In this document: piece by piece, positions 1 through 64,000 of the stretch
How the letters are laid out: each line of letters begins with the position of its first letter
How positions within the stretch are numbered: the stretch's first letter is position 1
Program-made: the position numbers and the translations under genes
Notes under the pieces: model-generated
The model's database searches: none
Told to the model about the DNA's origin: nothing
Seen by the model: only the letters and a program-made list of their open reading frames with translations
Assembly: GCA_013153895.1 (NCBI GenBank)
Contig: JAADDN010000168.1
Coordinates: forward strand, 17,049-81,048
Reading direction: 5' to 3'
Length of the DNA stretch: 64,000 bases
DNA from: Thermoproteota archaeon
Lineage (GTDB): Archaea > Thermoproteota > Thermoprotei > Thermoproteales > Thermocladiaceae

Positions 1-3000
1 TTGTTCCTCAGAATAACTGCATATACCTTCTTCATTACGAAGAATCCTCTAGGAACAGAAAGTACAGTAACATTTACAGTCGTTCCAGTACGTAGACCAG
101 TGACGACAGCTATACCGCTCTTGTTCGTCTCTTTAATAATCTTCCTGGATCCATATATCACTGCTAGCTTGACATTACTTACAGGCTTCTTATCTACTGG
201 ATTCACCGTATATATTACCAGGATAGCCGTCTTGTTAACTGTTGGTGGAGGTGCATATGTAGGTATTATATATTTCAGATATATTCCATGTGTAACAACT
301 ATATTGCTCCATGAATGAGTAAAGACTTTTCCATCAACATGTGCAACAACAGTAATATTTATACGCACTCCAGCTTTCACATACGTCTCATACTTTCCTT
401 CACTGTCCGTCTTTCCACTTATTTTTCCTCCACTACTTGTCACTATCGTTACATCGGCTCCCTGGAATGGTGTACCATCCTCATACATTACCATAACAAT
501 TACAGGATACTTACTCACATGTCTACCCGTTACTGCTGGAGGTGCTCCACCTCCTCCAGTTACTCCTCCCCCACTTACTCCTCCACCTCCTCCACTGATC
601 GATATTCCTCCATTGCTTACAAGTGCTACATTTATTATAGTTGTCCTATTTGTTACATATATTGTTGATTCATATGGTGAATAACTATCATATGATACAT
701 CTATCTCATATTTATTAAACATTTTTACTATGAATACAGCTATTCCACTCGTGTTCGTCTTCTCACTCTTTATCTTTACAAATCCAGGTAATGCATATAC
801 TGTCACTGTTGCATTGGCAATATTCTTTCCACTATATGGATCATATACATGTACTATCAAGAGAGCTGGTCCATGTTTTGCAGGTGGTAATGTGACCCAT
901 GTCTTATATATGTCATTGCTTTTTACTGCGTCATATTCTGCATGTATTATCTTTGCTACTACTATAAGTATAGTATTGTTATATTTTGCTGATAATATAG
1001 GAAGATACTGCAGCATCTTAGACACAACACCTGCAATAGGTACTCTAGGACTAAGAGTAACATGGTCTCCATATGCTGTAAAGTTGACTGTAGCGTTCCC
1101 AAGATCATAGGCTATGTAGAGGCTACCATTAATGTTTGCTCCTAGATAGAAGTGGAAGAGAACACTGACGTTCTGTGTGACAGTGCTATACACGGCTACA
1201 CGTACATCATGTGGAATAGTGCTATAGGTCAATGAGCCATTTATGAAGATCCTCACAATACCTACATCTAGTGGCAATGTTCTCCATACTGTGAAACTAT
1301 ATACGCTACCTGGAACTAGGTAGCCTCCACCTAACTGAACTATGAGGCTTCTATTATAGGTTATGAAGTAGTCCAGTGTCATGTTCCTAAACTTTCTAGT
1401 ACCGTTCAGATTGAATAATGAACCATAGTGTACATATGCTTGCCATATTGTACTGTTACCAAATATCATACCTATCTTCTTTTCAAGACTCTTATTCACC
1501 CATGCTATACCACTCATAGCTGTCTTACCAATCTTCCAGTAATACTCAATGAAATATGCAGGAGATGGAATAGCAAAGATACCAATCTTCTCGACCCTGA
1601 ATACTGTGTTCTTTGGAGCCTTCTTCGGAGGATAATACACTAACTCGCATCTGTATCCTGCCTTGCTCATGTTTCCATAACTTACAGGTGTGCAATTTCT
1701 AATAAACAGGAACGTGGTTATCACCTTACCGTTAATAATAAAGTGTTGTAACCCAGTAACAATAAACCTTCTTAAAGGAACACTGAAATATATTGTACAT
1801 TCCGCATAATGTTTCTCAGGCACACATGTCACATTACTGATCAAGTTACCGTACTTAACCTTCAACATATTCTCAACTATCTGTGCAATAACTTTCGGAT
1901 CCTTAATCACATTATATTTAATGTATATTGCTGCAATGTGTGTAATAGCTCTGAATCCATCATAGAAATATGTTGGATTTGTATGAAACACATTATGAAG
2001 ACCCGCATATATTAACTGCCCTAGAGCACCGAAGAACCCCTGCGTATATGTAGTGAAGACAAATACTAGAGTGCCCGTTCCAAGTATCTCATCTGGATAT
2101 AGTGGTCCACTATCAGTCTCTATTACATAGGACCCATTTACTAGACGTATCGCTAAACTGCCAGCAAACCTGTAATAGCCTGGTGTGTTACTGCTAGTTA
2201 TTACATGTGTAGTAATTATATCATAGAGAAGCTTCTTCACATCATCTGCCGATACTCCACGTATCCTTACTGCTAGGTTATTCTGTATCTTAGATATTAT
2301 ATCGTTTAAATGATCACCAAAAACCATATATATACCACAATGTGTTCCGCTTGGTGAATATGCACCCCAACATGCATCTACTAACACATATGGTATTGTT
2401 ACGACACCATAGAACACTGTTCTTCCAAAGATCCACTCTGGGTGATATATCGCGTTTCCAACAACGTCTCCTAGAATTATTGCGAGAGTAGCTATACCTC
2501 CTGCCTGTGCGAGCCTACTTCCAAGTATCTCCTGTGCTATCTGTCTCAGTGTTATACCTGGAAAGAGCGCCGATATTGAGAATGTGACTCCAATCTTCTT
2601 ATGTTCTTTCTCAAATTTCTTGAGTATCTTGTCAATGTACTCTCCTTCTGCTGCTTTCATCCAGTACTTCCATATTCCTAATGCTCTGCTTCTAACATTG
2701 TCTAGATATGCTCTATTACTCATCAATCTATCCCACATTTTTATACAGTCCTTCTTTGTCATGTTCTCTCCAAGACATATCTTAACTATATCAACAGCAT
2801 CGTGATTAAGAACAGACATAACAACAGCCTTCCATAATGGAGCTAATCCACGTGGGAATCCTATAGGTAACGCAGTAAGGTACCGCCATGATGATCTTGG
2901 AACAGGAAATACACCACCAATAGTAACAACAGGATCGCCCTTACCTGGAGATACTGCAGGCTCAACAAGCTTGAGCTTATCTGGATGATCAATCATATTT

Positions 3001-4763
3001 ATTAGATCATTAACCATTTCAGTACTTAACAGAGCATTAATAGATATCTCATTTCTAGACTTGACAATTCTCCACTTTATTCCTGTGATTAATGCCCCAG
3101 GGGGAGCCCAAGCACCTGTTAAAGCGTGTGTTAAAGATGATTCAAGAAGAAATGATACAATATGAAACTCAAGTGCTGCAGCTCCATTAGAGAATGCTAC
3201 TCCGCTAACAACTGCAGGTGGGAACACTATGTCTACTGTTGGTGCCCCTGGAAGTACAAACCTTACATGGCTATTAATCTCTATTGACGGGAAGGAATAT
3301 GTCAGCCACATCCACTTTACAGAGATGTCTTTTACTCCTGTCTCAGCAAAATAATCATTAAACAAGATATCTACCGAGCCAACACGTACTCCTCTAAGGT
3401 ACTGACCATAATCCACCGTCTCTACATGCGCACTAACATCTTTATGTAGCCCCCATCCCCATGTTGTCGCTCCATACGCAAAAAGATGCACGTACCCAAA
3501 AGTCCTATAGACCACTCCTCTAGCTTCTGTAACCTTTATCTTAAATCCAGTAATAGCAAGACTATAGTTCCTACCCTCAAAACCAGATAACCTATTCACC
3601 AACGCGGTCAAGTTACCATTAAACGGAATCTCTAGATCACCCCAAACAAACAACGTAGGGCGGGTAATATTAGTCTCAACAGCTAGGTACACTCCTGTAG
3701 TAGTTGAAATAATTATATCACGAATACCTATACTCGAGATCCATATAGGTATGCCACTCACTTTAAAGTAAGATATCTGATAAACATTTCCATTACTAAT
3801 AGTATAAACATGAACAATACCTTCTCCATCCCCCGCTATTATATATGTATTATTTCCTTCTTTAACAGTTCTTACAACATAGAAACTTCCAGGTTCTCTA
3901 AATACTACTCCGAATGTTGGTGTAAGCACATATAGACCATTCATAGAAGCAACAACAATATATCTATTGTCTATAGTTTTAATATCCTGTATAAATCCTC
4001 CTAGATATGTTTTATCTACTATATCTAAAGATGGAGATACTTTAAGCAACCATCCATCATATGAACCAGCTAGTAAGTACCCACCTATGCTAGAAAATGC
4101 ATAAAACTGTGAAGAGAATGGAACAAGCTTAATCATTTTTCCATTAGATGCATCATATACTATAAATCCTTTAGCGGTCTCTAAAGTAGATACTAGGTAT
4201 CCATTCCAATAATAGACTGTATAACCTTCTGAATTGAATGGCAATGTTTTATTCCAGATTAATCTTGTTCCACATATCTTTCCTACTACATGCCCACATG
4301 TTGTTCCAAAGTACACACACCTTCCATCCGTAGTTAACCAGACCCCTTCTAGATCACCTATAAGTACATCTGCCTCTACAGATAATGACGGCAAAGATAT
4401 AGCAAATACATGTCCTTCTCCTGATCCTCCTCTATGAACTGTTGCATATAGTGTATTTCCAAGAAGGAGAAGTTGCCTAGCACGTATCATTGGGGCTTCA
4501 GCTCTAAATGCGAATCCTGGAGCGTTAAGTGTTATACATTTAACTTTTTTTAATGAAGAAATATCTACCATACATATACTTAATGGATATGCATTATATA
4601 TTATATAATTTCCATATACTACATTTGTTGTACTCGGCTTGTCTGATAAAGTATATACAACGTAGTAGAAAAATAATGTATTATTGCTTGCCGTTACTGC
4701 ATGCACCTTACATGCAAGTATTAACAGTATAAGAACAGTTATTACTAGAAGAAGCTTCCTCAT
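1..4763 (-). CDS. Very large secreted surface protein, C-terminus beyond the window (>=1587 aa here): signal peptide, possible beta-propeller region, Gly-rich linker, three prealbumin/CarboxypepD_reg-like repeats
   Basis: Absent from the ORF track because it has no stop inside the window. Manual reverse-strand translation from the ATG at 4763-4761 gives MRKLLLVITVLILLILACKVHAVTASNN... and stays open to position 1, with 2 nt left over. Linker GGISISGGGGGVSGGGVTGGGGAPP. Repeats such as PVIVMVMYEDGTPFQGADVTIVTSSGGKISGKTDSEGKYETYV. Confidence 0.8.
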   Translation of the reverse strand, partial: MRKLLLVITVLILLILACKVHAVTASNNTLFFYYVVYTLSDKPSTTNVVYGNYIIYNAYPLSICMVDISSLKKVKCITLNAPGFAFRAEAPMIRARQLLLLGNTLYATVHRGGSGEGHVFAISLPSLSVEADVLIGDLEGVWLTTDGRCVYFGTTCGHVVGKICGTRLIWNKTLPFNSEGYTVYYWNGYLVSTLETAKGFIVYDASNGKMIKLVPFSSQFYAFSSIGGYLLAGSYDGWLLKVSPSLDIVDKTYLGGFIQDIKTIDNRYIVVASMNGLYVLTPTFGVVFREPGSFYVVRTVKEGNNTYIIAGDGEGIVHVYTISNGNVYQISYFKVSGIPIWISSIGIRDIIISTTTGVYLAVETNITRPTLFVWGDLEIPFNGNLTALVNRLSGFEGRNYSLAITGFKIKVTEARGVVYRTFGYVHLFAYGATTWGWGLHKDVSAHVETVDYGQYLRGVRVGSVDILFNDYFAETGVKDISVKWMWLTYSFPSIEINSHVRFVLPGAPTVDIVFPPAVVSGVAFSNGAAALEFHIVSFLLESSLTHALTGAWAPPGALITGIKWRIVKSRNEISINALLSTEMVNDLINMIDHPDKLKLVEPAVSPGKGDPVVTIGGVFPVPRSSWRYLTALPIGFPRGLAPLWKAVVMSVLNHDAVDIVKICLGENMTKKDCIKMWDRLMSNRAYLDNVRSRALGIWKYWMKAAEGEYIDKILKKFEKEHKKIGVTFSISALFPGITLRQIAQEILGSRLAQAGGIATLAIILGDVVGNAIYHPEWIFGRTVFYGVVTIPYVLVDACWGAYSPSGTHCGIYMVFGDHLNDIISKIQNNLAVRIRGVSADDVKKLLYDIITTHVITSSNTPGYYRFAGSLAIRLVNGSYVIETDSGPLYPDEILGTGTLVFVFTTYTQGFFGALGQLIYAGLHNVFHTNPTYFYDGFRAITHIAAIYIKYNVIKDPKVIAQIVENMLKVKYGNLISNVTCVPEKHYAECTIYFSVPLRRFIVTGLQHFIINGKVITTFLFIRNCTPVSYGNMSKAGYRCELVYYPPKKAPKNTVFRVEKIGIFAIPSPAYFIEYYWKIGKTAMSGIAWVNKSLEKKIGMIFGNSTIWQAYVHYGSLFNLNGTRKFRNMTLDYFITYNRSLIVQLGGGYLVPGSVYSFTVWRTLPLDVGIVRIFINGSLTYSTIPHDVRVAVYSTVTQNVSVLFHFYLGANINGSLYIAYDLGNATVNFTAYGDHVTLSPRVPIAGVVSKMLQYLPILSAKYNNTILIVVAKIIHAEYDAVKSNDIYKTWVTLPPAKHGPALLIVHVYDPYSGKNIANATVTVYALPGFVKIKSEKTNTSGIAVFIVKMFNKYEIDVSYDSYSPYESTIYVTNRTTIINVALVSNGGISISGGGGGVSGGGVTGGGGAPPAVTGRHVSKYPVIVMVMYEDGTPFQGADVTIVTSSGGKISGKTDSEGKYETYVKAGVRINITVVAHVDGKVFTHSWSNIVVTHGIYLKYIIPTYAPPPTVNKTAILVIYTVNPVDKKPVSNVKLAVIYGSRKIIKETNKSGIAVVTGLRTGTTVNVTVLSVPRGFFVMKKVYAVILRN

Positions 4764-4802
4764 GTTTTTAAGTTGGGTTTTTGGGTTTTAATTTCTTATG
4801 TT

Positions 4803-7448
4803 TTATGTTTGTTTGAACATTTTTCTTCTTTTTTGTGTTATTATGCTTGTTTTATGTGCTAGGAGTATCAGTATTATGGCTATTATTGTTAGTGTGGCTA
4901 TTCCTGTTATTATGATTATTGGTGTTTTTTTCTGTGATATATTTATCTTTATTTTCATGTTACTGTTCTCAAATATTGTGCTGTTTCCTGCTGTTTCAAG
5001 TATTATTGTTCTGTTACATGATGGCATGGTTAGCATGAAGTTTCCATGTTTGTCTGTTCTTGTTGTGTTAATTATCTGTCTATTATTGCAGTATTCTACT
5101 GCTCTTATCTCTATGTTGGGTATTGGTGTAGCATTGTAGTCTACTACTGTTCCATTTATTACTACTTTTCCATTTACTGTTCTTGTTTTAACATTTTTAA
5201 ATATTAATGATACCTTATATATGGCTATTATAGTCATATTGTTTGGTTTCATTATTACTATACTTGTCTTATTTGCTAGTGGTAGCCCCAGCTTAAGTAC
5301 TCCTGCATGTACTGTCTTCTGTAGTGTTATGTTTGTTCCTGGGCACTTCCATATATGTAATATCTTTATTATTCTTCCTAATGCATCGCGTATTATTATT
5401 GTTAGGTTGTAGAGGTCCTCTATTATTGTTCTGTTGCTTCTGCAGTATACTTCTGCTATTGTCTTATTTTTTAATAGTAGTTTACATTTTCCTTCTATTA
5501 TACCTATTTTTGGTGGTAATGTACCATTTATGATTAGAGTGTAATTCGTAGAGTTTGCTAGTACTAGTGTCTTGGCGTATGGATAGATCTTTACTAGTGG
5601 TATCAGGGTAATGTTTATTGTAGCATTTGCAAGTATTGTTCTCTCTCCCTTATACGTTACTATTCTATGGATGTTGCATCTTGGTATTACTGTCACATTC
5701 ATATGAAAAGCATCTATTCTTGCTTTAGCTATACATATAGGTACGTGTATGAAATGTATCTTTATTGTCCAGTTTCCAGCTGTGAGGTTTGCTAGTCTAA
5801 TTATCTTCAGACACTTCAGTTTAATTGCCCTTCCACAGCATTCTGCATATATAGTTCCATGACATATTGGTGTTATAATGGTCATATTTGGTATAACGGT
5901 TTTTAGTCCTGTAGCTAGGTAGCCGAGAACTACGTTTCTTAGGTCTCTGTAATATACTGTTAGTATTGTTGGTCTTCTCACTATGAAGCATATCTCTGGT
6001 CTGTGAATGATGAGTGTCCTGTTTGTAACTACTTTCCATGTCTTGTTAATGTATTCTGCTATTACTATTCTTGGGTTAAATAGTCTGAACCATCTGTTTA
6101 TTAGACAGATATGACTCATGTTTGCTACTGTGTAGGTAGTGTTGAATCTTACTTCTCTACCGTCTATATATATTATTGTGTTGTTATATATATTATATAT
6201 CTTTCCTGCTATGTTTGGTACACCCATTAGATCTTTAATGTAGCATTCTATTGTTCCTTCTACAGGTTCCCAACATTTCTTCTCTCCTTTCGCCATTCTT
6301 ATTGTTGTGTTAATGTTCTCTGGATACCATATATGTCCATATGTTCTTATCCATGTAGTATTTATTCCAAACATCATTCCACAATATATCCATCTTGATC
6401 CATCATAGATATCGCATGGCACGTTCATTGTCATGTTTTTCATAAATGTAAACCACACTCCATTTATTGATAAACTGCCTCTTGACCATGTTGTCGCGTT
6501 TATTATGACCCAGATATAGCTAGTGAATACAGGTGAGTTAATTCTGGCTCTGTTGCCACAGTACTCTTTTATGGTTCTGTTGCTCAGCATAACTTTTACA
6601 CATATTTGATATTTGATGGATCCTCCTACTGTAATGTTAGCAGTATAGTTTATTAGTCTCATTATATATGATGGAAGGTATAGTAAATATTCTAGTATTC
6701 CCTCATTTAAATATCCTGACTCGTTATATGTGTCTATTAGTGCTACATAATCAATATTAACATAGTATGGATATTTAACATTGGTATAATTGTAACATAT
6801 CATCGTCATATTTATCTTACCAGTATAGTTAAGTGCTGGTACATGTATCCAATAGATCTCCCTTGTATTTGTCAGATTAATTGTTCGTAGGAAAGTCTTC
6901 TCTGGATATGTCATAGATAGGTTACATGCATATCCTATACTGCTTCCACCTACCGCTATTATTAGCCATGTCTTTTCTGTCTTTGATAGATATGGCTGTC
7001 TTACTTTGAAGACTAGTAATATTGTCTTGTTTGGACTATCTATCATATATTTGATATATTTTCCATCTAGCTTCCATATTAGACTGGTATTGAATATTCC
7101 TGTACTACTAATGTTTGTAATAGTTATTGATGGTATATATGTTATGTTTACTTTCCTTGAATAGAGCTCTATCTCATATATTCCCTGTTCTGGTGAATAT
7201 ATTGGCGCTATATTTGGCATCCCAGTCCTATAACTAATTTTTGTGTTCATTGGTGGAATAAAAAGAACATTATATATGAAGGTCAGATTGTATCTGAACC
7301 CGTTAGGTATGTTCCATGTCACAACTATTGGCGTCGCTATGTTAGATGGTAGTGGCTGTATTACTCTTATCTGTGCATTAACCATGCATGCTATAGCTAT
7401 TGCCAGCGCTAGCACTAGTATTAGACCTATCTTACCTATCTTATCCAT
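4803..7448 (-). CDS. Type I membrane glycoprotein (881 aa), surface or envelope protein
   Basis: Signal peptide MDKIGKIGLILVLALAIAIACMVNAQ. C-terminal TM helix IIIITGIATLTIIAIILILLA followed by a basic tail ending QKRRKMFKQT. Very many N-x-S/T sequons. CarboxypepD_reg-like segment VVINGTVVDYNATPIPNIEIRAVEY...TDKHGNF. Confidence 0.85.
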   Translation of the reverse strand: MDKIGKIGLILVLALAIAIACMVNAQIRVIQPLPSNIATPIVVTWNIPNGFRYNLTFIYNVLFIPPMNTKISYRTGMPNIAPIYSPEQGIYEIELYSRKVNITYIPSITITNISSTGIFNTSLIWKLDGKYIKYMIDSPNKTILLVFKVRQPYLSKTEKTWLIIAVGGSSIGYACNLSMTYPEKTFLRTINLTNTREIYWIHVPALNYTGKINMTMICYNYTNVKYPYYVNIDYVALIDTYNESGYLNEGILEYLLYLPSYIMRLINYTANITVGGSIKYQICVKVMLSNRTIKEYCGNRARINSPVFTSYIWVIINATTWSRGSLSINGVWFTFMKNMTMNVPCDIYDGSRWIYCGMMFGINTTWIRTYGHIWYPENINTTIRMAKGEKKCWEPVEGTIECYIKDLMGVPNIAGKIYNIYNNTIIYIDGREVRFNTTYTVANMSHICLINRWFRLFNPRIVIAEYINKTWKVVTNRTLIIHRPEICFIVRRPTILTVYYRDLRNVVLGYLATGLKTVIPNMTIITPICHGTIYAECCGRAIKLKCLKIIRLANLTAGNWTIKIHFIHVPICIAKARIDAFHMNVTVIPRCNIHRIVTYKGERTILANATINITLIPLVKIYPYAKTLVLANSTNYTLIINGTLPPKIGIIEGKCKLLLKNKTIAEVYCRSNRTIIEDLYNLTIIIRDALGRIIKILHIWKCPGTNITLQKTVHAGVLKLGLPLANKTSIVIMKPNNMTIIAIYKVSLIFKNVKTRTVNGKVVINGTVVDYNATPIPNIEIRAVEYCNNRQIINTTRTDKHGNFMLTMPSCNRTIILETAGNSTIFENSNMKIKINISQKKTPIIIITGIATLTIIAIILILLAHKTSIITQKRRKMFKQT

Positions 7449-7498
7449 AGAGTAATAATTCTTTAAGAGTCAAAAAGCATTTCCACTATATAGATACG

Positions 7499-7927
7499 TT
7501 ATAACCTATCTCCAATATATATTACTAGTCTATCTTTTCCATATCCTACCATTATACACTTGTCTTCTAATACACCTATCTCCGTTCTATCTATTCTATA
7601 TGTCTGTGATATCTTGAACATACATGCTGCTTTTAATGGTATTTTAAGTTCTCCCTTCCATATATGTCCATTATTGTCTTTTCCTTCTATCTTATCCTCA
7701 TCTATATATACTTCTCTCAGTGCTGTAAGATTCAGATCAGCTAGCGTAGATGACTCTGCTACTGTTGAAAGCTCCTCTCCTTTCCTGTTGAAGAGAAGTT
7801 CCATACATGTTGGAAGATGTGAGATCTCAAGGTTCCTAACTTCTCTCCCTGTTGCTCTTACTAGTGTTATCAGATTATGCTCTCTCCTACCTATCCTATA
7901 GACCTCGTTATTATAGGTGCAATACAT
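7499..7927 (-). CDS. Hypothetical protein, last gene of the left cassette (P6)
   Basis: ATG start. Lies 2 nt downstream of the stop of 7930-8643, on the same strand as the rest of the cassette. Confidence 0.7.
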   Translation of the reverse strand: MYCTYNNEVYRIGRREHNLITLVRATGREVRNLEISHLPTCMELLFNRKGEELSTVAESSTLADLNLTALREVYIDEDKIEGKDNNGHIWKGELKIPLKAACMFKISQTYRIDRTEIGVLEDKCIMVGYGKDRLVIYIGDRL

Positions 7928-7929
7928 GG

Positions 7930-8643
7930 TTAACTATGTGTTATAATGGCTTTAACATTGTTCTCTCCTTCAAGTATTAGGATTGGATGCTCATGTTCCC
8001 ATGGTAGGAAGAACATGTATACTCTTGCTGGCTTGATCTTCTCGAATGCTCTCCTGATCTCCTCGGTACTATATCTTCCTCTTCCTTTCCAGTTTCCTCT
8101 AAGCTCTAGCTCTGTGCTTAGATTTACATATTCTCCCTCTGCTATGATTCTCCTCTTCTCACCATCTATCTCTATGCTAGATGGTTCAAGTTCTAGAGCT
8201 GTTCTAAGCTTATCCATGTTCTCCGTCTCTATGTAGAGTCCATATTCTGGATCAAGCTTGATAAGCGATATACAGCAGCAGGCTCTGCAGTCTGCATAGT
8301 TTTCTGCTCTTATCTCTATGCTGTTCTTCTTTCTCTCTGCTTTCAATTCTATTCCTGTACTGCATCTAGATGATCCATACTCTTCTATGTAGCTCGCAGG
8401 TACGCAGCATACTGCTCCTCTGCCTATAATATATCCATGTGTTCTGTCTGGGCTGATACAGACTATGGTATTATTATTACAGTAGTATCTGACCATGTTT
8501 TTACAATATTTCTCAGCTATGTCTAGTATCTCTCTGCTAGGCTTCTCAACATATGTCTCAGCTATCGGTATCTTCTCCTCTGAGCTTCCACTTCTTAGAG
8601 CCGTGTCTACAAGTCTTTCTATTTTCTCTTCTATACTACTCAT
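7930..8643 (-). CDS. Hypothetical Cys-rich protein (P5)
   Basis: ATG start overlaps the upstream gene. The N-terminus MSSIEEKIERLVDTAL resembles the partial ORF at 63957 (MNSEKIRKTVEEAFE). Confidence 0.8.
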   Translation of the reverse strand: MSSIEEKIERLVDTALRSGSSEEKIPIAETYVEKPSREILDIAEKYCKNMVRYYCNNNTIVCISPDRTHGYIIGRGAVCCVPASYIEEYGSSRCSTGIELKAERKKNSIEIRAENYADCRACCCISLIKLDPEYGLYIETENMDKLRTALELEPSSIEIDGEKRRIIAEGEYVNLSTELELRGNWKGRGRYSTEEIRRAFEKIKPARVYMFFLPWEHEHPILILEGENNVKAIITHS

Positions 8644-9085
8644 GGTTTATCACCATACACATATAATCATAATATGTTTCCCTTTTCCTGTTCATCATAT
8701 ATGTAGCATAGTCTATCCTGCAGTTAATATCCATGTTACCATAATCATACCTCTTTCCCCTCCATAGAATAGTCATTCTCGGGTTCCCAATAACTTTCAT
8801 GCTCATGTTCATCATGTTCTCTAGATCTGTTATAGGTACAACACCATTATCTATGAAACATCTTGCCTCTATTGTGAAGTCCAGCTCTCTCCTGCCTGTC
8901 CTAAATATCTTGGAGAGAATGTTCTCTATCTCTTCGATGTTCTCTGCTGTCTCTATCATATCTTCTTCTCCAGATAATATCGATATTGTATAACTCTGCC
9001 TACCATTCAACATGTTACACATGTTTGAAAACTTTCTCAGAAGCTCACTGACCTCCCTATACTTTGGATGTAATCTATCGGTCAT
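8636..9085 (-). CDS. Hypothetical protein (P4), paralog of 63537-63953
   Basis: ATGA stop/start overlap with the upstream gene. Shared KRYDYG motif and matching length with 63537-63953. Confidence 0.8.
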   Translation of the reverse strand: MTDRLHPKYREVSELLRKFSNMCNMLNGRQSYTISILSGEEDMIETAENIEEIENILSKIFRTGRRELDFTIEARCFIDNGVVPITDLENMMNMSMKVIGNPRMTILWRGKRYDYGNMDINCRIDYATYMMNRKRETYYDYMCMVINHE

Positions 9086-9423
9086 GACTCTCCCTCGACT
9101 ATTTTTCCTGGAACTATTACTAGTCTATACTTATCTGTATCATCTATAATGAATATATATCTAATAAAGTTGCAATGTTCTTCTAATGGTAGCCTATTAC
9201 TATAATATACTATTACTGGCTTCTCCTCTCCTTTCATATAGATTTCTAATGGTATTCTATCAATTTTTAAACTGTTTTTAGATATGTAAGCTCCATCTAG
9301 GTTCTTCCTGTTTTTAAAATTGTTAGATACTATACATGTATTTCCCTGTCTCTCTCCTCCTAATAATGTACATAGTTGTTCTATGTCCAGTCTGTCTCCA
9401 TCTATCCTCTCTCGAGCTATCAT
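9082..9423 (-). CDS. Hypothetical protein (P3), paralog of 63226-63540
   Basis: ATGA overlaps on both sides. IEQLCTLLGGERQGNTCIVSNNF compares with LEELCNMFGGEYRDGMCIIKNF. Confidence 0.8.
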   Translation of the reverse strand: MIARERIDGDRLDIEQLCTLLGGERQGNTCIVSNNFKNRKNLDGAYISKNSLKIDRIPLEIYMKGEEKPVIVYYSNRLPLEEHCNFIRYIFIIDDTDKYRLVIVPGKIVEGES

Positions 9424-9755
9424 ATGATTATGATTCTGCTCTTCTCCTTATATACTGCTACCCTCCTAGCCAGTCCCCTAGCTCTATATGCTACTGTTCC
9501 TGCCTCTCCTCTTCCAAGTATGCCCATCTCTATGGTCTCTACATCTCTTAGATGTGCCTCCTCTACCTCTCCATGTACATGTTCCTCTCCTATTCTTCTA
9601 AGCTCTATCCTGTTAAGTATTGTTCTATTAGGCTTATAGTAGAGGTCTAATACTGTCTCTATATCATTGTTGAAATATGCTATACAGTAACTACCTGTCT
9701 CTACATATTTTCCACCATATTTATCTACTAGTCTTCTAAGCTGTTCACAGTTCAT
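9420..9755 (-). CDS. Hypothetical protein (P2), paralog of 62897-63229
   Basis: ATGA overlaps. MNCEQLRRLVDKYGGKYVETGSYCIAYF compares with MNCNVLRTLAEKLSGKFFENESACVVYF. Confidence 0.8.
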   Translation of the reverse strand: MNCEQLRRLVDKYGGKYVETGSYCIAYFNNDIETVLDLYYKPNRTILNRIELRRIGEEHVHGEVEEAHLRDVETIEMGILGRGEAGTVAYRARGLARRVAVYKEKSRIIII

Positions 9756-10054
9756 ATCTCCTCACATACTAGCTCCAGTATGAGTCTACCGTTTCTACTT
9801 GTTTTAACTATTCTACACTTCATATCTGCCCTGACATCGCAGAGCTTAGGCAGTAGATATGTTCTGAATAGTGCTTCACATATATGTGCTACTCCTCTAG
9901 GCATTGTACATGTTTCTCCCTGTTCTAGACATCCTCTACATATCAGCTCTCCATCTATTATATCAACTTCCCTACACTTCTCTCTCAACATTCTAACAAT
10001 ATCCTCTCGATACCTCTCCTCGCTAAGTCTAGCTATCTTCTCGAAAATACTCAT
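9752..10054 (-). CDS. Hypothetical Cys-rich protein (P1)
   Basis: ATGA overlaps with both neighbours. It holds the same position in the cassette as 62544-62900. Confidence 0.75.
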   Translation of the reverse strand: MSIFEKIARLSEERYREDIVRMLREKCREVDIIDGELICRGCLEQGETCTMPRGVAHICEALFRTYLLPKLCDVRADMKCRIVKTSRNGRLILELVCEEI

Positions 10055-10515
10055 CTCTTCACCTCTCTAAGATACTCCTCGACAGCTTTCCTAGTAGCCA
10101 TGTTTACAGCCTCCATTCCTGAGAAGACACAGTCATATAGGTTAGAGAGGTTCTTCTCACGTAGAGCAATGTGACAGTAATTTACTAGATCTTTCAGCCT
10201 GCTCTTCCTCTTCTCAAGCTCAGTGTTTACACATGTCATGAACCTGTTAAAGTCTCTATGTTTCTTATACTCGCTGTAACAGTTTATAAAGATATCATTA
10301 ATATTTTTATACTCATTATCTAACTGTTTTGCTACACATTTCTTAAATTCTTTAGGGTCAGAAATATTTAAACATGAGGAGACTATGCTCACAAGATGTT
10401 TGCCTGGGTCAAACTTTGATGTGTCTAAATATTCTTCTACTGGCTTCACACGGCTTATTATGGTTATGAACCTGTCAGCTATGTTACTCATCGATAGATC
10501 TATATACTCTATCAA
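10051..10515 (-). CDS. Hypothetical protein (P0), paralog of 57148-57597
   Basis: The track start is TTG at 10515, and an in-frame ATG at 10491 is the alternative start. HRDFNRFMTCV matches THDFNKFTACV, and the C-termini are similar. Confidence 0.75.
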   Translation of the reverse strand: MIEYIDLSMSNIADRFITIISRVKPVEEYLDTSKFDPGKHLVSIVSSCLNISDPKEFKKCVAKQLDNEYKNINDIFINCYSEYKKHRDFNRFMTCVNTELEKRKSRLKDLVNYCHIALREKNLSNLYDCVFSGMEAVNMATRKAVEEYLREVKR

Positions 10516-10655
10516 ATAAATACTATCCTAATGTTCAGAAGGAGAAAAGAGGAGAAGGAAGGAAAGAAGGAGAACATTCTAGATGAGGTGCTTGGGCTTG
10601 GAGAGAAGAAAAAGAAGGGAGATATGTGTATTGAGACTGACTGGAGAAGCAGCTG

Positions 10656-11516
10656 CTAGCATATTTCAATGCTTAGATTCTTATCAAGCAGATCAAAGTT
10701 CTTGTACACCATGTTTCCACATATGCCTCTTCTAATAGCCTCCTCCATGATCTTCATATGGTTTCCCACACGCAGCTTCTTTGCAAGTACAGCAACTAGT
10801 AGATAGGTTAGGCACTGTATTGACTGGTAGTGGTACTCTCTTACTGTCCTGTTCTTTAATAGTGTAATAGCTATCTTATATATTAATGGTCTAAATTGTT
10901 CATCTACATATTTAACTGCTTCTTCAAGTATTGGAACATACATTATCTCTTCTTTTATATATTTTGTAAACATTTTCTTTGCTTCTGGAAAATATTTATG
11001 ATCTACCCTTATCTTCTTCAGAATATATGTCATAGTCTTATAATGTATTCTAATCTTCTTACTATACTGTACATATAGTATCATCATTATCTTAACAAGT
11101 TTAAGCGTTCTCGTAGGGTCTCTAGTCTCATGTAGGAGACTTTCAACTATTTTTCTAAACGTTTCTAGTGGAATGTCAGATGTCTCTACCCTAATGTTCA
11201 GCATCTCGTTATATGCTCTCAGTGTTGATTCTAGTGCTGTGTCAAGTATTCTCCTTACCTCGTCTTCAAATGTTCTTATTCCTATCTTCTTCTTCTCCTC
11301 TATACTTATCCTGGATCCTATCATTGTTACCTTTGTTCTCTGTATATGCATACGTGCTAGATATTGTTCTGGTGTATATGCTCTTGGTTCTGGATGTTCT
11401 ATGTCTATTACTCTCTCCTGTATCACTGTTCCACAGTTTGTACATATGTATTCTCCTCTCTCTATGTCTAGTACTATTCTATCTGATCCACAGTATGGGC
11501 AGCGTTCTACTGCCAT
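10656..11516 (-). CDS. tfb: Divergent transcription factor B (TFIIB-like)
   Basis: N-terminal zinc ribbon CPYCGS...x...CTNCG, followed by IDIEHPEPRAY (B-reader/linker position) and about 200 aa of helical, cyclin-fold-sized region. GGAG lies 5 nt upstream of the ATG. Confidence 0.75.
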   Translation of the reverse strand: MAVERCPYCGSDRIVLDIERGEYICTNCGTVIQERVIDIEHPEPRAYTPEQYLARMHIQRTKVTMIGSRISIEEKKKIGIRTFEDEVRRILDTALESTLRAYNEMLNIRVETSDIPLETFRKIVESLLHETRDPTRTLKLVKIMMILYVQYSKKIRIHYKTMTYILKKIRVDHKYFPEAKKMFTKYIKEEIMYVPILEEAVKYVDEQFRPLIYKIAITLLKNRTVREYHYQSIQCLTYLLVAVLAKKLRVGNHMKIMEEAIRRGICGNMVYKNFDLLDKNLSIEIC

Positions 11517-11635
11517 GATGATCTCCTTTTTAGTTGTTCATATTCTTCGTCTGTGATTTTTATTATATATTGCTCCTCAATGTTATGCTTTCTTCTTTTT
11601 ATTCTTATCTTTATGTGATGTGGTTGATAGTGTTC

Positions 11636-11660
11636 AGACACGTGGATGTTCCACGTGTCT
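11636..11660. promoter_or_regulatory. Perfect 11-bp inverted repeat (hairpin or operator candidate) between the 70-aa ORF and the TFB gene
   Basis: AGACACGTGGA-TGT-TCCACGTGTCT read directly from the sequence. It contains two CACGTG palindromes. Confidence 0.5.
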
Positions 11661-11680
11661 ATTATTTAAGTGTTTCATCT

Positions 11681-11893
11681 TTATGAGTATATTATTATTC
11701 TGTTCTCTGTCTTCTCTATTCCGATTCTTCTGTCTCCTATCTTTACTATGTAGTGGTCTCTTGTTACTCTATGGATCTCTGCACGTATTTTCAATTCTTT
11801 TGTTACCTGTATGAGAATGTCTTCTAAGTCTATGTTCTCTGGTATGTCTTCAATATATGTTATTTTTATTTTCCTGCTCTCCTGCTTCTGCAC
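11681..11893 (-). CDS. Hypothetical 70-aa protein
   Basis: GTG start only. Purine-rich codon usage like neighbouring genes. Divergent from the helicase gene at 11925. Confidence 0.4.
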   Translation of the reverse strand: MQKQESRKIKITYIEDIPENIDLEDILIQVTKELKIRAEIHRVTRDHYIVKIGDRRIGIEKTENRIIIYS

Positions 11894-11924
11894 ATGTTAA
11901 CCTATTTATTAAGGTTTTTAAAAC

Positions 11925-13532
11925 ATGTTTAACATGGGTCATCTCCGCCATGATCAGGAGAGAGCGGTTTCACATGTATTAAAATGTCTTGAGAGGAGGA
12001 GGGTGACTGTTCTTAGGGCTCCTACAGGTTTTGGAAAGACTCTTACTGGGATCGAGATTGCTAGGAGGTGGGGTGAGTCTACTGTTGTAGCGGTTCGTAC
12101 TAGGAATCAGCTGTCTAGATATGTTGAGGATATGGTATTATTCTATAATGATGTTCCTAGGATTCTTCTTAATAGATTGTTAACATGTTTTAAATATGGT
12201 AGTAACTGTAAGTCATGCTTGTTTAACAATGTTCTTGATAAGAAGGTAATTATCAGTAATAGACTATTTGATCCATATAGTAGAGATGTCTTATACTTTT
12301 TCAGGAGTAGGGGAGCATGTTTGTATAGGTCTTTCACGTCTATTGACTCTAATCTGACTGTCTGTACGTATCCTTTCATTATTCATTCGCGTCTTCGTAG
12401 GAGGATTGGTTCTCCTTCTCTGTTGATTATTGATGAGGCTCATAATATTGAGAATATTACTTCTATTGTCATAGATGTTAATAGGGTTCTGAGATTGTTA
12501 TCAATGTTTCTTGATGTTGTTAAGAGGAGGAGAATACGTGATAGTATGGTTCTTCACTGTATGAATAATGTGATGACCTATATACGGTCTGTTAAGAATC
12601 TTGATCATGTTAGGGAGATTCTTACATGTCTTGAGACAGTTTTCTCGCGTCTCTTCTCTGATTCTTCTCCTCCTCTAGAGCTTGCTGAGCTTTTTGTTGA
12701 GGTTTGTTCATGTTTTGAGACTGTTCTTGAGATGGGTCTGGACTATATTACATATGATAATAACATGTTAATGTTTAGGACTCTTGATCTTGAGATGATT
12801 GGAAGGTTTCTAGAGCAGTTTGATAGGGTTGTCCTCATGTCTGCTACCCTGCCTGATAGATGGTTTCTGCGCCAGGTATGGGGTATAGATGATGTTGAGG
12901 TTATAGATGTTGATTATAGGTATGATAATATTTCTATAAGTATTATACCTGATGTCACGTCTAGATTCTCTAGACGTAGTGTAGAGATGTATCGTTCTAC
13001 TGCTGCTATTCTTGATCGTATAGTGTCTAGGGCTGATAAGAATGTTCTGATCTTCTTCCCATCATATGAATATCTTAGAAACACGGCAAGACACATGAGG
13101 ACCAGGATAGAACAGGTATCAGATATAGGCGAGGCTGTTAAGCTTGCTAGAGAGGGAAAACATGTATATGCAGATGTCATCGGTGGAAGACTTAGCGAGG
13201 GTATAGAGCTTGTGGATAGGGTGAGGAGGACTCTACTTGTTTCTGATCTAACTGTTGTTGGGATACCATATCCAAAATATGATGAATATATGAGAAGACT
13301 GTTGAAAAGGCTTGAAGATAGAGGCATAAGACCAGAAGTATATCTAATAGAGAAGGCTTGGACTGGTGTTAGACAGGCGATAGGTAGAGCATGTAGGTTA
13401 GGATATAGTGGGCATGTAAGAATATGGCTTCTAGATGAGAGGTATAGGTCTGAGATATGGCTTAGAAAGATATATACATTGAGTAGAGATGTTAGGATAG
13501 TACCTGCATGTTCTATAATAGGTCTATCTTAG
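11925..13532 (+). CDS. XPD/Rad3/DinG-family SF2 helicase
   Basis: Motif I APTGFGKT, motif II IIDEAHNIE (DEAH), motif III MSATL, GRLSEGIEL, motif VI QAIGRACR. Four Cys between motifs I and II (TC..NCKSC...AC) fit an FeS domain. Confidence 0.85.
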   Translation: MFNMGHLRHDQERAVSHVLKCLERRRVTVLRAPTGFGKTLTGIEIARRWGESTVVAVRTRNQLSRYVEDMVLFYNDVPRILLNRLLTCFKYGSNCKSCLFNNVLDKKVIISNRLFDPYSRDVLYFFRSRGACLYRSFTSIDSNLTVCTYPFIIHSRLRRRIGSPSLLIIDEAHNIENITSIVIDVNRVLRLLSMFLDVVKRRRIRDSMVLHCMNNVMTYIRSVKNLDHVREILTCLETVFSRLFSDSSPPLELAELFVEVCSCFETVLEMGLDYITYDNNMLMFRTLDLEMIGRFLEQFDRVVLMSATLPDRWFLRQVWGIDDVEVIDVDYRYDNISISIIPDVTSRFSRRSVEMYRSTAAILDRIVSRADKNVLIFFPSYEYLRNTARHMRTRIEQVSDIGEAVKLAREGKHVYADVIGGRLSEGIELVDRVRRTLLVSDLTVVGIPYPKYDEYMRRLLKRLEDRGIRPEVYLIEKAWTGVRQAIGRACRLGYSGHVRIWLLDERYRSEIWLRKIYTLSRDVRIVPACSIIGLS

Positions 13533-14346
13533 TCTCTATCATGTCTATACTGTTCTCTCTGGCAATCTCCTCAAGCTTCTTAGTAATGTCCTGCATCTCC
13601 TCTCCTAGACCGCTATCCTCTATCTTTCTAATTATTCTCATTATCTCGCTACGTATCTTCCCTGTTATTAGTATAGGATTGTTCCTGTACTCTCTCTCAA
13701 GCTTCTTCAGGAGCTGTCTAAGATCTCTAACCTCTTCACGTATACCTGCTTTTACAAGCTCTATCATAGTCTCTCTCTGCCTCTCGAAGAGGTCTGCAAG
13801 AGACCTATCTGGGAGATACTTCTCAGCTATCTCTCTAGGCAACATCGGGAGGTAGAATACTTTAAATCTCTCTGCAATGTTCTTGCTCACTATTCTCGAA
13901 ACATATGCTTCCCAGCTTATCTTCTCGTTCTCCTCTATTATTCTCCTAGCCTCTTCAACATATTTTAAAACTTGTTCAATATCTCTCCATACATTTCTCT
14001 TAGAACTCTTCCTATAGTATAATTTATCTATTTTTCCTTCTATAAGAAACCTTTTAAGATCGTTCTCAAACTGTTCCAGTTCTTTTCTATGTTTTTCTGC
14101 GGCTTTCTCTATTTTTGGTATGTTTGCTACCTTTGTAATATACATGTCTGTATACTTTATATGTATGGTATATTTTGATAGTTCATGTCTCCATCTGTTA
14201 TATAATGCTCTTAGATAGTCTCCAAAGTATTTTAATGGGTTAAGTATCTTGCTCCCATATTTCAGCCCTGTCTTTGTGTCTATAAGCTTGAAGATTACTG
14301 ATAGCTGTCCTGGGCTTGGGTGGTCATATGTTACTAAGGTTAACAT
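13513..14346 (-). CDS. Hypothetical, largely helical/coiled-coil protein
   Basis: ATG start, 277 aa, charged heptad-like sequence. No motif recognised. Confidence 0.75.
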   Translation of the reverse strand: MLTLVTYDHPSPGQLSVIFKLIDTKTGLKYGSKILNPLKYFGDYLRALYNRWRHELSKYTIHIKYTDMYITKVANIPKIEKAAEKHRKELEQFENDLKRFLIEGKIDKLYYRKSSKRNVWRDIEQVLKYVEEARRIIEENEKISWEAYVSRIVSKNIAERFKVFYLPMLPREIAEKYLPDRSLADLFERQRETMIELVKAGIREEVRDLRQLLKKLEREYRNNPILITGKIRSEIMRIIRKIEDSGLGEEMQDITKKLEEIARENSIDMIETKIDLL

Positions 14347-14379
14347 GATATTAATATGATTAGAAGGTTTTTAACAGGA

Positions 14380-15366
14380 CTAACGTATATTCTCTACTAG
14401 ACTTCCAATCCTCTTCTTGAAGTCCTCCACAAGCTTCTGCTTCATCTTCCTGCTCAGCTCGGCATTATCTATCAAGCATAGTACTACCTCTACCATGTTC
14501 CTAGTATAGTCTATACACATCTTCACGTTCTCCTCATCTTTGAACAGTGTCCTCTCTATATCCTCTCCTAGGACTGCTCGAACAATCCTTCTCACACCCT
14601 CAACATTTTCAACATTAAGTACAGGATTCCCATTACCCTCAGATACTGATATAGTCTGAACATTCTCCTCCCTCTCTCTACTCTCCTCCTCCTCTCCCTT
14701 TCCTCTCTCCTCTTCTTTCTCCTCCTCCGCTATCTTCTCGATCTCTTCTCTTGGTGGTCCAGCTTCCTCTACTGTCTCTTCTTTCTCCGTCTCCTCATGC
14801 TCCTCCTTCTTCTCTACTGGTTTAACTATCTGGTAGTGGAGGTATGTTATTACTCTGATATTTGCCTTCGTTGTCTCTGGATTGAACGCGTACATTACTA
14901 CTAGGTCTCCCTCACTTGCCTCTCCGTTCAGTTTCATTCCTTTTATAGAGAAGTCTCCTATTAGAAGGCTCTCCTTTCCGTCTACTGTATCTAGCCAATA
15001 TCTTACTCCGCTCCTGGCTTTTCTTAGGACGCCCATATATTTTGGTGGCAGCTTTCCACTGTACTCGCTATATGATATTATCTCTGTTATCCTGTTACCG
15101 AATACTCTTGCTCTCAGCTCTACACATTTAAGGTCCTGTAACATGTATACTATCTCTGTAACCTTATCATCTAGTCTAGCTACTAGTACCCTTTCTTGTC
15201 CATCAACTAGGCATGCTAGCTGGACCTCTCTAGATCCTACACGTGCATCTATCGCTATCATCTTCCTCTCCTCTCCAAGCGGTATGCCGCTGCTAGCCCT
15301 GTTTCTGAACTCTCTAAGCTTCTCCTCAAGCGCTTTGAGGACCTCCTCACTTATCTCGAAGCTCAT
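14380..15366 (-). CDS. Hypothetical protein with a long acidic low-complexity tract
   Basis: ATG start with ATGA coupling to the upstream gene. Contains EKKEEHEETEKEETVEEAGPPREEIEKIAEEEKEEERGKGEEEESREREE. Confidence 0.8.
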   Translation of the reverse strand: MSFEISEEVLKALEEKLREFRNRASSGIPLGEERKMIAIDARVGSREVQLACLVDGQERVLVARLDDKVTEIVYMLQDLKCVELRARVFGNRITEIISYSEYSGKLPPKYMGVLRKARSGVRYWLDTVDGKESLLIGDFSIKGMKLNGEASEGDLVVMYAFNPETTKANIRVITYLHYQIVKPVEKKEEHEETEKEETVEEAGPPREEIEKIAEEEKEEERGKGEEEESREREENVQTISVSEGNGNPVLNVENVEGVRRIVRAVLGEDIERTLFKDEENVKMCIDYTRNMVEVVLCLIDNAELSRKMKQKLVEDFKKRIGSLVENIR

Positions 15367-15863
15367 GCTGTGTCACCTAGAGTGAGCTTGCTATGTGCAA
15401 CCTTCATACAATCTATTACAAAGTTTCTTACACGTTCAGGCAATATATCGAGAAAGGTGTAGTAGAGGAGAAGAGCAACATGTATAATATTGCAGAGGCT
15501 TAACCTCATATTATTGAACGGGTATACATGATTATATGATTGTAAAAGTTTGAGCTTTATAACATTTAGAAGAACAGCAGTATCATATTTTATACCTATA
15601 TTAACATAATTCTTCTTCTTTCCAAGTTTCTGTAGATTAACAAGACTGTTCTCAAGTCCGCTTCCTAGATTATTAACGATTCTTTCAACCTCCTCCAGCT
15701 CCTTTATCAGGTTGTCGTCTATTGTTCCTAGGTCAACTATTTCTGTTCTCTCTCCATCGTTTCTATTTCTCTTCTTCTTACCGTACTTTCCTATACTTTT
15801 CTCCTCTCTCTCAAGCTCTTTCAAAATCTCTTCCAGCTTCTCGAGGTCCTCTCCCTCTTTCAT
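15363..15863 (-). CDS. Hypothetical protein
   Basis: ATG start. Its stop overlaps the start of 14380-15366. Confidence 0.75.
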   Translation of the reverse strand: MKEGEDLEKLEEILKELEREEKSIGKYGKKKRNRNDGERTEIVDLGTIDDNLIKELEEVERIVNNLGSGLENSLVNLQKLGKKKNYVNIGIKYDTAVLLNVIKLKLLQSYNHVYPFNNMRLSLCNIIHVALLLYYTFLDILPERVRNFVIDCMKVAHSKLTLGDTA

Positions 15864-15926
15864 ACATGTTCTAGGTTTATTACCTTTTTAAGTCGCAAGT
15901 TCACGATTAGTGTATTTTTATGATTA

Positions 15927-17315
15927 TTATTCCTCTACTAGTTCTTTCACTGTTCTAATTTTTACTGGTCTGCTGAGTCTCTGGTACCAGTCTCCTCTAA
16001 CCACATTTGCATAATGTCTCAATGTTTCTATCATTGCTTCCCATGATCGCACGTCTAGTAGCACGACGGTGTGCTCCATGTCTCTCCTCCTGTTTGATCT
16101 ATAGTATGACTGTACGTTCACTGCATTGTTCATTATCCGTACCATGTCATATGCTAGGTCTAGATCATCATCACAGTATCCATGTGTCATATACGTAGGG
16201 TCTGCTCCTGTAGGTGTCTGATATAGGCAGAAGATGATGTCTGTATCTGGTAGTGATACTCCTCTGAACCATCTTCCACGTGTTGTCCATATTATTACCT
16301 GTATGTTCTCACCATAGTGTGGCGGTTCTCTACATGATACGTCGCTTCTCACATCTATTCCACGTTCTCTCAACATTTCTTCCAGTCTAAGAGTTATCTG
16401 ATAGTTCTTTGACGCTATTCCAATACTTTTACCCCTATCTACGAGATCTATAACAGTCTCGGCTAGCTCAGGTACCCATCTTGAGGGGCTAAGGTATTTT
16501 CCTGCTCTCTGCTCTATGCCTTCTATACTTGAGAGGTACTGTGGATAGAGCGCATATCTGTCAAGTACCTGTGCACGTATCCCAGCGTAGTATATTGTAT
16601 ATGTCTGTGGAATATTGAAACATGATATGACACGTGGATGCAGTGTAGCAGAGATGAGAACTGTCAGCCGACCTAGAGGAAGCTCAGGACGGTAGAAGTA
16701 GAGGTTTCCGAACTGTATCACGGAACGGAGCACGCGTCTAACAACCTCTCTCCAGTATCTGTCCCTTCTCATGTTTCTTACAGCATGTTCAAGCTCTCTC
16801 CTGGTGAATGCGAGTCTATATAGGTCTGCTAGACTGTCAGCCTCATCTATGACTAGTATAGTACGGTTAAATACTCTACTATTCATAAGATAGAGAACAT
16901 AGAGAAGATTATGAGTCATAACCCATATATGTCCACTACCCTGAAAGAACTCACGTATCTGAGACCTGAACTCGCAGTACGATTCTCCGCATTCACCACA
17001 TGTACGTACAAGATTGTAAAGATATTCAAGAATGTTAGAGCAGTCATGTATGCTATCTCTAACATGTGGACAAGTCTCCTCCTTGCTCCTAATCATCTCT
17101 GCACTATATCCTAGCGATGGTATATACCTCTCCACAAGCCAGTTACGTAGACTACGTAAAGGTACAGAAACTATTAGCCTAGTACCTAGTGCCCTAGCTA
17201 GAAGAATCATAGAGTAGACAACAGTCCTAGTCTTCCCACCACCTGGAAGACCATAGATATTTAATATCTTGTTTCCAAGCCTATACATTGCTATTAGTGT
17301 CCTAGCATTAAGCAT
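15927..17315 (-). CDS. Second, more divergent Rad3/XPD-like SF2 helicase
   Basis: Walker A GLPGGGKT, Walker B LVIDEADSL, ISATL, RGVSLPD. Cys cluster CPHV...DC...CGECGESYC between motifs I and II. Confidence 0.8.
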   Translation of the reverse strand: MLNARTLIAMYRLGNKILNIYGLPGGGKTRTVVYSMILLARALGTRLIVSVPLRSLRNWLVERYIPSLGYSAEMIRSKEETCPHVRDSIHDCSNILEYLYNLVRTCGECGESYCEFRSQIREFFQGSGHIWVMTHNLLYVLYLMNSRVFNRTILVIDEADSLADLYRLAFTRRELEHAVRNMRRDRYWREVVRRVLRSVIQFGNLYFYRPELPLGRLTVLISATLHPRVISCFNIPQTYTIYYAGIRAQVLDRYALYPQYLSSIEGIEQRAGKYLSPSRWVPELAETVIDLVDRGKSIGIASKNYQITLRLEEMLRERGIDVRSDVSCREPPHYGENIQVIIWTTRGRWFRGVSLPDTDIIFCLYQTPTGADPTYMTHGYCDDDLDLAYDMVRIMNNAVNVQSYYRSNRRRDMEHTVVLLDVRSWEAMIETLRHYANVVRGDWYQRLSRPVKIRTVKELVEE

Positions 17316-18477
17316 TTATGACCACCTTCAAAGCATTAACAAGAATGTCAGGGCTATTTACAACAAGAGCAGACACCTTCCTAGCAAGAGTACTAGTACA
17401 GTAACATGGAACGAACCTCCCCGTAAGAGCATTACCAAGATATATCGGGCATATTCCCTTATAAGCAAAACTGTATGTACCCCTGAGAACATTATACCTA
17501 AGATTGTTCTCGGGAGGAGTCCTACAGATATACTCCTCCCCATTTACAGTATATCTCAAACGTTGAACAATACTAAACAGCTGATCCTCACTTAACCCAA
17601 CAATCTTCAAAGCACCTAGAAACTCAACCTCAAAAACCGTATGTAATCCACGTGGTATAGATGTGGGATATGTTATAGATGGAAGCTCTATAGGTCTATT
17701 ATTTATGAGACATGTAACATAGTACCTCGTACATTCACCACATCCAGCAGCAGAAAAACAGAGCTGAGCATAGACTAGAGCCCTCTCAAGAGGGAGAGAA
17801 GTCACAATCCTCCTGACAGGACCAGGAGCCTCAGCAAGCTCTACCCTGCCCTCGATCCGTTCAACATATGTACCATAGCACACATCCTCTACAGCACGTA
17901 CAAGCATTTTCAAACGATCATAAACATCTCTAAGACACTTCTCAACACTTTCAATACCAGTCCTACTAACCTTAACATAGTGAAGCACCTCCCTACCACC
18001 ATCATACTCTATGACCAGCCTAGACGGATAAGTAATAACATAACCAAAAGTCTTATTATCAAAAACCCCTTTAACACCAGTAAACTTCCTAGCCAGATCA
18101 AGCTCATCCCTCTCCAATCTCGTGACAATATGGTACCCACCTGTAGCAGTAACCTCAACAAAAACCTCATCAGGACTAAGAAACCTCCATATCAGATCAA
18201 TAGGAACCCTAGCATCAAGATCAAGAATAAATAATCTAGAAGGAGCACCAGCAACACCAAAAGCAGAACAACCAGCACAGACACGCCTAACAGCCATCTC
18301 AGAAACATCACTATACAAGACAGCACAATCATAACAGTACCTCAACCCCCTAGGAACAAGAGGACACTTCGCAACCGCAACAGCCTCCTCACGACTACAC
18401 CCCCTACCAAAACCCCTAACAGGAACCAGCATGAAACCCTTATTAAACAGCTCCCCCACAAAATCACAGAGACCCAT
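17308..18477 (-). CDS. Archaeo-eukaryotic primase superfamily prim-pol
   Basis: LFILDLDARV (DxD) and VEVTATGGYHIV (sGGxH) in the order expected for the Prim-Pol domain. Its 3' end overlaps the helicase start by 8 nt. Confidence 0.75.
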   Translation of the reverse strand: MGLCDFVGELFNKGFMLVPVRGFGRGCSREEAVAVAKCPLVPRGLRYCYDCAVLYSDVSEMAVRRVCAGCSAFGVAGAPSRLFILDLDARVPIDLIWRFLSPDEVFVEVTATGGYHIVTRLERDELDLARKFTGVKGVFDNKTFGYVITYPSRLVIEYDGGREVLHYVKVSRTGIESVEKCLRDVYDRLKMLVRAVEDVCYGTYVERIEGRVELAEAPGPVRRIVTSLPLERALVYAQLCFSAAGCGECTRYYVTCLINNRPIELPSITYPTSIPRGLHTVFEVEFLGALKIVGLSEDQLFSIVQRLRYTVNGEEYICRTPPENNLRYNVLRGTYSFAYKGICPIYLGNALTGRFVPCYCTSTLARKVSALVVNSPDILVNALKVVINA

Positions 18478-19812
18478 CAGAAACAGAAGAAGAGAAAAAA
18501 TAAAAACAAAACACTAAACACCAACACACAGTAATAACCCAAAAAACAACAGAAAAATACACCAAGGAACAAAACAACAAACCAAAACAAAACACCACAA
18601 AAATGCGAGTAATACCCACAAAATAAAAACACACCAAGGAACAAAACCGAGTCACACTCCACATTCTCCCCCAGTTCACAGACTAAACCACCCACCAAAA
18701 CTATACACTCTTTCCACACAACACCAAAACTTGTGAACTCCCAACCTCCCTACTTCGCGTAAGTATCTCCCCCGCTACATTAAATACGAGTGCGCCCCCG
18801 CCTTCACGGGTTGTGGAAAATCTCGCAAAATAACATCTCTCTACATGTCAAAAATAAACGATTAAAAACCAATTATGATAATGCTCACACAGACTTAAAA
18901 TAACAATAAAACACAAAAACATACAACCTTAAAAACCCAAAAGAAAAAACATCAACACACAACAAAAAACAATAAGACACAACAGAACAAGATACTTCAT
19001 ACCCCACATTTAGATACCAATAACATGAAAACGAGACCTTCACACCATATATTCTACAAGGCTACCATAAACTCCACAAGAAAACAAACAACTCCACAAG
19101 AAACATCATTACAAAAATCAATTAGCCCTAATTGACCAATGCATTACTCATCAATTAGAGATGCATTATGGTAGAATTGAAATATTAATGCATTCTCAAT
19201 TGACCACCAATTAACCCCCCAGCCGAGAATACATTAACTCTCAATTGAAGCTAATGCATGAAGAATAGAAACAAAATCACAGAAAGTACATGACAAGACC
19301 AAACACCCTAAAAAGAAAACAACACTCCCAAACCAGAACACCTGTGAAAAACATATACGTAATACCACACAAAAATACAAAAACAAACTTAATTAAACAG
19401 CAAAATAATAAATTAAAAAGAGAACGAAACAACACACAGAGGTTTTCTAAAGACAAACCATACACAACTACACAGAAAACAGCAGAAAACAAGTAAAACC
19501 AATAGAATAAATATACCAATAAACCATAAACTCTAGAAAACAAACAGCACTAGAAAACTAATAACATTGATAAAACATGTATAAAAACAATCAAAACAAT
19601 ACACCACACCAGACAGAATAACCATACAATAGACCACGTCGAAGATTATAACTCAAAGTAATACTACAATTTAAGAATAGAAAAACATAAAACATCATAA
19701 AAATACATTAAAACAATAATAACCATATATAGGTAATAAAGATCAAAATAAGACATAAATAAAGTAAAAAGATATAAAAGAAGACTAACATACATGAAAG
19801 AACATATGTACC
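18478..19812. other. Non-coding arm, extremely A+C-rich on the + strand, with short internal repeats and ATGCAT/CAATTG motifs
   Basis: Positions 18481-18540 contain 51/60 A+C (counted). ACACCAAGGAACAAAAC occurs twice, and AACTCCACAAGAAA occurs twice in tandem near 19069-19104. AATGCAT occurs near 19138, 19187 and 19253. Confidence 0.7.
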
Positions 19813-20277
19813 TTATTGACGGCTTTTCAATATATTTATCCATGGATTATCCATTAAGTCCATTAGAATGTTATTATCATGTTTCTTCTCTGTATTACTC
19901 TCATTTTTATACTCTATCTTTTCTATACGTTCTCTAATGTATGATTTATCTATTTTTGATGAAAGTTCTTCAATTTTTCTTTCAAGAATTTCAATCCTAT
20001 TTTGTAAACTTTTAACTATAGTATACATATCTATACTAGACCTATCTTCTACATACATTGCAGTATTATTCACATCTCTACATGATAGTATTTTTCTGAG
20101 GTATGAAGTATCTAGCCTAAATGCTATATCTCTCATAGTTTCTAAACCTAGATGATCTATAAGCAGTTTCACTATTTCCGCACCAAGTTCTATGATTCTA
20201 CTCTGAGAAACATGCAACATATCTGCTAACTGTTCTATAAGTTTTTTAGTATGCTCTCTTACTGTTAGTGTAGGCAT
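19813..20277 (-). CDS. Ribbon-helix-helix (CopG/Arc-like) DNA-binding protein with a coiled-coil C-terminal half
   Basis: MPTLTVREHTKKLIEQLADMLHVSQSRIIELGAEIVKLL fits a strand-helix-helix pattern. It is the only normal-composition ORF inside the 3.6-kb gap. Confidence 0.65.
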   Translation of the reverse strand: MPTLTVREHTKKLIEQLADMLHVSQSRIIELGAEIVKLLIDHLGLETMRDIAFRLDTSYLRKILSCRDVNNTAMYVEDRSSIDMYTIVKSLQNRIEILERKIEELSSKIDKSYIRERIEKIEYKNESNTEKKHDNNILMDLMDNPWINILKSRQ

Positions 20278-21082
20278 GTATATTATAGATATATGAGATA
20301 TATAAACATTCTTGATTAATCATGAAAGATGAGATTGATAATATTCATAAAATATATCTAAATTATATTTATCATGTAGACGTGTCGTCGTTCAACGTAT
20401 TACCGTACTAATATGATTCTATGTTTCTATTTCTAGAATATTGTTACATGTTTGATATAGTAGTTATAGATGGTTTTTGAAGGTTTATCTATATTATTTA
20501 GAATGTATATAAATGATGTGACTGACCAGGTAACAGAGTTGGTAGGGGTCTAGGACTACCTCATAGGATGGAATTGTTCTTCATTTTTTAATTGTTAATC
20601 TATGTATCTATATGTACTATAGGTTACATTTATTTTGTCTAGTTTTTAGACGTGGTTAAAATATTTATTTTCATGTATATACTTGTTACCGTGTTTTGTA
20701 TTATTTTCAGTGTTTTTAGAACGTTCTTATCAGTGTATAATATCTATTATCTATGCTATGTTATATGTATTATGATTATCTGTGTATATTATTCTCTTAT
20801 TATAACATGTTTGGGAGCTAATTGAAACTAATTGAAGTGAAGTTGGGTATTTTTCATGTTTTATATGTTCTATGTTTTTGTGTGTTGTTTTATGTGTTTT
20901 GTTGTTGTTTGATTGGTTTTTCTTTGGTCTTGGTTCTGTTTCTGGTCTGTGCTTGTTTTTGTGTTTTTGTCTTTTAGGATGGCATTTAATTGGACATGCA
21001 TTATATGTATTTTTATGTTGTTTTATGTACTTAATTAAACGTTAATTGATTTCTTGTTCCTGTTCTGTGATTTATTTTTGAT

Positions 21083-21121
21083 GGTTTATGTATTTTTGTG
21101 ATATACATTAGGGGTCAATTA
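21083..21121 (+). repeat. Iteron-like module, copy 1
   Basis: GGTTTATGTATTTTTGTGATATACATTAGGGGTCAATTA. Confidence 0.7.
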
Positions 21122-21243
21122 ACGTATGATTAAGTGTGTTAGTATTTATAAAAATACATTTAATGCATGCTCAATTAGGTCACTGGGTCTGAGTCTACGT
21201 GTCCGTTGGCTGTGCATTATGGTGTTAATATGTGATTATTATT

Positions 21244-21274
21244 GTATTTTTGTGAGATACATTAGGGGTTAATT
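21244..21274 (+). repeat. Iteron-like module, copy 2
   Basis: GTATTTTTGTGAGATACATTAGGGGTTAATT matches 21090-21120 at 29 of 31 positions (counted). Confidence 0.7.
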
Positions 21275-21315
21275 GGTCATGGTCCTATGTGGTAGTTGGG
21301 TGTGTTCTGATTGTT

Positions 21316-21334
21316 CAATTAGTCCCTAATGTAC
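21316..21334 (-). repeat. Inverted copy of the TACATTAGGG-N-CAATT core
   Basis: The reverse complement reads GTACATTAGGGACTAATTG. Another inverted core, CCTAATGTA, lies at 21507-21515. Confidence 0.6.
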
Positions 21335-21847
21335 TTGATAAAAGGTTATTGATGTATGTTTTTGGTGACCATAATGTATGGCTAATTATGTGTATGTTTT
21401 TGATCTTTTGTTATCATGTTTATTCGTTTAATGCATCTGCGGTTAGCTGGACTCTAGTGCAGCTAGTTATTTTATGTGTATTTATAACTTTTTATGATGG
21501 GGACGACCTAATGTATCCATGATGTGGTATTTTTCTCAAGTACATTGATATAATATAGGTTATAGATGTTTGTTATTGGTGTTTAATGTTTAGATGTTAG
21601 GTGATATGGAGTTGAAATGGGGGTTATAGAATTTCTATGTATTATTATACTGTTATGGTTATTAATGTTTTCTATTGTTTTTTATGTTTCTTAATTACTG
21701 GGTTTTCACAAGTTTTCTAGTTTGTGAATTGTTTCAGAATTTAAAATGTATAGTTATGTTGTTTTTTATATTTTTATGATATATGTCTGATATGTTTGTA
21801 TGTGGTTTATTGTTTTTGGTATCATGTTTTTGCTCTGTTTTTGTGTT

Positions 21848-21880
21848 GGTTTATGTATTTTTGGCAGGTACATTAGGGAG
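21848..21880 (+). repeat. Iteron-like module, copy 3 (more diverged)
   Basis: GGTTTATGTATTTTTGGCAGGTACATTAGGGAG. The first 15 nt are identical to 21083-21097. Confidence 0.6.
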
Positions 21881-22133
21881 TTTTGGAACAATAGTATTTG
21901 TTATTGTGTTTTTATGTTTTTGTTTGGTGTTTTGTGTTGTTTTTCGTGTTTGTGGTTTATTGTTTTTCATTGTTGTTTTGTTTTCTTTTCTATGTTTTGT
22001 TTCTCGGTTTTATGTCAATGTACTTCAGATTTTTGTTAGTGTTCTTGTGCTTCTAATGTGTTGGGGATCTGGCTGCAGGTAGTGCGGCTGTGCTGTATGT
22101 TCCTATTATTAATCTTGTTAGTTAGATAGTTCT

Positions 22134-22640
22134 ATGAGGCTGTATGTTCCGTCTAGTCTGGATGAGGCTAGGAGTGTTGTTCCTGGGATTGATGAGGAGA
22201 GGTTCAGGAAGTGGAGGCGTGAGGGTGCTGTTGAGCTTGTTCTTGAGGAGGTTTATGAGGTTGATAATGGGTCTGCATATGTTTTCAGGGATCGTACGGA
22301 GCTTGCATTGACGGGTCATAGGGTTGAGCTTGTTGAGAGGAGTGGACGTTCTATCTATGTTCTATGTCCTGATGCTGTGTATGTGCTTGTTACTGAGAGG
22401 ATTAATGTTCCTAGGAGGCTTCTACCTATAGATTTTAGACCGAGGTCAAGTATTGTACGTGCGGGATGGAATATTGCTACTGCTAATATTGATCCAGGTT
22501 TTAGAGGGAGGCTAATAGTTACATTATATACAGGGAGCAGAGTTACATTATATCTAGAGGATAGATGTAGAATAGTCCAGGTAAGGTTTCTCGAGCTGGA
22601 TAGTGAAGTAGAGGGATATTCAGGTCAGTGGAATGAGTAG
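22134..22640 (+). CDS. dCTP deaminase/dUTPase-family enzyme
   Basis: NIDPGFRGRLIVTLYTGSRVTLYLEDRCRIVQVRF matches the DPGF(R/K)G...Q signature of the trimeric dCTP deaminase/archaeal dUTPase family. Confidence 0.8.
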   Translation: MRLYVPSSLDEARSVVPGIDEERFRKWRREGAVELVLEEVYEVDNGSAYVFRDRTELALTGHRVELVERSGRSIYVLCPDAVYVLVTERINVPRRLLPIDFRPRSSIVRAGWNIATANIDPGFRGRLIVTLYTGSRVTLYLEDRCRIVQVRFLELDSEVEGYSGQWNE

Positions 22641-23001
22641 GAGATATACTACTATAACAGTTGAACGTGAGGTGAAGGAGAAGCTTGAGGAGATTATACG
22701 GGAAGCTGTCGGCGAGGTCTCATGGAACGAGCTGTTTAGGAAGATGGTGAGCAATAGAACGCTTACATTATCCTATATTAGGAAGCTGTATGCAGGCATA
22801 GTAGAGGAGGATCTTCTAAAGATAATGGTAAACATAGTAGAACTGTTATATATATCAATGAGGAAGAATGGACAGTTAAAAGATAAGGAAACTAGAATAC
22901 TACTATATTTAACGGTTAGAAATATTAGAGAGAAATTGAAGGAGCATGGTATGGAGGATGAACGGGTAGAGAGAATATATGAGGAGCTTACAGGAAGCTA
23001 A
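22633..23001 (+). CDS. Hypothetical protein, possibly with an RHH-like N-terminus
   Basis: ATG overlaps the end of the dUTPase gene. TTITVEREVKEKLEEIIRE has a strand-helix pattern. Confidence 0.6.
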   Translation: MSRRYTTITVEREVKEKLEEIIREAVGEVSWNELFRKMVSNRTLTLSYIRKLYAGIVEEDLLKIMVNIVELLYISMRKNGQLKDKETRILLYLTVRNIREKLKEHGMEDERVERIYEELTGS

Positions 23002-23309
23002 TCACTATAGAACATTGGTCTAATCTTCTCACCGATCTCAACATCTTTAACATGTCTCTCAACTACTATAAAGCTCCTAGACTCCTCATCATATATAGCT
23101 ACGAACCTCGTAGGATGAAGCTCATGAGAGATAAATGCAGCAGCCCAGGGAACCCTAGTAACTATACAGTATCCCCTGTTAAGCGGTAGCTGTCTAAGCT
23201 CTCTCTCAAGATACTCGAAGACTTCCCTAGTAGGCTGTAGCTCTCTATCATTAACCTCTATAACTGTACATGGTTCTGCTGGTATTATCCTGAGAAGGTT
23301 CCTCCTCAT
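22998..23309 (-). CDS. Divergent Csx3-like protein (second copy)
   Basis: VTRVPWAAAFISHELHPTRFVAIYDEESRSFIVVERH aligns with the ISGRGPxWL...FVAVYDPR...VVV core of Csx3. It is the last gene of the operon with 23351-23641. Confidence 0.55.
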   Translation of the reverse strand: MRRNLLRIIPAEPCTVIEVNDRELQPTREVFEYLERELRQLPLNRGYCIVTRVPWAAAFISHELHPTRFVAIYDEESRSFIVVERHVKDVEIGEKIRPMFYSD

Positions 23310-23350
23310 TGAAGAAAGAGGTGTGGAGGAGACTGAGAAATCTTACCCTC

Positions 23351-23641
23351 CTATTCTAGCTTGAACATCTGTCCTCTCATTGGTCCTGAAGTTACTATAC
23401 AGGCATTCATTCTCGGCTCATATGTTGCAACTATGTCACCCTCCTTAGCAAGCTCTATGCTGAGAGCAGAGTATAGCCATACTGGTCCTCTCCCTGATAT
23501 GCATACTGGCTTCTCGCTCTTTATCTCAGGCATTGACTGTATCACCTCATTAAGCTCTGATGGCTCTAGTATTCCACCCTCTATCTCGAACTTCAGTAGT
23601 AGAACATTCTTCTTGTCCTCGACCTCCCATCTAACTGGCAT
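23351..23641 (-). CDS. csx3: Csx3 (Crn3-type cyclic tetra-adenylate ring nuclease) homolog
   Basis: 96 aa. KFEIE, CISGRGPVWLYSAL and VATYEPRMNACIV are collinear with A. fulgidus Csx3 as I recall it (HFEIE, ISGRGPIWLHCFL, VAVYDPRLGAVVV). Confidence 0.75.
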   Translation of the reverse strand: MPVRWEVEDKKNVLLLKFEIEGGILEPSELNEVIQSMPEIKSEKPVCISGRGPVWLYSALSIELAKEGDIVATYEPRMNACIVTSGPMRGQMFKLE

Positions 23642-23666
23642 ATGTACATGTACTATGATTCTCTTA

Positions 23667-24305
23667 TTAAGAATTATCTCTGTTTCTCATCTTCTCCTCA
23701 TCATATACGAACATTACTATCCTCATTGTCAGCCTGTTAACAGCATCTTTAAGAGGTAGTGGTGGACTAGGAGCATTCTCTCTTGTGAGACCAGTAAGAA
23801 TACATGTACCTGTCTCAAAGTCTACTCTCGGCTCTCCCTCTAGAGCTGACTCGCATATAGCTACTATATCTACGTTAGGAGTCCTCGATTTTATCTGGTT
23901 AACCCATCCCATCACACAGCTCTCAAAGTCATCTCTCCTGCATAGCACTATGACGCCATCAACATTTCTAAGAATCTTCTCGTTCTCAGCTGTTACTCTT
24001 ATAGGAGGCTTTCCTCCTCCTATATCTACTATAACAATATCAATATTATTATTCTTTCTAAGACCCTCCAATGATCTGACAATCCATTCAAGCTTCTTCT
24101 CAACATTCTGTCTAGATATCTCTTTCAACCTAGTCCTAAGCTCCTCTCTAAGAGACTCTAAGTACCAGGGAGGAGTAGGACTATATAGCTCAGCATCTTG
24201 AAACATTGTTCTTATACCTGACTCTGCAAGTGTACGATATATTAAATGTGATAGAACGCTCTTACCAGTATTGGGATCACCTACAACACCTATAATCCTA
24301 GCCAT
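23667..24305 (-). CDS. P-loop NTPase (SIMIBI-like), possibly a Clp1/Grc3-type polynucleotide kinase
   Basis: Walker A VVGDPNTGKSV and Walker B-like VIVDIGGG. The kinase assignment is inferred only from resemblance to the GxxDxGKS...DxGQ pattern. Confidence 0.7.
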   Translation of the reverse strand: MARIIGVVGDPNTGKSVLSHLIYRTLAESGIRTMFQDAELYSPTPPWYLESLREELRTRLKEISRQNVEKKLEWIVRSLEGLRKNNNIDIVIVDIGGGKPPIRVTAENEKILRNVDGVIVLCRRDDFESCVMGWVNQIKSRTPNVDIVAICESALEGEPRVDFETGTCILTGLTRENAPSPPLPLKDAVNRLTMRIVMFVYDEEKMRNRDNS

Positions 24306-24339
24306 ATAGGATAATACTCTTCTACATGTCTAAAATATT

Positions 24340-25476
24340 ATGAGCTTCTACCCTACAGAGCAGGAGAAGGAGAGCATACGTGTAATGATAGATGGACTGA
24401 TAGATCTGTTGAGAAGAGAGCTGGAGAGGAGAGGAGTACGGTTCTATAAGATAGTTCCAGGAGGCTCAACAGCACAGGGAACCTTCCTACATGGTGATCA
24501 TGATATAGATATTTTCATAGTAACATCAGAGCCAGACAGAGCAATCAGAGTAGTCAGAGAGCTGTTTCCAAGAGGAGTCGAGAAGAAGGGAGAGCTAGAG
24601 ATATGGAACACACATGTAGACGATTATAATATTGATATAGTAGCAGTTAATCCAGAAACCGTAGAAAGATGGTTCACACTTAAACATACTGAGATCTATT
24701 CAAAGATGAGTAATGAACAGAAAAGAATAGCGATAGCACTGAAGGCACTGTTCAAAACATGGTGCGCATATGGAGCAGAGAACGGGGGAATAAGTGGAGT
24801 AGCAGTTGAGGAGCTCGTGAGAAGATTCACAGAGCCAGGAGATACCGTAGACAGAGGAATAGTCAAAGTATGTGAACAGATAGTCATACATGAAGAACCA
24901 TTCTGGCTGCAGGACCCAGCAGCAGAGAGACATGGAATACCTAGGAACCTCCTAGCATCAGTAGTAGAAGAAAAGTGGAGCCTACTACAGAAAGCGTGTA
25001 TAGAATATTTCAACACACGTCAGATACCATATACACCACCAGGAGCGGAGAAATATAGATTCATAAGAGAAAGCGAGGGATGGAAAACAATACAGCTAGA
25101 ATCAACAGGAAACAAGCACCTAGACTTCCACAAGACCAGAAGCATCTGCATAACATACTGTAACAAGCTGAGAAACAGTGAAAAAGATGTACAAGAATGC
25201 ATCTGCGACTCATATAGCGATGGAAAGAAGGTGATAGTAGCAGTAAAAGTACCAGAACAGTTACCACCATATAGGACAGTCTGCATAGAGCCTTGGAAGA
25301 TAGGTAGAGAAGCAGTAGAAAATTTCATAGAAAAGCATCCAGATTATTATATAGATAATTATGGTAGAATATGTACAACAGTACCAAGAAAAATAACAAG
25401 ACCATTCGAATATATTAAACAAAACATAGAGAAAGAATGGGAAAGATATCTAAAAGAGAAGACAAGACACAGCTAG
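24340..25476 (+). CDS. cca: Class I (archaeal-type) CCA-adding tRNA nucleotidyltransferase homolog
   Basis: GGSTAQGTFLHGDHDIDIFIV (GS...DxD), IDIVAV, ERWFTLKHTE, ALKALFKTWCAYGAENGGISGVAVEELV and FWLQDPAAERHGIPRNL are collinear with A. fulgidus CCA enzyme motifs. Confidence 0.75.
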   Translation: MSFYPTEQEKESIRVMIDGLIDLLRRELERRGVRFYKIVPGGSTAQGTFLHGDHDIDIFIVTSEPDRAIRVVRELFPRGVEKKGELEIWNTHVDDYNIDIVAVNPETVERWFTLKHTEIYSKMSNEQKRIAIALKALFKTWCAYGAENGGISGVAVEELVRRFTEPGDTVDRGIVKVCEQIVIHEEPFWLQDPAAERHGIPRNLLASVVEEKWSLLQKACIEYFNTRQIPYTPPGAEKYRFIRESEGWKTIQLESTGNKHLDFHKTRSICITYCNKLRNSEKDVQECICDSYSDGKKVIVAVKVPEQLPPYRTVCIEPWKIGREAVENFIEKHPDYYIDNYGRICTTVPRKITRPFEYIKQNIEKEWERYLKEKTRHS

Positions 25477-25486
25477 ATGCAGTATA

Positions 25487-25609
25487 ATGCATATACATGC
25501 ATTTAGATACTATAAACAATAATAAAAGAACAATACATTACTATATATTATACAATATATCACAATGCATTGCAATGCAATATACTGCATATATATGCAT
25601 ATACATGCA
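25487..25609. repeat. ATGCAT-rich convergent intergenic element with a 15-nt direct repeat
   Basis: ATGCATATACATGCA occurs at 25487-25501 and 25595-25609. Further AATGCAT/TGCAAT units lie near 25563-25580. Confidence 0.55.
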
Positions 25610-25650
25610 GTCACAGTCACCTGTTTAAATATTCGCTACCACAACAAGCA

Positions 25651-26934
25651 TTAGAATATGCTACACGACCCACCTAGCGGACAGATATCAGGTACATAGA
25701 GCCTACTATCAAACATGTTGAAGTGATATAAGTGACCACTCTCTAACAGTCTCTTACATAGGTTTCTTCTAGTTATTTTCGATAGATAACATATGTCCCA
25801 GCTCGCGAAGTCACCACCAACATACTTAAACGATAATTTCTCCAATAGTGGCTTAAGGAACCAGAAGTATACCTTTTCTGGCGGTACCTGTGCTAGCTCT
25901 GGTATTGTCGGCTTATACATTAATGGCAGTATCGATAGTCTAGACTCTATATAGCTTGCAGAAGCATAGTCGAGACCCATAGTAATATCTAGAACATCAT
26001 CATAAGCCGTATCTCTATCTTTCCAACATGCTAGAACCATCAGACACGTCTTAACGTCAAGATCATTAAGTAGCTTAAACGTGTCAGTAATATACTTCAA
26101 GTCATGTGCAACATTTATCAGACCCATATTCTGCATCCACTTTGGTCTAAATGACCATCCAATACATATCTTACTCATATCTACATCATTGTTCTCTAAT
26201 CTGCTAACCAACTCAAACGGCATTGATGTTGAGATCGTGTAGTATGTATATACGTCCATTATGTTTCTACCACGTCTATCATAGAACTCAATTATGTAAT
26301 CACAATACTTGTTTAGATCAACACTGTATCCACTTGGTAGATCCATGCCACGTATAATATATCTTAGATCAGTTACGCGGTATAGGTCATCTATTAAATC
26401 ATTAAGCACTAGATATGGCTCACACGACCCACCAAATGATATCGAGAGATGATAAGTCGGTGGAAGCCCCCTACTATTCTTCTCTCTAATAGTCCTATAA
26501 AGAAGCTTAAGCAGTAGATTCCTTACGGCAGATACGGTCCCAGACTTAACACATGTTACATATCTCGTCCTAGAACCATAGCCTGGCGACTGAGCATAAC
26601 AGAATCTGCATCCTATTGGGCAAGTTCTCTTGTATGATACTACGAGCATTATAGCACTATCATAATCATTATCCTCAATATCTAGGTAAAAATACTCAAA
26701 ACCATTTCCACCTAATGAAGCAATTGGCAGATCACTATCCTGCCTATAATCATCTATAGTTGTAATTATTTTCTCACTACCTCTAACATATATATCATAT
26801 AGCAATCTATCAGCATCTCGTATATTTAAGACATCATCAGCAGATGAACCTCCATAACTATTATCACTATACTTTATACTCAATCTTAATCTAGAACAGT
26901 TGAACTGTATTTGAGAAAGAACCAACTTCCTCAT
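25651..26934 (-). CDS. Radical SAM enzyme with an N-terminal extension of about 100 aa and a C-terminal Cys cluster
   Basis: CPIGCRFCYAQ (CxxxCxxC) at about residue 104. Four Cys in the last 50 aa or so (DICY...NLCK...DICPLGGSCSIF). Confidence 0.85.
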   Translation of the reverse strand: MRKLVLSQIQFNCSRLRLSIKYSDNSYGGSSADDVLNIRDADRLLYDIYVRGSEKIITTIDDYRQDSDLPIASLGGNGFEYFYLDIEDNDYDSAIMLVVSYKRTCPIGCRFCYAQSPGYGSRTRYVTCVKSGTVSAVRNLLLKLLYRTIREKNSRGLPPTYHLSISFGGSCEPYLVLNDLIDDLYRVTDLRYIIRGMDLPSGYSVDLNKYCDYIIEFYDRRGRNIMDVYTYYTISTSMPFELVSRLENNDVDMSKICIGWSFRPKWMQNMGLINVAHDLKYITDTFKLLNDLDVKTCLMVLACWKDRDTAYDDVLDITMGLDYASASYIESRLSILPLMYKPTIPELAQVPPEKVYFWFLKPLLEKLSFKYVGGDFASWDICYLSKITRRNLCKRLLESGHLYHFNMFDSRLYVPDICPLGGSCSIF

Positions 26935-27069
26935 TAAATATATTGGTAGCTAAGTAAGATAAAACCGTTAAAACAACATAACTATATAGAAAAACAGGTA
27001 ATAGCACATGAAAATAGATAACACAGGAAAAAGGAAGAAGAAAATAGGAGAGAAAGAATAGAAAGAAAA

Positions 27070-27243
27070 TTAGACTAGCCCCTGAATACACTTCTCATAA
27101 CAATCACATGCTAATTTATTTTCACAGTCACATACCTCCCAGCACATTAGGTCTTCAAGTTCCTCCTCATCAATATCATTAGAAAGATTATACTTCCTAA
27201 CAATATTTTCAATTAATTGATCATTAATATTTTTTATTGTCAT
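27070..27243 (-). CDS. Small Cys-rich acidic peptide (57 aa). Candidate RiPP precursor or zinc-binding miniprotein.
   Basis: Below the ORF-track length cutoff. Translated base by base: MTIKNINDQLIENIVRKYNLSNDIDEEELEDLMCWEVCDCENKLACDCYEKCIQGLV. TATA-like TTAAATATT is centred about 25 nt upstream. Confidence 0.5.
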   Translation of the reverse strand: MTIKNINDQLIENIVRKYNLSNDIDEEELEDLMCWEVCDCENKLACDCYEKCIQGLV

Positions 27244-27263
27244 GTGACTGAACTATCTTAACT

Positions 27264-27272
27264 AATATTTAA
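27264..27272 (-). promoter_or_regulatory. TATA-like box for the 57-aa ORF
   Basis: The reverse strand reads TTAAATATT, centred about 25 nt from the ATG at 27243. Confidence 0.45.
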
Positions 27273-27369
27273 CCTTTATACCATTCACATAATATATATT
27301 ATGTATTATTCACGTTTTCTAGAAAACATGGAGAAGAGAAAAAGAAGGAAAACAATGCTCTGTATGCTA

Positions 27370-28206
27370 TTACTTGAGTTCTCTCTTCACATGTTTTAGC
27401 ATCTGTCGAACTTTCTCTCTATTCGGCAGCTCATAGTTATGTTTTCTGCATTCTTCTTCTATGTATCTCCATACGTTATTTATCGAAATAGTCTCAATCC
27501 TTCTACCCTTACTTGTTAATTCCATTATTGCTGTCCTAAGAGCATTAAGAATCTCATGGTCAGGTAAGACATCTCTCTTCACCTCTTCAATTTTCTTTCC
27601 TTCTAGAGCATCTAGTAACAGTTTCCACTCGTTCCTGTTCTCCCACTTAATCTTAAGACCAATGAACCTCCTCTGATAAGCTCTCCTCAGACCAGGATAT
27701 CTTGAACTTCCAGTAAATCCATATAACTTGACTATTACTCCCTCTACCTTTCTACCAAGTTCATTCAGTTTCTTAACTGCGAAGTCTATTGCCTGTCTTA
27801 GATCATTAAATGTCCAGTATTCTACCACCTTAAGATCATCCCTTCTAAGATCATCAACATATCTCTCAAGAGGCTCTAGTGTATAGATATCAAATACGCG
27901 ATAATCATAATCACCTTCCCATCCCTCTCTAAAACCTGCTGGAGAGTTCTTTAGTCCACCAAACTCAAAATAGAAATCGTATCTAGACTTCAATATTTCT
28001 GGAAATCTTTCCCTGATAATTTTCATTAAGTTGTCTGGTATTGGATTTAGATTACGAGTATATAACATATCGCCAAATTTTAGAATATTCGCACCATCAT
28101 ACTTCGGCTCAACATATATAACATCAAGCCTTGACTCATTGTTAAGTACTGAATAGATTACCTTTACAAACTCCTTCGGGTTTAAAAGTTCAGGATACTT
28201 TCTCAT
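27370..28206 (-). CDS. ATP-dependent RNA ligase-like nucleotidyltransferase (minimal, no OB domain)
   Basis: Motif I EPKYDGANI (KxDG), III FYFEFGG, IIIa YRVFDIY, IV EGVIVKL, V IGLKIKW. The helical C-terminal 70 aa replace a DNA-ligase OB fold. Confidence 0.8.
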   Translation of the reverse strand: MRKYPELLNPKEFVKVIYSVLNNESRLDVIYVEPKYDGANILKFGDMLYTRNLNPIPDNLMKIIRERFPEILKSRYDFYFEFGGLKNSPAGFREGWEGDYDYRVFDIYTLEPLERYVDDLRRDDLKVVEYWTFNDLRQAIDFAVKKLNELGRKVEGVIVKLYGFTGSSRYPGLRRAYQRRFIGLKIKWENRNEWKLLLDALEGKKIEEVKRDVLPDHEILNALRTAIMELTSKGRRIETISINNVWRYIEEECRKHNYELPNREKVRQMLKHVKRELK

Positions 28207-28276
28207 GTTTCTATACTTCCCTGTTTCTAATATATTTCCTATATCATTTATAGTATATAATGTCTTCCATCATAGC

Positions 28277-28284
28277 TTTATAAG
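28277..28284 (+). promoter_or_regulatory. TATA box
   Basis: TTTATAAG centred 26 nt upstream of the ATG at 28306. Confidence 0.5.
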
Positions 28285-28305
28285 TCTAATAGTGTTAGAC
28301 TAGAT

Positions 28306-29376
28306 ATGAGTAGTAGAGAGATAATTAGAAAGATACGTGAACTATCTTACCCACCTAAACATGTTAATATAAATAATGGAAGATTTAACATTATAGAACT
28401 ATTAGACAAACATAATAAAGACCTAATAAATATTATAAACCCAATATTTGAATATATTGAAGAAAATATAGACAATATAGATAATCTATTACTAATGTTT
28501 AGAAACGGTACATATATGATAGAGATATTACATGATAATCCACTAACAGATATTGATAAAATAATTAACATGATAGGTAACAGATATGATATATATGTTA
28601 TATATGATAAATATATGACAAAGATATATGCAACACCGAGAAAATATGAAGAGACAGTAAAAATATTGAAAGAACTGTTAAACTATGGGAGACCATATGC
28701 ATTAGGCATAGAATATGGAGTGATACATTGTAGTCCACTTGTAACTACTAGAGAAAACATTAGAAATATTATACAGATTTTAAAGAAAGCTTACTCATAT
28801 ATGGACAAGTTATCAATATATGTTAGAGGAATATTAATAAATATATCATATATAACAGATATAGATGATATATTGAGACTAGTTGAGGAGATATGCAGGA
28901 CAGGTACATGTAATGAATCGAACATTATAGAGTTCATGTTCGAGGGAACAACAATAACTGAGGACAGTAAGATACGTGTATTACCACATGAACTGGTACA
29001 TAGATGTGTACAACTATTAGAAAGGTATAGAATACCAGTATTCAGAATATATCCACACACTGAGACAAGTGGATACGAGATATATATGATTGGGAGCGAG
29101 GAGATGCTAAGTAAAATACTGTCAGAGATTTCTAATATAACAGTAGTAAAAACATATGAGAAATATATTGGAAACATGAAGGAAACATATGTACTAGTTG
29201 GAGAAGATGAGAATCATGTTGAGAAAGTTAGAAGAGAATATGAAGAATATGAGAAGAAGTTTAAAGAGGAAATAATAAGAACAGCAGAAAAAGTGGCGAA
29301 GGAATATGGATGTTTTCAATATGATGAAGATATAGAGGAACTAGAAGACTATTTTAATGATGAAGAAGAGTGCTAG
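28306..29376 (+). CDS. Hypothetical protein with an acidic C-terminus
   Basis: ATG start with a TATA box at -26. 356 aa. No motif recognised. Confidence 0.8.
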   Translation: MSSREIIRKIRELSYPPKHVNINNGRFNIIELLDKHNKDLINIINPIFEYIEENIDNIDNLLLMFRNGTYMIEILHDNPLTDIDKIINMIGNRYDIYVIYDKYMTKIYATPRKYEETVKILKELLNYGRPYALGIEYGVIHCSPLVTTRENIRNIIQILKKAYSYMDKLSIYVRGILINISYITDIDDILRLVEEICRTGTCNESNIIEFMFEGTTITEDSKIRVLPHELVHRCVQLLERYRIPVFRIYPHTETSGYEIYMIGSEEMLSKILSEISNITVVKTYEKYIGNMKETYVLVGEDENHVEKVRREYEEYEKKFKEEIIRTAEKVAKEYGCFQYDEDIEELEDYFNDEEEC

Positions 29377-29380
29377 CATA

Positions 29381-29923
29381 CTAGCCAATCAGCTTTTCAA
29401 GTATGCATTCTCTAAACATCTCATATTTCTCTTCTACTTCTTCAGTACTGATCTTCTTCCATAATTCTACCAGGAGGTAGTATGTTCCCTGGTTGAACCA
29501 TTTAACTTCCAGCTTCTCTGGTGCCTCAATTATTGGGTATGTATGTACACAGTTTCCTTCTTCCATACATTTCTCAATTTCTCTTAACCACTGTATGAAT
29601 TCTTTTACAAGTTCTTCACTTATTCCAACATATCTGTCTCCGTCATATGCATATGCTAGTATTCCGCAATATTTTTCTGTCACTGCATCAATTATGAAGA
29701 ATAGTGCATTATGTCTAACCTTTCTAGCATATATCTCAACATTGTCTAAATATACTACGCCATCATGTACTTCACATGTTTTTACTCCATTAATGTATAT
29801 GTTTATCCAGTCCTTATAGAACTCTATTACTATATCATCAAATCTTAATCTTCTTGTAATAGTTGGAACATATTCTCCTTTCTCTATTCTCCATAATGCT
29901 ATTGCCCAGTTGCTTAGCGCCAT
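29381..29923 (-). CDS. Hypothetical protein
   Basis: ATG start, 180 aa. Confidence 0.8.
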   Translation of the reverse strand: MALSNWAIALWRIEKGEYVPTITRRLRFDDIVIEFYKDWINIYINGVKTCEVHDGVVYLDNVEIYARKVRHNALFFIIDAVTEKYCGILAYAYDGDRYVGISEELVKEFIQWLREIEKCMEEGNCVHTYPIIEAPEKLEVKWFNQGTYYLLVELWKKISTEEVEEKYEMFRECILEKLIG

Positions 29924-29943
29924 GTATCTATCTGTCTACTATG

Positions 29944-29951
29944 TTTATAAG
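29944..29951 (+). promoter_or_regulatory. TATA box
   Basis: TTTATAAG centred 26 nt upstream of the ATG at 29973. It is the same octamer as at 28277. Confidence 0.5.
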
Positions 29952-29972
29952 GATATTACATCTAGTAGAAAT

Positions 29973-30617
29973 ATGATGAGATCGATAGCTGGATTATTAG
30001 ATAGTGAGAAGATAGATTCATCCACTGTTAGACCTGTATCTGATCTTTTTGAGAGGATAGTTGAGAAGCTTGAGAATGAGAAGGTGCTACGTACTAGGAG
30101 GGCTATTGTGAAGATATGTTATAATGATTATGATTTTAATAATTTTGAGATAGATTATAGTCCTATAAATATTGAGAAGCTTGTAACAGATATGGGAAAA
30201 AGTATTCATAGTATAGGAATGTTTCTTCTCGATTATGATCTCTATATGATGATGTATAGTATAGACCTTTTAAAGATATTGAATACTAATTTTGAGATAT
30301 GGTCATCATATGTTTTAATGAGCATAGATGAAGCATGTAGAATGATGTTAGATATAGTAGAGAAGTATGAGAATATTAGAACAATACATGCAGGAACAGG
30401 AACAGCAGTACGTCCATGTATGAGACTAGTATCAATATATAGGACAGTTAGAGACCTAGAATATGAAATAGAGAAGAGCACAGGAAAGAAGCTGTTAAAC
30501 ATAGAGAAGAAACTTGAGAATATTGATATAGTAGAGATGAGGAACAGTATGATAATAGTAAGAGCTGAAAATCCTAGAGAATATTTCGAAAAATTCTACA
30601 TGAAGATACTATCCTAG
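29973..30617 (+). CDS. Hypothetical protein
   Basis: The track ORF starts at TTG 29910 and overlaps the divergent gene. I prefer the ATG at 29973 (MMRSIAGLL...) because of the TATA position. Confidence 0.7.
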   Translation: MMRSIAGLLDSEKIDSSTVRPVSDLFERIVEKLENEKVLRTRRAIVKICYNDYDFNNFEIDYSPINIEKLVTDMGKSIHSIGMFLLDYDLYMMMYSIDLLKILNTNFEIWSSYVLMSIDEACRMMLDIVEKYENIRTIHAGTGTAVRPCMRLVSIYRTVRDLEYEIEKSTGKKLLNIEKKLENIDIVEMRNSMIIVRAENPREYFEKFYMKILS

Positions 30618-32632
30618 CTAGAATTACTTCTCTTACCGTTAAACTTTCTTAGAGCTCTCAATAGCTCTCTTATTCCAGTCTCAACATCTTCAGTATTTAT
30701 ACTAGTCATATAGATGAACAGCTGATCAAGCCCGAAAGACAACCTCTTCTTCACAAGCTTCTCAAGGTTCTCTCTCCTAAACATCACCTCTACAAACTTA
30801 GCTACGTACCTTGGATCACTATCTCTCAGCAGTCTTCTATAGCTCTTAAATATATTCACCAGTACCTCACCAATCCTATCATACTCCTGATCAATTAATC
30901 CCTCCCTCGCTAGTGATCTCATGATCTGTGCACCCTTTCTACATGTCTCTGCTAGCTGGTCAGCTGGTAGGATATCGGGGTTATAGAGCGCGTATAGGAC
31001 AGCATCAATATCAGGCTCAACAAGCTGCTCAATTCTGGCATTAAACTTCTTAGCAATCCTCTCAACAAGATAAAGCTTTGTTGAACTATCCTCCTCTATG
31101 TCTCGTATATAGATCTCCGCCTCAGGAACATAATACTCAAATGGCGGTGCCTTGCACAGTATCTTCTTCTCATCAAACATTTTCTCCACAGTCCAAACCT
31201 TCTGTAACAGGTAAGATACTGCTAGTACAAATGCTAGTGCAGACTCTATTCTGGACTCCCTGTTCAGATTCTCAAGCTCCTTCCAGTAACCATAGTTGAA
31301 ATAGAAGTCGAAGAGCGGGAAGAGGTATGACGGAACGTACTCTCTCGCTAGTACCCTCCCAAGAGGAGTCAGCTTGTTCTCCTCGTCTATTAGCCTAAGT
31401 TTCTTACAGATCTCAACTCCCGTAGAAAGCTCTGACTTATCTATGAACGGTGGAGCATATCTGACCCATATGTCAATGCTTTTTCCACTGTATGCTAAAC
31501 GTATTGGAAGTACATAATAGTCACCTAATGTTTCTAACCTACCATAAATCCTCTCTAGTGCCCTATTCACAACATCTTCCTCATCTGATGTATATATTAT
31601 GAATCCGTAGCCAACGTTCCAATATCCTGGACGTCCAGCCCTACCCAATACCTGCTGTATCACTGCAGGCTCAATATACTTGACCTCGCCTGGCAGAAAG
31701 AGCTTCAATCCAAGTACTATCACTGTCCTGAAACTGAAGTTGACTGACTGAGATAGCGTGTCAGTAGCAATAATGATCCTATACTTAGGCTCAAGCTTCT
31801 TAAGCTCGTTCTCGATCTCCCTCCTCTTATTAGTTGGTAGCCCAGCATGATGATGAACTATTTCTTCTTCACTTACCCATCCAATCCTATCACATGCTTT
31901 TCTCAATCTCTCAGCAATCTTCTCAGCCATTCTACGACATGGTACATATATTAGTATTGGCGTATATGACCTATCAAGCCTCTTCAACAGTGAAATAAGT
32001 ACCTCATATTTCGTGTTATAGTAAGGCTCAGCTCCTCTACCAAACACGTTTCCACTCATGGGAACCTTCTCTATCCTCAGCTCAACAGGTCTACCATCTA
32101 GAGCAATGACCTCAGCGTTCAGATACTTTTTCAATTCTTCGATCATTGGCATTGTTGCTGATAACATGACTATTCTAGTCCTAGCTCTCTCACTAATCAT
32201 CTTCAAGTGACATAAAATGTCGATTATAGCTGTAGCACGTTCAGGAAACAGTATATTATGAGCCTCGTCTAGGATAATTATAGAATCGTTAAGTATTTCA
32301 TGAAACATCATGATAATAGAGTCAGCACGCTCATACGTTGTAACGATAACAGGTTTAGACCATGTTACATCGAGACGCCAGTTAGGGTCTAAACGTGCGT
32401 CCGAAGTATCAACACCAACATTGTTAGGACCAGCAATTGAACGAGCAGTACGAGCAATATCATCACATGCAGCACGAGTAGGAGCAAGAATAATAATACG
32501 AGAATATTTACCCTCCTGAACAAGCTTCCAAGCAGAGGAAATAGAGTTATATGTTTTTCCAGAACCAGTAGGAGCAATAATGAGGAGGTTAGAAGATTCG
32601 AGAATTTTTGGATCAATTTTTATGAAGACCAT
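30614..32632 (-). CDS. Ski2/Hel308-like SF2 helicase
   Basis: APTGSGKT, ILDEAHNI (DEAH), LSATMP, HHAGLP, ATDTLSQSVNF, QVLGRAGRPGY. Confidence 0.85.
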   Translation of the reverse strand: MVFIKIDPKILESSNLLIIAPTGSGKTYNSISSAWKLVQEGKYSRIIILAPTRAACDDIARTARSIAGPNNVGVDTSDARLDPNWRLDVTWSKPVIVTTYERADSIIMMFHEILNDSIIILDEAHNILFPERATAIIDILCHLKMISERARTRIVMLSATMPMIEELKKYLNAEVIALDGRPVELRIEKVPMSGNVFGRGAEPYYNTKYEVLISLLKRLDRSYTPILIYVPCRRMAEKIAERLRKACDRIGWVSEEEIVHHHAGLPTNKRREIENELKKLEPKYRIIIATDTLSQSVNFSFRTVIVLGLKLFLPGEVKYIEPAVIQQVLGRAGRPGYWNVGYGFIIYTSDEEDVVNRALERIYGRLETLGDYYVLPIRLAYSGKSIDIWVRYAPPFIDKSELSTGVEICKKLRLIDEENKLTPLGRVLAREYVPSYLFPLFDFYFNYGYWKELENLNRESRIESALAFVLAVSYLLQKVWTVEKMFDEKKILCKAPPFEYYVPEAEIYIRDIEEDSSTKLYLVERIAKKFNARIEQLVEPDIDAVLYALYNPDILPADQLAETCRKGAQIMRSLAREGLIDQEYDRIGEVLVNIFKSYRRLLRDSDPRYVAKFVEVMFRRENLEKLVKKRLSFGLDQLFIYMTSINTEDVETGIRELLRALRKFNGKRSNSS

Positions 32633-32676
32633 GTGAGAGAGAAAACTATCTAATGTATAAGCCTATAATCATTAAA

Positions 32677-33150
32677 CTATATAATATGGTCAACATGTTT
32701 CATAACTTCTCTACATGCTTTCATGAACTTTTCCACATGATATACATATCCTTCAATTGATGATAATATACTCTTCTTAACTTCTTCATATTCTTTATCA
32801 ATGTTTGATACATAGTACATGAAGTTTTTCTTAATATCGCTATATACTGTAATGCATAGCATTACACGTTTACGAGATCTCAACCTACTATATGATGATA
32901 CTATCATTATGGGCAGTATAGTGATATCTCTTCCAGTAACTACACGATAGATAAGTCTGAACATGTAGATGTTTCTCTCGGTCTCCTCCAGATAGTCTGG
33001 CAAAGACTCTATTAATGATTTCACTATCTTTCTATTCTTCTCATCTATATTGCTTATAATATCACTTATAGCCGTCTCTAATGGTCTGCTAATTTTTACA
33101 GCAACTACTTTGTTTTCCAGGCTATGTTCACATTCTATTCTTATGATCAT
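32677..33150 (-). CDS. Hypothetical protein
   Basis: ATG start, 157 aa. Confidence 0.75.
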   Translation of the reverse strand: MIIRIECEHSLENKVVAVKISRPLETAISDIISNIDEKNRKIVKSLIESLPDYLEETERNIYMFRLIYRVVTGRDITILPIMIVSSYSRLRSRKRVMLCITVYSDIKKNFMYYVSNIDKEYEEVKKSILSSIEGYVYHVEKFMKACREVMKHVDHII

Positions 33151-33200
33151 GATGTTCTAGAGGTATTAGGTATTTAAGAGAGTGATAGAACATGTATATA

Positions 33201-33800
33201 TTATTTATCTTCCTCTTCACCTTCCTTTAACGCTTCCTTAAGCTCGTTAATTAGACGGCTCAAGCTGGCACGCATGTTTTCTAACCTTGTCATCATCTCG
33301 GATACTGCCTCTCTTACATTGCTCATGTCTCTGCTCACGGATACTAGCTTGCTTATCGTGTCCTCTGTAAGATTTATCAGTCGATTGACCTCGCTGTTTG
33401 CCTGTTCTATTCTACTGTTTATACTGTTTACAGCATCTACAAGCTTGTTCATTACCATACTAATCTTCTCATCTATGACCTTAGAAACCACTCCTATAAT
33501 CCCTTTAACAATATTGTTCAGTACCTCATTAGTAATTGACTCTAGAACCGTTTTAATACTTGCACGTATAGTATTCTCAACAATCATATAGTGGAAATTT
33601 GACTCTACCTGGCTGAGCCTGCTGTTCAAGTTTGCGATAACTATCTCATGCCTATTTAAGATATCTATAACATCGTTCAACTTCTTCTCAACTAGGCTGA
33701 ACTTTTCATTAATATATTTCTCTATGGCTGGTGCAATAATTGCAACTATCTTATTTATCTCATCAGGAAGAGGCTCGGGAGGAGGAACATCATATGACAT
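33201..33800 (-). CDS. Long alpha-helical/coiled-coil protein
   Basis: ATG start shares 1 nt with the upstream stop. Heptad-like N/S/V/I/E-rich sequence with an acidic tail. Confidence 0.8.
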   Translation of the reverse strand: MSYDVPPPEPLPDEINKIVAIIAPAIEKYINEKFSLVEKKLNDVIDILNRHEIVIANLNSRLSQVESNFHYMIVENTIRASIKTVLESITNEVLNNIVKGIIGVVSKVIDEKISMVMNKLVDAVNSINSRIEQANSEVNRLINLTEDTISKLVSVSRDMSNVREAVSEMMTRLENMRASLSRLINELKEALKEGEEEDK

Positions 33801-34189
33801 TACCTTTCACCTCTATTTCCGCTCCTATATACTCTTCTAATAGAGAACATCAGTATCTCACTGCTAGTAGAATCATCAGGTCTAGCATTTACATCTGCCC
33901 CCTTGCTCTTTAACTGGCTGATCATATTCATTATCGATTCAACATCTATAAACTTTCTACTCTTCTTCATCTCCTTCTCCATCTCTATCCTATACTCAAG
34001 ATCTAGAAAGTAGAGTATAAGTATTGTGGATACTGCACTAGCAAAAGTAATGATCATTATAGGAACAAGCAGGCTAGCATGACCAGCAGCCATGCTTGCT
34101 AGACCATATACAAGAGCAACATATGATGTTACACCTACAATAACTATAGATATTGCAGCTACTAGTATTATCCTAAGGTTCAGCTTCAT
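33800..34189 (-). CDS. Small 2-TM membrane protein
   Basis: The track ORF starts at TTG 34258. The in-frame ATG at 34189 (MKLNLRIILVAAIS...) removes the overlap with the divergent gene. Confidence 0.7.
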   Translation of the reverse strand: MKLNLRIILVAAISIVIVGVTSYVALVYGLASMAAGHASLLVPIMIITFASAVSTILILYFLDLEYRIEMEKEMKKSRKFIDVESIMNMISQLKSKGADVNARPDDSTSSEILMFSIRRVYRSGNRGER

Positions 34190-34219
34190 AAATAGGGTAG
34201 AAATATTAGAAATATAACC

Positions 34220-34966
34220 ATGTCTCTCAGAGAGGATAGAGATCAGAGAGATCCTCAACGTGCTGAGAGAGAGTTTGAGAGGATGCTTGAGATGGCTAGG
34301 ATAGGTAGGAAGATAATGATAGTATTAGTAATATTCCAGGGAATATATGTAATATGTCAGCTATTTCATATAAATATTTACCAGCTCTTCACCCTGGCAA
34401 GACATGTAAACATTATAAGGATCATAAGAGAGAACAAGTGGCTTCAGCCATATATAGATTTCAGCCTATGGCTGCTGATGATCATTGACCTAGCAATATG
34501 TAATCGAGCTTCAATATTCGAGAAGATGAGTCCAAGAACAGTCTTCCCAATCATAGTTATCGGTCTCTTCCTGTCAATGCTCTCAATGATGTATAGTATC
34601 ACTCCGATGAATCTGATCCTCTTCATAATATATCTAGTCTCGCTAATATATCTGCTGTCTGGGAAGGTAAGCATAGTAGAGCTCCATAGGACAGCTACAG
34701 TTGAGAGGAGGAGATCAGTTCTTAAGAGTCCAGAAACTGTACTTGAGCTCTCTTATCCTGCGTGTATAGCTTATAGTGAGGAGAACCGCAAGTATCATTC
34801 CAGTAGTTCCGAGACAGGTAGAGGTTATGGCATATATCCCATCGCTGATTATGGCAGTGAGAATAAACATGGCAGAGACATAGTATACTATGGCTATGAT
34901 TATTCTAGCACAGGTAACAATCTCAAAACTGTTAAGAATTGGGAGAATAGTATACCACCATCTTAA
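34220..34966 (+). CDS. Multi-pass membrane protein whose 3' end overlaps the convergent gene
   Basis: ATG with CATAAATAGG about 30 nt upstream. Four hydrophobic segments. The last 84 codons or so overlap 34715-35140(-) and have atypical S/G/Y-rich composition. Confidence 0.55.
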   Translation: MSLREDRDQRDPQRAEREFERMLEMARIGRKIMIVLVIFQGIYVICQLFHINIYQLFTLARHVNIIRIIRENKWLQPYIDFSLWLLMIIDLAICNRASIFEKMSPRTVFPIIVIGLFLSMLSMMYSITPMNLILFIIYLVSLIYLLSGKVSIVELHRTATVERRRSVLKSPETVLELSYPACIAYSEENRKYHSSSSETGRGYGIYPIADYGSENKHGRDIVYYGYDYSSTGNNLKTVKNWENSIPPS

Positions 34967-35140
34967 CCATATTAATACGAACATTATTATAAACGTTAGA
35001 ACAGTGAAAACATATGCTATAGGGTTACCATATATGAAAAATATTCCACTACTCATAGAGAGAAGAGAAGTAAGAAAAGCGAGAACACTCATAAAATTCA
35101 TAACCTCGCGCCTGAGCTCCAGATAGCTCTGGCTAACCAT
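34715..35140 (-). CDS. 4-TM membrane protein with a YSFWTLKN C-terminus
   Basis: ATG start and four clear hydrophobic helices. The tail resembles the RYWxxRE family. Confidence 0.7.
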   Translation of the reverse strand: MVSQSYLELRREVMNFMSVLAFLTSLLSMSSGIFFIYGNPIAYVFTVLTFIIMFVLIWLRWWYTILPILNSFEIVTCARIIIAIVYYVSAMFILTAIISDGIYAITSTCLGTTGMILAVLLTISYTRRIRELKYSFWTLKN

Positions 35141-35167
35141 TAAAATCTTTATAGAGATCAGAAATAT

Positions 35168-35497
35168 ATGATTAACCTAGTCATCCTCATATCCATCATC
35201 TTCACATATATTCTAATCCACATAATGATACATGAGTTCTCACTATATTATCCGAACATTCTTAGAAAGATTGGACTCTTCCTCTCACTTATAAGCGATA
35301 TAGTTTTTCTCTACTCACCAATGATTGGACTAGGAATATATCTTATAGTAGTTGCAATATGTTTAAACTGTTTTGAAACATGGTTAAAATATTTAATATT
35401 GATAAAGCTTGGATACCTAGTATGTCCACTTTTCCTGCTCGTCCCTACAGTCCTAATATACGTAATTATATACCTAGCAGAAAGATGTTCAGGATAG
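35168..35497 (+). CDS. 3-TM membrane protein
   Basis: ATG start, hydrophobic throughout. Confidence 0.7.
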   Translation: MINLVILISIIFTYILIHIMIHEFSLYYPNILRKIGLFLSLISDIVFLYSPMIGLGIYLIVVAICLNCFETWLKYLILIKLGYLVCPLFLLVPTVLIYVIIYLAERCSG

Positions 35498-35733
35498 AGA
35501 ACGAGAACATACACCTCTCATACCATTTCTGCCCCGATACAGATACACGTATCCTCGACCTATATAGGGACAGTGAACATGTTGCGAGAATAGTATCAGG
35601 ATATATTATCAAGATGGAGGGAGAGGCAGACGGAGTAGAGACATACTCTACAAATCTTGAGAAAAGTACAGGACAGTGGACACTGACCATAGTACGGTTA
35701 TATAATTTTAACGGGATCATAAGAATAGTATAA
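35485..35733 (+). CDS. Hypothetical 82-aa protein
   Basis: Internal ATG of track ORF 35380-35733, chosen because it overlaps the stop of the preceding gene (coupled). The N-terminal part of the track ORF lies inside 35168-35497. Confidence 0.5.
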   Translation: MFRIENENIHLSYHFCPDTDTRILDLYRDSEHVARIVSGYIIKMEGEADGVETYSTNLEKSTGQWTLTIVRLYNFNGIIRIV

Positions 35734-35734
35734 T

Positions 35735-36283
35735 ATGACCATTGCATGGGAGATAGTAGAAAGATGCGGAAGAGGACTAGAAAGATGTGCCATAAGACCT
35801 GTAGAGCTCAAGTACAGGCTCATAATATATCCATACGGGGAATCATACCTAGAATCAGCACCGAGAGTAGATCTAGGAGACCTCCATTATATTAGGTCCA
35901 GGATAAGACTGAGCGCAGACAGGGAAAGCATAGTAATAGAAGGAGCAGCAGAAGGTGTAGAAGTAGACGGAGCGTTCATACAGCCGAGAAAAGGAAGAGA
36001 AGAGCTATCTTTCAGAGAGGCATGTGTTAGGATAGGAGGAGAGTATGCACGTAGAGGAGAATACGAGATCTGTAGTATAAAGGGAGAGGTAACAATAGTA
36101 GAGGACTATGTAACAGATAGAGTAAGAATAGACAATATAGATATAGAGAACACTAGAACAGTAATAACTGAACATAGAGGAGAACTAGACCCATACTATC
36201 CAGAGAGAATCATTACACTAACATGTATAGACAAGCCATGTATAGTAGTTAAACATGGAGACAGAATAATAATACCAGAATAA
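35735..36283 (+). CDS. Hypothetical protein
   Basis: ATG 1 nt after the previous stop. 182 aa. Confidence 0.75.
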   Translation: MTIAWEIVERCGRGLERCAIRPVELKYRLIIYPYGESYLESAPRVDLGDLHYIRSRIRLSADRESIVIEGAAEGVEVDGAFIQPRKGREELSFREACVRIGGEYARRGEYEICSIKGEVTIVEDYVTDRVRIDNIDIENTRTVITEHRGELDPYYPERIITLTCIDKPCIVVKHGDRIIIPE

Positions 36284-36288
36284 TCTAC

Positions 36289-36296
36289 TTATAAAT
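36289..36296 (+). promoter_or_regulatory. TATA box inside a shared 14-mer
   Basis: TTATAAAT lies about 25 nt upstream of the ATG at 36317. ATAAATCAGATAGA (36291-36304) recurs at 42253-42266. Confidence 0.5.
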
Positions 36297-36316
36297 CAGA
36301 TAGACAATAATAAACC

Positions 36317-36724
36317 ATGTCACATACAGCGGAGATAAGAGTACGAGTAAAAATAACCAACATTTACGCACTGAAAGAAGCAATAAAAGCCGCATTCAGA
36401 GCAATACTACACCAGAATGTTGAAGTAAGAGAGGGAGGATACGTAACAGATCTATCAGGAAGAAAAACAAAAGTAGACCTAGTAGTACCATTTAAAGGAC
36501 CATTGAAAGCAAGAAACATAGGATTTAAAATAGAGAACGGTGAGCTAAAGATGGTATATGAAAGCATGATGATACCATATACAAAGGCGGAACAGCTTCT
36601 AAACGCTGTAAGAGACGCCTATACTGCATATATTGCTATGCAGGCACTGAAAAACATGGGATATAATGTAAAAGTAGACTATAGAAACGAGAGCTTTGAA
36701 ATAGTAGCAGAGTCGGTGATATGA
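36317..36724 (+). CDS. DUF1257 (Ycf35-like) family protein
   Basis: MSHTAEIRVRVKITNIYALKEAIKAA..., VREGGYVTDLSGRKTKVDLVV, NIGFKIENGELKMVYES and AYTAYIAMQALKNMGYNV follow the DUF1257 pattern as I recall it. Confidence 0.65.
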   Translation: MSHTAEIRVRVKITNIYALKEAIKAAFRAILHQNVEVREGGYVTDLSGRKTKVDLVVPFKGPLKARNIGFKIENGELKMVYESMMIPYTKAEQLLNAVRDAYTAYIAMQALKNMGYNVKVDYRNESFEIVAESVI

Positions 36725-36933
36725 TGACCAGGAGAATAATTATCAGAATAAAGGATGGTAAAGTAGACATGGACTTCCAGGGATTTATAGGACCATCATG
36801 TTTCAGAGAGCATGATAAGATCAGGCAGATACTGGAGAAGATGGGTATAAAATATGAGGACATTAAGACAAGAGAGAAACCAGAAGCAAAAATGACAGTA
36901 GGAGAGAAACATGACAGTTCAGTTAATTATTAG
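36721..36933 (+). CDS. DUF2997 family small protein
   Basis: ATGA coupling to the DUF1257 gene. RIIIRIKDGKVDMDFQGFIGPSCFREHDKIRQILEKMG fits the I.I..DG.V....G..G.sC......L pattern. Confidence 0.65.
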   Translation: MMTRRIIIRIKDGKVDMDFQGFIGPSCFREHDKIRQILEKMGIKYEDIKTREKPEAKMTVGEKHDSSVNY

Positions 36934-37060
36934 AAACGGTAGAATAATCATATATACTGAACGAGAAAAAACATGTAAAATAGTTAATGAATTAACAAGA
37001 AAACTAGAGGAGAATAATATTAAAATAGTTACAAAACTAGAAAACCTACACTGCGGTTAA
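36911..37060 (+). CDS. Second DUF2997-like miniprotein (49 aa)
   Basis: Not in the ORF track (<60 aa). MTVQLIIRNGRIIIYTEREKTCKIVNELTRKLEENNIKIVTKLENLHCG aligns with the preceding gene. It overlaps that gene by 23 nt in another frame. Confidence 0.45.
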   Translation: MTVQLIIRNGRIIIYTEREKTCKIVNELTRKLEENNIKIVTKLENLHCG

Positions 37061-37212
37061 TCTTCTTCATCTTTTTCATTCTCTTCCTCAATATAGTACT
37101 CGATCTCTTCTAGATGATCTTTCCAACATTTAATTATTCTTAAAACTTCTACCCCTATTACTACTATTATGATAATCATGTTATCTAGTGCGCAGCATGC
37201 AAGAGGAACCAT
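37057..37212 (-). CDS. Possible 51-aa single-TM protein with an acidic tail
   Basis: Not in the track. MVPLACCALDNMIIIIVVIGVEVLRIIKCWKDHLEEIEYYIEEENEKDEED. Confidence 0.35.
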   Translation of the reverse strand: MVPLACCALDNMIIIIVVIGVEVLRIIKCWKDHLEEIEYYIEEENEKDEED

Positions 37213-37262
37213 GTGTCTTTCCTATTTAGATTGATTATTTATGTGTTTGTTTGTCAATAGTT

Positions 37263-37730
37263 TTATAAAGAAGCTTGTTCTGCTAATGGTCTTCTATGAA
37301 ATATTTCTCTATATAGACCATATCCTGGCTTTGCTATTCCGAATGTGAATGCTGATACTATTATGTCATCCATAACTATGTGACGTACAGTTGGGTTCTC
37401 CTCTGTGCCTAGGTCAGGTAGTCCACGTATACAGCCTACACCTACTTTACAGAAGTATACTTCTGGGAATGGGTGTCTATGATGGTATCTTTCCATTCCT
37501 CTCCAATACATTTCAAAGTATATTCGTTTAGCATTCTCGTAAAGTGGTGAGTACTCTCCTGCTCTTGATGCATAGTACATTAGTTCTATTGGATCCCAAC
37601 ATGTTGGTGCTGGATATGCTTCCTCTCTCCAGTATGGGTTCTCTGGTAGATCGCTTCTACATATCACGAGTCGGTACTCTGGTAGTCTCTTCTTCATATG
37701 TCTACTTGAGGCTAAGTAACAGTTAAGCAT
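37263..37730 (-). CDS. Hypothetical protein (His/Trp/Tyr-rich)
   Basis: ATG start, 155 aa, contains HHRHPFPE. No family recognised. Confidence 0.75.
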   Translation of the reverse strand: MLNCYLASSRHMKKRLPEYRLVICRSDLPENPYWREEAYPAPTCWDPIELMYYASRAGEYSPLYENAKRIYFEMYWRGMERYHHRHPFPEVYFCKVGVGCIRGLPDLGTEENPTVRHIVMDDIIVSAFTFGIAKPGYGLYREIFHRRPLAEQASL

Positions 37731-37759
37731 TAATCTTTGGATGTGATGATTAGCATGTT

Positions 37760-38323
37760 ATGTCTCTACCTGATATTGGTGTTGAGATTGATTTCACAGT
37801 TTATAGGGAGGGTTCTAGGGTTCGTGGTAGGGAGCTTCATAGGCTTGTGGATATGTTAGCAGGTGAGGGTTACTGTATTAGTATTGAGGGTGGTCCTAGT
37901 CCTAGACTGGAGGTGAAGTTATGTAAGCCTGTTAAAGATGTTAGACAGATTGTAAATTATTTTGATAGTATTATCAGGAGACTGAGAGACATGGGCTACA
38001 GTGTAGACCTATCGAGAGGAAGGACACATATAACCTTGGACTATCTAGTAGACCATGAGCCATGCTTTGGAGGGAGCTTCATGAGAAAGTATCTTAATCT
38101 TGTCCTCTTGTTAGACAATTTTGATAGGAAGGTAACGTCTATCTCTGCATTATCTAGAAGTAATAGACCAATCATACCTCTAGAATCTAGAATAATGTTC
38201 CTTATAGAGGGCATGAGAAATAATGTTGAATTAGTAAAGGAGAGAGGATGCAATTACTGGCTTGTACTTGATAGGGAACTGTTAGAGCTATTAGCCAGGG
38301 GAGAGGTAAGTATAGAGGGATAG
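37760..38323 (+). CDS. Hypothetical protein
   Basis: ATG start, 187 aa. The N-terminal IGVEIDF faintly recalls amidoligase starts, but I do not rely on that. Confidence 0.75.
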   Translation: MSLPDIGVEIDFTVYREGSRVRGRELHRLVDMLAGEGYCISIEGGPSPRLEVKLCKPVKDVRQIVNYFDSIIRRLRDMGYSVDLSRGRTHITLDYLVDHEPCFGGSFMRKYLNLVLLLDNFDRKVTSISALSRSNRPIIPLESRIMFLIEGMRNNVELVKERGCNYWLVLDRELLELLARGEVSIEG

Positions 38324-38324
38324 T

Positions 38325-38963
38325 ATGCGTATAGTATCTTCAGAACGTAGAGCACTTCTCAGGACTAGGAACAGGGAAAAGATAACTATTTTCAGGAATA
38401 TTAATAGAATGTTTATACCAGTATTGAAGGACAGTTTTAAAATTGTGTTAAAAATAGATAAGAAATATATTGATATTATTGATAGGTTAGATAATTATTG
38501 TATGAAGATTAATGAAGATAGTAAATATATAACATATGAATGTTCTATAGATATTGAAGATGTTCCAACAAGCACCTTAGTAGCAGTAGAGTATAGAGGA
38601 CAGATGGCTATGACTGGAAGAGACCTAGAGAACTTAATAGCAAGCCTCATCATGTTACATCTAGATAATGTTGAGAGAAGTGAACCAAGGTTCAGAAATG
38701 TGGAGTTTCTGAGAGAGGAGAACATTATAAGAAGCGAATTAGCTAGCACGCTAATATTTGAAATATCTATAATAGAGAACTATCTTAAACATGCTTTAAA
38801 GAGCCCTGCAGAGAACTTTAATTATCTTAAAAAGGTAAGTACTGAGCTCCATAACGAGTTTATGAGTCTGTGGGAGAAGTATGGTAACATTCTTAAAAGT
38901 GAATACAGTATAGAGGAGCCTCCATCAAGATCATTCCTAGAGAAGAAGCTCAACGTCTTCTAG
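38325..38963 (+). CDS. Hypothetical protein
   Basis: ATG 1 nt after the previous stop. 212 aa. Confidence 0.75.
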   Translation: MRIVSSERRALLRTRNREKITIFRNINRMFIPVLKDSFKIVLKIDKKYIDIIDRLDNYCMKINEDSKYITYECSIDIEDVPTSTLVAVEYRGQMAMTGRDLENLIASLIMLHLDNVERSEPRFRNVEFLREENIIRSELASTLIFEISIIENYLKHALKSPAENFNYLKKVSTELHNEFMSLWEKYGNILKSEYSIEEPPSRSFLEKKLNVF

Positions 38964-39957
38964 GTCTTAACCTAGCTATCTCCTCTCTATAATATTCTAA
39001 GGATCTTCTAAATCTCTCCCAAGCCTTCCTATAACATGATGCCTTCTCTTCTATAGATATGTTAGGATCCTCAGGTCTTGGACAGCGCACTATCTCTGAG
39101 CTAAATATCATTGCTTCAACTTTTTCATCAGGTGTGAACAGTGTCTGGCAGTATCCTATCTCTTTTAAATATTCTAGGTATTTTCTACCCTTCTCTGTAC
39201 CATATGGTAATGGATATATGCAGTGTCTAGCATATTCATAGTCTAATGCTTCTTCTGGAGTATAGTTCATTCCAATATACTTCTCACCTAGTCTCCTCCT
39301 CTCCTCTACTATGTTTCTCCATAACTCTTCAAGTGTAAGTGGACCATAGATGTCTTCATTGTTTTCCGACTTTCTTATCAATATGTCTGGTGTCTTCTCT
39401 ATCTTTCCAAATGTTGGATCAATCATATATTTGCTACCTGTTACAGGGTTCTGAACTATTAGACTTATATGACTGTAACCTGGTCGGTAGGCTGCTACGG
39501 GTAAGCCAATTCTTTTAAGAACTGTTAACAGTGCTAGACTAAGCTCGCTTGATGATCCTCTCCCAAGTCTAAGCACCTCTCCAGGTGTGAGAAATGTATA
39601 TGCAAGAGAGTTCCAGTATCTTTCAGCGTTGGCATGTATCTCATCATAGTCTAGATATGTTTTGAATAGGTTAACTATCTTTGAAAGATAGTTAACAAAC
39701 TCCTCATCGTTCATGGGAGGGGGACCAGCAAGCTCGATTATTCTCTTGCTAATGGTCTCTGCTATATTGGATCTAGGTACAGTCTCTGTCTCAAACTGTG
39801 ATAGGTCTCTTACTTCTCCTCTAAAGTATCTACACCAGGGACATGGATCGTTGCTTTTCAATTCTGTTCCCATGTAATCGTATAATGGCTGTGCCATATG
39901 GTTAAGATATCTCTCCTCCAGCTTCTCAAGCTCCAGTATTCTCTGGTTTCTGCTCAT
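38950..39957 (-). CDS. Transglutaminase-like (papain-fold) protein with Ser at the nucleophile position
   Basis: GRGSSSELSLALLTVLKRIGLPVAAY...YSHISLIV...YMIDPTFG is collinear with the G-x-C-x-x-F...GIPAR...H-x-W...DPT core, with Ser in place of Cys. Confidence 0.65.
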   Translation of the reverse strand: MSRNQRILELEKLEERYLNHMAQPLYDYMGTELKSNDPCPWCRYFRGEVRDLSQFETETVPRSNIAETISKRIIELAGPPPMNDEEFVNYLSKIVNLFKTYLDYDEIHANAERYWNSLAYTFLTPGEVLRLGRGSSSELSLALLTVLKRIGLPVAAYRPGYSHISLIVQNPVTGSKYMIDPTFGKIEKTPDILIRKSENNEDIYGPLTLEELWRNIVEERRRLGEKYIGMNYTPEEALDYEYARHCIYPLPYGTEKGRKYLEYLKEIGYCQTLFTPDEKVEAMIFSSEIVRCPRPEDPNISIEEKASCYRKAWERFRRSLEYYREEIARLRPRRR

Positions 39958-39996
39958 TAGGTAACTGATATTTTTCTTCTACTTATCAGTAATAGC

Positions 39997-40314
39997 ATGT
40001 ATAGTAAGGTCCTAGCTGAGAAGTCTAGTGTTAGTAGTCTAGTTGTTCCTGATCAGATATTTATGTTTGGTAGTTATATATGTGGTAGAGTGTTTATAAA
40101 TGATGAAGTAGACTTAGAGACATATCAGAGAATAGAGGATGAGATGTATGGTATAGCTGTCCTAGAATCGGACAAGGAGCCTGAGAACAGGGTAAAGGTG
40201 AGAAGCATTGTAACATGTATACGAGGCATAGGTGAGAGAAATCTGAATGATCTAGCTAGGAGTATAGTGATAGCTTACATAAATCTGAGAGATATGTATA
40301 GGATGAGAAGATGA
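39997..40314 (+). CDS. Hypothetical 105-aa protein
   Basis: ATG start. Its stop overlaps the next start (ATGA). Confidence 0.7.
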   Translation: MYSKVLAEKSSVSSLVVPDQIFMFGSYICGRVFINDEVDLETYQRIEDEMYGIAVLESDKEPENRVKVRSIVTCIRGIGERNLNDLARSIVIAYINLRDMYRMRR

Positions 40315-41336
40315 GCCTATCACAGTCTCTTCTAAGGATTGAGGAGGAGCTTAGGAATCTTGCAACAGAGCTGCAGGAGGCTAGGACTGGGAGAGATACA
40401 TATAGTGGGGACAGGTTTCTAGAGGTCTATCATAAGCTTGTAGATGTTAATCTGAAGCTTGAGAGCATCTATAGGACGTGTCTAGAACGTTCAGAGACGG
40501 AGAAGCCGTTACAGCTCTTCTGTAGGTTGATATATAATATATATCTAGGATTGAATGATCTTATACATGACATGAATAAAAATTGTAATGTATCTAATGG
40601 AGTATTTACATGTCTTAATATTAATGTTGAGAAGATTAGAAGAGAACTATGTAACAATGTTCTAGAGCTGACTGGAAGAAAATGCGGTAACCTGATACTC
40701 TATGATACGAGCCTTCAGCCACCAGCAATTATAGATGGCATAGCTAACTGTGTACATGTACTAGCTGAGGAGCTGATGAAGATGGAGACCTGGAGAAGAG
40801 TAGGAAGATGCTACTTGAATGAGAACTCTAGCAGAAGCATTGTAGAGCTCTGTGAGAAGTGGAGCGAGTATATTAACAGGTTCGATCCATATTATATGAG
40901 TGAGGATATTGAGAACGTTTTCGGATATGGTATAGATGGTAAAGCATATTTTAGAGTAGGATCAGCAGCGGGACATGCAGCAAATATAGATTTTAACAGT
41001 GGGACATTCACATATTATGATAATGATCTTAATGTTGTATCTCTAGTACATACATATGTTGAAAAGTATATGAATGGTGCATGCATGTTTAATAGAGAGA
41101 ACAGTGAATTAAAATGTACTATACCGAATATTGATAAGAAGATAGATGATATAGCATATCTCCTAGCATCTGTAACCAGCATGGATATTAGACTAGCAAA
41201 CGCTAATGTAGATGCTAAGAAGCTTATACCGATAAAGATAGCAAAGTCAACATATAACTATGATAGAGAGATAGCATTAGAGAAAGGTCTCGAGAACACT
41301 TCTAGAACATATATAACAGTTCTAGGAGGAGAGTAG
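40311..41336 (+). CDS. Family-A protein, copy 1 (paralog of 43566-44567)
   Basis: Shares TGRxCGNLxLY..S.Q.PAxIDGxANCxHVxAEEL, RVGRC and RVGSxxGHAxxIDF with copy 2. Confidence 0.85.
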   Translation: MSLSQSLLRIEEELRNLATELQEARTGRDTYSGDRFLEVYHKLVDVNLKLESIYRTCLERSETEKPLQLFCRLIYNIYLGLNDLIHDMNKNCNVSNGVFTCLNINVEKIRRELCNNVLELTGRKCGNLILYDTSLQPPAIIDGIANCVHVLAEELMKMETWRRVGRCYLNENSSRSIVELCEKWSEYINRFDPYYMSEDIENVFGYGIDGKAYFRVGSAAGHAANIDFNSGTFTYYDNDLNVVSLVHTYVEKYMNGACMFNRENSELKCTIPNIDKKIDDIAYLLASVTSMDIRLANANVDAKKLIPIKIAKSTYNYDREIALEKGLENTSRTYITVLGGE

Positions 41337-41337
41337 T

Positions 41338-42243
41338 ATGGAGCCGATACATGTTAAAGAAATTATAAACAGGATAGCTGAGACCGTTAGAGACCTCGCT
41401 AGAGTAAAAACATGTTTAACATCTAATAATAGGAGAGAAGAAGTATCATGCCTATTAGACCTATATGAGAGAAGAGATAGACTGCTCGCACTTGTAGATG
41501 ATTTGAAGAAGCTTGCAGTAGCAGCACGGTACTTATATGGTCCAGAGTTCGGATACGTTCTCTACTATGTTAATAATATGGCTAGAGATGTTGACAAGAT
41601 AGTGAAGACGTTGGACTATGAGATAAATAGCTCAACTATAAGAAAGATGCCTACGAGACTTATAGCCCATGAGATAGGTGATGAATTGCAGGAACTAGTT
41701 ATTAACATGGTAGAGCTGGCAGACGTGTTGAGAAGACTTGGAAATGAGGATCTCTACATCTATGGTACATGTATCATACGTGGAGAACCTAGAACAGATC
41801 TGAAAACACGGTACATATGTGCAGGAGGACCTACACCACTTATAGTTGACAGAGATAAGATAGTTACATATGGAATAGACTTCCAGGGAAAAGAATATGC
41901 AGCAGAGCTTAGAGACCATGAGATAAAGCTAGAGTTTGAACTGCCTGTACTAGAGACTGGGAGAGAGTATTACCATGAGATACTTCCAAAAGATATGAAA
42001 TGTGAATCAACTATAGATGAGGAAGCTGGAACGCTAGTATATACATGTAGAGGAACAGTGCCAGATATGAAGGAGATTCTGAAAAATATTGAGCTAGCAA
42101 GAGAGCTTGAATCAATATCTCCACCACATGTAGAGAACATTCTTAGAGACACAATGCTTAGAGGAATGGAGATAGATAAGAACATGCCACTAGACATGAA
42201 CTGGAGAAGAGCACTCAAGCTGTCACTACCATTACCAGGGTAG
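41338..42243 (+). CDS. Family-B protein, copy 1 (paralog of 44564-45418)
   Basis: NEDLYIYGTCIIRGEP compares with NEDLHIYSGCIVRGRP. It holds the same position, right after the family-A gene. Confidence 0.85.
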   Translation: MEPIHVKEIINRIAETVRDLARVKTCLTSNNRREEVSCLLDLYERRDRLLALVDDLKKLAVAARYLYGPEFGYVLYYVNNMARDVDKIVKTLDYEINSSTIRKMPTRLIAHEIGDELQELVINMVELADVLRRLGNEDLYIYGTCIIRGEPRTDLKTRYICAGGPTPLIVDRDKIVTYGIDFQGKEYAAELRDHEIKLEFELPVLETGREYYHEILPKDMKCESTIDEEAGTLVYTCRGTVPDMKEILKNIELARELESISPPHVENILRDTMLRGMEIDKNMPLDMNWRRALKLSLPLPG

Positions 42244-42250
42244 CATCTAG

Positions 42251-42258
42251 TAATAAAT
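42251..42258 (+). promoter_or_regulatory. TATA box inside a shared 14-mer
   Basis: TAATAAAT lies about 25 nt upstream of the ATG at 42279. Confidence 0.5.
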
Positions 42259-42278
42259 CAGATAGATATAGTTAGATC

Positions 42279-43100
42279 ATGAAGAGACCAGTACAGATAC
42301 TTGAGAAACTGTTAGAAAAATATTACAGGTATAGAGAATCTAGACATTGTGAAGAACTTTTCAACAATGTTGAAATATGTATAGAAATAATAGGAGAGCG
42401 GAGAGGAGAGAGAACACTGATAGATAGGGAACATGTTAATGGTAGAGAGATAATATTAAACTATAATGAGCAGATATATACATTAAACATATCTGTTAGA
42501 CATGGAGAAGAGAAGGAAAGCAGAATAATAACAGTTAGAACACTAGTAGCATCAGCACCAGTAAGACTAGAAGGAGACAGGATAATAGATGTAGAGAGTA
42601 ATGGGGAACATATTATCATTTCTCTCTGTGATGATTTTGACAGCGCGGTACTCTCAATAGTTCACTCATTATTATTAAAATGTAAGGATATTGAGGTAAA
42701 GTTAAAATATTATGAGAATCTTATAAACACTATTACAGATCTAGTATATGGTGAAATTGTTAAGAAGATTAATAATAATATTATTGATAGGAGTATAAAG
42801 ATTGGAGACATGGTGATAAGGTTCATATTTACATGTGATGGAGATAGGATACATCTTACAGTGTTTGCGGATGGTAGAGCTATATATGATGAGGATAGTG
42901 TAGATAATCTTAGAGATATGATACGTAGAGCAGTTCATAGATTATTCACATCTTACTATGTTGATGATCTTATCAGCATACTATCCGTGCTGGATCGTGT
43001 GATGTCTATTGAATATGTTAGTAATAGGAGCAGGAGGCTATTGAGAACGCTCTCTAGAATATGTTCATCTATTATCTCCATGTTTTCAGGGAAAATCTAA
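42279..43100 (+). CDS. Hypothetical protein
   Basis: ATG start, 273 aa. Confidence 0.8.
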   Translation: MKRPVQILEKLLEKYYRYRESRHCEELFNNVEICIEIIGERRGERTLIDREHVNGREIILNYNEQIYTLNISVRHGEEKESRIITVRTLVASAPVRLEGDRIIDVESNGEHIIISLCDDFDSAVLSIVHSLLLKCKDIEVKLKYYENLINTITDLVYGEIVKKINNNIIDRSIKIGDMVIRFIFTCDGDRIHLTVFADGRAIYDEDSVDNLRDMIRRAVHRLFTSYYVDDLISILSVLDRVMSIEYVSNRSRRLLRTLSRICSSIISMFSGKI

Positions 43101-43130
43101 CATATTAACCCTCTCTATGATTAGTCTACT

Positions 43131-43535
43131 ATGGGTATAATAAGCAGGTTAATTGATTTTGGCATACTTATCGATCTAGTATATCTCTGCTATATCTATA
43201 GTCAGATAAGTACATTAGCCTTTCTGCTACATGTTGTACTTCTCTTTGCTTTTTCTGCATATCTTGCAATAGATATATCCAGGAAGCATCTTGTCTCTCC
43301 AGTATTCTACTATATTTATGTTCTTACTATAGGTATAGCATGTGGATGTGCTCTTTTTCTAGCTGTTGTTGATCTATATATATCAGTGTATAGTTTCCCG
43401 TTTTATCCTCTTATTCTATCAATGTTGTATATATCTGTTGCTGGTATACTTATAAAAAGCATTTTCAATCTTAAAGTGCTCTCAACCATAATGAGCGAGA
43501 GAAGGAGAAGGAGATACTGGGATCTTAGGGAATAG
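43131..43535 (+). CDS. Multi-pass membrane protein with an RRRRRYWDLRE C-terminus
   Basis: Hydrophobic helices followed by a terminal basic cluster and the YW motif. Confidence 0.8.
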   Translation: MGIISRLIDFGILIDLVYLCYIYSQISTLAFLLHVVLLFAFSAYLAIDISRKHLVSPVFYYIYVLTIGIACGCALFLAVVDLYISVYSFPFYPLILSMLYISVAGILIKSIFNLKVLSTIMSERRRRRYWDLRE

Positions 43536-43565
43536 CTTATCATTTTTCTACCTGCTATATCAAGC

Positions 43566-44567
43566 ATGGAGCTATCTAACATAGTTAGCGAGATGATGAG
43601 GATTGAGGAGGAGCTTAGGAATCTTGCAACAGAGCTGCAGAAGTCCAGGATCGAGAGGAACGAGTATGTTTATGATATTCAGAATGTTAAGAAGGTTTTA
43701 AATAATATATGTGAGAAGCTTAACAAGATTAGTGAGGAGCCGTGTGCGGATATGATATCTAACATATTGAAAAATATGGTAGATCTTGCATATGATTATA
43801 TTTCTACTATATGTAATAGGGAGGATGGTTATTATAAATGCTCCAACATTAGTACAAGAGAATTTAGAAAGTTTATAGAAGAATTTGAGAAAGTTACGGG
43901 TAGAACATGTGGGAACCTTCTACTCTATATGGACTCGGTCCAGCTTCCTGCTGTTATAGATGGACTTGCTAACTGTATACATGTTGCCGCTGAGGAGCTA
44001 GCTAAAATTAACAAACATGGTAGGAGAGTTGGTAGATGCATCATAGTTGGCTATGCTGATCCAAGGATCATAGAGCTATGTAAAAAGTGGACGGATCTTG
44101 TAGAGAAGTATCATAATATGGGTATCTACCTGGAGGAGGATTATAATAGTCTTATAGGTATTGGAAGAGGACTCTCTCTTGATCTACGTGTAGGTTCCTC
44201 TCCTGGACATGCAATGAAGATAGATTTTAAGAATGGTACACTGAAATATTATGATTCTGATATGAATGTTATAGATACTGTACGAGTATTCATAGAGAAG
44301 CATCTAGATGGGTCATGTATGTATGATTATGCGAACCAGGAGCTGACATGTAGGTTCGATCCAGGTGCTGATAAGGTATCTGACAAGCTTGCATGGATTG
44401 CTGCTAATGTTACAAGTCTAGATGTTTACCTTGATGATGAGATTCCCGAATATATGAAGGATAGAGTATCCTCAGCTGCCCGTTCTGTACAGTTGAACTA
44501 TGAGGAGGCTAGTATGAGTATTAGAGAGATGATGGATAAAGCTAGTAGAATGGTGATGCTAATATGA
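43566..44567 (+). CDS. Family-A protein, copy 2
   Basis: See 40311-41336. Contains the 42-nt stretch identical to copy 1. Confidence 0.85.
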   Translation: MELSNIVSEMMRIEEELRNLATELQKSRIERNEYVYDIQNVKKVLNNICEKLNKISEEPCADMISNILKNMVDLAYDYISTICNREDGYYKCSNISTREFRKFIEEFEKVTGRTCGNLLLYMDSVQLPAVIDGLANCIHVAAEELAKINKHGRRVGRCIIVGYADPRIIELCKKWTDLVEKYHNMGIYLEEDYNSLIGIGRGLSLDLRVGSSPGHAMKIDFKNGTLKYYDSDMNVIDTVRVFIEKHLDGSCMYDYANQELTCRFDPGADKVSDKLAWIAANVTSLDVYLDDEIPEYMKDRVSSAARSVQLNYEEASMSIREMMDKASRMVMLI

Positions 44568-45418
44568 GGCTTGTAGATTATCTTAGACAGATTAGGGAGA
44601 AGCTTGAACATATATATGAAACATGTATGAGAGATGTTGAGTCATGTATATTTGAGTATTTTACACTTGCACTTGAGCTGCCTGCGCTGGAAAAGTTGAA
44701 GAATAGTGCATGGTCAATGTATGCTGCTGAGAAGAGAAGGGAGGATAAGTATCTGTACGAGCTATTCAACTCGCTATATACTGGACATCTCCCATCTAGA
44801 TATGCGAGAGATATCTCTTCTAAAGCATCTGCAGAGGCTCTGGCAGAGACTATTAGAGAGATTGTAGAAGATGTTAAGGAACTTGAGAAATATTATGAGA
44901 ATGAGGATCTTCACATCTATTCTGGATGTATAGTGAGGGGTAGACCAGGACCAGAGAAGCTATCTATGATAGGTGCAACATGTGACACATATGGAGGATA
45001 CTATAGTAATAATAGGCTAGTAGCTGCTAATAATGATATAGCTCTCGAGCTAGATACTGAGAATCCTAGAGAGGCAAGATGCTTCTCACTTCATCCTGAG
45101 TATAAAATGTGTGAGAGACTGCTAGTATCTTCAATATCTGACTGTTATAGCAGGAATGGTGAGGTATACTGTACATCTCCTCCATATCACAATCTTGGAT
45201 ATATTTATAGGGCTCTAGATAAGGTGGAAGAGTTTAGGACATTATTATCATCTCTTGTACATACTACACTATATGGTATATATAGTAGAGGATTTGTAGA
45301 GAAGCTGGCAATGGCAGATGCATATACTAGGAAGGAGTTTGAGACTCCTCTAGTAGTTAACATGCGCAGAGAGATCGATAACGCTGCGAGCAGGGTCTTT
45401 GGAGAAAAAAGAGAATAG
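44564..45418 (+). CDS. Family-B protein, copy 2
   Basis: ATGA coupling to the family-A gene. Paralog of 41338-42243. Confidence 0.85.
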   Translation: MRLVDYLRQIREKLEHIYETCMRDVESCIFEYFTLALELPALEKLKNSAWSMYAAEKRREDKYLYELFNSLYTGHLPSRYARDISSKASAEALAETIREIVEDVKELEKYYENEDLHIYSGCIVRGRPGPEKLSMIGATCDTYGGYYSNNRLVAANNDIALELDTENPREARCFSLHPEYKMCERLLVSSISDCYSRNGEVYCTSPPYHNLGYIYRALDKVEEFRTLLSSLVHTTLYGIYSRGFVEKLAMADAYTRKEFETPLVVNMRREIDNAASRVFGEKRE

Positions 45419-45440
45419 GTAGGGTAGAGAAGTCTCTCAC

Positions 45441-46904
45441 ATGTTCGAGCTTGATGGAAAGAGGGTAAGACCTGAACGTAGACGGATGTTTAAAACTCAT
45501 CTTAAAGCGTTAATCCTTATTCTTATTGTTATGATCTGTATATCAATGTTCTTATTATATCATTATGGTATAACAATGACATTATCAAACGTTGATCCCT
45601 GGGTAGTACGCAGCGTGCTATCAGGTGAGAACACTCCTGTATGGGTATACACGTGGATAGGGGCTAAACTGCCGAAGGACTTTATAGTATGGAGGTTCGA
45701 TACTTTTGAGATAGCTGTAGGATATGTACATAGTTTATCAACATTGGAGTATCTTTCAAAACATAGCTGGTATGTTGGAGGACTAGACTACTATATTATC
45801 GCGCCTCCTAGAATGCCAGTATACTTTCCTAGGAGCGATGCATTGAATGCTTCTAGAGTGAACTATCTCGTAAAGATTCATAATCCATATATGGTATATA
45901 ACGGTACTAATGTTACCATAGCTATTCTAGATACAGGAATAGACTATCTTCTCCCAGTATTCTACACTAACTGTCATGTATCTACAAAATATAGTCATAT
46001 AATTGCAATGGTGAGCTTTGTGGATGGTGGCAGAGTATATATATGGAGTAGAAAGTACTGGCTAGAGGGAAAGAACATGTCATTAACAGAATTATATAGT
46101 TGGGAACAGTCAATATATTCTGTATACGGTGTATATCCATTCATGGACATTGTAGGACATGGAACCGCTGTAGCATCAGTAATCGTTGGACAGCCATGTT
46201 ACTATCATGGTTTCAGCGGTGTAGCTCCAGGTGCTAGGATAGTAATGTTGAAGGTCTTTCCAGACAAGTCAACTACAAGTATCATAATACTGATAGAGGC
46301 ATTGCACTGGCTCTACTTTCACTATAAGGAGTATCATATAAAGATAGTTAGCATGAGCTTGAACGCTTTCACACCAAGCTTCGGAACTTTTTCAGATCCA
46401 ATAAACATTATTCTTCAACATCTAGCAGAGAAGGGGCTCATAATCCTAGTAGCCTCAGGAAACGAGGGAAACTTTCCAGGAAGCCTAGACTCTATAGGAA
46501 ATGCTCCTAATGTATATCTTGTAGGTGCTTGGGATCCTATCCACTGGAAGATCGCGTACTTCACCTCTATGCCTACAGTTGGGCAGCATCCTATTAACTT
46601 TCTAGGAGATGGTTACATGGTGTGGAGTGTTGTTCCTAATAGTAGCATGATATTTAGAGCGGTAAGCGAGTATGTTCCATATCTGATAATGGATAAGAAA
46701 CATGGAATGGTCCTTCTCTCAGGAACATCTCTTGCAACTCCTGCTGTTGCTGGAGTAGTAGCAGACTGGTATCAGTGGTATCTAGAACATTATCATCGTG
46801 CTTCTGCTCCTGAGACACTTGTCAGGATAATATGCTCGAGAGGGTACATTACTGGGAGAATACCGCTAATAGTTACATGTGGTCTTGTGAGAGCGCCTAA
46901 ATAG
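45441..46904 (+). CDS. Membrane-anchored subtilisin-like serine protease (S8)
   Basis: N-terminal TM LKALILILIVMICISMFLLY. Catalytic motifs AILDTGIDY (D), HGTAVASVI (H), ASGNEGN (N), SGTSLATPAVAGV (S). Confidence 0.9.
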   Translation: MFELDGKRVRPERRRMFKTHLKALILILIVMICISMFLLYHYGITMTLSNVDPWVVRSVLSGENTPVWVYTWIGAKLPKDFIVWRFDTFEIAVGYVHSLSTLEYLSKHSWYVGGLDYYIIAPPRMPVYFPRSDALNASRVNYLVKIHNPYMVYNGTNVTIAILDTGIDYLLPVFYTNCHVSTKYSHIIAMVSFVDGGRVYIWSRKYWLEGKNMSLTELYSWEQSIYSVYGVYPFMDIVGHGTAVASVIVGQPCYYHGFSGVAPGARIVMLKVFPDKSTTSIIILIEALHWLYFHYKEYHIKIVSMSLNAFTPSFGTFSDPINIILQHLAEKGLIILVASGNEGNFPGSLDSIGNAPNVYLVGAWDPIHWKIAYFTSMPTVGQHPINFLGDGYMVWSVVPNSSMIFRAVSEYVPYLIMDKKHGMVLLSGTSLATPAVAGVVADWYQWYLEHYHRASAPETLVRIICSRGYITGRIPLIVTCGLVRAPK

Positions 46905-46924
46905 GTCCTATAGATATTATACCT

Positions 46925-47710
46925 ATGCTAATGATAGACTACTCTACTAGGATAGTAACCATTTCATCACCATTCTACCAGTTCTTAACATATCATAATC
47001 ACGTACCTGTAGAGAAGGGTGATCACTTGATCATGGTGCCAGCATTCTCACAGTACCGTGCCTCATATAGTGAAGGATTCTACTATCTTCTCGACATGGA
47101 GGAGCTTAAAATAATGAAGGTTGGAGTAGGGATAAGAGAGGTCTTGAATGATCATGATATTATTAGCCTTATGAGAAGGATAGTTAGGCTTCTAGGAATA
47201 GATGTAAGATATGGTGAGAACTATATCTATCTTGGTAGGCGGGCAAGAGTATTTAAATGTCCATTAATGTCAGTATATGCACTAGTTTTCGGCACTTTCA
47301 GACTAGTAGTAGAGCCGTTAGATGTGACTGATAGGATATCTCTTCTAGATCTTCCAGTTCTTGTTCAGTATGGTCCATATATGGTATATATTGATGAGGG
47401 ACGTATAATACCTATACCAGATAACTCAAATATTTACCATATAGTTAAGATAGGTAAGATAGATATCAACTATATTGGTCTTGATTCAACATTTAGAGTA
47501 TATAATCACTGTAGGCTGATACGTTCTCATGATGTGATTATTCTACGTACATGGAGGAGAGATATTGTTAAGCTATTGTCAGGTTATGTATGTAGGATAG
47601 TGAATATAGGTGATCAATATTTCCTATATTTTAACAAGGATATAGATGTTGAACGGATAGTACAGTCAGCATCTGCAGGACATATTGCTGATAAGATTGA
47701 CCTGTTATAA
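46925..47710 (+). CDS. Hypothetical protein
   Basis: ATG start, 261 aa. Confidence 0.8.
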   Translation: MLMIDYSTRIVTISSPFYQFLTYHNHVPVEKGDHLIMVPAFSQYRASYSEGFYYLLDMEELKIMKVGVGIREVLNDHDIISLMRRIVRLLGIDVRYGENYIYLGRRARVFKCPLMSVYALVFGTFRLVVEPLDVTDRISLLDLPVLVQYGPYMVYIDEGRIIPIPDNSNIYHIVKIGKIDINYIGLDSTFRVYNHCRLIRSHDVIILRTWRRDIVKLLSGYVCRIVNIGDQYFLYFNKDIDVERIVQSASAGHIADKIDLL

Positions 47711-47715
47711 TAATG

Positions 47716-47723
47716 TTTAAATT
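47716..47723 (+). promoter_or_regulatory. TATA box
   Basis: TTTAAATT centred about 25 nt upstream of the ATG at 47745. Confidence 0.5.
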
Positions 47724-47744
47724 TTTATTACAGGGAAGATACCT

Positions 47745-48032
47745 ATGGCAGAGGAGGCAGGAAAGGTAGAGATCACGGAATCAATAATATCTAAGACGCT
47801 GAGAATAATTAGAACACCAACATTTATAGCTGGTGTGGCGTTCATGCTACTTGGACTAGTATGCATGTTTGCGTTCCCAGCAATGTTTGGTCCTTTCGGT
47901 GTGCTACTTGGTATACTATGTATGACATTTCTAGAAGGTATTGCAATAGTGTTCTATGTGCTCACTGCTAAATATGTTGGCACGGTATTCAGGAGAAAGA
48001 GAACTTACAAGTATTGGGATAGTAGAGAATAA
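47745..48032 (+). CDS. 2-TM membrane protein with an RRKRTYKYWDSRE C-terminus
   Basis: Two hydrophobic helices followed by the terminal motif. Confidence 0.8.
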   Translation: MAEEAGKVEITESIISKTLRIIRTPTFIAGVAFMLLGLVCMFAFPAMFGPFGVLLGILCMTFLEGIAIVFYVLTAKYVGTVFRRKRTYKYWDSRE

Positions 48033-48057
48033 TTATATAGTTCTAACCTAGGTCTAT

Positions 48058-48065
48058 TTTTAAAT
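48058..48065 (+). promoter_or_regulatory. TATA box
   Basis: TTTTAAAT centred about 25 nt upstream of the ATG at 48086. Confidence 0.5.
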
Positions 48066-48085
48066 CCATTCTTCTCAGATCTATC

Positions 48086-49795
48086 ATGGACTGGGTTCTC
48101 AGACTATTAGAAGAATGTTACATATATAGGTACTCTACTATAGGTATAGTAGAGACAGGAGATCTGCGTCATAGTATTATTATACTCTTAAAGAAGTGTG
48201 TAAACATTAGAGATGCATTCAAGGATAGTGATGTTCCACTTCCTGAGAGAGTGATCTTCTACTCTGGTACGCAGCTATATGAGCCATATGTTGAGGAGGG
48301 GAGGATAAAGCTTAGAAAGATAAGTCTTGGGGAAGAGAACATATTTCAGAGTGGTGATGATAATATTGTTACACCATTACAGGCACTGTCATATTATAGG
48401 AAGCTTGTATATGAGGAAGGTAGGATACTTATGATATTTTCACTCTATGGCTTTCCTAGAGACAGCATAGTGACTCTCTATCCAATGATCTCTGAGATAA
48501 TTGCTGACCCTAGCCTACAGTATCAGCGTTCTGGATCTATGCTCATATTTATTGTTGATGATAGGGAGAAGCTTGCTCCCTTCATTGGGAACAGTATCCA
48601 TGTTCATGATGAGGTAAGTGATGATGAGATTAGAAGTATAGTTACTAGGTTTAGAGCGAAAATGTCTAAATATGGTTATAGTATAGATGTCTCTGATGAT
48701 AAGATAATTGAATTGTTAAGAGGGTTAGAGTATAAAGATGTTGAGAACATTATTGCAAAGATTGGACAGAAAATGAAGAGTCTTAAACCTGAAGAAGCCA
48801 AAAAGCTCAATATTATCCATGAGATTATAAGTGAGCGTAATAGGATAATCATACAGCAGCTACCGTGTCTAGAACCTATCGAGCCGAAACATGGGTTTGA
48901 AGCAGTGGGAGGATATAGCGATGTTAAGGAGATTGTTCGGAGAACATTTATCAATATATGGAAGCATAGGGACCTGGCTAGAAGTCTAGGAGCAGAGCTT
49001 CCTAAAGGAATGCTCCTCTTCGGTATACGTGGCACGGGTAAGACATGGTTTGTAAAGTGTATGGCTAAGGAGCTTGATCTGCCAATGTATAGGTTCATTA
49101 TAGAGAGCGTGAAGAGTAAATGGTATGGTGAGAGCGAGAGAGCTCTTAGACATGTTTTCAAGATGTTGAGGAAGATACAGCCAGTAATACTCTTCATAGA
49201 TGAGATAGATAAACTGATGACAGAGAGAGGAGGACAGCAGGAGCATGAGGTTTCTAGAGCTCTGAAGAATATTATTCTAGAGGAGATGAGTGAGAAGGAT
49301 GATATAATTCTTATATGTACAACAAACTTTCCTGAACAGCTTGACAAGGCTTTCCTACGTGCTGGACGTATCGATATTAAGCTACCATTCCTATTGCCAG
49401 ATTATGATGCTAGGAGACAGATCCTTGAGATACATACGAGAGTAGTAAGAAAGGTTCCTCTTGACAGGGATGTAAACCTAGACGAGCTAGCTAGAAAGAC
49501 CAGTGGATGGACTGGTGCAGAGATCGAGCAGCTTGTTAAGGAAGCTATAATATATGCGTTAGATGAGGCTGTTAGACGCGGTATAAAGAGGATGAAGGTA
49601 GGTATGAGACATTTCGAGGAGGCGTATAATAATATTGTTGTTGACCGTAAGACACGTGCAGCAGAGCTTGACAGGTTTGTAAACATTGCAAAATCATTGA
49701 CAAGCCATAGAGAGGTGATCAGATATGTAGAGAAGCAGAAGAACATGGTTACAAGCGAGATATCTATAGTAGAGGACAAGACAATATTCCTATAA
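48086..49795 (+). CDS. Classical-clade AAA+ ATPase (CDC48/FtsH/Ycf46-like module) with a unique 270-aa N-terminal region
   Basis: Walker A GIRGTGKT, GESE, Walker B ILFIDEIDKL, sensor-1 CTTN, arginine fingers LRAGRID, TGAEIEQL. Confidence 0.9.
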   Translation: MDWVLRLLEECYIYRYSTIGIVETGDLRHSIIILLKKCVNIRDAFKDSDVPLPERVIFYSGTQLYEPYVEEGRIKLRKISLGEENIFQSGDDNIVTPLQALSYYRKLVYEEGRILMIFSLYGFPRDSIVTLYPMISEIIADPSLQYQRSGSMLIFIVDDREKLAPFIGNSIHVHDEVSDDEIRSIVTRFRAKMSKYGYSIDVSDDKIIELLRGLEYKDVENIIAKIGQKMKSLKPEEAKKLNIIHEIISERNRIIIQQLPCLEPIEPKHGFEAVGGYSDVKEIVRRTFINIWKHRDLARSLGAELPKGMLLFGIRGTGKTWFVKCMAKELDLPMYRFIIESVKSKWYGESERALRHVFKMLRKIQPVILFIDEIDKLMTERGGQQEHEVSRALKNIILEEMSEKDDIILICTTNFPEQLDKAFLRAGRIDIKLPFLLPDYDARRQILEIHTRVVRKVPLDRDVNLDELARKTSGWTGAEIEQLVKEAIIYALDEAVRRGIKRMKVGMRHFEEAYNNIVVDRKTRAAELDRFVNIAKSLTSHREVIRYVEKQKNMVTSEISIVEDKTIFL

Positions 49796-49830
49796 CCTAT
49801 CAATTATATACCCTATAAAACATATCAATC

Positions 49831-50112
49831 ATGGATAAGAGAGATATAGTCCTAAATGATATATCTGAAAGACTTGTAAGCTATATTCTAGCTAACTGGA
49901 GAAGATATGCATATCTAGACAATTCTAACTGTATAAACATGCCGCTTACCAGGATAGCTAAAGAAGTTGTTAATGAGAGAGTTGACAGAGCAACACTTGG
50001 ACAGGCATATTCAAAGGTGAGGGAAAGATTCAGGAAGATGGGTTATAGGGTAGTACTGAAGAGGAGGTGGGCTAAGAATGGTTCTACCTGGATAGAGATA
50101 TGTAGGGACTAG
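49831..50112 (+). CDS. Small basic protein, possibly winged-helix
   Basis: ATG start, 93 aa. LTRIAKEVVNERVDRATLGQAYSKVRERFRKMGY looks HTH-like. Confidence 0.65.
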   Translation: MDKRDIVLNDISERLVSYILANWRRYAYLDNSNCINMPLTRIAKEVVNERVDRATLGQAYSKVRERFRKMGYRVVLKRRWAKNGSTWIEICRD

Positions 50113-51998
50113 CTTAGAACTGTCTTTCTTCTCCTGCTCATGAACTCTGCTCTTCTTCCAGGGTTCCAGTTGCTTATTGGTCTATAGTATCCGACTATTC
50201 TATCCCACTTCTCTATGTTTCTGCTACCACAGTTTGGACATTCATCATATATTCCTGTTAGTACTGTCCAACAGTTTCTACATATTGACTGTACTGGCTT
50301 ATATGCTATATATGGTATGTACGTGCTTCTACATATTTCTGTGACTAGTTTAGCAACTTTCTCAGCTTCTAGATACATTGGTGCATGGATAAACATTACA
50401 TAGCCACCATCGTAGAGCGGCTTGTTCATGAATCTGGGTCTGCATAGCTCGTTCTCTATCCATACCTTCTCCTCTAGTGGGTATATACTATAGTATGGTA
50501 CTGTCTGTGAACTATAGTATAGTTCTATTCTACCTGTCTCTGGATCAACATCACGTGGAATAAACATAAGCATCTTAGGATGATATTCAGCGTCCATCAT
50601 TGCAAGCTTGATAGAAGCCTCCTCAGCAGGTGCCTGCTCTAGATTATATAGTACCTGGTCAGCCTCGGCAAACTCTCTCAACCTCTTCTTAACATGTTCT
50701 AGAACCTTGACAGCATAGTAGACCATCTCCTTTTTAACGTTCCTATCAGGTATGTTCCATGCAGAGTAGAATGGTATGCTGTTGATCTCTGGCAGACCTG
50801 TCCTAGCTAGCTTCATTGTCTCAGAGTCATCATGATTTAGAAGATACATGATTGACATATACTCAGCTATTCCAATAGTAGCAACAGTGTTAAAATATGT
50901 TCTAAACGGGTTAGAGAGCCTATACGGATCATTTAACAGCCATGCAGTAGTCGGGTACAGACCCATCTTATAGAAGTCCAAGTATCTTCTTTTCAGATAC
51001 ATTAACGCGTTTCTACATGTCTCCAATATATCGTCTAGCATTGGAATTATCTTCTCGGGCTCTCCCCTAGATAGCCAGGCTAGTCTAGGCATGTTGATCC
51101 CTATATATCCTATAGATCCTGTAAGTATGACCCATCTCCCAGTCACTGGCACATGCTTCAATATTTCTTGTACATCTATCCTCAATCTACAGCAGAAACT
51201 TAGCGCCTCACCAGGCTCTGAAACGTTTGGATTCATGAAGTAGAATGTTCCTCTCCTAGCTATCAGCTCCCAGAACATTTCCCATAGATCATGCTCTCTC
51301 AGAATCTTGAGAAAGAAGTCTGTAAGATAGACCGAGGGTATTGGAAAGGTTAGCGGTCTTCCATGTGCGTCTCCTCTCATGAAGCTTCTAATAGTCTCTC
51401 CCATGTACTTCACTGCGTTATCTATCATTTCTATTCCTGTACCAATCTTCTTACCACATTTATATACTTCTAATTCTTTTAGAGGTTTCTCACCCATAGA
51501 TATTCCATATATCTCGTTTATGAACATTGACTGGCTGACATATCTACTAGGCTTGTTAACATTATAATGGTAGAACTCTACCATCTGTCTCAGCTCTCTA
51601 TCATCTGTTATGTATGGTGCTGCTGCAATATCAAGATAGTTTAATCCTACTGCTCCTGTACGTTCTTGTGTGAGGTATAGCGCTATATCTAATACATGGT
51701 TCATAAATACTGTACCATATTTAGCACATCTATATGTTAGGCATGTAGTCTCGATCAGTTCTCTCTTACCTATCTCAGTAGCGTTGAACCCTCCGCAGTA
51801 TGGTTCCATCCATCCTCCTGAACGTATCTTAAAAGTATATAATGTTCCTGTTATCTCATATCTATACCATTTATCGTTTATTTTAGCTATTGTTGGAAGA
51901 ATATGATTCTCCCATAGACACCTCTCCTCTAATCCTACTAGAATAGATACTGCTGTTGGCGGTATGTTCGCGTTCCTCTTTATAAGATACTCATCCAT
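50109..51998 (-). CDS. nrdD: Anaerobic (class III) ribonucleoside-triphosphate reductase
   Basis: C-terminal Zn ribbon CRNC...CPNCGS followed by the glycyl-radical motif RIVGYYRPISNWNPGRRAEF. 629 aa. Confidence 0.85.
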   Translation of the reverse strand: MDEYLIKRNANIPPTAVSILVGLEERCLWENHILPTIAKINDKWYRYEITGTLYTFKIRSGGWMEPYCGGFNATEIGKRELIETTCLTYRCAKYGTVFMNHVLDIALYLTQERTGAVGLNYLDIAAAPYITDDRELRQMVEFYHYNVNKPSRYVSQSMFINEIYGISMGEKPLKELEVYKCGKKIGTGIEMIDNAVKYMGETIRSFMRGDAHGRPLTFPIPSVYLTDFFLKILREHDLWEMFWELIARRGTFYFMNPNVSEPGEALSFCCRLRIDVQEILKHVPVTGRWVILTGSIGYIGINMPRLAWLSRGEPEKIIPMLDDILETCRNALMYLKRRYLDFYKMGLYPTTAWLLNDPYRLSNPFRTYFNTVATIGIAEYMSIMYLLNHDDSETMKLARTGLPEINSIPFYSAWNIPDRNVKKEMVYYAVKVLEHVKKRLREFAEADQVLYNLEQAPAEEASIKLAMMDAEYHPKMLMFIPRDVDPETGRIELYYSSQTVPYYSIYPLEEKVWIENELCRPRFMNKPLYDGGYVMFIHAPMYLEAEKVAKLVTEICRSTYIPYIAYKPVQSICRNCWTVLTGIYDECPNCGSRNIEKWDRIVGYYRPISNWNPGRRAEFMSRRRKTVLS

Positions 51999-52055
51999 GT
52001 GTTTATAATAGGTTATGCGATATTAAAGCGGGATCTATGATGGTTAAGTGAGTAG

Positions 52056-52063
52056 TTTATATA
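52056..52063 (+). promoter_or_regulatory. TATA box
   Basis: TTTATATA centred 27 nt upstream of the ATG at 52087. Confidence 0.5.
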
Positions 52064-52086
52064 CCCTAACACTCATCTACGGTAAC

Positions 52087-53268
52087 ATGAGTTCGAAAGT
52101 TGTTGAGAAAGAGAAGAAGACACGGGCACGGGCTAGAATAAGGGTGAAGAAGAGTAATGATGTTATTGCTAAGATTCTGGATGTAGCCTTTCCTGTAGGT
52201 GATATCCAGCTTGACCATAGTATAGAGGTACGCTCAGTATATCATCTATATGAGATGATGAAGCGTGGAGTAATATACATTGATCCAGATCTCCAGCGTG
52301 GATACGTATGGGATGATGTTAAGGCTAGCCTCTTCATCGATAGTCTCTATCGTGGATATCCTGTCCATATGATACTCCTAGCCAGGCTAGGTAAAGATAG
52401 GTACACTGTGATAGATGGTGTACAGAGACTAGTAACTATTAGAAGGTTCTTCGATAACGAGCTCAGAATACTGAAAGTATCTGTAATCCATCCAGATATA
52501 CGTGGAAGAAGCTTCTCATCGCTTAAACATGATATCCGTGAGAAGTTTGTTACCTCTATATCCATGCCCGTATGCTTTATAAATCTTGGCAATCTAGATG
52601 AGAAGGCTATATCTGTAATAACAGATATGCTGCGTAGAGTAAACATTAGTGAGCAGAAGATGACTACAATGCAGGTAATATTCTGTACATTTAAGACACC
52701 TAGTATACAGCTTATAAAGAGAATGTCAGAATATGAGAACTATAGAAAACTTCTAAAGTTCACTGAAAGTGAGATAAAGGCAATGTATGATAAGGTTCTT
52801 CTAATGAACCTTGCAATATCTGTACATAGTGGAAAGGTAGTATACTTACAGGGATACTGTTTCAGGTCAAGCATGCCATACTTCTCAAAGTTCATACTGG
52901 AGAACGATGAGAAGAAGCTTAGAGATGTTGAACAGTGGATAAAAGATATTATAGATACATGTATAGAGCTTGGACTAGAGAGGAAACATTTCACCACATC
53001 CTACTATGGTCTCTCACGTGCTATGAGAGAGGTAGTGTCGAAGTGGATCTTCACTGCTATAACGGTAGCATTGTTCAGACTGTTACGTGAACATGATAGG
53101 GAGGAGGTTATAAAGAGGAGGGAGGAGCTTGTTAGAGCTATCGAGGACTATTTCAGGAATATTGACAAGACATTATATGTACATGTTCTACGTGCATCAT
53201 CTATAGATCATATAGCTAAGATAGTTGATGGTCTGTACATGAGGTTAGAATCTGTTTTCAAGTCATAA
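52087..53268 (+). CDS. DUF262 (ParB-like/GmrSD N-terminal type) protein without a recognisable nuclease domain
   Basis: IDPDLQRGYVWDDVKASLFIDSLYRGYPV...YTVIDGVQRLVTIRRFF matches the DUF262 signature. The track ORF begins at GTG 52048, and I prefer the ATG at 52087 given the TATA position. Confidence 0.8.
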   Translation: MSSKVVEKEKKTRARARIRVKKSNDVIAKILDVAFPVGDIQLDHSIEVRSVYHLYEMMKRGVIYIDPDLQRGYVWDDVKASLFIDSLYRGYPVHMILLARLGKDRYTVIDGVQRLVTIRRFFDNELRILKVSVIHPDIRGRSFSSLKHDIREKFVTSISMPVCFINLGNLDEKAISVITDMLRRVNISEQKMTTMQVIFCTFKTPSIQLIKRMSEYENYRKLLKFTESEIKAMYDKVLLMNLAISVHSGKVVYLQGYCFRSSMPYFSKFILENDEKKLRDVEQWIKDIIDTCIELGLERKHFTTSYYGLSRAMREVVSKWIFTAITVALFRLLREHDREEVIKRREELVRAIEDYFRNIDKTLYVHVLRASSIDHIAKIVDGLYMRLESVFKS

Positions 53269-53296
53269 TTATTAATCTCCTCTACATAGTAAAACT

Positions 53297-54358
53297 GTGT
53301 CTAATCTATATAGTTACATATTGAGAGAGTATTCTGGACATGGTAGAGACAGACCGCCTACACTACCATATGAGCCTAGGACTCCTCCAGGTTTTCTAGG
53401 ACTGTATGGTCGTTATGCATATGTTCATGATATCTATCCAACTATCTATCAGATACTTGGTGTCAATATTCTCCATGATCATTATAGTGGCAGGAGAGTT
53501 CTTAGGTTCAGACTTGGGATAATAGAGGTATGGGCTTACCATCCTGAGACTAAGGATGCTATACCTCTCTCGGTTTTCGGTGTGCCTCTCAGCTACGTTC
53601 CACAGGTTATGAATAGGTTGAGAGAGGAGGGTTATAGGTTAATGACTATTGAGCAGGGTTTAGCATATTATACTGTTCCTGAGGAATATGTATACAATAT
53701 TGAACATGTTACTGAGGGTATGAGTGATGTAGTTATAATAGATCCGCATGGTCTCATGTATAAGGCAGGGGCTGTACTGCCTCCTCATGAACAGCTTAAC
53801 CGTCTAATGGAGACCGAGGAGGAGCTTCATAGGCTGCGTCTTCTCCTGACTAACCTATCTATACAGCATAGGAAGGTTCTAGGAGACTACTCTGTTCTTA
53901 GAGAGACTGTTGATAGAATGAGCAGTCTAGTAGAGACGCTCTATGCAGAGCTTAGAAACGCATTGTCTAGACTTTCAAGTCTTGAATCAGAGCTTCATAA
54001 GCTTGAGGAGGAGATTAGACTACGCTCACGTGAGGCGCTGCTCTACAGGACAATGTATAGCTATAAGGAGCTTGAGAGCATGAGTCTCACAGGTGAGATG
54101 TCTACATCATTGAAAGAGCTTAGAACAGAGATATCAACATTAATGGATATTGTACGAACATTGAGAGAAGATGTAGAGAGAATAAAGGGAGAGGTAGAGA
54201 GAACACTTACAACACCACCATCACCACATGTAGGACAGGGACAGGCAGGTACACAGGCTCCTGCCCCTGCCAGGGTCCCTGCTGCATCTCTCTTTTATAG
54301 ATCTGGTAGATACTTTAATATTGATGCCAGGAGAGAAGAAGAGGAAGGAGGAAAGTGA
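53297..54358 (+). CDS. Hypothetical protein with a coiled-coil and a Pro/Ala/Gly-rich tail
   Basis: GTG start with ATAATTATTAATC about 25 nt upstream. Long heptad region from ELHRLRLLL to VERIKGEVE. Confidence 0.7.
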   Translation: MSNLYSYILREYSGHGRDRPPTLPYEPRTPPGFLGLYGRYAYVHDIYPTIYQILGVNILHDHYSGRRVLRFRLGIIEVWAYHPETKDAIPLSVFGVPLSYVPQVMNRLREEGYRLMTIEQGLAYYTVPEEYVYNIEHVTEGMSDVVIIDPHGLMYKAGAVLPPHEQLNRLMETEEELHRLRLLLTNLSIQHRKVLGDYSVLRETVDRMSSLVETLYAELRNALSRLSSLESELHKLEEEIRLRSREALLYRTMYSYKELESMSLTGEMSTSLKELRTEISTLMDIVRTLREDVERIKGEVERTLTTPPSPHVGQGQAGTQAPAPARVPAASLFYRSGRYFNIDARREEEEGGK

Positions 54359-54977
54359 GGGATATTCTGGTCCTGGTATAGACTTATCATATCAATATGC
54401 TAGTAGTCTAGTCCAGAGATGTCTCAGTCTTCTCTCAAGTCTGGAGACTGGCAAGGTCATAGATGTCTCTACTATACTAGGAGAAGTGCGTATACTCCTC
54501 TCTAGGCTTAGATCTTCACTATTTATCTCTGATGTATATATTGGTAAGATGAGTGATACGAGGTTTGAATATATTATGAAGAAGCTTGAAGACCTTAACA
54601 ATAATATAAACATTGCACTGGAACACTTGGATAGAAAGGATATTCCATCACTTAGAGCAAAACTCTATGAGATAGATCGCGACTTATTACTATATTATCA
54701 AGCGCTCTCGCTTATAGGTAGACCAGCAGCGGCACGTAATGTAGACAGTGTGATTATAGGCATGGCAGAGCTCCCTGAGGAGACTGATAGAATGGTTCCA
54801 GAGTATGCTAAGCCTGTCCTAGCATATATACAGTCCAGGAAGAGGGTAACCATGAGAGAGCTTGTTAGAAGGTTTGGAAATGCTGTGATAGATATTTTAG
54901 AGGATCTTAAACGGCTAGGACTGATACGTTCTGGAGTAGATAAAAGGGGAGAGGTAATCTATCTCATACCCCAGTAA
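54324..54977 (+). CDS. Protein with a C-terminal winged-helix domain
   Basis: ATG one codon after the track TTG. VLAYIQSRKRVTMRELVRRFGNAVIDILEDLKRLGLIRSG. Confidence 0.7.
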   Translation: MPGEKKRKEESEGYSGPGIDLSYQYASSLVQRCLSLLSSLETGKVIDVSTILGEVRILLSRLRSSLFISDVYIGKMSDTRFEYIMKKLEDLNNNINIALEHLDRKDIPSLRAKLYEIDRDLLLYYQALSLIGRPAAARNVDSVIIGMAELPEETDRMVPEYAKPVLAYIQSRKRVTMRELVRRFGNAVIDILEDLKRLGLIRSGVDKRGEVIYLIPQ

Positions 54978-55330
54978 GCTCTTCCAAGCTTTCTTGCAAG
55001 AACCCTATTTATAGTCTCTGTCACTTTGTCTGGCATATTTATTGGGAGCTGTATCTCCTCTTCCATACTGTTCATAATACTGTTAAAAAGTTCCTCGACC
55101 TCGTTCCATACTCTATCAATCTTACGGTATATCCTGTCCATTATCCTGCTCATCTCCTCGAGCTGTATCTGCCTGAAAACCTCCTTCTTTATTTCCTCAA
55201 CAAGCTCCCTCTTCTCCTCAGGGCTCAGCTTCTTCAGCTTCTCTAGAAGCTCCCTATCCGTCGAGACTACTGTTACACGTGTATTACCATTCTTCTCTAC
55301 GATTTTTATTCCAAAAATGCTCGCATCCAT
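54959..55330 (-). CDS. Coiled-coil protein ending GRAYWGMR
   Basis: The track ORF starts at TTG 55372. I prefer the ATG at 55330 (MDASIFGIKIV...). Confidence 0.65.
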   Translation of the reverse strand: MDASIFGIKIVEKNGNTRVTVVSTDRELLEKLKKLSPEEKRELVEEIKKEVFRQIQLEEMSRIMDRIYRKIDRVWNEVEELFNSIMNSMEEEIQLPINMPDKVTETINRVLARKLGRAYWGMR

Positions 55331-55371
55331 ATATGAAACATCTTTTAACAGGAATATAATTATTTCCACCA

Positions 55372-55866
55372 ATGAGAACAGTAAGACTCATCTACCAGCA
55401 CACTACCATGTGCCCTTTCTGTGAATCAGCGAGCTATCTAATAGACATGTTTAAACGAGCAGGAATAGAAGTAGTAGAGGACATTCTAGACGCAGGAACA
55501 CGGAGACCAAGCATGAATATGGAAGTACTGAAAAGAAAGGGAATACCTGTAGGAGAAGGAACATGGGTACCATGCCTAATAGTAGAGTTCATAGAGAATG
55601 GAAAGACCGTGTATAGGCTAGTAATAAACATTGAAGAATATGTAGAATATGAAGGAAGGAAATATCCCTGCAGAATACCTTATACACATGCAGGAGCACT
55701 AGCAAGAGAGCTATTACAGACATATGGTAGAAACGCGATAGAGCTATTGGACAACATGTTTGGAGAAGACTGGAAGATAGGATTTCTCTGCTTGAGAAGA
55801 TATGAGGAGATTTTTAGAAAGATTATGAAAATAGTTTACAGCTGGGTCAGAGCTAGGAGAAGTTAA
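55372..55866 (+). CDS. Glutaredoxin/NrdH-like redoxin with a C-terminal extension
   Basis: VRLIYQHTTMCPFCESASYLIDMFKRAGIEV has the strand-CPxC-helix pattern. Confidence 0.6.
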   Translation: MRTVRLIYQHTTMCPFCESASYLIDMFKRAGIEVVEDILDAGTRRPSMNMEVLKRKGIPVGEGTWVPCLIVEFIENGKTVYRLVINIEEYVEYEGRKYPCRIPYTHAGALARELLQTYGRNAIELLDNMFGEDWKIGFLCLRRYEEIFRKIMKIVYSWVRARRS

Positions 55867-56530
55867 ACATTTTCCTGCTCTTTCTAGACATTATAGTACC
55901 TCTCTTAGCAACTATAGCTATAAGTATGAGCACTATAGCTACACCAAGTAGAATATATATGAACGGTATACCAAAGATGGCAACAGTCTTATAATTCACC
56001 TTAGCTGTTCCAGAACCATCAAATACTACTTCTCTACTAGATGAGATATACTTAACATCTCCACTTGTAGACACATTCTCAAGCTTATACATTCCAAACG
56101 GTGGAGAGTACGTAGCCTCTGGAAGCACCATACTTACAGGAGCATTGAAACATAGCTTCAGTGACTTATCTATTGTTAGACTGGTCTCAGTATTCTTGAG
56201 AAGCACGCCATGTATAGCTATGTTACTTGTAATGTTACCACAGTACGGTAGCTTAGATATATCTATTACAGTACTGTTAGCCTTAACCTCTACAACATAG
56301 AGTACACCGTTATATGTGAACGATATATTTACAGGATATGTAACAGGTATAGTCACGTTACCCTTCTCTATGCTTACAGTACCACACTTACCCTTCGCAC
56401 AGTAGTGCGCAGTCACATTTAGTAGCTTTGTCCCATATTTAAATGTTGCTTTCGTACATGCAGCATAGGCTGGGACTGTTATAGCTATTACAGCTATTAG
56501 GGACAGTAGAATCAGCAGACTTCTCCTCAT
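55853..56530 (-). CDS. Type I membrane glycoprotein
   Basis: Signal peptide MRRSLLILLSLIAVIAITVPAYA, several N-x-S/T sequons, C-terminal TM helix, and tail RKSRKMFNFS resembling the tail of 4803-7448. Confidence 0.8.
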   Translation of the reverse strand: MRRSLLILLSLIAVIAITVPAYAACTKATFKYGTKLLNVTAHYCAKGKCGTVSIEKGNVTIPVTYPVNISFTYNGVLYVVEVKANSTVIDISKLPYCGNITSNIAIHGVLLKNTETSLTIDKSLKLCFNAPVSMVLPEATYSPPFGMYKLENVSTSGDVKYISSSREVVFDGSGTAKVNYKTVAIFGIPFIYILLGVAIVLILIAIVAKRGTIMSRKSRKMFNFS

Positions 56531-56534
56531 AGTT

Positions 56535-57107
56535 TCACCTCTCCTTACTTTCTTCTAAAACTTTATTATCTTCAAACCTCCAGTACCTCATATATTTAGA
56601 AGCCATTATAGACGACGACTTTGTAGCCGCACCATGTTCTGAGTGAGATGATGTTCCTGTCTTTGTTTTTCTATGCATGTGTATGTAATATAATTCAAGA
56701 TTCTTCATCATTGCATAAATTATTGTAACAACCATGAATGCCACATCAGCTAGCAAAGCATAGTTCTGTGGGTAAGGTATCTTCCATGTAGTAAGTATCT
56801 GATAGAGCAGGTAGATACCGATAACAAGAAGTGCTCCACATATGATTACATCTCCTGCAAGGCTAGAAGGAGTAAAAGATATTGGTTTCTCTAGAGAACG
56901 CAGGTCATAATAGATGTCATACCCCACACGTACCAGACCACCAAAACATAGTATAAACAGTATTATCCACTTATAATCAAAAGCTGTCAACAGTTCAAAC
57001 ATTGATAGAGCCATACCATATATAGCTGCTAACAGTAGAGACACTAGTCCAAACATCTTCAACTCTACTGACATTATGCTCGACTTCTTTCCCATAGGTA
57101 CCTTCAT
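56535..57107 (-). CDS. Multi-pass membrane protein with a near-terminal KYMRYWRFED
   Basis: Hydrophobic helices followed by a soluble tail carrying the YW motif. Confidence 0.8.
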   Translation of the reverse strand: MKVPMGKKSSIMSVELKMFGLVSLLLAAIYGMALSMFELLTAFDYKWIILFILCFGGLVRVGYDIYYDLRSLEKPISFTPSSLAGDVIICGALLVIGIYLLYQILTTWKIPYPQNYALLADVAFMVVTIIYAMMKNLELYYIHMHRKTKTGTSSHSEHGAATKSSSIMASKYMRYWRFEDNKVLEESKER

Positions 57108-57147
57108 TGGCTATAAGATTTAAAAATTATTTGTATGGACTAGACAT

Positions 57148-57597
57148 GTGAGCACTTTTCTGACATATGTAAAAGACTATCTTAACAAGCTTACTTTCAA
57201 CCTAAAGAACATTCCTGGAAGCGAGATATTTAACGATTTCATAACATCATGCATAACAACAGACCAGCAGCTTACAACAGTACGTAGAAGCGAGATAAAA
57301 CAGTTCTACCGTTGCATACGTAGGAACGTTGATCTAGGAAGCAGATTGTTCGATACTGCAGTATCATCATGCTTATCATCATGGTACAGGACACATGACT
57401 TCAACAAGTTCACAGCATGCGTACTTGACCGTGTTGGGAGGCACCCTATATCTAACATAGTTAAAATATGTGCAGAATCACTTCCAGAGGATGAGAAGCT
57501 TCCATACGCATTGACAATGTGTGTATATGGTGGTATAGAACTGTTTAACAGTGCAGTAAATAGACTATATAAGGACCTTAAGAAGATAGTCAAGTGA
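57148..57597 (+). CDS. Paralog of 10051-10515 (P0 family)
   Basis: GTG start. See the P0 motifs above. Confidence 0.7.
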   Translation: MSTFLTYVKDYLNKLTFNLKNIPGSEIFNDFITSCITTDQQLTTVRRSEIKQFYRCIRRNVDLGSRLFDTAVSSCLSSWYRTHDFNKFTACVLDRVGRHPISNIVKICAESLPEDEKLPYALTMCVYGGIELFNSAVNRLYKDLKKIVK

Positions 57598-57958
57598 CTG
57601 GTCCATTAACATGTTTAACAGGTATAGCAATCCTATAACCATGAACGATAATATATACTCTCCTACACTGTTTAACAATTAGATCACAATAATGGATATT
57701 ATATCCATTTAATGATATGTTAGTAACAGTGTTATCGCATCCAATTCCAGATATGTTCAACATATTGTTTGAATGAATAATAATGCATATATATGTACTA
57801 TTCTCTAATGCTACTGCGTATGTTATTCCTACAACTCTCGGGTTCATATATCTTACAGGTGGAGGGGCAACATAGGTGAATGCGCATATTAGTACATAGA
57901 TGGTGAAGAGTGCAATAACAAATATGAATAGTATAGTAAGATCCTTCCAGAGATCCAT
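57590..57958 (-). CDS. Single-TM (N-terminal anchor) protein
   Basis: ATG start. LTILFIFVIALFTIYVLICAF. Confidence 0.7.
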   Translation of the reverse strand: MDLWKDLTILFIFVIALFTIYVLICAFTYVAPPPVRYMNPRVVGITYAVALENSTYICIIIHSNNMLNISGIGCDNTVTNISLNGYNIHYCDLIVKQCRRVYIIVHGYRIAIPVKHVNGPVT

Positions 57959-57982
57959 GATCTCTTCTTCATATTAGGTATA

Positions 57983-58516
57983 TTAGAGACGGAGCGTCCA
58001 GTACCTATTAGATCTTACCGTGATATTGCTTCTCCTTAATTTCTCTACTATTAGCGCAATAATATTGTTGATCATATGCATTGCTACAGGTACAATATAT
58101 GACAATACTATGGATATCTTAAACAGTAATATACATGGTATGGAATAGATGAATGCAGATATAATATAGTGACCAAAGACTAGAGCCATTGGCTCGTTAC
58201 TATATAATGATTTTATTGTACCATAGTGAGCAATTACCCACATAATATTCATAAGAATGAGAGGAATAATACATCCAGTAATATAGTAGATTACTGTTGG
58301 CAGATATCTGAAAATGAATTCCTCTACTATAGGAGCACCAAGAGCAACATAGATGATCTCACTCCAAGTATCTAACACTGCTGGTAGAGTCGACTTTGTG
58401 GTAGGGTTGAGAATGCGTAGATACGCGCACTCAGAGATAATATATACCCTGCTTGAGAAGACTGCTGTAATCATAGAGATAGCATATAGTACTATTATTA
58501 AGACTAGGAGCATCAT
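57983..58516 (-). CDS. CPBP-family (CAAX/Abi-type) intramembrane protease ending RSNRYWTLRL
   Basis: EEFIFR (EExxxR), WVIAH (FxxxH-like) and HMINN (HxxxN), in that order, within hydrophobic helices. I prefer the ATG at 58516 over the track GTG at 58555. Confidence 0.75.
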   Translation of the reverse strand: MMLLVLIIVLYAISMITAVFSSRVYIISECAYLRILNPTTKSTLPAVLDTWSEIIYVALGAPIVEEFIFRYLPTVIYYITGCIIPLILMNIMWVIAHYGTIKSLYSNEPMALVFGHYIISAFIYSIPCILLFKISIVLSYIVPVAMHMINNIIALIVEKLRRSNITVRSNRYWTLRL

Positions 58517-58517
58517 C

Positions 58518-58940
58518 TTACCCACCTCTCTTTTCTTTTTCCTTTTCACTCTCACTTTTAATATCAGGCTCGACCTCTATACCCATCATCTCTCTCAGCG
58601 CCTCCGCAACATATGGAGTGATAAGCTCTCTACTGCTCAACACGATCGTGCTAGGACCAGAACCAGTAGAACCTTCAGATTTTTCCTGTCCTGCTAGTTC
58701 AGGTACCAGATTTCTAGGAGGTATCAGGAGAGGAATATCAACATAGAGCGAGGGATCGATAATAGCAAGCTTCTGAGGATCGATCCTAATAGTAGCATAC
58801 CTACAGTCATATACTATAGGACGAAGCTGAACAACAGACTGTCTCTGTATCTGCTCCTCCTCTCTTCTCCTCTTAAAAGAGAGCTCTACAATCTTCTCTA
58901 TTAGCCTGCTAATAGCCTCTACAAATATTAGAAAGCTCAT
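58518..58940 (-). CDS. Hypothetical protein
   Basis: ATGA coupling to the upstream gene. 140 aa. Confidence 0.7.
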   Translation of the reverse strand: MSFLIFVEAISRLIEKIVELSFKRRREEEQIQRQSVVQLRPIVYDCRYATIRIDPQKLAIIDPSLYVDIPLLIPPRNLVPELAGQEKSEGSTGSGPSTIVLSSRELITPYVAEALREMMGIEVEPDIKSESEKEKEKRGG

Positions 58941-59188
58941 GTTTTAACAATCTCAAAAATCTTTTTAAGACACTCAAGAACCATTCTTCCACGATCGGTC
59001 AAGCGTAGAATCCTCCTATGATTATATGCTAGTTCCTCTGCCAGACCAGCCTCTCTCAATATCTTCTTTATCCTCCTCATGCTACGTGTATCCAGTCTAC
59101 ATTCATATGCCAGCTCAGTCACAGTCTTCTCCTCTCTCTCAAGCTCCTCTAACACGCATAGAAGCATCTCATGTATGCACCGTCTCAC
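58937..59188 (-). CDS. Winged-helix (ArsR-like) transcription regulator
   Basis: LLCVLEELEREEKTVTELAYECRLDTRSMRRIKKILREAGLAEE...RILRLTDRG. GTG start overlaps the upstream stop. Confidence 0.7.
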   Translation of the reverse strand: MRRCIHEMLLCVLEELEREEKTVTELAYECRLDTRSMRRIKKILREAGLAEELAYNHRRILRLTDRGRMVLECLKKIFEIVKT

Positions 59189-59553
59189 ATGTGATCTACT
59201 TTTCCTATTCTTCTAAACACGTCTCTTACATTACCATACTCATCAACAAACAGTATAGTATAACCATGATACTTATTAACAATATACTTAGCAACATCAT
59301 CACAACTATTACCAACAGCAACAATCCTAGAACCATAAACATATAGAAACATTGTACACACAGGCTCATACAGTGTAGAACGAGAGGAACAGTATACTGG
59401 TCTGAAAAACACCATCTTAACAATTCTTATATCACAATCATCAGAACATTCCAACATGGTTTTAACACGTATACTAACATTCCTACACTTACACCCATAC
59501 TCATAGATACTAACAATGAAATTATACTCTCGAGGAAGCTCTACCAGAGACAT
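59185..59553 (-). CDS. Hypothetical Cys-rich protein
   Basis: ATG start, 122 aa. Confidence 0.7.
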   Translation of the reverse strand: MSLVELPREYNFIVSIYEYGCKCRNVSIRVKTMLECSDDCDIRIVKMVFFRPVYCSSRSTLYEPVCTMFLYVYGSRIVAVGNSCDDVAKYIVNKYHGYTILFVDEYGNVRDVFRRIGKVDHM

Positions 59554-59599
59554 GGAGATAGAATAGAGTAGAGAAATTTAAAGGAGACAGATAAAATAA

Positions 59600-59902
59600 C
59601 TAATATACAAGACAGACCTTAAATACTCTACTAATAAAATTATTATAATATTCTAGAAAAGAAATATCAAAACATGAACGTTTTATAATATTTAAAACAT
59701 TTAGAACAGCATTACTATTAAGACCGTTCGATCTTATAATCCTAATAATCTTATCAATATTTACATGGTTTTTAAAGTCCTCTGTAAACATGATAATTAG
59801 CCTATCTCTTTCCTGTATTATCTCCAGCTCAGTACTTATCTTCCTCTCATATTCTTCTTTCACTATCTTTCCATTCTCAATAACTAGTTTATAGATCTTC
59901 AT
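59600..59902 (-). CDS. Hypothetical protein
   Basis: ATG start overlaps the stop of the small upstream ORF (ATGA). Confidence 0.7.
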   Translation of the reverse strand: MKIYKLVIENGKIVKEEYERKISTELEIIQERDRLIIMFTEDFKNHVNIDKIIRIIRSNGLNSNAVLNVLNIIKRSCFDISFLEYYNNFISRVFKVCLVY

Positions 59903-60051
59903 CTCTTCCAGTCTAATAGTGCAAGTGCTATTCCTGTTATTGCGGATATTATTATGAGATAGGCTATGTTTCCTGTAAGTGCAGATACAGCTACTGCCGC
60001 TGTCACTCCTCCTGCTAGTGTTCCTATCTTTATCTTTATTCTGCTTCTCAT
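59899..60051 (-). CDS. Possible 50-aa two-helix hydrophobic protein
   Basis: Not in the track. MRSRIKIKIGTLAGGVTAAVAVSALTGNIAYLIIISAITGIALALLDWKR. Its TGA overlaps the ATG of 59600-59902. Confidence 0.5.
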   Translation of the reverse strand: MRSRIKIKIGTLAGGVTAAVAVSALTGNIAYLIIISAITGIALALLDWKR

Positions 60052-60127
60052 GATTGATATAATGTATAGTTGATTAATAGTTGGACCGTAATGAAAGATA
60101 AAAAAGATCTAGAGGAATCTACTATCT

Positions 60128-60418
60128 ATGAGTGAGGAAGAGAAGATTGGTCCTAGGATTGGTCCTAGACTGCTTATATATCTTGTGGCTGTTATAGTGC
60201 TGATAATAATAGCGTATAAGTATGGTTATCTATGGGTATTAGAGGGGTATGGTGCTGGTTGGGTAACAATAGCTCTCTGTGTTGTAGGTATAGTAGCATT
60301 ATTATCTACCTATATTTTTATAAACATTAAGACGCATGGCGAGCTGGCAACAGTTGCAAAGTATAGAAAGTATTGGTCATATAGAGAGGATAGTGAGAAG
60401 AGAAAGAGGAGAAGATAG
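60128..60418 (+). CDS. 2-TM membrane protein with a KYRKYWSYRE tail
   Basis: Two hydrophobic helices, then the YW motif and a basic end. Confidence 0.8.
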   Translation: MSEEEKIGPRIGPRLLIYLVAVIVLIIIAYKYGYLWVLEGYGAGWVTIALCVVGIVALLSTYIFINIKTHGELATVAKYRKYWSYREDSEKRKRRR

Positions 60419-60451
60419 TTCGGATATATATCTCGTCATGTATTTACTATT

Positions 60452-60940
60452 ATGGATAAGAGAGTAAAAATACTTGTATCAGTACTTGACCTATTATATT
60501 CACTATTCATTATATATGTTCTATATCTTACTAGTCTATACGCTATAAATCATGTAACGCTTACAAGACTAATAAAGTATTTTATCATTTATACAGTACT
60601 AACATTAGTATTTGGATGGAGAACAGGAACGGTTTTTAGTAGCATGTTATCTATATTTGGTGTATATTATATGACTAAACTGTTAAACTATGTTGCAGGA
60701 TATTATAGTGTTATTGGTTCAGTAATATTTTTCTCTCTAATAGTCATATATTTCTCAGTAAAGTATAGAAATGAGATTCTCAATGGAAAGTCGCTGGTTG
60801 TTAGAGGAGTCCTATTAATATTGTATGCAGTTATTGTTGAAGGTTTGCTTTATAGATCTCCTATAGGTCTCTCATTATTTATCGGGATAGGCGTGTTCAT
60901 GATCTTTCTCCGTCTCTTCATGGAGATAGACCAGCTTTAA
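60452..60940 (+). CDS. Multi-pass membrane protein
   Basis: ATG start, hydrophobic throughout. Confidence 0.75.
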   Translation: MDKRVKILVSVLDLLYSLFIIYVLYLTSLYAINHVTLTRLIKYFIIYTVLTLVFGWRTGTVFSSMLSIFGVYYMTKLLNYVAGYYSVIGSVIFFSLIVIYFSVKYRNEILNGKSLVVRGVLLILYAVIVEGLLYRSPIGLSLFIGIGVFMIFLRLFMEIDQL

Positions 60941-60964
60941 AACCTAGATCATCATATATATCTA

Positions 60965-61807
60965 ATGTTTATTGATTTAACAGGTATCGAGCTCAAGATT
61001 CCAGTCTTTGCCAGCTCTCTTCCATGCTCTGTCTATTATCCCTATGTTCTCACTCATGTTAACTCTATTGATCGTGAATATAGGTACATGATTAAGGCTA
61101 GGCTGATCATATTAGATATTAATGTTCATAGATTCACAAGAATAGGAGACTATCCTATAAGAGAGCTAGCACGGTACTACTATACTGCTAGAAGCCTTGC
61201 TAGAAGACTGGGGGAGAGGCTGATTATCGTGCTTCCTGATCTTCCATGGGATGACTATTTTAGAGGAACTAGATACATAGATAATATACGTAGAACATAT
61301 ACATACCATTACGCATTGATTAGCAGAATAGTTGAAATATGTAGGAAATACGGTTCAAAGATGATGCCAGTAATACAGCATAGACATAGTCTAGATACGG
61401 TAACAAGATCATCACTCTATGTCCTGGACATAGCTGAGAGATATAGAGACTATATATATGGTATAGGAATAGGAAGCCTCTGCGTATCTAGAAGCATTAG
61501 AAAGATAGTCAACATAGTTAACACTGTTAGATGGGTACTAGGATATGACTATAGACTACATCTCTTCGGAGTATCTATACGCGTGCTCGACCATGTTAAA
61601 GACAGGATAAGTATAGATAGTACAGGCTGGACAAGACCAGTAGATGAAGCAACATGGAGAACAGTAGAAGGAAAGAGAAGATCGTGCACAAGCGAGAGAG
61701 CGAGAACAGTATATTTCCTACTATGGATAAGAAAGATACTTGAGAAGCTTGGACAGGATGTAGATATTGTCGATAAATATATTAATATGATAATAAAAAG
61801 ATTTTAA
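60965..61807 (+). CDS. Minimal tRNA-guanine transglycosylase superfamily protein (DpdA-like candidate)
   Basis: The ordered motifs KIPVFASS, LIILD, VLPDLPW, MPVIQHRH, YGIGIGSL, RLHLFGVS and SIDSTGWTRP parallel ArcTGT motifs TPAIMPV, DSGSFQ, LDIPTP, ATIQGS, PIGGV, VHLFGAG and LFDSASY. There is no CxCxxC zinc motif and no PUA domain. Confidence 0.6.
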   Translation: MFIDLTGIELKIPVFASSLPCSVYYPYVLTHVNSIDREYRYMIKARLIILDINVHRFTRIGDYPIRELARYYYTARSLARRLGERLIIVLPDLPWDDYFRGTRYIDNIRRTYTYHYALISRIVEICRKYGSKMMPVIQHRHSLDTVTRSSLYVLDIAERYRDYIYGIGIGSLCVSRSIRKIVNIVNTVRWVLGYDYRLHLFGVSIRVLDHVKDRISIDSTGWTRPVDEATWRTVEGKRRSCTSERARTVYFLLWIRKILEKLGQDVDIVDKYINMIIKRF

Positions 61808-61839
61808 AATTATAGAAAATAAAAGTTAGAGAGAAGAGC

Positions 61840-62487
61840 CTAAATTATTAATTCTCTAATCTTTTTAACAGATTCCTCAGCTATTTTTCTTAACTCTTCT
61901 TCACTTATGTCTTCAATCATGCTTAATATTTCTATTATTTTTCTGATTATTCTATCCTTCTTATAGTATAGGATATCATATAATAGGTCCATATTTTTAG
62001 TATTGATAATTTTTTCAAATACTCTCTGAGGCAATGGTATTGATATTATTGTATACTTTTCCTCATATGTATGTATGTGATCTATAGGTGACTGATATGA
62101 TAATGGTTTGAAATAGGTTCCATATATAATATCTTTTCTCAGACCTGATGCATGTGTGTTCTCTATCATGATCTCTGCTTTAAACGGTCTCTTAGAATAA
62201 TAGCAAATTATCCAGCTACTGTATCTCCATTTTTCGTCAATCATCATATATGGTTTTGTTCTATGGTCTTGATCTTCATCATGTTCCTCAGAAACTTTAA
62301 TGCTGTTAGGTATAGTTTCATGTCTTGTAAATATGTCCCATGCTTTTATTTTCGCTCTTCTGTTATCTTCAGAATGTGAGTAGTATACAAGTGTTCTTGT
62401 ATCATATTCATCATATTCATACTCTCTTTCTACTTCCCATATTTCATAGTCTTTTTCCTTAATAAATACTGTCCATATTATAGTCAT
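61840..62487 (-). CDS. Hypothetical protein
   Basis: ATG start, 215 aa. Confidence 0.75.
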   Translation of the reverse strand: MTIIWTVFIKEKDYEIWEVEREYEYDEYDTRTLVYYSHSEDNRRAKIKAWDIFTRHETIPNSIKVSEEHDEDQDHRTKPYMMIDEKWRYSSWIICYYSKRPFKAEIMIENTHASGLRKDIIYGTYFKPLSYQSPIDHIHTYEEKYTIISIPLPQRVFEKIINTKNMDLLYDILYYKKDRIIRKIIEILSMIEDISEEELRKIAEESVKKIRELII

Positions 62488-62543
62488 AGCATATATGTGC
62501 TTTATCTTACATATATTTTCTATATCGTTTATAGTTTTTTAAT

Positions 62544-62900
62544 ATGGTACTGTTTATTAGTTTTCTCATGGTTCTCTATGTTATGGATGTTGGAGATGTT
62601 CTAGATATTGTTGAGAGGACTAGTATGGAGCTGTTTATGAGGAAGCTTACTGAACGGTTGTCTAAAATGTGTAGGAGTGTTAGTATTGTTGGTACAGAAG
62701 TTATAGGTGATGACTGTATAACCTGTAGTGACCTGCGTAGGCTTGGGGGCGAGTCGTTTAAGGCTGATGCAATGTTTGTAGAGGAGGATTATTATCCAGA
62801 TATTGTTAATATTCGTACAAGATTTATAGGGAAGATAAAAGTTGAAAAGGGAGAGAACATGTTTATGATAGGTATAGAGTTTCCAGGTGAGAGGATATGA
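62544..62900 (+). CDS. Right-cassette P1' protein
   Basis: First gene of the right cassette. The start is uncertain: ATGs at 62544, 62568 and 62583, with GTTTATAGTT only about 10 nt upstream of the first. Confidence 0.65.
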   Translation: MVLFISFLMVLYVMDVGDVLDIVERTSMELFMRKLTERLSKMCRSVSIVGTEVIGDDCITCSDLRRLGGESFKADAMFVEEDYYPDIVNIRTRFIGKIKVEKGENMFMIGIEFPGERI

Positions 62901-63229
62901 ACTGTAATGTTCTTAGGACTCTTGCTGAGAAGCTGAGTGGAAAATTTTTCGAGAATGAGAGTGCATGTGTTGTATATTTTGACCGTCCTGTGAGGGCTAG
63001 GGCTGTTGTTGATTTTGATAGTGTTTCATATAGGGTTAATAATATTTTTCTTGAAGATGTTGATAATGTTTCTATTAATTCTGATATAATGTACATGTTT
63101 ATGACTGATGTGGAGGCTAAGGAATATGGTATAGCTGTTACTAGTGATAGAGTAGATATATATAGGGTCAGCGGTAATGTTCGTAGGATCGTAATTGATA
63201 AGAGGATTGGAAAGATGTATATGTTATGA
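62897..63229 (+). CDS. Right-cassette P2' (paralog of 9420-9755)
   Basis: ATGA coupling and the shared N-terminal motif. Confidence 0.8.
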   Translation: MNCNVLRTLAEKLSGKFFENESACVVYFDRPVRARAVVDFDSVSYRVNNIFLEDVDNVSINSDIMYMFMTDVEAKEYGIAVTSDRVDIYRVSGNVRRIVIDKRIGKMYML

Positions 63230-63540
63230 GGCTTGAAGAGCTCTGTAACATGTTTGGTGGAGAGTATAGGGATGGGATGTGTATTATTAAGAATTTTGTA
63301 ACATCTGAAAAATATCTGGATGCTACTGATAGTATTACTCTGAGGAATAGTGATATTCTAATAATTAGGAAGCCGTTTGGTGAGATAGTTAGTTCTGATA
63401 AGCCTATTATAGTTGCATTCAGCGATAAGTTGAATGTTTCTGAATATGGTCCATACTATATCTATGATATGGTTATTGGAGAGTCTGGAAACTATCTCAT
63501 TATTCTGCTTCCCGAGAAGGTGCGTAAGGTGGTGAGATGA
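63226..63540 (+). CDS. Right-cassette P3' (paralog of 9082-9423)
   Basis: ATGA coupling and the shared motif. Confidence 0.8.
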   Translation: MRLEELCNMFGGEYRDGMCIIKNFVTSEKYLDATDSITLRNSDILIIRKPFGEIVSSDKPIIVAFSDKLNVSEYGPYYIYDMVIGESGNYLIILLPEKVRKVVR

Positions 63541-63953
63541 GTCTTGGAGGGATCCTATCTAGGTTGGAAATGTTTGACAGGTTCTGCCGTTCTGTTAATG
63601 GTGTTCCAGAGTATAGGGTGGAGATATCTATGAGTAGTAGCAGTATTGAGTTCAGTACAGGTAGGCTGGATGAGGTTGAGAGCAGGATTAGTCGTCTTCA
63701 TCTTGAGAATGCTAGGAGATTTAACATGTATATAACTGCGTCATGTATAGTGTCGGGGATAGTTCCGACAGCTGAGATAAGTTCAAGATTTGACGCTCCT
63801 GTTGATGGTGTTGGCAGGTTAGCGATCTATTATAACAGGAAGAGGTATGATTATGGTGTTGGTAAGCTGAGATGTATGTATGGTATATATAAATTTAATG
63901 ATAGGAGTTATGATAATGAGAGCTGTAGTCTAAGTATAATAGAGGGTGAGTAG
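63537..63953 (+). CDS. Right-cassette P4' (paralog of 8636-9085)
   Basis: ATGA coupling and KRYDYG. Confidence 0.8.
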   Translation: MSLGGILSRLEMFDRFCRSVNGVPEYRVEISMSSSSIEFSTGRLDEVESRISRLHLENARRFNMYITASCIVSGIVPTAEISSRFDAPVDGVGRLAIYYNRKRYDYGVGKLRCMYGIYKFNDRSYDNESCSLSIIEGE

Positions 63954-63956
63954 TTA

Positions 63957-64000
63957 TGAACAGTGAGAAGATTAGGAAAACAGTTGAGGAAGCGTTTGAG
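63957..64000 (+). CDS. Right-cassette P5', N-terminal fragment running off the window
   Basis: ATG at 63957 gives MNSEKIRKTVEEAFE. Not in the track because it has no stop. It resembles the start of 7930-8643. Confidence 0.5.

Follow-up and report, generated by a model that had tools for sequence, protein, structure and literature searches.

The window analysed here, a stretch of 64,000 nucleotides, is part of contig C189 (90.6 kb), and we found that this contig is very probably a mobile element of some kind and not chromosomal DNA. Among the forms that such an element could take, the single most likely is a large virus with a double-stranded DNA genome, from a family not yet described, and we give this reading about an even chance. 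The preliminary description, made from the letters of the window, had proposed a virus, provirus or megaplasmid. This interpretation was supported by the sequence flanking the window, by the absence of the element from related genomes and by a CRISPR spacer of the host. No description of the element was found in the literature searched.

Contig, bin and host

C189 is the longest contig of its bin and twice the length of the next one. The bin is a Thermoproteales metagenome-assembled genome (MAG) from a hydrothermal vent metagenome, 88% complete, and the host lineage is an uncultured Thermoproteales archaeon in a sister genus of Vulcanisaeta, which fits the anaerobic thermophilic archaeon that had been proposed as host. 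The contig encodes 116 ORFs, about 88 of them in the window, and extends 17 kb to the left and 9.6 kb to the right of it; the replicon spans at least 90.6 kb. The flanks carry genes for a MoxR ATPase, a VWA protein (weak match), a serine recombinase, an RNA ligase (right flank) and ORFans, and no housekeeping gene was found in either of them. Neither a terminal overlap nor a terminal inverted repeat was present on C189, and both of its ends are assembly breaks. The features of the window are collected in Table 1.

Table 1. Features of the window, with positions counted from its first nucleotide.
Feature	Position	Strand	Evidence or remark
3' part of 2298-aa surface protein	3..4763	-	gene starts in left flank
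881-aa membrane-anchored glycoprotein candidate	4803..7448	-	tail ends RRKMFKQT
Cassette 1	7499..10515	-	seven small ORFan genes with overlapping stop/start codons
Divergent TFB paralog	10656..11516	-	zinc ribbon, E 1.4e-13
XPD/Rad3-like SF2 helicase	11925..13532	+	Pfam, PHROGs, NCBIfam
Acidic ORFan, 328 aa	14380..15366	-	conserved in L004, L010, L011
DEAD-type SF2 helicase	15927..17315	-	Pfam; adjoins prim-pol
Prim-pol, pRN1-ORF904 type, with helix-bundle domain	17308..18477	-	profile, AlphaFold, Foldseek
Mostly non-coding region, 3.6 kb	18478..22133	.	candidate origin or control region
dCTP-deaminase-like protein, dUTPase superfamily	22134..22640	+	E 2.8e-11
Two tandem Csx3/Crn3 ring-nuclease genes	22998..23641	-	Pfam, NCBIfam
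Archaeal CCA tRNA nucleotidyltransferase homolog	24340..25476	+	E 2.6e-20
Minimal ATP-dependent ligase-like protein	27370..28206	-	weak, E 5.5e-4 and 1.7e-3
Hel308/Hjm-like SF2 helicase	30614..32632	-	Pfam, PHROGs, NCBIfam
Duplicated module, families A and B	39997..47710	+	A, 341 and 333 aa; B, 301 and 284 aa
Membrane-anchored S8 subtilase	45441-46904	+	inside duplicated A/B module
CDC48-type AAA+ ATPase	48086..49795	+	Pfam, PHROGs, NCBIfam
NrdD, divergent anaerobic ribonucleotide reductase	50109..51998	-	E 9e-78
GmrSD_N (DUF262, ParB-like) protein	52048..53268	+	beside NrdD, arrangement kept in L107
"Glutaredoxin-like" gene	55372-55866		CPFC motif
TGT-like protein	60965..61807	+	weak, PHROG E 2e-4; homolog on L010
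Cassette 2	62544..63953	+	diverged inverted paralog of cassette 1 (paralog pairs)

Relation to the host chromosome

The lack of rRNA, tRNA, ribosomal-protein and central-metabolism genes noted for the window was borne out by every scan. Across the whole of C189 there was no tRNA, tmRNA or rRNA. In the Rfam search, all families stayed below their gathering scores. Pfam searches of about 80 ORFs returned no ribosomal-protein or central-metabolism family, and searches of all 116 ORFs against PHROGs and NCBIfam revealed no housekeeping family among the best 25 families listed for each. With tblastn, 10 of the 116 ORFs had a match on other contigs of the bin, each of them a member of a widespread family; the host carries its own NrdD copies, for instance, which are 42% and 32% identical to that of the element. 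The GC content of C189 (37.3%) is close to that of the host (38.2%). The tetranucleotide composition of C189 deviates by 2-4 SD: the first principal component ranged from +0.007 to +0.016 in all nine 10-kb chunks of C189, compared with -0.0015 +/- 0.0044 for the other contigs of the bin.

We also compared the element with related genomes. Thirty genomes from the same family (6 congeners and 24 others) lacked positions 1-60000 of the window; the sole matches in them were at most 208 nt long and lay within the TFB and NrdD genes. The prim-pol was not found in 40 relatives. As positive controls, the bin contigs C35, C54 and C17 were present in all six congeners at 65-86% identity. The ORFans of the window are thus not core genes of the lineage. 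C35 and C54 had themselves been considered as parts of the element on account of their C189-like composition, and were rejected as conserved chromosomal DNA.

A spacer in a CRISPR array on C17, a conserved and physically chromosomal contig, matched positions 17941-17982 of the window at 37 of 42 bases, and this protospacer lies inside the prim-pol gene. The same spacer matched a metagenomic relative of the element, L007, at 39 of 42 bases. A match to archaeal spacers had been proposed as a check of the mobile-element reading, and this result indicated that a spacer linked to the host is directed against the element family. In none of the six congeners was the CRISPR repeat of the host detected.

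The alternative that C189 is part of an ordinary chromosome, as a variable region specific to this lineage or as a mis-binned chromosomal piece of another organism, is strongly disfavoured, and we consider it very improbable. It could draw on the GC content near that of the bin and on the low contamination estimate (0.32%), but this estimate counts marker genes, of which C189 has none, and it is therefore irrelevant to this contig. It would also have to accommodate 90.6 kb without a housekeeping gene, the absence of the element from six congeners that hold all three control contigs, a host spacer aimed at it, and relatives that are known only as ORFan-rich contigs with a varying gene set.

Related elements in metagenomes

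Relatives of the element were found as short metagenome contigs only. The replicase was represented by 40 cluster representatives among 1.84 billion proteins, and the pair of prim-pol and helicase genes was present on eight metagenome contigs, where it was accompanied by Cas4-like, RecA-like, resolvase and AAA+ genes. NrdD, the GmrSD_N-like gene and family A were syntenic on L107, whereas L007 lacked a 2.6-kb block that holds the Csx3, P-loop and CCA-enzyme genes. From these sequence comparisons, the element appears to belong to a family with a shifting gene set. No relative was revealed in IMG/VR by the MoxR ATPase, the AAA+ ATPase or the prim-pol (single sequence and profile), nor among the GTDB species genomes by the prim-pol profile. 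Public contigs from two runs (X1 and X2) compared with the left flank offered no informative joint and no usable loose ends.

Replication module

The prim-pol of the preliminary description was confirmed at the levels of sequence profile and predicted structure. The protein is 389 aa long and ends after a helix-bundle domain. A profile of 27 prim-pol sequences matched ORF904 of plasmid pRN1 (E 3.4e-5), with the acidic motif (DxD/DxE; ILDLD versus ILDFE) and the GGxH motif (TGGYHI versus HGGIHI) aligned in the right order; across the 27 sequences, D86 was invariant and H116 nearly so. The AlphaFold model built from these sequences had a pLDDT of 91.5 and superseded an earlier model from six sequences, which had a pLDDT of 55 and gave no usable matches. 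The best Foldseek matches of the model were 3m1m, 9aam, 1rni and 1ro0, each with a probability of 1.00 and with a TM-score of 0.54-0.55 when normalised to the prim-pol domain. Additionally, 58 viral prim-pol structures matched at E <=1e-3. The Pfam Prim-Pol family (PF09250) missed this gene; genome-wide, its only match was a weak one on contig C138.

The element enzyme and ORF904 have in common the AEP prim-pol fold and the helix-bundle domain behind it; their sequence identity is about 13%, and the match is confined to the prim-pol and helix-bundle part in the alignment used. In ORF904, an SF3 helicase is fused behind the prim-pol. In contrast, the element gene has no fused C-terminal SF3 (D5-like) helicase, and its helicase is a separate SF2 DEAD-type gene that overlaps the prim-pol gene by 8 nt and comes directly after it in all related contigs. 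The replicons also differ in size, as pRN1 is a Sulfolobus plasmid of about 5 kb and the element measures at least 90 kb. Together with the DEAD-type gene, the XPD/Rad3-like and Hel308-like genes account for the three SF2 helicases that had been noted, all of which were recovered by family matches.

Adjacent to the prim-pol gene lies the mostly non-coding region, which is kept in the relatives L007 and L008. Its left arm is A+C-rich and its right arm G+T-rich, with a 154-aa gene in the centre and repeated ACATTAGGGGTYAATT-like motifs. At about window position 20 kb, within this region, the broad cumulative GC-skew trough of C189 reaches its first low point. Because of the mirror-image strand composition, the repeated motifs and this low point, we infer that the replication origin is located here.

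Nucleotide, RNA, transcription and modification genes

The genes of nucleotide metabolism were largely as described. NrdD and the dCTP-deaminase/dUTPase-superfamily protein were both upheld by Pfam matches (Table 1), and the ATP-cone family was not among the Pfam matches of NrdD. The supposed glutaredoxin-like gene, on the other hand, was not confirmed, as it had no Pfam or PDB-sequence match. The assignment of a TFB held as well: beyond the zinc ribbon, the similarity was extended by a 153-aa match to a host TFB on contig C94, and no cyclin repeats were detected by Pfam. In the RNA-repair set, the CCA-adding enzyme stood firmly and the ligase-like protein proved weak. The TGT-like gene was also weaker than claimed; its protein had one PHROG match and no PDB-sequence match, and it is a candidate for base exchange in DNA or tRNA.

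In addition to MoxR and the weakly matching VWA protein, C189 encodes three AAA-type ATPases. Among viral proteins, gp08 of Acidianus tailed spindle virus (ATSV) was the best match of the CDC48-type AAA+ ATPase, with 31.5% identity and an E-value of 4e-37.

Surface proteins, cassettes and ORFans

The 2298-aa protein, whose gene begins in the left flank, contains a signal peptide, CarboxypepD_reg and Big_1 domains and a C-terminal membrane anchor, and its tail ends in RRRRKQMFKLE. A signal peptide and a C-terminal anchor were also found on the 881-aa protein and on a 225-aa protein. The 881-aa protein is rich in N-x-S/T sequons, with 44 in total, or 5.0 per 100 aa compared with 0.74 overall. 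These observations substantiated the surface proteins that had been described, with glycosylation of the 881-aa protein as a candidate feature. The cytoplasmic tails RRxMFKLE and KYWxxRE are common to the large glycoproteins.

Cassette 2 runs into the right flank, where it ends at the serine recombinase. Family A of the duplicated module has conserved Cys and His motifs that look enzyme-like, and it was dropped as a capsid candidate for this reason. The ESM Atlas offered nothing usable for family A or for the 328-aa ORFan. About 70 of the roughly 88 ORFs in the window had no family match, an ORFan share of about 80%, so the abundance of ORFans was as stated in the preliminary description. Their organisation in paralogous families was not: BLASTP revealed about 10 families of two members each, which cover about 20 ORFs, and most ORFans are therefore singletons.

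Candidate counter-defence genes

The two Csx3 genes matched Pfam with E-values of 3e-13 and 1.5e-8 and NCBIfam TIGR02579, and no cas genes were found on C189 by the family scans run. As judged from the sequence, the orphan pair are anti-type-III-CRISPR candidates. The setting is similar to that of AcrIII-1, which acts as an anti-CRISPR on mobile elements without cas genes. Unlike AcrIII-1 (DUF1874), the putative ring nucleases of the element belong to the Csx3 fold family, and they are missing from L007, a close relative of the element.

Virus, plasmid or integrated element

Several features lean towards a virus. The element combines nucleotide-pool, RNA-repair, base-modification-like and anti-CRISPR-like genes with about 80% ORFans; it encodes the MoxR, VWA and AAA-type proteins, including the ATPase that matches ATSV gp08; and no conjugation or partition family was present among the Pfam, PHROGs and NCBIfam matches listed. 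The Pfam matches of about 80 ORFs included no capsid protein, portal, terminase or packaging ATPase, and no capsid or packaging protein was revealed by PHROGs (20 ORFs individually, and 116 ORFs with the best 25 families listed) or by NCBIfam (116 ORFs, best 25 listed), C189 being incomplete and one ORF having been folded. Capsid proteins of crenarchaeal viruses are often family-specific. Against a virus stand the lack of an IMG/VR relative and the plasmid origin of the nearest solved relative of the replicase, and the resolvase-type serine recombinase and the GmrSD_N-like gene would suit a plasmid equally well.

A serious though distinctly less probable reading is that C189 comes from a large non-conjugative plasmid of this host, or from some other extrachromosomal element that is not viral. 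Such a plasmid would replicate by the pRN1-type prim-pol and helicase, resolve its multimers by the serine recombinase, and carry defence, counter-defence and surface-remodelling genes as cargo. The pRN1 prim-pol as closest solved relative, the recombinase, the ParB-like character of the GmrSD_N gene, the lack of a virion gene among the matches listed for Pfam, PHROGs and NCBIfam and the lack of anything related in IMG/VR are all in keeping with this, and the evidence for foreign DNA holds equally. However, no ParA-type, toxin-antitoxin or VirB4/TraG-type family was found among the matches listed in these three databases. Likewise, the features of pNOB8-type plasmids, namely VirB4/TrbE-like and VirD4/TraG-like ATPases and a partition system, were not among the matches listed for Pfam or among the best 25 for PHROGs and NCBIfam. 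NrdD, the dCTP-deaminase-like, RNA-repair and TGT-like genes also weigh against a plasmid, as such genes are, as far as we know, commoner in large lytic viruses than in archaeal plasmids, and viruses carry prim-pols just as often, as the 58 viral structure matches illustrate.

An integrated provirus or genomic island whose junctions lie outside the contig ends would be consistent with the open ends and missing sign of circularity, with the serine recombinase gene near the right end, and with the GC content close to that of the host. Furthermore, the right end of C189 cuts through a gene of which another copy lies at the end of contig C183. However, C183 is non-conserved and spacer-targeted and therefore is not itself chromosome, and none of the contigs singled out through spacers or through the common end had an element-specific gene in common with C189. 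No att site was found on C189, nor any att-like tRNA, chromosomal gene or junction in its 90.6 kb, and the full replication module with its origin-like region suggests autonomous replication. Given also the distinct tetranucleotide signature, we regard integration as unlikely.

Comparison with known viruses and elements

To return to the viral reading, we compared C189 with the Bicaudaviridae and the tailed spindle viruses, which are likewise large crenarchaeal elements with mainly ORFans and several AAA+ ATPases. Bicaudaviruses also carry MoxR and VWA genes, and one of the ATSV proteins is giant, at more than 2200 aa; ATSV further encodes a polynucleotide kinase and a tRNA nucleotidyltransferase. 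When all C189 ORFs were compared with ATSV by tblastn, only the AAA+ ATPases matched, the CDC48-type strongly and MoxR weakly (gp08 and gp56), whereas the ATSV major head proteins, DnaA-like ATPase, integrase, gp36, gp44 and gp93 had no C189 match. Membership of the bicaudaviruses was therefore rejected, and a search with MoxR likewise revealed no virus of archaea. The genomes of ATV and ATSV measure 62.7 and 70.8 kb, and the element is at least 20 kb larger; its host is a marine member of the Thermoproteales, while those of ATV and ATSV are terrestrial acidophilic Sulfolobales. According to the ICTV profile, ATV has three AAA+ ATPases, and its 62.7 kb make it one of the largest crenarchaeal virus genomes (PMC12662068).

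The Globuloviridae and Tristromaviridae infect the same host order as the element, the Thermoproteales. Their virions are enveloped and contain membrane proteins, and the anchored glycoproteins of the element would suit virions of this kind. Their genomes are linear and measure 16-28 kb, and no prim-pol, NrdD or TFB is known to us from either family. Among the PHROG matches listed for C189 there was no structural family.

Likeness to the Borgs of Methanoperedens is more general: these are archaeal extrachromosomal elements known from metagenomes, with mainly hypothetical proteins, that are linked to their hosts by spacers and composition. Borgs reportedly carry surface-protein and metabolic cargo, and are said to be linear, 0.6-1 Mb long and bounded by long terminal inverted repeats. 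In contrast, C189 has no inverted repeat at its ends, which are assembly breaks, and the Borgs are tied to methanotrophs, whereas the host of the element belongs to another phylum.

Proposed working and significance

The gene content suggests how the element may work. The prim-pol and the overlapping SF2 helicase would replicate it from the adjacent 3.6-kb non-coding region, with NrdD and the dCTP-deaminase-like enzyme supplying the dNTP pool under anoxia. The divergent TFB would redirect the host RNA polymerase. The CCA-adding enzyme and the RNA ligase of the right flank could mend tRNA damage, a role for which the window itself offers a weak candidate in the ligase-like ORF, and the two Csx3 ring nucleases might dampen type III CRISPR signalling by degrading cyclic tetra-adenylate. 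Modified DNA may be the substrate of the GmrSD_N-like and TGT-like proteins, and the large anchored glycoproteins are probably envelope or surface proteins that would be recruited through their common cytoplasmic tails.

We tentatively propose that C189 could represent a new family of large viruses that infect marine hyperthermophilic Thermoproteales, and would then be the first long piece of such a genome. These viruses would have genomes of more than 90 kb, a capsid of undescribed type, their own TFB and anaerobic ribonucleotide reductase, a set of tRNA-repair genes, and Csx3 as an anti-type-III-CRISPR device. If it is a virus, the element would to our knowledge be larger than any known crenarchaeal virus genome, and the size ceiling of Thermoproteota viruses would rise. 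It would then also show that a virus of hyperthermophilic archaea can follow a "jumbo-phage-like" strategy, with its own dNTP supply, initiation factor, RNA repair, anti-CRISPR and possible DNA-modification gene (the weak TGT-like protein).

Virus or not, a rare and vent-restricted element family is defined here, whose replicase is a pRN1-type prim-pol without the usual SF3 helicase, paired with an SF2 helicase. The element also offers a testable case of Csx3 as a counter-defence gene on a mobile element. About 5% of this species-level bin is foreign DNA that is invisible to marker-based contamination scores (0.32%).

Comparison of C189 with the host chromosome

Five independent lines of evidence (the nature of the flanks, ORF matches within the bin, tetranucleotide composition, absence from relatives and a host spacer) indicate that C189, the 90.6-kb contig containing the window, is not chromosomal. 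No tRNA was found in the window or flanks with ARAGORN, and no Rfam family reached the gathering score. Additionally, Pfam searches of approximately 80 ORFs revealed no ribosomal, translation or central-metabolism family, and no housekeeping family was present among the best 25 families each from PHROGs and NCBIfam for all 116 ORFs. The lack of rRNA, tRNA, ribosomal-protein and central-metabolism genes reported in the preliminary description was thus borne out. The flanks were similar in nature to the window and between them contained a MoxR ATPase, a weak VWA match, a serine recombinase, an RNA ligase and ORFans.

Along the first tetranucleotide axis, all nine 10-kb chunks of C189 lay 2-4 SD off the rest of the bin, and the GC content was similar. 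Thirty genomes from the family of the host, including six congeners, lacked window bases 1-60000 except for matches of at most 208 nt in the zinc ribbon of the transcription factor TFB and the 3'-most part of the nrdD gene, which argues against the ORFans being core genes of the lineage. The prim-pol gene was absent from 40 relatives. By comparison, three bin contigs used as positive controls (C35, C54 and C17) were recovered in 6/6 congeners at 65-86% identity over kilobases. When the 116 ORFs were compared with the rest of the bin by tblastn, ten matched, all from widespread families, and the NrdD genes of the host itself were 42% and 32% identical to that of the element. The absence of housekeeping genes, the foreign tetranucleotide signature, the absence from congeners and a host spacer match make an ordinary chromosomal region highly improbable; an integrated element is unlikely.

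The spacer match was to the prim-pol gene: one of 34 spacers from the CRISPR arrays of the bin matched it at 37/42 bases and matched the related metagenome contig L007 better (39/42). The array is located on C17, and the other 6.8 kb of this contig is chromosomal DNA conserved within the genus. Together, these observations assign the spacer to this host lineage and identify a member of the C189 element family as its source. Spacers of the bin also matched other bin contigs at 90-100% identity, and C189 is therefore accompanied in the bin by several further targeted or integrated elements. On C24, the protospacer falls within a homolog of the GmrSD_N gene of the window.

Gene content

Profile matches confirmed NrdD (E 9e-78), XPD/Rad3-like, DEAD-type and Hel308-like helicases, a dCTP-deaminase-like gene, the TFB zinc ribbon, an archaeal-type CCA-adding enzyme, two Csx3 genes (ring-nuclease family), a CDC48-type AAA+ ATPase, a membrane subtilase and a GmrSD_N protein. 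The prim-pol, three SF2 helicases, NrdD, dUTPase-family gene and TFB of the preliminary description were recovered, the prim-pol also by fold. Its other assignments fared less well: the "glutaredoxin-like" gene was weaker than stated, with a CPFC motif as its sole basis; the CCA enzyme was recovered as a putative RNA-repair gene, with weak matches only for the ligase-like gene and, among DNA-modification candidates, for the TGT-like gene; and BLASTP revealed approximately ten two-member paralog families, most ORFans being singletons. A 427-aa ORF previously described as a radical SAM enzyme had no Pfam or PHROG match at E<=0.01, and its C-terminus was 90% identical to L007.

The family A ORFans, a duplicated pair in the window and a homolog on the related contig L107, have in common motifs in which Cys, His and Asp residues are invariant (TG..C, C.H..AE, RVGS..GHA..ID, YYD.D) and, from these motifs, look like a metal-dependent enzyme of no assigned family.

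Prim-pol and relatives of the element

The prim-pol gene had no Pfam match. An exhaustive profile search of 1.84 billion proteins revealed only 40 cluster representatives, and a 27-sequence profile matched ORF904 of the Sulfolobus plasmid pRN1 (E 3.4e-5) with acidic and GGxH motifs aligned. The AlphaFold model from this alignment showed a pLDDT of 91.5. Foldseek identified pRN1 prim-pol structures as the best matches (probability 1.00), followed by LigD polymerase domains and the phage NrS-1 prim-pol; viral prim-pol matches numbered 58.

Close relatives of the prim-pol were rare, with five in a 5.8-billion-protein collection and four loci in JGI metagenomes; none were found in IMG/VR or 185,579 species genomes. 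Wherever a contig extended far enough, the DEAD-type helicase came directly after the prim-pol gene, and the neighbors of this pair varied (among them Cas4-like nuclease, RecA/KaiC-like ATPase, resolvase, RNase H-like gene, AAA+ ATPase and many ORFans). Metagenome contig L008 was 98.7% identical to window 12956-22336, and L007 was 66-91% identical over aligned segments. At the corresponding place, L007 lacks approximately 2.6 kb that in the window encode two Csx3 proteins, a P-loop protein and the CCA enzyme (window 22998-25476 versus L007:244-617); this block is an accessory cassette outside the core of the element. The NrdD was divergent; its best relative (55% identity, others at most 40%) lies on contig L107 beside GmrSD_N and family A genes, arranged as in the window. 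A fixed replication core with changing cargo, as seen in these contigs, is what would be anticipated for a family of mobile elements.

Non-coding region and proposed working

Replication would start in a 3.6-kb non-coding region, which is kept in L007 together with its central 154-aa gene. The left arm is A+C-rich and the right arm G+T-rich, and ACATTAGGGGTYAATT-like motifs are repeated in both orientations. The cumulative GC skew formed a broad trough with its first low point in this region, at approximately 37 kb of C189 (window approximately 20 kb); plotted values were lowest across 37-53 kb, with a computed minimum at 51 kb. Stretches of at least 100 nt with at least 85% G+T or A+C were rare in the bin, and those outside C189 adjoin CRISPR arrays or lie at contig ends. 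Some were 78-84% identical to the arms over 50-95 nt, which may reflect chance low complexity, a common host-factor site or CRISPR-leader mimicry.

The prim-pol would prime and an SF2 helicase unwind, with the TFB paralog bringing host RNA polymerase to element promoters. In an anaerobic host, NrdD and the deaminase-like enzyme would furnish dNTPs. The two Csx3 proteins would degrade cyclic tetra-adenylate, the signal used by type III CRISPR systems, and the CCA enzyme and flank RNA ligase would mend damaged tRNA, the ligase-like ORF of the window being a weak further candidate.

Comparison with viruses and plasmids

In its mode of working, the C189 element resembles a large virus or an episome. 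We consider the case for a virus to be evenly poised; if viral, its genome (90.6 kb or more) would lie beyond the size range cited for crenarchaeal viruses. In favor of a virus, large lytic viruses typically have such a gene set (dNTP supply, RNA repair, a base-exchange candidate and possible anti-CRISPR ring nucleases), and the ORFan fraction is very high. The element also encodes large glycoproteins with common cytoplasmic tails, several AAA+ ATPases, a MoxR ATPase and a weak VWA match. In contrast, a plasmid or other non-viral episome, which is possible but doubtful, would fit the resolvase-type recombinase, the plasmid pRN1 as source of the closest solved relative of the replicase, and the absence of capsid or packaging genes (Pfam on approximately 80 ORFs; best 25 families each of PHROGs and NCBIfam). 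Searches of the same scope revealed no conjugation or partition family, a point in favor of a virus, and the element shows none of the genes of conjugative plasmids. Bicaudaviruses carry MoxR and VWA genes, and the element differs from them in lacking their gene set. Also in favor of a virus, gp08 of Acidianus tailed spindle virus (ATSV) was the viral protein that best matched the AAA+ ATPase (E 4e-37). The element had nothing in common with ATSV beyond the AAA+ ATPases; the large spindle virus ATV has three AAA+ ATPases (PMC12662068). The element is best regarded as an archaeal mobile element that belongs to none of the described families considered.

Contig, host and additional observations

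The bin amounts to 1.79 Mb in 205 contigs (completeness 87.75%, marker contamination 0.32%); C189 (90,611 bp) exceeds all others in length, the next contig being 46 kb. The window spans bases 17049-81048 of C189. Gene calling gave 116 ORFs for the whole of C189 and approximately 88 real ORFs for the window, with a coding density of 92%. The RpoB fragment of the bin was 99% identical to one "Thermoproteota archaeon" MAG, 92-95% to several "Thermoproteaceae" and "Thermoproteales" MAGs, approximately 81% to Vulcanisaeta and 76-77% to Pyrobaculum. The sole public run with most of the sequence is labeled hydrothermal vent metagenome. These data identify the host as an uncultured vent Thermoproteales archaeon.

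End-to-end comparison revealed neither overlap nor inverted repeat; both ends are assembly breaks, and no Borg-like ends were seen. The right end stops inside a gene 80% identical in nucleotides to the end of C183, which breaks off inside its copy in the same orientation. C183 is non-conserved, missing from congeners and matched by a spacer in C97; the ends of C189 and C183 may border copies of one repeat. A 70-aa CxxC protein has 64-85% identical copies on seven other bin contigs, several at contig ends, and is therefore a multi-copy gene breaking the assembly. No informative joint emerged when public contigs were aligned to the left flank. Contigs of public run X1 covered this flank at a word depth of approximately 7-8 with roughly 1-1.5% divergence (41 differences over 3423 bases in one example), showing that a close strain variant of the element is present in that sample.

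Positions of features (unprefixed, window; L001 and L002, left and right flanks; L107, metagenome contig; C, bin contigs)
Feature	Position	Strand
Non-coding region	18478-22133	
G+T/A+C stretch	18478-19800	
G+T/A+C stretch	20860-22030	
G+T/A+C stretch	C17:792-943	
G+T/A+C stretch	C97:1074-1217	
G+T/A+C stretch	C111:334-644	
G+T/A+C stretch	C112:239-343	
G+T/A+C stretch	C54:45-354	
Prim-pol protospacer	17941-17982	
Protospacer	C43:19333-19374	
Protospacer	C48:1998-2039	
Protospacer	C24:5025-5065	
Protospacer	C1:7695-7730	
Protospacer	C2:1082-1121	
Protospacer	C183:1890-1931	
427-aa ORF	25651-26934	-
Family A	40311-41336	+
Family A	43566-44567	+
Family A	L107:705-1658	-
Tail motif 1	3-4763	-
Tail motif 1	4803-7448	-
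Tail motif 1	55853-56530	-
Tail motif 1	23351-23641	-
Tail motif 1	L001:12571-12945	-
Tail motif 1	L001:9225-11783	-
Tail motif 2	43131-43535	
Tail motif 2	47745-48032	
Tail motif 2	60128-60418	
Tail motif 2	56535-57107	-
Tail motif 2	57983-58555	-
X1-covered left flank	L001:1-17048	
70-aa CxxC gene	L002:6190-6402 = C189:87238-87450	-
Right-end gene	L002:9328-9563	
Counterpart of right-end gene	C183:11802-12034	

We also observed two motifs at or near protein C-termini, mostly behind a membrane anchor: tail motif 1, [RK]-R-x-M-F-K-[LQ]-[ED], which additionally terminates one soluble Csx3 protein, and tail motif 2, [KR]-Y-W-x-x-R-[ED]. Both may be sorting or docking signals.

Follow-up and report, generated by a model that had tools for sequence, protein, structure and literature searches.

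The window analyzed in the present study, which is 64,000 nucleotides long, is part of a 90.9-kb contig sampled at an active sulfide chimney of the East Pacific Rise. The contig carries two copies (A and B) of a compact gene cassette with six core families (F1 to F6) and a seventh (F0). We assign a probability of approximately 45% to the reading that the cassette is an undescribed clamp-like multi-subunit module, probably one DNA-associated complex, that is present in two paralogous versions. The module may be an unusual multi-part DNA-tracking complex. The genes are coupled, the two copies are paralogous, the set is conserved across lineages, and the fold matches of F5 and F6 are to clamps only.

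The cassette genes and their neighbors are summarized in Table 1. An earlier note on this DNA had described a packed cassette of six or seven genes, and its open reading frames were found at the coordinates given there. The coupling that it had reported for cassette A, from 10515 to 7499 on the minus strand, was also confirmed for all seven genes. Four-nucleotide ATGA overlaps join F0/F1, F1/F2, F2/F3, and F3/F4, F4 and F5 overlap by 8 nt, and a 2-nt gap separates F5 from F6. The likely start of A0 is the ATG at 10491, with the TATA-like sequence TTTATTT approximately 27 nt upstream. The CxxC motif of F1 is not conserved in every member, and F6 is the best-conserved subunit. A TFB-like gene is located directly upstream of cassette A, and this position is kept in the related locus L008.

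Table 1. Genes of cassettes A and B and neighboring genes. Coordinates refer to the window, except for B6, which is located on the same contig past the window end.
Feature	Coordinates	Strand	Description
A0 (F0)	10051..10515	-	~146-154 aa; six conserved Cys; cassette A gene 1
A1 (F1)	9752..10054	-	100 aa; Cys-rich
A2 (F2)	9420..9755	-	111 aa; N-terminal C..L..L....GG.Y, then conserved Cys
A3 (F3)	9082..9423	-	113 aa; N-terminal L C..LGG, then conserved Cys
A4 (F4)	8636..9085	-	149 aa; GKRYDYG motif
A5 (F5)	7930..8643	-	237 aa; predicted two-domain sliding-clamp-like (PCNA-like) protein
A6 (F6)	7499..7927	-	142 aa; predicted clamp-like beta-rich domain
TFB-like neighbor	10656..11516	-	TFIIB Zn ribbon alone detected; not core cassette
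XPD/Rad3-like SF2 helicase neighbor	11925..13532	+	position kept in L008 (59% identity)
B0 (F0)	57148..57597	+	149 aa; detached A0 paralog; GTG start
B1 (F1)	62544..62900	+	likely start ATG 62583 (or 62568)
B2 (F2)	62897..63229	+	110 aa
B3 (F3)	63226..63540	+	104 aa
B4 (F4)	63537..63953	+	138 aa; KRYDYG
B5 (F5), first 15 codons	63956..64000	+	238 aa in full, past window end
B6 (F6)	L005:11133-11588		151 aa

Cassette B, which starts at 62544 on the plus strand, repeats the gene order of cassette A, as previously claimed, and its last two genes continue past the end of the window. The start of the fifth B gene had been placed at 63957 and was corrected to 63956; this gene runs past the window end into the adjoining part of the contig (L005:10420-11136). 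Four-nucleotide overlaps are present at F1/F2, F2/F3, F3/F4, and F5/F6, and F4 and F5 are separated by 2 nt. B6 is followed by a serine-recombinase gene, to which it is coupled by another 4-nt ATGA overlap. A TTTAAAAATT box is located approximately 27 nt upstream of the detached gene B0.

The six collinear pairs and the detached F0 pair share 23-35% protein identity, with E values between 2e-15 and 3e-3. In pairwise blastp comparisons, A6/B6 gave an E value of 2e-15, A3/B3 7e-13, A2/B2 1e-12, A4/B4 1e-11 (with KRYDYG inside the alignment), and A5/B5 8e-5. The additional paralog of the first gene at 57148 is real (A0/B0, 4e-10). The weakest pair was A1/B1 (3e-3), which is backed by its position and by the similarity of B1 to F1 of the related locus L013 (1.5e-6). 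The similarity proposed by the earlier note was confirmed, with A1/B1 being weak when taken alone. No significant cross-family match between the cassettes was detected by pairwise blastp; therefore, the six pairs are collinear, a pattern that chance does not give. The only DNA match between the copies was one exact word of 18 nt, and, thus, the likeness is confined to the protein level, as had been suggested. The copies are ancient paralogs rather than recent repeats, which agrees with the idea of two diverged versions. A third copy of any family was absent from the 75.6 kb examined of the 90.9-kb contig.

An exhaustive HMMER search detected F6 in five further lineages. The survey of gene order that had been proposed revealed all of F1 to F6 in every lineage with a contig long enough for the full set, namely, L008, L012, and L013, in addition to both copies of the present contig. 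The order in L013 is permuted (F1-F2-F5-F6-F3-F4); the adjacent pairs F1F2, F3F4, and F5F6 survive this rearrangement. Intergenic gaps across the loci range between -14 and +18 nt, and GGTGA-type Shine-Dalgarno motifs precede many of the internal starts. The A0 ortholog in L008 is 54% identical, and a serine recombinase also directly follows F6 in a second, independent lineage (L016). Since the six core families co-occur, packed, in both copies and in L008, L012, and L013, the cassette genes behave as one functional unit, a view supported by these sequence comparisons.

The surroundings of the cassette bear on its role. Very large proteins with a signal peptide and a TM anchor (881 to more than 2000 aa) are encoded 35-50 nt downstream, on the same strand, of cassette A and of the cassettes in L008 and L013. 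The cassette may, therefore, be envisioned as a structural or assembly module for these giant glycoprotein-like surface proteins, with its products acting as virion or appendage parts or as chaperones. However, no such gene follows cassette B or the cassettes in L012 and L016, the sequences of the cassette proteins, as read, show neither signal peptides nor TM segments, and the fold matches described below consist of DNA clamps rather than structural proteins. We regard this explanation as very improbable.

No tRNA or rRNA gene is present on the contig, and its genes are mostly orphans (approximately 80% in these elements); therefore, the contig probably represents a large virus or plasmid of an archaeon. 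It probably belongs to a lineage of large mobile elements that is so far undescribed, most likely viruses or plasmids of vent Crenarchaeota related to Ignicoccus; MAGs of Ignicoccus-related Crenarchaeota are present in the same vent chimney sample. The element also encodes helicases, NrdD, Dcd, an RNA ligase, a resolvase, Csx3-family proteins, and a GmrSD-like protein. In 75 kb of the contig, neither a DNA polymerase nor a primase nor a clear clamp loader was recognized; the sole PHROG match annotated as a clamp loader (E 1.2e-5) may be a generic AAA+ protein. No repeats or CRISPR arrays were found. Literature searches yielded no account of a cassette of this type or of the elements that carry it.

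None of the subunits matched a family in Pfam, PHROG, PADLOC, or NCBIfam. The best hits of F0 to F6 against PHROGs and PADLOC covered short stretches at E values of 0.005-0.07, with nothing significant. Searches of PDB sequences with pair profiles or profiles of 5-6 sequences gave no match for any family. When 5.8 billion proteins were searched through a word index with three pair profiles, the contig's own proteins were the only matches, and a JGI metagenome scan returned near-identical contigs alone. Scans of IMG/VR, GTDB genomes, and INPHARED (both DNA and protein) were negative. The absence of any recognizable family asserted in the earlier note consequently holds at the sequence level for every subunit, and profile searches placed no subunit in a well-known complex; however, it does not fully hold at the level of structure predictions, because those of F6 and F5 point to sliding clamps. 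A Cas5/Cascade-like RAMP was also considered. Its single signal was a PADLOC Cas5b hit (12.9 bits, E 0.018) in the absence of arrays, and it was dropped because the fold matches point to clamps. A match to P0012, a 445-aa repeat protein (E 9e-5), seems to be a coincidence of beta-hairpin repeats and was not used.

The cassette proteins are small, extremely diverged orphans that share an element with the Csx3-family and GmrSD-like genes, as may be expected of an anti-host or anti-defense block of fast-evolving viral proteins, including a PCNA mimic, that hijacks or inhibits host replication or immunity. Nevertheless, matches to PADLOC and anti-CRISPR families were no better than noise, and the fixed six-gene composition and conserved protein lengths over deep divergence are unlike typical accessory islands, which shuffle. 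We consider such a block to be improbable.

A sliding clamp is a closed six-domain ring on DNA that is loaded by an AAA+ clamp loader. The PCNA protomer has approximately 245-260 aa, two topologically identical domains, each with a strand-helix-3 strands unit repeated twice, and a final strand with a LAP(K/R)(I/V) signature. The AF2 model of F6 was of high confidence (pLDDT 93.6, pTM 0.85), and its best 50 Foldseek matches in the PDB were all clamps (E from 6e-3, TMq 0.29-0.47). In BFVD, the named matches among the best were phage clamps, beta clamps, and mimivirus PCNA (best TMq 0.50), and pox VLTF-1 appeared at rank 30. Across both libraries, the probability reached 1.00 and the E value was 2.8e-3 at best. 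The order of strands and helices in F6 differs from that of a textbook clamp domain, and its helices are short.

The AF2 model of F5 was of low confidence (pLDDT 49.5, pTM 0.50). Its best 21 Foldseek matches in the PDB were all sliding clamps aligned over the full length (TMq of 0.37 or less), led by 2izo_C (E 2.3e-3, probability 0.99, TMq 0.36). The C-terminal half of this low-confidence model follows the clamp-domain order (strand-helix-3 strands-helix-3 strands), and the N-terminal half follows it partly. F5 members have 237-259 aa, similar to PCNA. Five of the six carry a C-terminal ..AP[KRTL][IVM].. motif, which was present in none of the 212 other open reading frames of at least 100 aa of these loci and is found in Pyrococcus furiosus PCNA (sequence verified). 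The best local hhalign alignment of F5 with PCNA was collinear and placed this motif in register, but was not significant (Prob 0.15%, E 0.4). The Pfam families PCNA_N (PF00705) and PCNA_C (PF02747) did not match any of the six F5 members at E values up to 10, no clamp was listed in a PDB hmmsearch with the six-sequence F5 profile, and a scan for viral PCNA to deepen the PCNA profile found none.

The clamp matches of F5 and F6 are weak (E approximately 2e-3 to 6e-3, TM 0.36-0.50, rmsd 8-15 A). With TM values not exceeding 0.50, E values in the range of 1e-3 to 1e-2, a low-confidence F5 model, and profile methods that find nothing, they may be artefacts of beta-rich models, which would leave a conserved operon of wholly unknown biochemistry. 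However, two proteins searched against two libraries gave top lists consisting of clamps rather than of mixed folds, and the length and C-terminal motif of F5 fit PCNA. We, thus, view artefactual matches as distinctly improbable.

A narrower explanation is that F5 alone is a clamp, a diverged virus-type PCNA that forms an ordinary homotrimer or that joins or mimics the host heterotrimer, and that the other products are separate accessory or regulatory proteins encoded in a shared operon, in which case a single multi-subunit machine would not exist. Crenarchaeal hosts have a heterotrimeric PCNA, and heterotrimeric PCNA entries led the fold matches of F5, which has the size of PCNA. Furthermore, no relation of F1 to F4 to clamps or among themselves could be detected. 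Paralogy within F1 to F6 was not significant in an all-versus-all hhalign comparison. Column-shuffle controls of the N-terminal helix-Cys-Gly motif gave 1/60 for F2-F3, 0/60 for F3-F4, and 0/60 for F2-F4, and the short N-terminal likeness among F2, F3, and F4 is a marginal signal that is suggestive only. A home-made Chou-Fasman style predictor (Q3 0.58-0.60 against the AF2 models) was too weak for F1 to F4. On the other hand, the six families are kept together in every lineage seen, even after rearrangement, F6 is also clamp-like and always adjoins F5, and every subunit was duplicated and retained as a whole set. We consider a role for F5 alone to be unlikely.

We prefer the multi-subunit module. 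The F1 to F6 core and the loosely attached F0 are translationally coupled and would be co-transcribed, and the core products would most likely be parts of one complex built around sliding-clamp-fold proteins, as gene linkage suggests. F5 would be a diverged two-domain PCNA-like protein, F6 an additional clamp-like domain always encoded beside it, and F1 to F4 partner subunits. We infer a complex that surrounds DNA or moves along it and that tethers the element's enzymes there; ring closure and the choice of the enzymes served are parts of the same inference. The genome maintains two sets that diverged long ago and are presumably not interchangeable. Set A is located beside the TFB-like factor and the XPD-like helicase, and set B is translationally coupled to the serine recombinase. 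In a more specific form, which we regard as rather doubtful, a split clamp may form a six-domain ring from F5 (two domains) and single-domain F2, F3, F4, and F6, with F1 and F0 as accessories and two orthogonal versions, one for transcription or repair (beside the TFB-like factor and the XPD-like helicase) and one for the serine recombinase.

To our knowledge, every sliding clamp described so far is built from protomers of two or three domains, assembled as a homo-oligomer or a heterotrimer. If the multi-subunit module is real, it would represent a new way of building or using a DNA clamp, in which a PCNA-like protein is combined with a separately encoded clamp-like domain and with four small partners that are obligate, with two diverged sets of this type within one genome. 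It would also provide the first functional handle on undescribed large mobile elements of deep-sea vent Crenarchaeota. Even if the clamp interpretation proves wrong, the cassette remains among the few orphan sets here that clearly co-evolve and is a good structural target.

Among known systems, the heterotrimeric PCNA of Crenarchaeota is similar to the cassette in several respects. F5 is of equal length, its model has PCNA chains as its best fold matches, both have a ..LAPR/K.. type C-terminal ending, and several different clamp-fold polypeptides (predicted as such for the cassette), presumably cooperating, are encoded per genome. The entries 2HIK, 2IX2, 2NTI, and 2IZO represent this heterotrimer (Sulfolobus PCNA1/2/3). 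In contrast to this PCNA, with which the cassette proteins share no detectable sequence homology, the cassette comprises six or seven genes, the majority of which encode proteins half the size of a PCNA protomer, includes Cys-rich subunits, and is a coupled operon on a mobile element in two versions. In BFVD and the PDB, the F6 model matched phage and bacterial clamps (T4 gp45-type, DnaN beta clamp) best (TMq up to 0.50), and F5 (two domains) together with F6 (approximately one) would equal one three-domain protomer. Unlike phage and bacterial clamps, F6 is a stand-alone protein of 142 aa with short helices only, and a cognate clamp loader or polymerase was not detected near the cassette. Clamp-dependent late transcription (T4 gp45-gp33-gp55 and the poxvirus PCNA-like factor VLTF-1/G8R) links a viral clamp-fold protein to a viral basal transcription factor, and the TFB-like gene that immediately precedes cassette A, as it does the L008 ortholog, is reminiscent of this; the likeness is an analogy only, with TFB adjacency in one lineage pair. 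The Rad9-Hus1-Rad1 (9-1-1) checkpoint clamp, a eukaryotic complex of three subunits with two domains each, is unrelated to the cassette in sequence; however, its diverged clamp-fold subunits form a heteromeric ring, as those of the cassette may do, and it was among the fold matches.

Cassette A, the seven coupled genes F0-F6 in cassette order, encodes products of 146-154, 100, 111, 113, 149, 237, and 142 aa. The window corresponds to 17383-81382 of a 90,945-bp JGI contig, and the remainder of cassette B, the diverged second copy, was located beyond its end on the same contig (L005): F5 (238 aa), F6 (151 aa), and then a serine recombinase with a C-terminal zinc ribbon-like CxxC...CxxC pattern. 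The ORFs of both copies and the repetition of their order, as proposed in an earlier note, were present with small coordinate corrections (Table). The coupling of cassette A by ATGA overlaps held for four junctions, whereas F4 and F5 overlap by 8 nt and a 2-nt spacer separates F5 from F6.

Table. Coordinates of cassettes, neighbouring genes, and other features (window positions unless a locus is named)
Feature	Position	Strand	Remarks
Cassette A, F0-F6	10515 (more likely ATG 10491) to 7499	minus	seven genes
Cassette B, F1-F4 and start of F5	from 62544 (likely start 62583 or 62568)	plus	
B5 start	63956	plus	first 15 codons inside window
Lone F0 paralog (B0)	57148-57597		
Serine recombinase after cassette B	L005:11585-12349		just past window end; start overlaps B6 stop (ATGA)
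Serine recombinase after F6 in L016	L016:570-950		short contig
TFB-like protein	10656-11516	minus	TFIIB Zn ribbon the only part detected
XPD/Rad3-like helicase	11925-13532	plus	
Giant secreted/anchored protein	4803-7448	minus	881 aa; directly downstream of cassette A
Giant secreted/anchored protein	starts 4763, past window start	minus	2298 aa
Low-GC region	18477-22100		
Tandem module	40311-42243 / 43566-45418		341 + 301 aa; copy 333 + 284 aa
Small paralog pair	49831-50112 / window-equivalent 69844-70137	plus / minus	93 + 97 aa
GmrSD-like gene	52048-53268		

Pairwise blastp between the copies yielded E values of 3e-3 (F1), 1e-12 (F2), 7e-13 (F3), 1e-11 (F4), 8e-5 (F5), and 2e-15 (F6), and A0 matched the lone F0 paralog at 4e-10. 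No cross-family match between cassettes A and B was significant; therefore, the six A/B pairs are collinear. The proteins are 23-35% identical, and the DNA common to A and B amounts to a single 18-nt word. HMMs of every family detected no third copy in 75.6 kb of the contig. Collectively, the blastp pairs, a likeness confined to the protein level, and the lack of a third copy confirm that the cassette is duplicated.

No member of F0-F6 matched a family in Pfam, PHROGs, PADLOC, NCBIfam, or the PDB sequences, and in a word-indexed search of 5.8 billion proteins the only matches were the products of the contig itself. The possibility that the cassette is an anti-host block appears quite improbable to us; PADLOC was among the databases that gave no match. 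When the F6 pair was used for an exhaustive HMMER search, six further proteins were recovered: P0007 (1.6e-32), P0008-P0011 (roughly 1e-15 to 1e-12), and one repeat protein, which was discounted. The corresponding loci come from other lineages. L008 (8.3 kb) carries an XPD-like helicase, a 74-aa gene, a TFB-like gene, F0-F6, and a large protein, the same layout as the surroundings of cassette A, at 28-59% identity. L012 retains F1-F6 in unchanged order, and L013 holds all six core genes as F1-F2-F5-F6-F3-F4 on a 35-kb contig that has at least a dozen other genes in common with the window (e.g., a subtilase, 56%). The short contigs L011 and L016 carry F5-F6 and F6, respectively. Intergenic gaps within the cassettes range between -14 and +18 nt at all loci, and GGTGA-type ribosome-binding motifs precede many internal starts. 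Distance trees resolved four deep groups, of which one joins A and L008, one joins L012, L016, and L011, and two have a single member each (B and L013); they are about 25-30% identical to one another. The adjacent pairs F1F2, F3F4, and F5F6 are nowhere broken, and F0 is confined to cassette A, L008, and the detached B0. The loci, the trees, and the distribution of F0 thus define a core of six genes that have remained together despite deep divergence and one rearrangement. This is good evidence that the core represents a functional unit; gene linkage does not bear directly on a physical complex.

The claim that no subunit belongs to a recognised kind stood at the sequence level and did not extend to the predicted structures, because the models of F5 and F6 resemble sliding clamps. 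The F6 model, built from seven diverse sequences, is confident (pLDDT 93.6, pTM 0.85). Its best 50 PDB matches were all PCNA, 9-1-1, or beta clamps (E from 6e-3, TMq up to 0.47). In a viral library (top values E 2.8e-3 and TMq 0.50), the named top matches were phage sliding clamps, beta clamps, mimivirus PCNA, and a poxvirus PCNA-like late transcription factor; the remaining top matches were unnamed. The F5 model, for which only A5 and its paralog were used, is poor (pLDDT 49.5, pTM 0.50). Nevertheless, its best 21 PDB matches were exclusively sliding clamps in full-length alignments, namely, Sulfolobus PCNA1/2/3 and bacterial beta clamps followed by 9-1-1 (top match 2izo_C, E 2.3e-3, probability 0.99, TMq 0.36), and the helix/strand order of its C-terminal half in this low-confidence model is that of a clamp domain. 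The TM-scores do not exceed 0.5 for either family, and F6 has short helices only, in an order unlike the textbook clamp domain. We consider it very doubtful that the matches, which named clamps only, are spurious.

F5 proteins are 237-259 aa long, and five of six end in AP[KRTL][IVM], a type of motif that also ends Pyrococcus furiosus PCNA (sequence checked against 1GE8) and is found in 0 of 212 other ORFs of at least 100 aa at these loci. An hhalign comparison placed F5 columns 204-256 in register with PCNA 204-255, a non-significant alignment (Prob 0.15%, E 0.4), and no profile-level homology to PCNA was found for the cassette proteins. Therefore, F5 agrees with PCNA in size and C-terminal motif, but not in sequence. 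An ordinary viral PCNA with unrelated operon mates would share the former features; it would not account for six genes kept together through deep divergence, and we regard it as unlikely. Among the cassette families, hhalign detected no homology; a short N-terminal helix-Cys-Gly motif common to F2, F3, and F4 was marginal in column-shuffle controls.

The gene content of the contig suggests that it is very probably a large virus or plasmid of a crenarchaeal host distantly related to Ignicoccus. The metagenome (IMG 3300005095) derives from an active sulfide chimney on the East Pacific Rise, Crenarchaeota MAGs of the same study were described as distant relatives of Ignicoccus, and NCBI annotates these proteins as hypothetical in a 'Crenarchaeota archaeon' MAG. 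The 64-kb window (37% GC) has no tRNA, rRNA, or Rfam match, and approximately one-fifth of its ~100 ORFs have a Pfam family: XPD-like, Hjm-like, and DEAD helicases, the TFB-like protein with its TFIIB Zn ribbon, NrdD, dCTP deaminase, an AAA+ ATPase, subtilase, a GmrSD-like protein, nucleotidyltransferase, RNA ligase, serine recombinase, and two Csx3-family proteins. We identified neither a capsid nor a packaging gene in the element. Csx3 members are cyclic-oligoadenylate ring nucleases. The two small Csx3 ORFs (in the window and L005; best E 3.4e-13) and the GmrSD-like gene hint at an interplay with host defence.

The low-GC region has the lowest GC in the window (0.29), a sharp GC-skew flip from -0.43 (AC-rich left) to +0.33 (GT-rich right), several inverted-repeat pairs of 30-49 nt (e.g., 18553-18601 / 21949-21997), 20-nt tandem repeats, and only small ORFs oriented outward from its centre. 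A replication origin or regulatory hub may be located here. The first and second genes of the tandem module are 41% and 27% identical between the copies, respectively, with one 59-nt stretch 90% identical in DNA, indicating that whole-module duplication recurs in this genome. Neither this module nor the small paralog pair (35% identity) matched any family.

We propose that the cassette products form a DNA-associated complex around clamp-fold proteins, in which F5 and F6 would lie next to each other in a complete or partial ring, with F1-F4 as obligate partners, and that the element maintains two co-evolved sets. Such a complex might track along DNA and serve client enzymes. We assign this reading as a whole a probability of roughly 0.45. 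Set A adjoins the TFB-like protein and the XPD-like helicase, which keep the same positions in L008, and set B is translationally coupled to the serine recombinase. The F6-recombinase neighbourhood recurs in L016, an independent lineage, where the recombinase is 32% identical to that after cassette B. Since their neighbours differ, sets A and B may serve different DNA transactions. The bolder form, a sliding clamp divided among five or six polypeptides and kept in two orthogonal versions, seems rather unlikely. The giant proteins are rich in N-x-S/T sequons, with faint CarboxypepD_reg and Big_1 signals, and homologs occur after the cassette in both L008 and L013. The alternative we find least probable is that the cassette is a module for the assembly or structure of such surface proteins, which lie downstream of it in all three cases; cassette B is followed by the recombinase.

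A deeply conserved orphan operon that is wholly duplicated and includes two subunits resembling DNA sliding clamps is a real and non-trivial finding, and the searchable literature yielded no account of a comparable six-gene set or of the elements that carry it. The cassette product probably works like a clamp; it was not filed as PCNA because of the sequence comparison and the weak fold scores, in spite of the size and C-terminal motif of F5. T4 gp45 and poxvirus VLTF-1, in which a clamp is tied to a viral transcription factor, may be regarded as functional analogies. The nearest known system to the cassette is the heterotrimeric PCNA of Crenarchaeota, and the nearest to F6 are phage and bacterial clamps.

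Follow-up and report, generated by a model that had tools for sequence, protein, structure and literature searches.

The early control region of SSV1 comprises the F55/Tlys repressor and three promoters, T5, T6 and Tind. In the lambda immunity region, the cI gene lies between PL/OL and PR/OR, with the replication genes downstream of PR; the replication functions of lambda belong to an early outward unit, and the firing of its origin depends on transcription. Archaeal origins carry ORB or mini-ORB elements beside orc1/cdc6, and a low-GC intergenic origin has been proposed for STSV1. Immunoglobulin switch regions are kilobase-long, non-coding stretches of degenerate tandem repeats with a G-rich non-template strand, and the transcription-associated asymmetry of vertebrates is strongest in the first 1-2 kb past the start. 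The F55 protein of SSV1, a hyperthermophilic archaeal virus, is a small RHH-type repressor; its 11-nt binding sites are present in multiple copies, both in the promoters from which divergent early transcripts start and in that of the F55 transcript itself (PMC9608457). Two reports describe, for vertebrate genes, a promoter-proximal asymmetry in which C>T and A>G changes are overrepresented on the non-template strand (PMC2927911, PMC10030826), and two others describe, for vertebrate mitochondrial DNA, how the strand that is single-stranded longest turns G+T-rich via C>T/A>G deamination, with gradients strongest at third codon positions (PMC3269015, PMC8565317).

The region analyzed here, positions 18478-22133 of the window (the whole stretch of 64,000 nucleotides that was analyzed), covers 3.6 kb of mostly non-coding DNA in a deep-sea vent virus-like element. 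On the + strand, its left arm (18478-19812) is 74% A+C (A.506, C.234, G.091, T.169), and its right arm (20811-22133) is 72% G+T (A.196, C.081, G.221, T.502). The keto skew (G+T-A-C), calculated in 500-nt windows, reaches -0.56 in the left arm (z=-5.9) and +0.54 in the right arm (z=+5.1), while the 287 windows from the rest of 78.8 kb of the contig have a mean of 0.03, an SD of 0.10 and a range of -0.23 to +0.34. The skew changes sign at ~19,800-20,300; it starts sharply in the left arm at ~19,800, directly past the stop codon of the central gene, and has its strong onset in the right arm at ~20,850. The original prediction had counted 51 A+C among the 60 bases at 18481-18540 and 56 G+T among those at 21901-21960, and our recount gives identical figures. 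It had also described an AT-rich core at 20278-20810, for which we find a GC content of 0.253 with 80-nt windows down to 0.17, a G/C-rich island at 18740-18830 (GC 0.538), flanking genes that read outward, and a central gene of normal composition, whose third-position skew is indeed ~0.03-0.08. The mirror image that it proposed holds for composition and not for sequence: the reverse complement of the left arm, aligned to the right arm, barely beats shuffles (z ~2.9). The junction of an inverted terminal repeat, or an inverted duplication, was likewise considered and rejected, the best local alignment scoring 22 against 16.4±1.9 for shuffles, whose maximum was also 22.

Three more assemblies (L009, L010 and L011) carry the sequence of the region with 98.6-99.6% identity, and since four independent assemblies in all contain it, the region is not an assembly artefact. 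A second lineage, L003, keeps the layout and the composition, and its copy of the left flanking gene product is 85% identical. The arms cannot be aligned between the two lineages (~50% identity), except for islands in the left arm, whereas the flanking genes are 75-82% identical in DNA. Judged by their sequences, the arms turn over fast while their composition and layout persist in both lineages.

The left flanking gene (17308-18477, - strand; 389 aa) encodes a putative AEP-type primase-polymerase, in which D86 (in DLD), G113, G114, H116 and D140 are invariant in six homologues and fit the AEP motifs. These motifs agree with the “prim-pol” label given to it earlier, for which no Pfam, PHROG, NCBIfam or PDB-sequence match and no significant fold match was found. 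The right flanking gene (22134-22640, + strand; 168 aa) belongs to the dCTP deaminase/dUTPase family, with a Pfam DCD match of 44.2 bits against a cutoff of 27; it also matches the NCBIfam dUTPase model with an E of 1e-15, but under that model's cutoff. The gene sets read outward, the putative primase-polymerase and a helicase to the left and the dCTP-deaminase/dUTPase to the right. The bias crosses the start codons of both flanking genes, where 88-96% of the third positions are G/T, and then decays over 0.15-2 kb, a gradient that is present in both lineages. Per 150 nt from the ATG, the third-position keto skew of the coding strand is 0.88, 0.80, 0.80, 0.64, 0.52, 0.32, 0.48 and 0.55 in the left flanking gene, and 0.32, 0.24 and 0.28, then below 0, in the next gene past it. 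The corresponding values are 0.92, 0.72 and 0.16 in the DCD gene and 0.76, -0.04 and -0.20 in its L003 orthologue.

The same gradient is found elsewhere in the element. Across 25 other units of at least 900 nt, the third-position keto skew of the coding strand is 0.20 in codons 11-110 and 0.03 past codon 200 (Wilcoxon p=7.5e-6), which is true of units on the + strand (n=13) as well as on the - strand (n=12). Units with a strong effect are found to the left and to the right of the region and in either orientation (XPD-like gene, 11925-13532, +; 58518-59902, -; 62544-63953, +), and their divergent neighbors show no mirrored skew. When strain differences are polarized and read on the outward, G+T-rich strand, there are 10 C>T and 9 A>G changes versus 3 T>C and 3 G>A, an excess of 19 vs 6 although C and A are the rarer bases, in a small sample with a diverged outgroup. 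A position-dependent gradient at synonymous sites, together with this excess, means that the bias is mutational, and the composition of the arms is the product of mutation that is specific to one strand, with C>T and A>G changes on the outward 5'>3' strand. The proposal that the G+T-rich strand is the one suffering deamination-type change is therefore supported. Two marks of transcription-associated asymmetry are present: on the non-template strand, G+T is in excess and declines with distance from the start of the unit (prim-pol, DCD, XPD and the 25 units), and the substitutions on that strand favor C>T and A>G.

The central gene (19813-20277, - strand) encodes an orphan small protein of 154 aa, a candidate DNA-binding regulator. 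Its predicted N-terminus fits a strand-helix-helix arrangement; a coiled coil and a conserved C-terminal tail (DNPWINI..SRQ) come after it. A single-sequence AF2 model (pLDDT 51) places helices at residues 6-21 and 25-43. The orthologue in L003 is 49% identical; apart from it, phmmer over 1.84 billion representatives returned no relative, and no match to Pfam, to another family or to the PDB, and no homology to any known repressor, was found. The “RHH” label applied to this protein is consistent with the predicted secondary structure and has no family or PDB match behind it.

Partly palindromic repeated motifs (TCAATTAG, AATGCATT and ATGTATTTTT..TACATTAGGG) occur on both sides of the center. 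Clusters at 19118-19260 and 20819-21440 flank the central gene, as in an immunity-type control region, and TCAATTAG recurs in L003. The left array (19118-19260), which may consist of operators or iterons, includes the palindrome TCAATTAG-cc-CTAATTGA at 19118-19135 and further copies of TCAATTR and of AATGCAT / TAATGYATT. Of the motif TCAATTAG, the region has 7 copies and the other 60 kb of the window have 0. The L003 region has 4, and an equivalent cluster there has a relative place matching that of the left array. Dips in the skew coincide with motif arrays that recur in L003, and the dip at the left array suggests a sequence constraint.

Two further islands lie in the left arm. At 18660-18880, a stretch that includes the GC-rich island mentioned above, the composition is near normal (the skew drops to ~-0.2); the L003 counterpart also has a milder skew (-0.29) than its neighboring windows, but no sequence match, and predicted RNA folding compared with shuffles is not better on the - strand (z +0.5) and modestly so on the + strand (z -2.9). 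At 18930-19105, an island is conserved with L003, with 91% identity over 161 nt, 94% in the window 18982-19081 and a run of ~75 nt unchanged, compared with the 75-82% of the flanking genes. This conserved island gives no RNA structure signal and no Rfam match; it contains the TATA-like AGAATATATGG at 19045-19055 and is a candidate internal outward promoter (- strand) or another DNA-level element.

Most genes in the window have TATA boxes at -32 to -22, and outward TATA-like boxes that match this promoter pattern of the genome are found at the inner edges of the arms and within them. On the left, CTTTTATATC (19771-19780, -) coincides with the onset of the skew and may mark an outward transcription start at the inner edge of the arm, and TTTTTATTTTTTCTC (18492-18506, -), ~30 nt upstream of the prim-pol ATG, is by its position a candidate proximal promoter. 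The AT-rich center (20278-20810) contains the TATA box of the central gene within 20288-20306 (-) and a rightward TATA-like box at 20585. The right arm consists in part of degenerate tandem repeats of ~20 nt. It has a 30-nt inverted repeat, 90% complementary (20987-21016 and 21148-21177), that combines TAATTG, ATGCATTA and ATGTATTTTT motifs, and a 15-mer, AAACGTTAATTGATT (21037-21051), that is common to the region and L003. A repeat element, D5, is a candidate outward promoter or dyad operator (ATGTAT-N-ATACAT): its first copy (21071-21120, +) carries TTTATGTATTTTTG, a near-consensus TATA, with GGGG 21 nt past the 8-mer; further copies lie at 21225-21274 and 21836-21885 (+), and one at 21316-21343 is inverted. 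The copy at 21836-21885 has TTTATGTATTTTTG at 21850-21863, ~270 nt upstream of the DCD start, and L003 has GTATTTTTGTGAG elements in the orientation of D5. The DCD gene has its own proximal promoter candidate, by position, in the TATA-like TATTATTAATC (22104-22114, +), ~30 nt upstream of its ATG.

Taking these observations together, we give roughly even odds to the explanation that a large virus-like element (at least 91 kb), belonging to a hyperthermophilic archaeon, has its early or control region here, and that this region is strand-mutated downstream of outward promoters. Promoters at the inner edges of the arms and within the arms would drive outward transcription, and the non-template strand would often be single-stranded in transcription bubbles, at paused polymerases or in R-loops. 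At vent temperatures, the exposed strand would be deaminated (C to U, A to hypoxanthine), and the arms, free of coding constraint, would have drifted to a mutational equilibrium of ~75-80% G+T, while motif islands would resist the drift because of bound proteins. Via the motif arrays, the central protein is probably a regulator of the outward promoters. Every promoter of the region is a prediction from the DNA sequence, and transcription of the arms is a candidate process.

Several observations count against this transcriptional explanation. Each flanking gene has its own TATA-like box at about -30, so a 1.3-kb leader is not needed, and the skew runs unbroken through these proximal promoters. 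The outward strand of the arms has ~40 T5 runs, possible archaeal terminators. The central gene is transcribed too, yet it has no skew. R-loop-nucleating G clusters are not enriched (11 and 14 GGG+ runs in the two arms vs 11.2 and 13.2 expected), which also weighs against an R-loop process. In favor of the explanation, T runs of at least 6 on the outward strand number 2 and 4 where ~10 are expected per arm, being 3-5 times rarer, and T5 is common; this scarcity fits a need to stay transcribable, but weakly, since the whole genome avoids homopolymers of at least 6. Against it, the sign of the skew is equally expected from outward-moving replication forks, D-loops or error-prone outward synthesis.

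The last point leads to the strongest rival, a replication origin with initiation in the AT-rich center and synthesis outward, which we regard as possible though doubtful. In one variant, the displaced or lagging-template strand (+ on the right, - on the left) would be single-stranded in the bubble or in stable D-loops and deaminated near the start; in the other, the first 1-2 kb would be copied by a non-proofreading primase-polymerase, whose G:T mispairs would enrich the nascent outward strand in G+T. The center, with its GC content of 0.17-0.25, would serve as an AT-rich unwinding element, iteron-like arrays flank it on both sides, and a putative AEP primase-polymerase and an SF2 helicase adjoin the locus. 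Outward forks would give the observed sign of the skew, which proximal promoters and start codons leave unbroken. In L003, an inward-facing gene inserted in the right arm has a slightly negative skew on its own strand (-0.15, ~1.5 SE), as a process independent of gene orientation would give.

The replicon-wide evidence is less favorable to an origin. The cumulative skew, which had been named as the refuting test, was computed over 78.8 of the 90.9 kb of the contig, with contig positions 1-12184 left out. The GC skew has a local minimum at ~19.8 kb, as an origin would predict, but its overall minimum is broad, at 20-35 kb and lowest near 34.8 kb, and the TA skew has a local notch and no V shape, so that the result goes partly against an origin and gives no replicon-wide switch at the site. 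The strand-composition switch does not by itself single out an origin: a coding-strand G+T excess is found whatever the side and orientation of the unit, as in the XPD-like gene (+ strand), which lies on the “wrong” side, to the left of the origin as proposed. Promoter-proximal codons carry the signature in general, and in the other units it has no mirror symmetry. No recognizable initiator (Orc1/Cdc6 or Rep) and no ORB element was identified, the prim-pol assignment is putative, and distant homologues of the putative prim-pol gene have no such arms. The original prediction had offered two readings, an origin with single-stranded arms or a pair of UG-rich transcripts or leaders. Because the skew does not single out an origin, the outward non-coding transcript or leader fits better. 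An origin may nevertheless coexist with the control region in the AT-rich center, with no specific support from the skew.

A more elaborate possibility, which we consider unlikely, is that the arms are more than mutational debris, being either dedicated R-loop/ssDNA zones of a transcription-primed origin or sacrificial spacers. In the first variant, strong outward promoters would keep 1-2 kb of the non-template strand open to either side of the center, and the adjoining primase-polymerase and helicase would start bidirectional replication in the open zones, a transcription-primed origin in an archaeal virus. In the second, the non-coding arms would absorb hypermutation past very strong early promoters at ~90 degrees C and shield coding sequence. 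If either variant were true, the arms would be the strongest known natural footprint of transcription-start-linked deamination and would report directly on how ssDNA is exposed in a hyperthermophile.

It is improbable that the composition reflects selection on functional G+U-rich RNAs (decoys, regulators or scaffolds) encoded by the arms. Two lineages do keep composition and layout despite the turnover of sequence, and they share the ~160-nt conserved island and repeated promoter-like elements. However, synonymous sites of near and distant protein genes show a bias in the same sense, which selection on arm RNAs cannot explain, and the outward strand has no folding signal and no Rfam match, most of the arms being unconserved.

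A partition (centromere-like) site is a poor prospect too. Here, the central protein would bind the motif arrays as a ParR-like adaptor and connect the DNA to a filament of the host, for example crenactin. The gene has arrays to its left and right, much as the parMR promoter has iterons on either side of it in parC, and the protein has an RHH-fitting N-terminus, a coiled coil and a conserved Trp-containing C-terminal tail. Residues 87-153 weakly match the C-terminal part of arcadin-2 in NCBIfam (E 6e-4 and 1e-4), and the last 17 residues of arcadin-2 bind crenactin as ParR binds ParM. Yet the arcadin-2 score is ~20 bits against a cutoff of 290 and the match is absent from the L003 orthologue, phmmer over 1.84 billion proteins found no arcadin-like relative, and there is no adjoining actin-like or ParA-like gene that would complete a type II (ParMRC-like) pair of adaptor and NTPase. 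Such a site would also leave the skew unexplained.

Finally, a coding role of the arms, as the source of many small and very hydrophobic membrane peptides (rich in V/F/L/C/G), is very hard to credit. ORFs of 30-99 aa are present, only on the G+T-rich strands, and in L009 and L010 a 113-aa ORF was annotated here by gene callers. Several frames, however, are open over one stretch because stop codons, which need A, are rare on these strands. The longest arm ORF (21783-22082) has strain differences of 2:5:3 over codon positions 1:2:3, where most real genes nearby have a clear third-position excess, and a frameshifting indel at 22063 breaks it between strains. As this arm ORF fails the coding tests and the arms show no conservation with L003, the description of the region as mostly non-coding is upheld.

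When the locus is set beside the systems described at the outset, the archaeal and viral origins resemble it in that gene sets of opposite orientation are separated by AT-rich, repeat-containing intergenic DNA, with replication genes alongside. They differ in that neither an ORB-like element, nor Orc1/Cdc6, nor a replicon-wide skew switch was identified here, and the arms are much longer than the origins known to us. The mitochondrial gradient spans the genome and follows replication, whereas the one here is local, mirrored and repeated at other transcription starts. The vertebrate promoter-proximal asymmetry and the switch regions have parallels in the 5' gradient of the 25 units and in the two saturated arms with their ~20-nt repeats. 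The magnitude here is far larger (keto skew to 0.8), and T is enriched as much as G; there is no enrichment of G clusters, nothing implies an enzyme such as AID, and transcription of the arms is a prediction. The lambda immunity region is bacterial, with unrelated proteins, short operators and neither non-coding arms nor skew, and it shares with the present locus the placement of a regulator gene between operator arrays and divergent early promoters, all of them candidates here, and of replication functions, putative here, in an outward unit. SSV1 has no non-coding arms of kilobase length, and we know of no report of an extreme strand skew in it; its sequence is not similar to the one here, where the protein is an orphan of 154 aa with a coiled coil and putative DNA binding. 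Nevertheless, as in SSV1, a small gene with an RHH-like N-terminus lies amid multi-copy motifs and outward gene sets.

We prefer to read the region at 18478-22133 as the early control region of a virus-like element, in which a small regulator gene would lie between operator-like arrays and outward promoters would drive long untranslated arms, whose non-template strand, repeatedly single-stranded, would be deaminated at high temperature. The figures of the original prediction, which had noted extreme A+C richness to the left and G+T richness to the right, were all correct on recount. On the + strand, A+C make up 74% of the whole left arm (18478-19812), and G+T make up 72% of the right arm (20811-22133). 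Measured in 500-nt windows, the keto skew (G+T-A-C) reaches extremes of -0.56 and +0.54, which lie 5-6 SD off the rest of the contig (287 windows). Its onset in the left arm is abrupt, at ~19,800, directly past the stop codon of the central gene (19813-20277, -), while on the right side it climbs from ~20,400 and jumps at ~20,850; it dips at islands bearing specific motifs. A second lineage, L003, whose prim-pol shares 85% protein identity with that of the window, has the same skew and the order DCD gene, G+T-rich arm, central gene, A+C-rich arm, prim-pol gene. In L003, the DCD gene is separated from the right arm by an additional inward-facing 109-aa gene of normal composition (1367-1696, +), after which, at 1120-1366, comes a dense array of repeats containing ATGCAT; the window has no such array.

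The bias of the arms is mutational and position-dependent, and it crosses the start codons into the flanking genes. Along the prim-pol gene (17308-18477, -), the third-position keto skew of the coding strand is 0.88, 0.80, 0.80, 0.64, 0.52, 0.32, 0.48 and 0.55 per 150 nt; it is ~0.3 in the gene that follows and then vanishes. The corresponding values for the DCD gene (22134-22640, +) are 0.92, 0.72 and 0.16, and in L003 the first 150 nt give 0.96 for prim-pol and 0.76 for DCD, with a rapid fall afterwards. The central gene has no third-position skew (0.03-0.08). With L003 as the outgroup, differences between two strains were polarised in prim-pol and the 190 nt upstream of it, in DCD, and in part of a DEAD-helicase gene, which added just two transversions. 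In this small sample, the outward strand shows 10 C>T and 9 A>G changes against 3 T>C and 3 G>A, an excess to which polarisation error would likely run opposite. Strain divergence (window 9812-25894 versus L009 and L010, two assemblies carrying near-identical sequence) is mosaic, with 0.6 differences/kb in the XPD-like gene, 2.2 in the left arm, 21-25 in prim-pol, DCD and the genes rightward, and 41 in the right arm; this pattern indicates frequent recombination between co-occurring lineages, so the densities are not usable as mutation rates.

Positive GC3 and TA3 skews on the coding strand also occur in other units, regardless of side or strand. These include the XPD-like gene (11925-13532, +), 58518-59902 (-), and 62544-63953 and onward in L012 (+); their third-position keto skew is 44-60% on the coding strand, and the divergent neighbours of all three lack a mirrored skew. 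In 25 other transcription units, each 900 nt or longer, the third-position keto skew falls from 0.20 in codons 11-110 to 0.03 after codon 200 (Wilcoxon p=7.5e-6), and this promoter-proximal excess is present in both orientations. The trend recurs in three distant relatives, where it is not significant (n=9, p=0.10). Since the gradients appear in other units and in both orientations, the asymmetry is linked to transcription starts throughout the genome, and it resembles a promoter-proximal mutational gradient of genome-wide extent. The arms resemble the end state of DNA free of constraint within the strongest of these start-linked zones, and the mirror arises because two such zones point away from each other.

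The main alternative reading is that of a replication origin at which single-stranded DNA is locally exposed or outward synthesis is error-prone. An origin predicts the same sign of skew and explains why the skew runs through the proximal promoters, but it leaves the other affected units unexplained; in the XPD-like gene, left of the proposed origin and on the + strand, the sign is wrong for an effect of replication. Nor does it account for the missing replicon-wide switch. Cumulative skew was followed on contig Ga0072504_101352 (JGI metagenome 3300005095, 90,945 bp; contig coordinate = window + 17,382), using three joined pieces covering contig 12185-90945. The GC curve drops to ~19.8 kb, then stays flat until ~35 kb (lowest at ~34.8 kb) before rising, and it tracks gene orientation; the TA curve shows a local notch only. 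The switch is therefore local and not replicon-wide. A control region and an origin may coexist at this locus, and transcription-primed initiation, which would unite them, is speculation.

Protein-coding arms are rejected by three observations, and the original description of the region as mostly non-coding holds. Open frames occur on the G+T-rich strand only and overlap one another, which is to be expected where a shortage of A makes stop codons rare. In the longest of them, strain differences fall on codon positions 1:2:3 as 2:5:3 and include a frameshifting indel, whereas neighbouring genes mostly have a strong third-position excess (18/25 in prim-pol); the exceptions are DCD and one Csx3 gene. 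Between the window and L003, the arms share ~50% identity, which is near random for such composition and makes alignment impossible; the flanking genes share 75-82% at the DNA level. An inverted duplication or ITR junction is also rejected, as the right arm aligns with the reverse-complemented left arm hardly better than shuffles do; the mirror is compositional only. An assembly artefact is dismissed because four independent assemblies hold the sequence, the three others at 98.6-99.6% identity.

Searches for known RNAs returned no tRNA genes and no Rfam match at gathering thresholds in the whole window, with one chance-level match in the region (E 0.91), and the outward-strand folding energies of the conserved island and the GC island are no better than those of shuffles. 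The arms contain 41 runs of exactly T5, six of T6 and none longer. This ceiling is real and counts as weak support for transcription of the arms, because the whole genome avoids homopolymers of at least 6 on both strands: ~50 kb of coding sense strand holds no T runs of this length against ~16 expected, and six A runs against ~54 expected. Phased T tracts show no significant periodicity that would indicate DNA curvature, and neither G-quadruplexes nor G clusters are enriched.

Among the motifs of the islands, TCAATTAG has 7 copies in the region and 4 in that of L003, with none in the other 60 kb of the window; at 19118-19135 it forms part of TCAATTAG-cc-CTAATTGA, a perfect palindrome. Copies of AATGCAT / TAATGYATT and ATGTATTTTT cluster at 19118-19260 and 20819-21440, and a 30-nt inverted repeat (20987-21016 and 21148-21177) unites all three motif types. 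A repeat of ~50 nt, in which TTTATGTATTTTTG is followed by (A)TACATTAGGG, lies at 21071, 21225 and 21836 (+) and, inverted, at 21316; it may be either a dyad operator or a near-consensus TATA box, the latter with its start at the G cluster. Equivalent motif elements are found in L003 in the same orientation. The conserved island (18930-19105) is 91% identical between the window and L003 (reverse strand, ~4880-5060), rising to 94% over its central 100 nt, which include an unchanged run of ~75 nt. It bears a TATA-like AGAATATATGG on the outward strand and overlaps a 36-codon ORF (19025-19135, +) whose first 22 codons are identical between the lineages. The island may act at the DNA level or be a patch of recent recombination. 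Genes here are typically leaderless, with a TATA-like box at -32 to -22. Prim-pol, DCD and the central gene each have such a box, and additional outward-facing ones lie at 19771-19780, 20585, 21085 and 21850. We infer that the arms would be transcribed, and that transcription or R-loops would be what exposes the strand.

The putative regulator itself, the 154-aa product of the central gene, would bind these motifs. It had been called an RHH protein, which its strand-helix-helix-like N-terminus makes plausible; the AF2 model is poor and no family match supports the assignment. A coiled coil comes next, and the C-terminal tail, which contains Trp, is conserved (DNPWINI..SRQ). When 1.84 billion representatives were searched exhaustively with phmmer, the protein's own two lineages were the only hits, making it an ORFan; Pfam and PDB gave no match, and PHROGs two weak ones, both of unknown function. 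Residues 87-153 weakly match the C-terminal part of arcadin-2 in NCBIfam (E 6e-4; 1e-4 for the strain variant). This match is missing from the L003 orthologue and is probably coiled-coil noise, with a filament-binding tail as a lesser possibility. The name prim-pol is putative: AEP-like invariant residues are present, with no family, PDB or fold support. A six-sequence profile found no match in the PDB, the N-terminal half of the AF2 model is poor, and the best Foldseek match has E 0.1, the NrS-1 prim-pol domain ranking 29 (E 0.86). The gene to the right, noted as a dUTPase, is a DCD/dUTPase family member.

The sample came from a sulfide chimney at a deep-sea hydrothermal vent (PMC7329443); one source assigns the proteins to a 'Crenarchaeota archaeon' MAG. 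The genes present point to a mobile element, large and virus-like, rather than a chromosome: several SF2 helicases, including the XPD-like one, a subtilase, an AAA ATPase, a resolvase and many ORFans, along with the dCTP-deaminase/dUTPase and the TFIIB-like, ribonucleotide reductase, Csx3, 2298-aa and 881-aa proteins described below. The element's own TFIIB-like zinc-ribbon protein (10656-11516, -), anaerobic ribonucleotide reductase NrdD (50109-51998, -) and GmrSD-N-domain protein (52048-53268, +) are an uncommon set for an archaeal mobile element. Immediately right of the region, two tandem Cas_csx3 genes of the ring-nuclease type (22998-23309 and 23351-23641, -) adjoin a P-loop NTPase-like gene (23667-24305, -), with a nucleotidyltransferase-domain gene nearby (24340-25476, +); together, they may form an anti-CRISPR/cOA-degrading module. 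A 2298-aa protein with faint Big_1 and CarboxypepD_reg matches (window 1-4763, -, running leftward out of the window) and an 881-aa protein with many N-x-T/S sequons and a C-terminal membrane anchor (4803-7448, -) are probably virion or surface proteins. An apparent second non-coding stretch at 1110-4798 was rejected, as it belongs to the 2298-aa gene; it seemed ORF-free because that gene leaves the window at the left end. The phage collection, IMG/VR and GTDB genomes gave no related record, and a metagenome scan with the conserved island as query matched L010's contig alone.

The weak points of the control-region reading are the unskewed central gene, the unenriched G clusters, the two-lineage comparison and the T5 runs, about 40 on the outward strand of the arms, which could act as terminators for archaeal RNA polymerase. 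The size of the effect is unusual, with 88-96% G/T at synonymous sites and 75-80% G+T in non-coding DNA, and it extends to the first ~100 codons of other units. These values suggest that promoter-proximal single-stranded DNA at vent temperatures is a dominant mutational force on a viral genome. If so, the locus bears on how hyperthermophile viruses cope with deamination, a dUTPase/dCTP-deaminase gene adjoining the region, and would offer a natural system to measure exposure of single-stranded DNA. An orphan protein with specific motifs would also be a candidate regulatory module for otherwise uncharacterised large archaeal virus-like elements. Strand asymmetry is a routine tool for calling replication origins. 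Here, a textbook-like mirror switch lies by replication genes and surrounds an AT-rich core, yet transcription-start-linked mutation explains it better than an origin does, which cautions against skew-based origin calls in viruses and plasmids.
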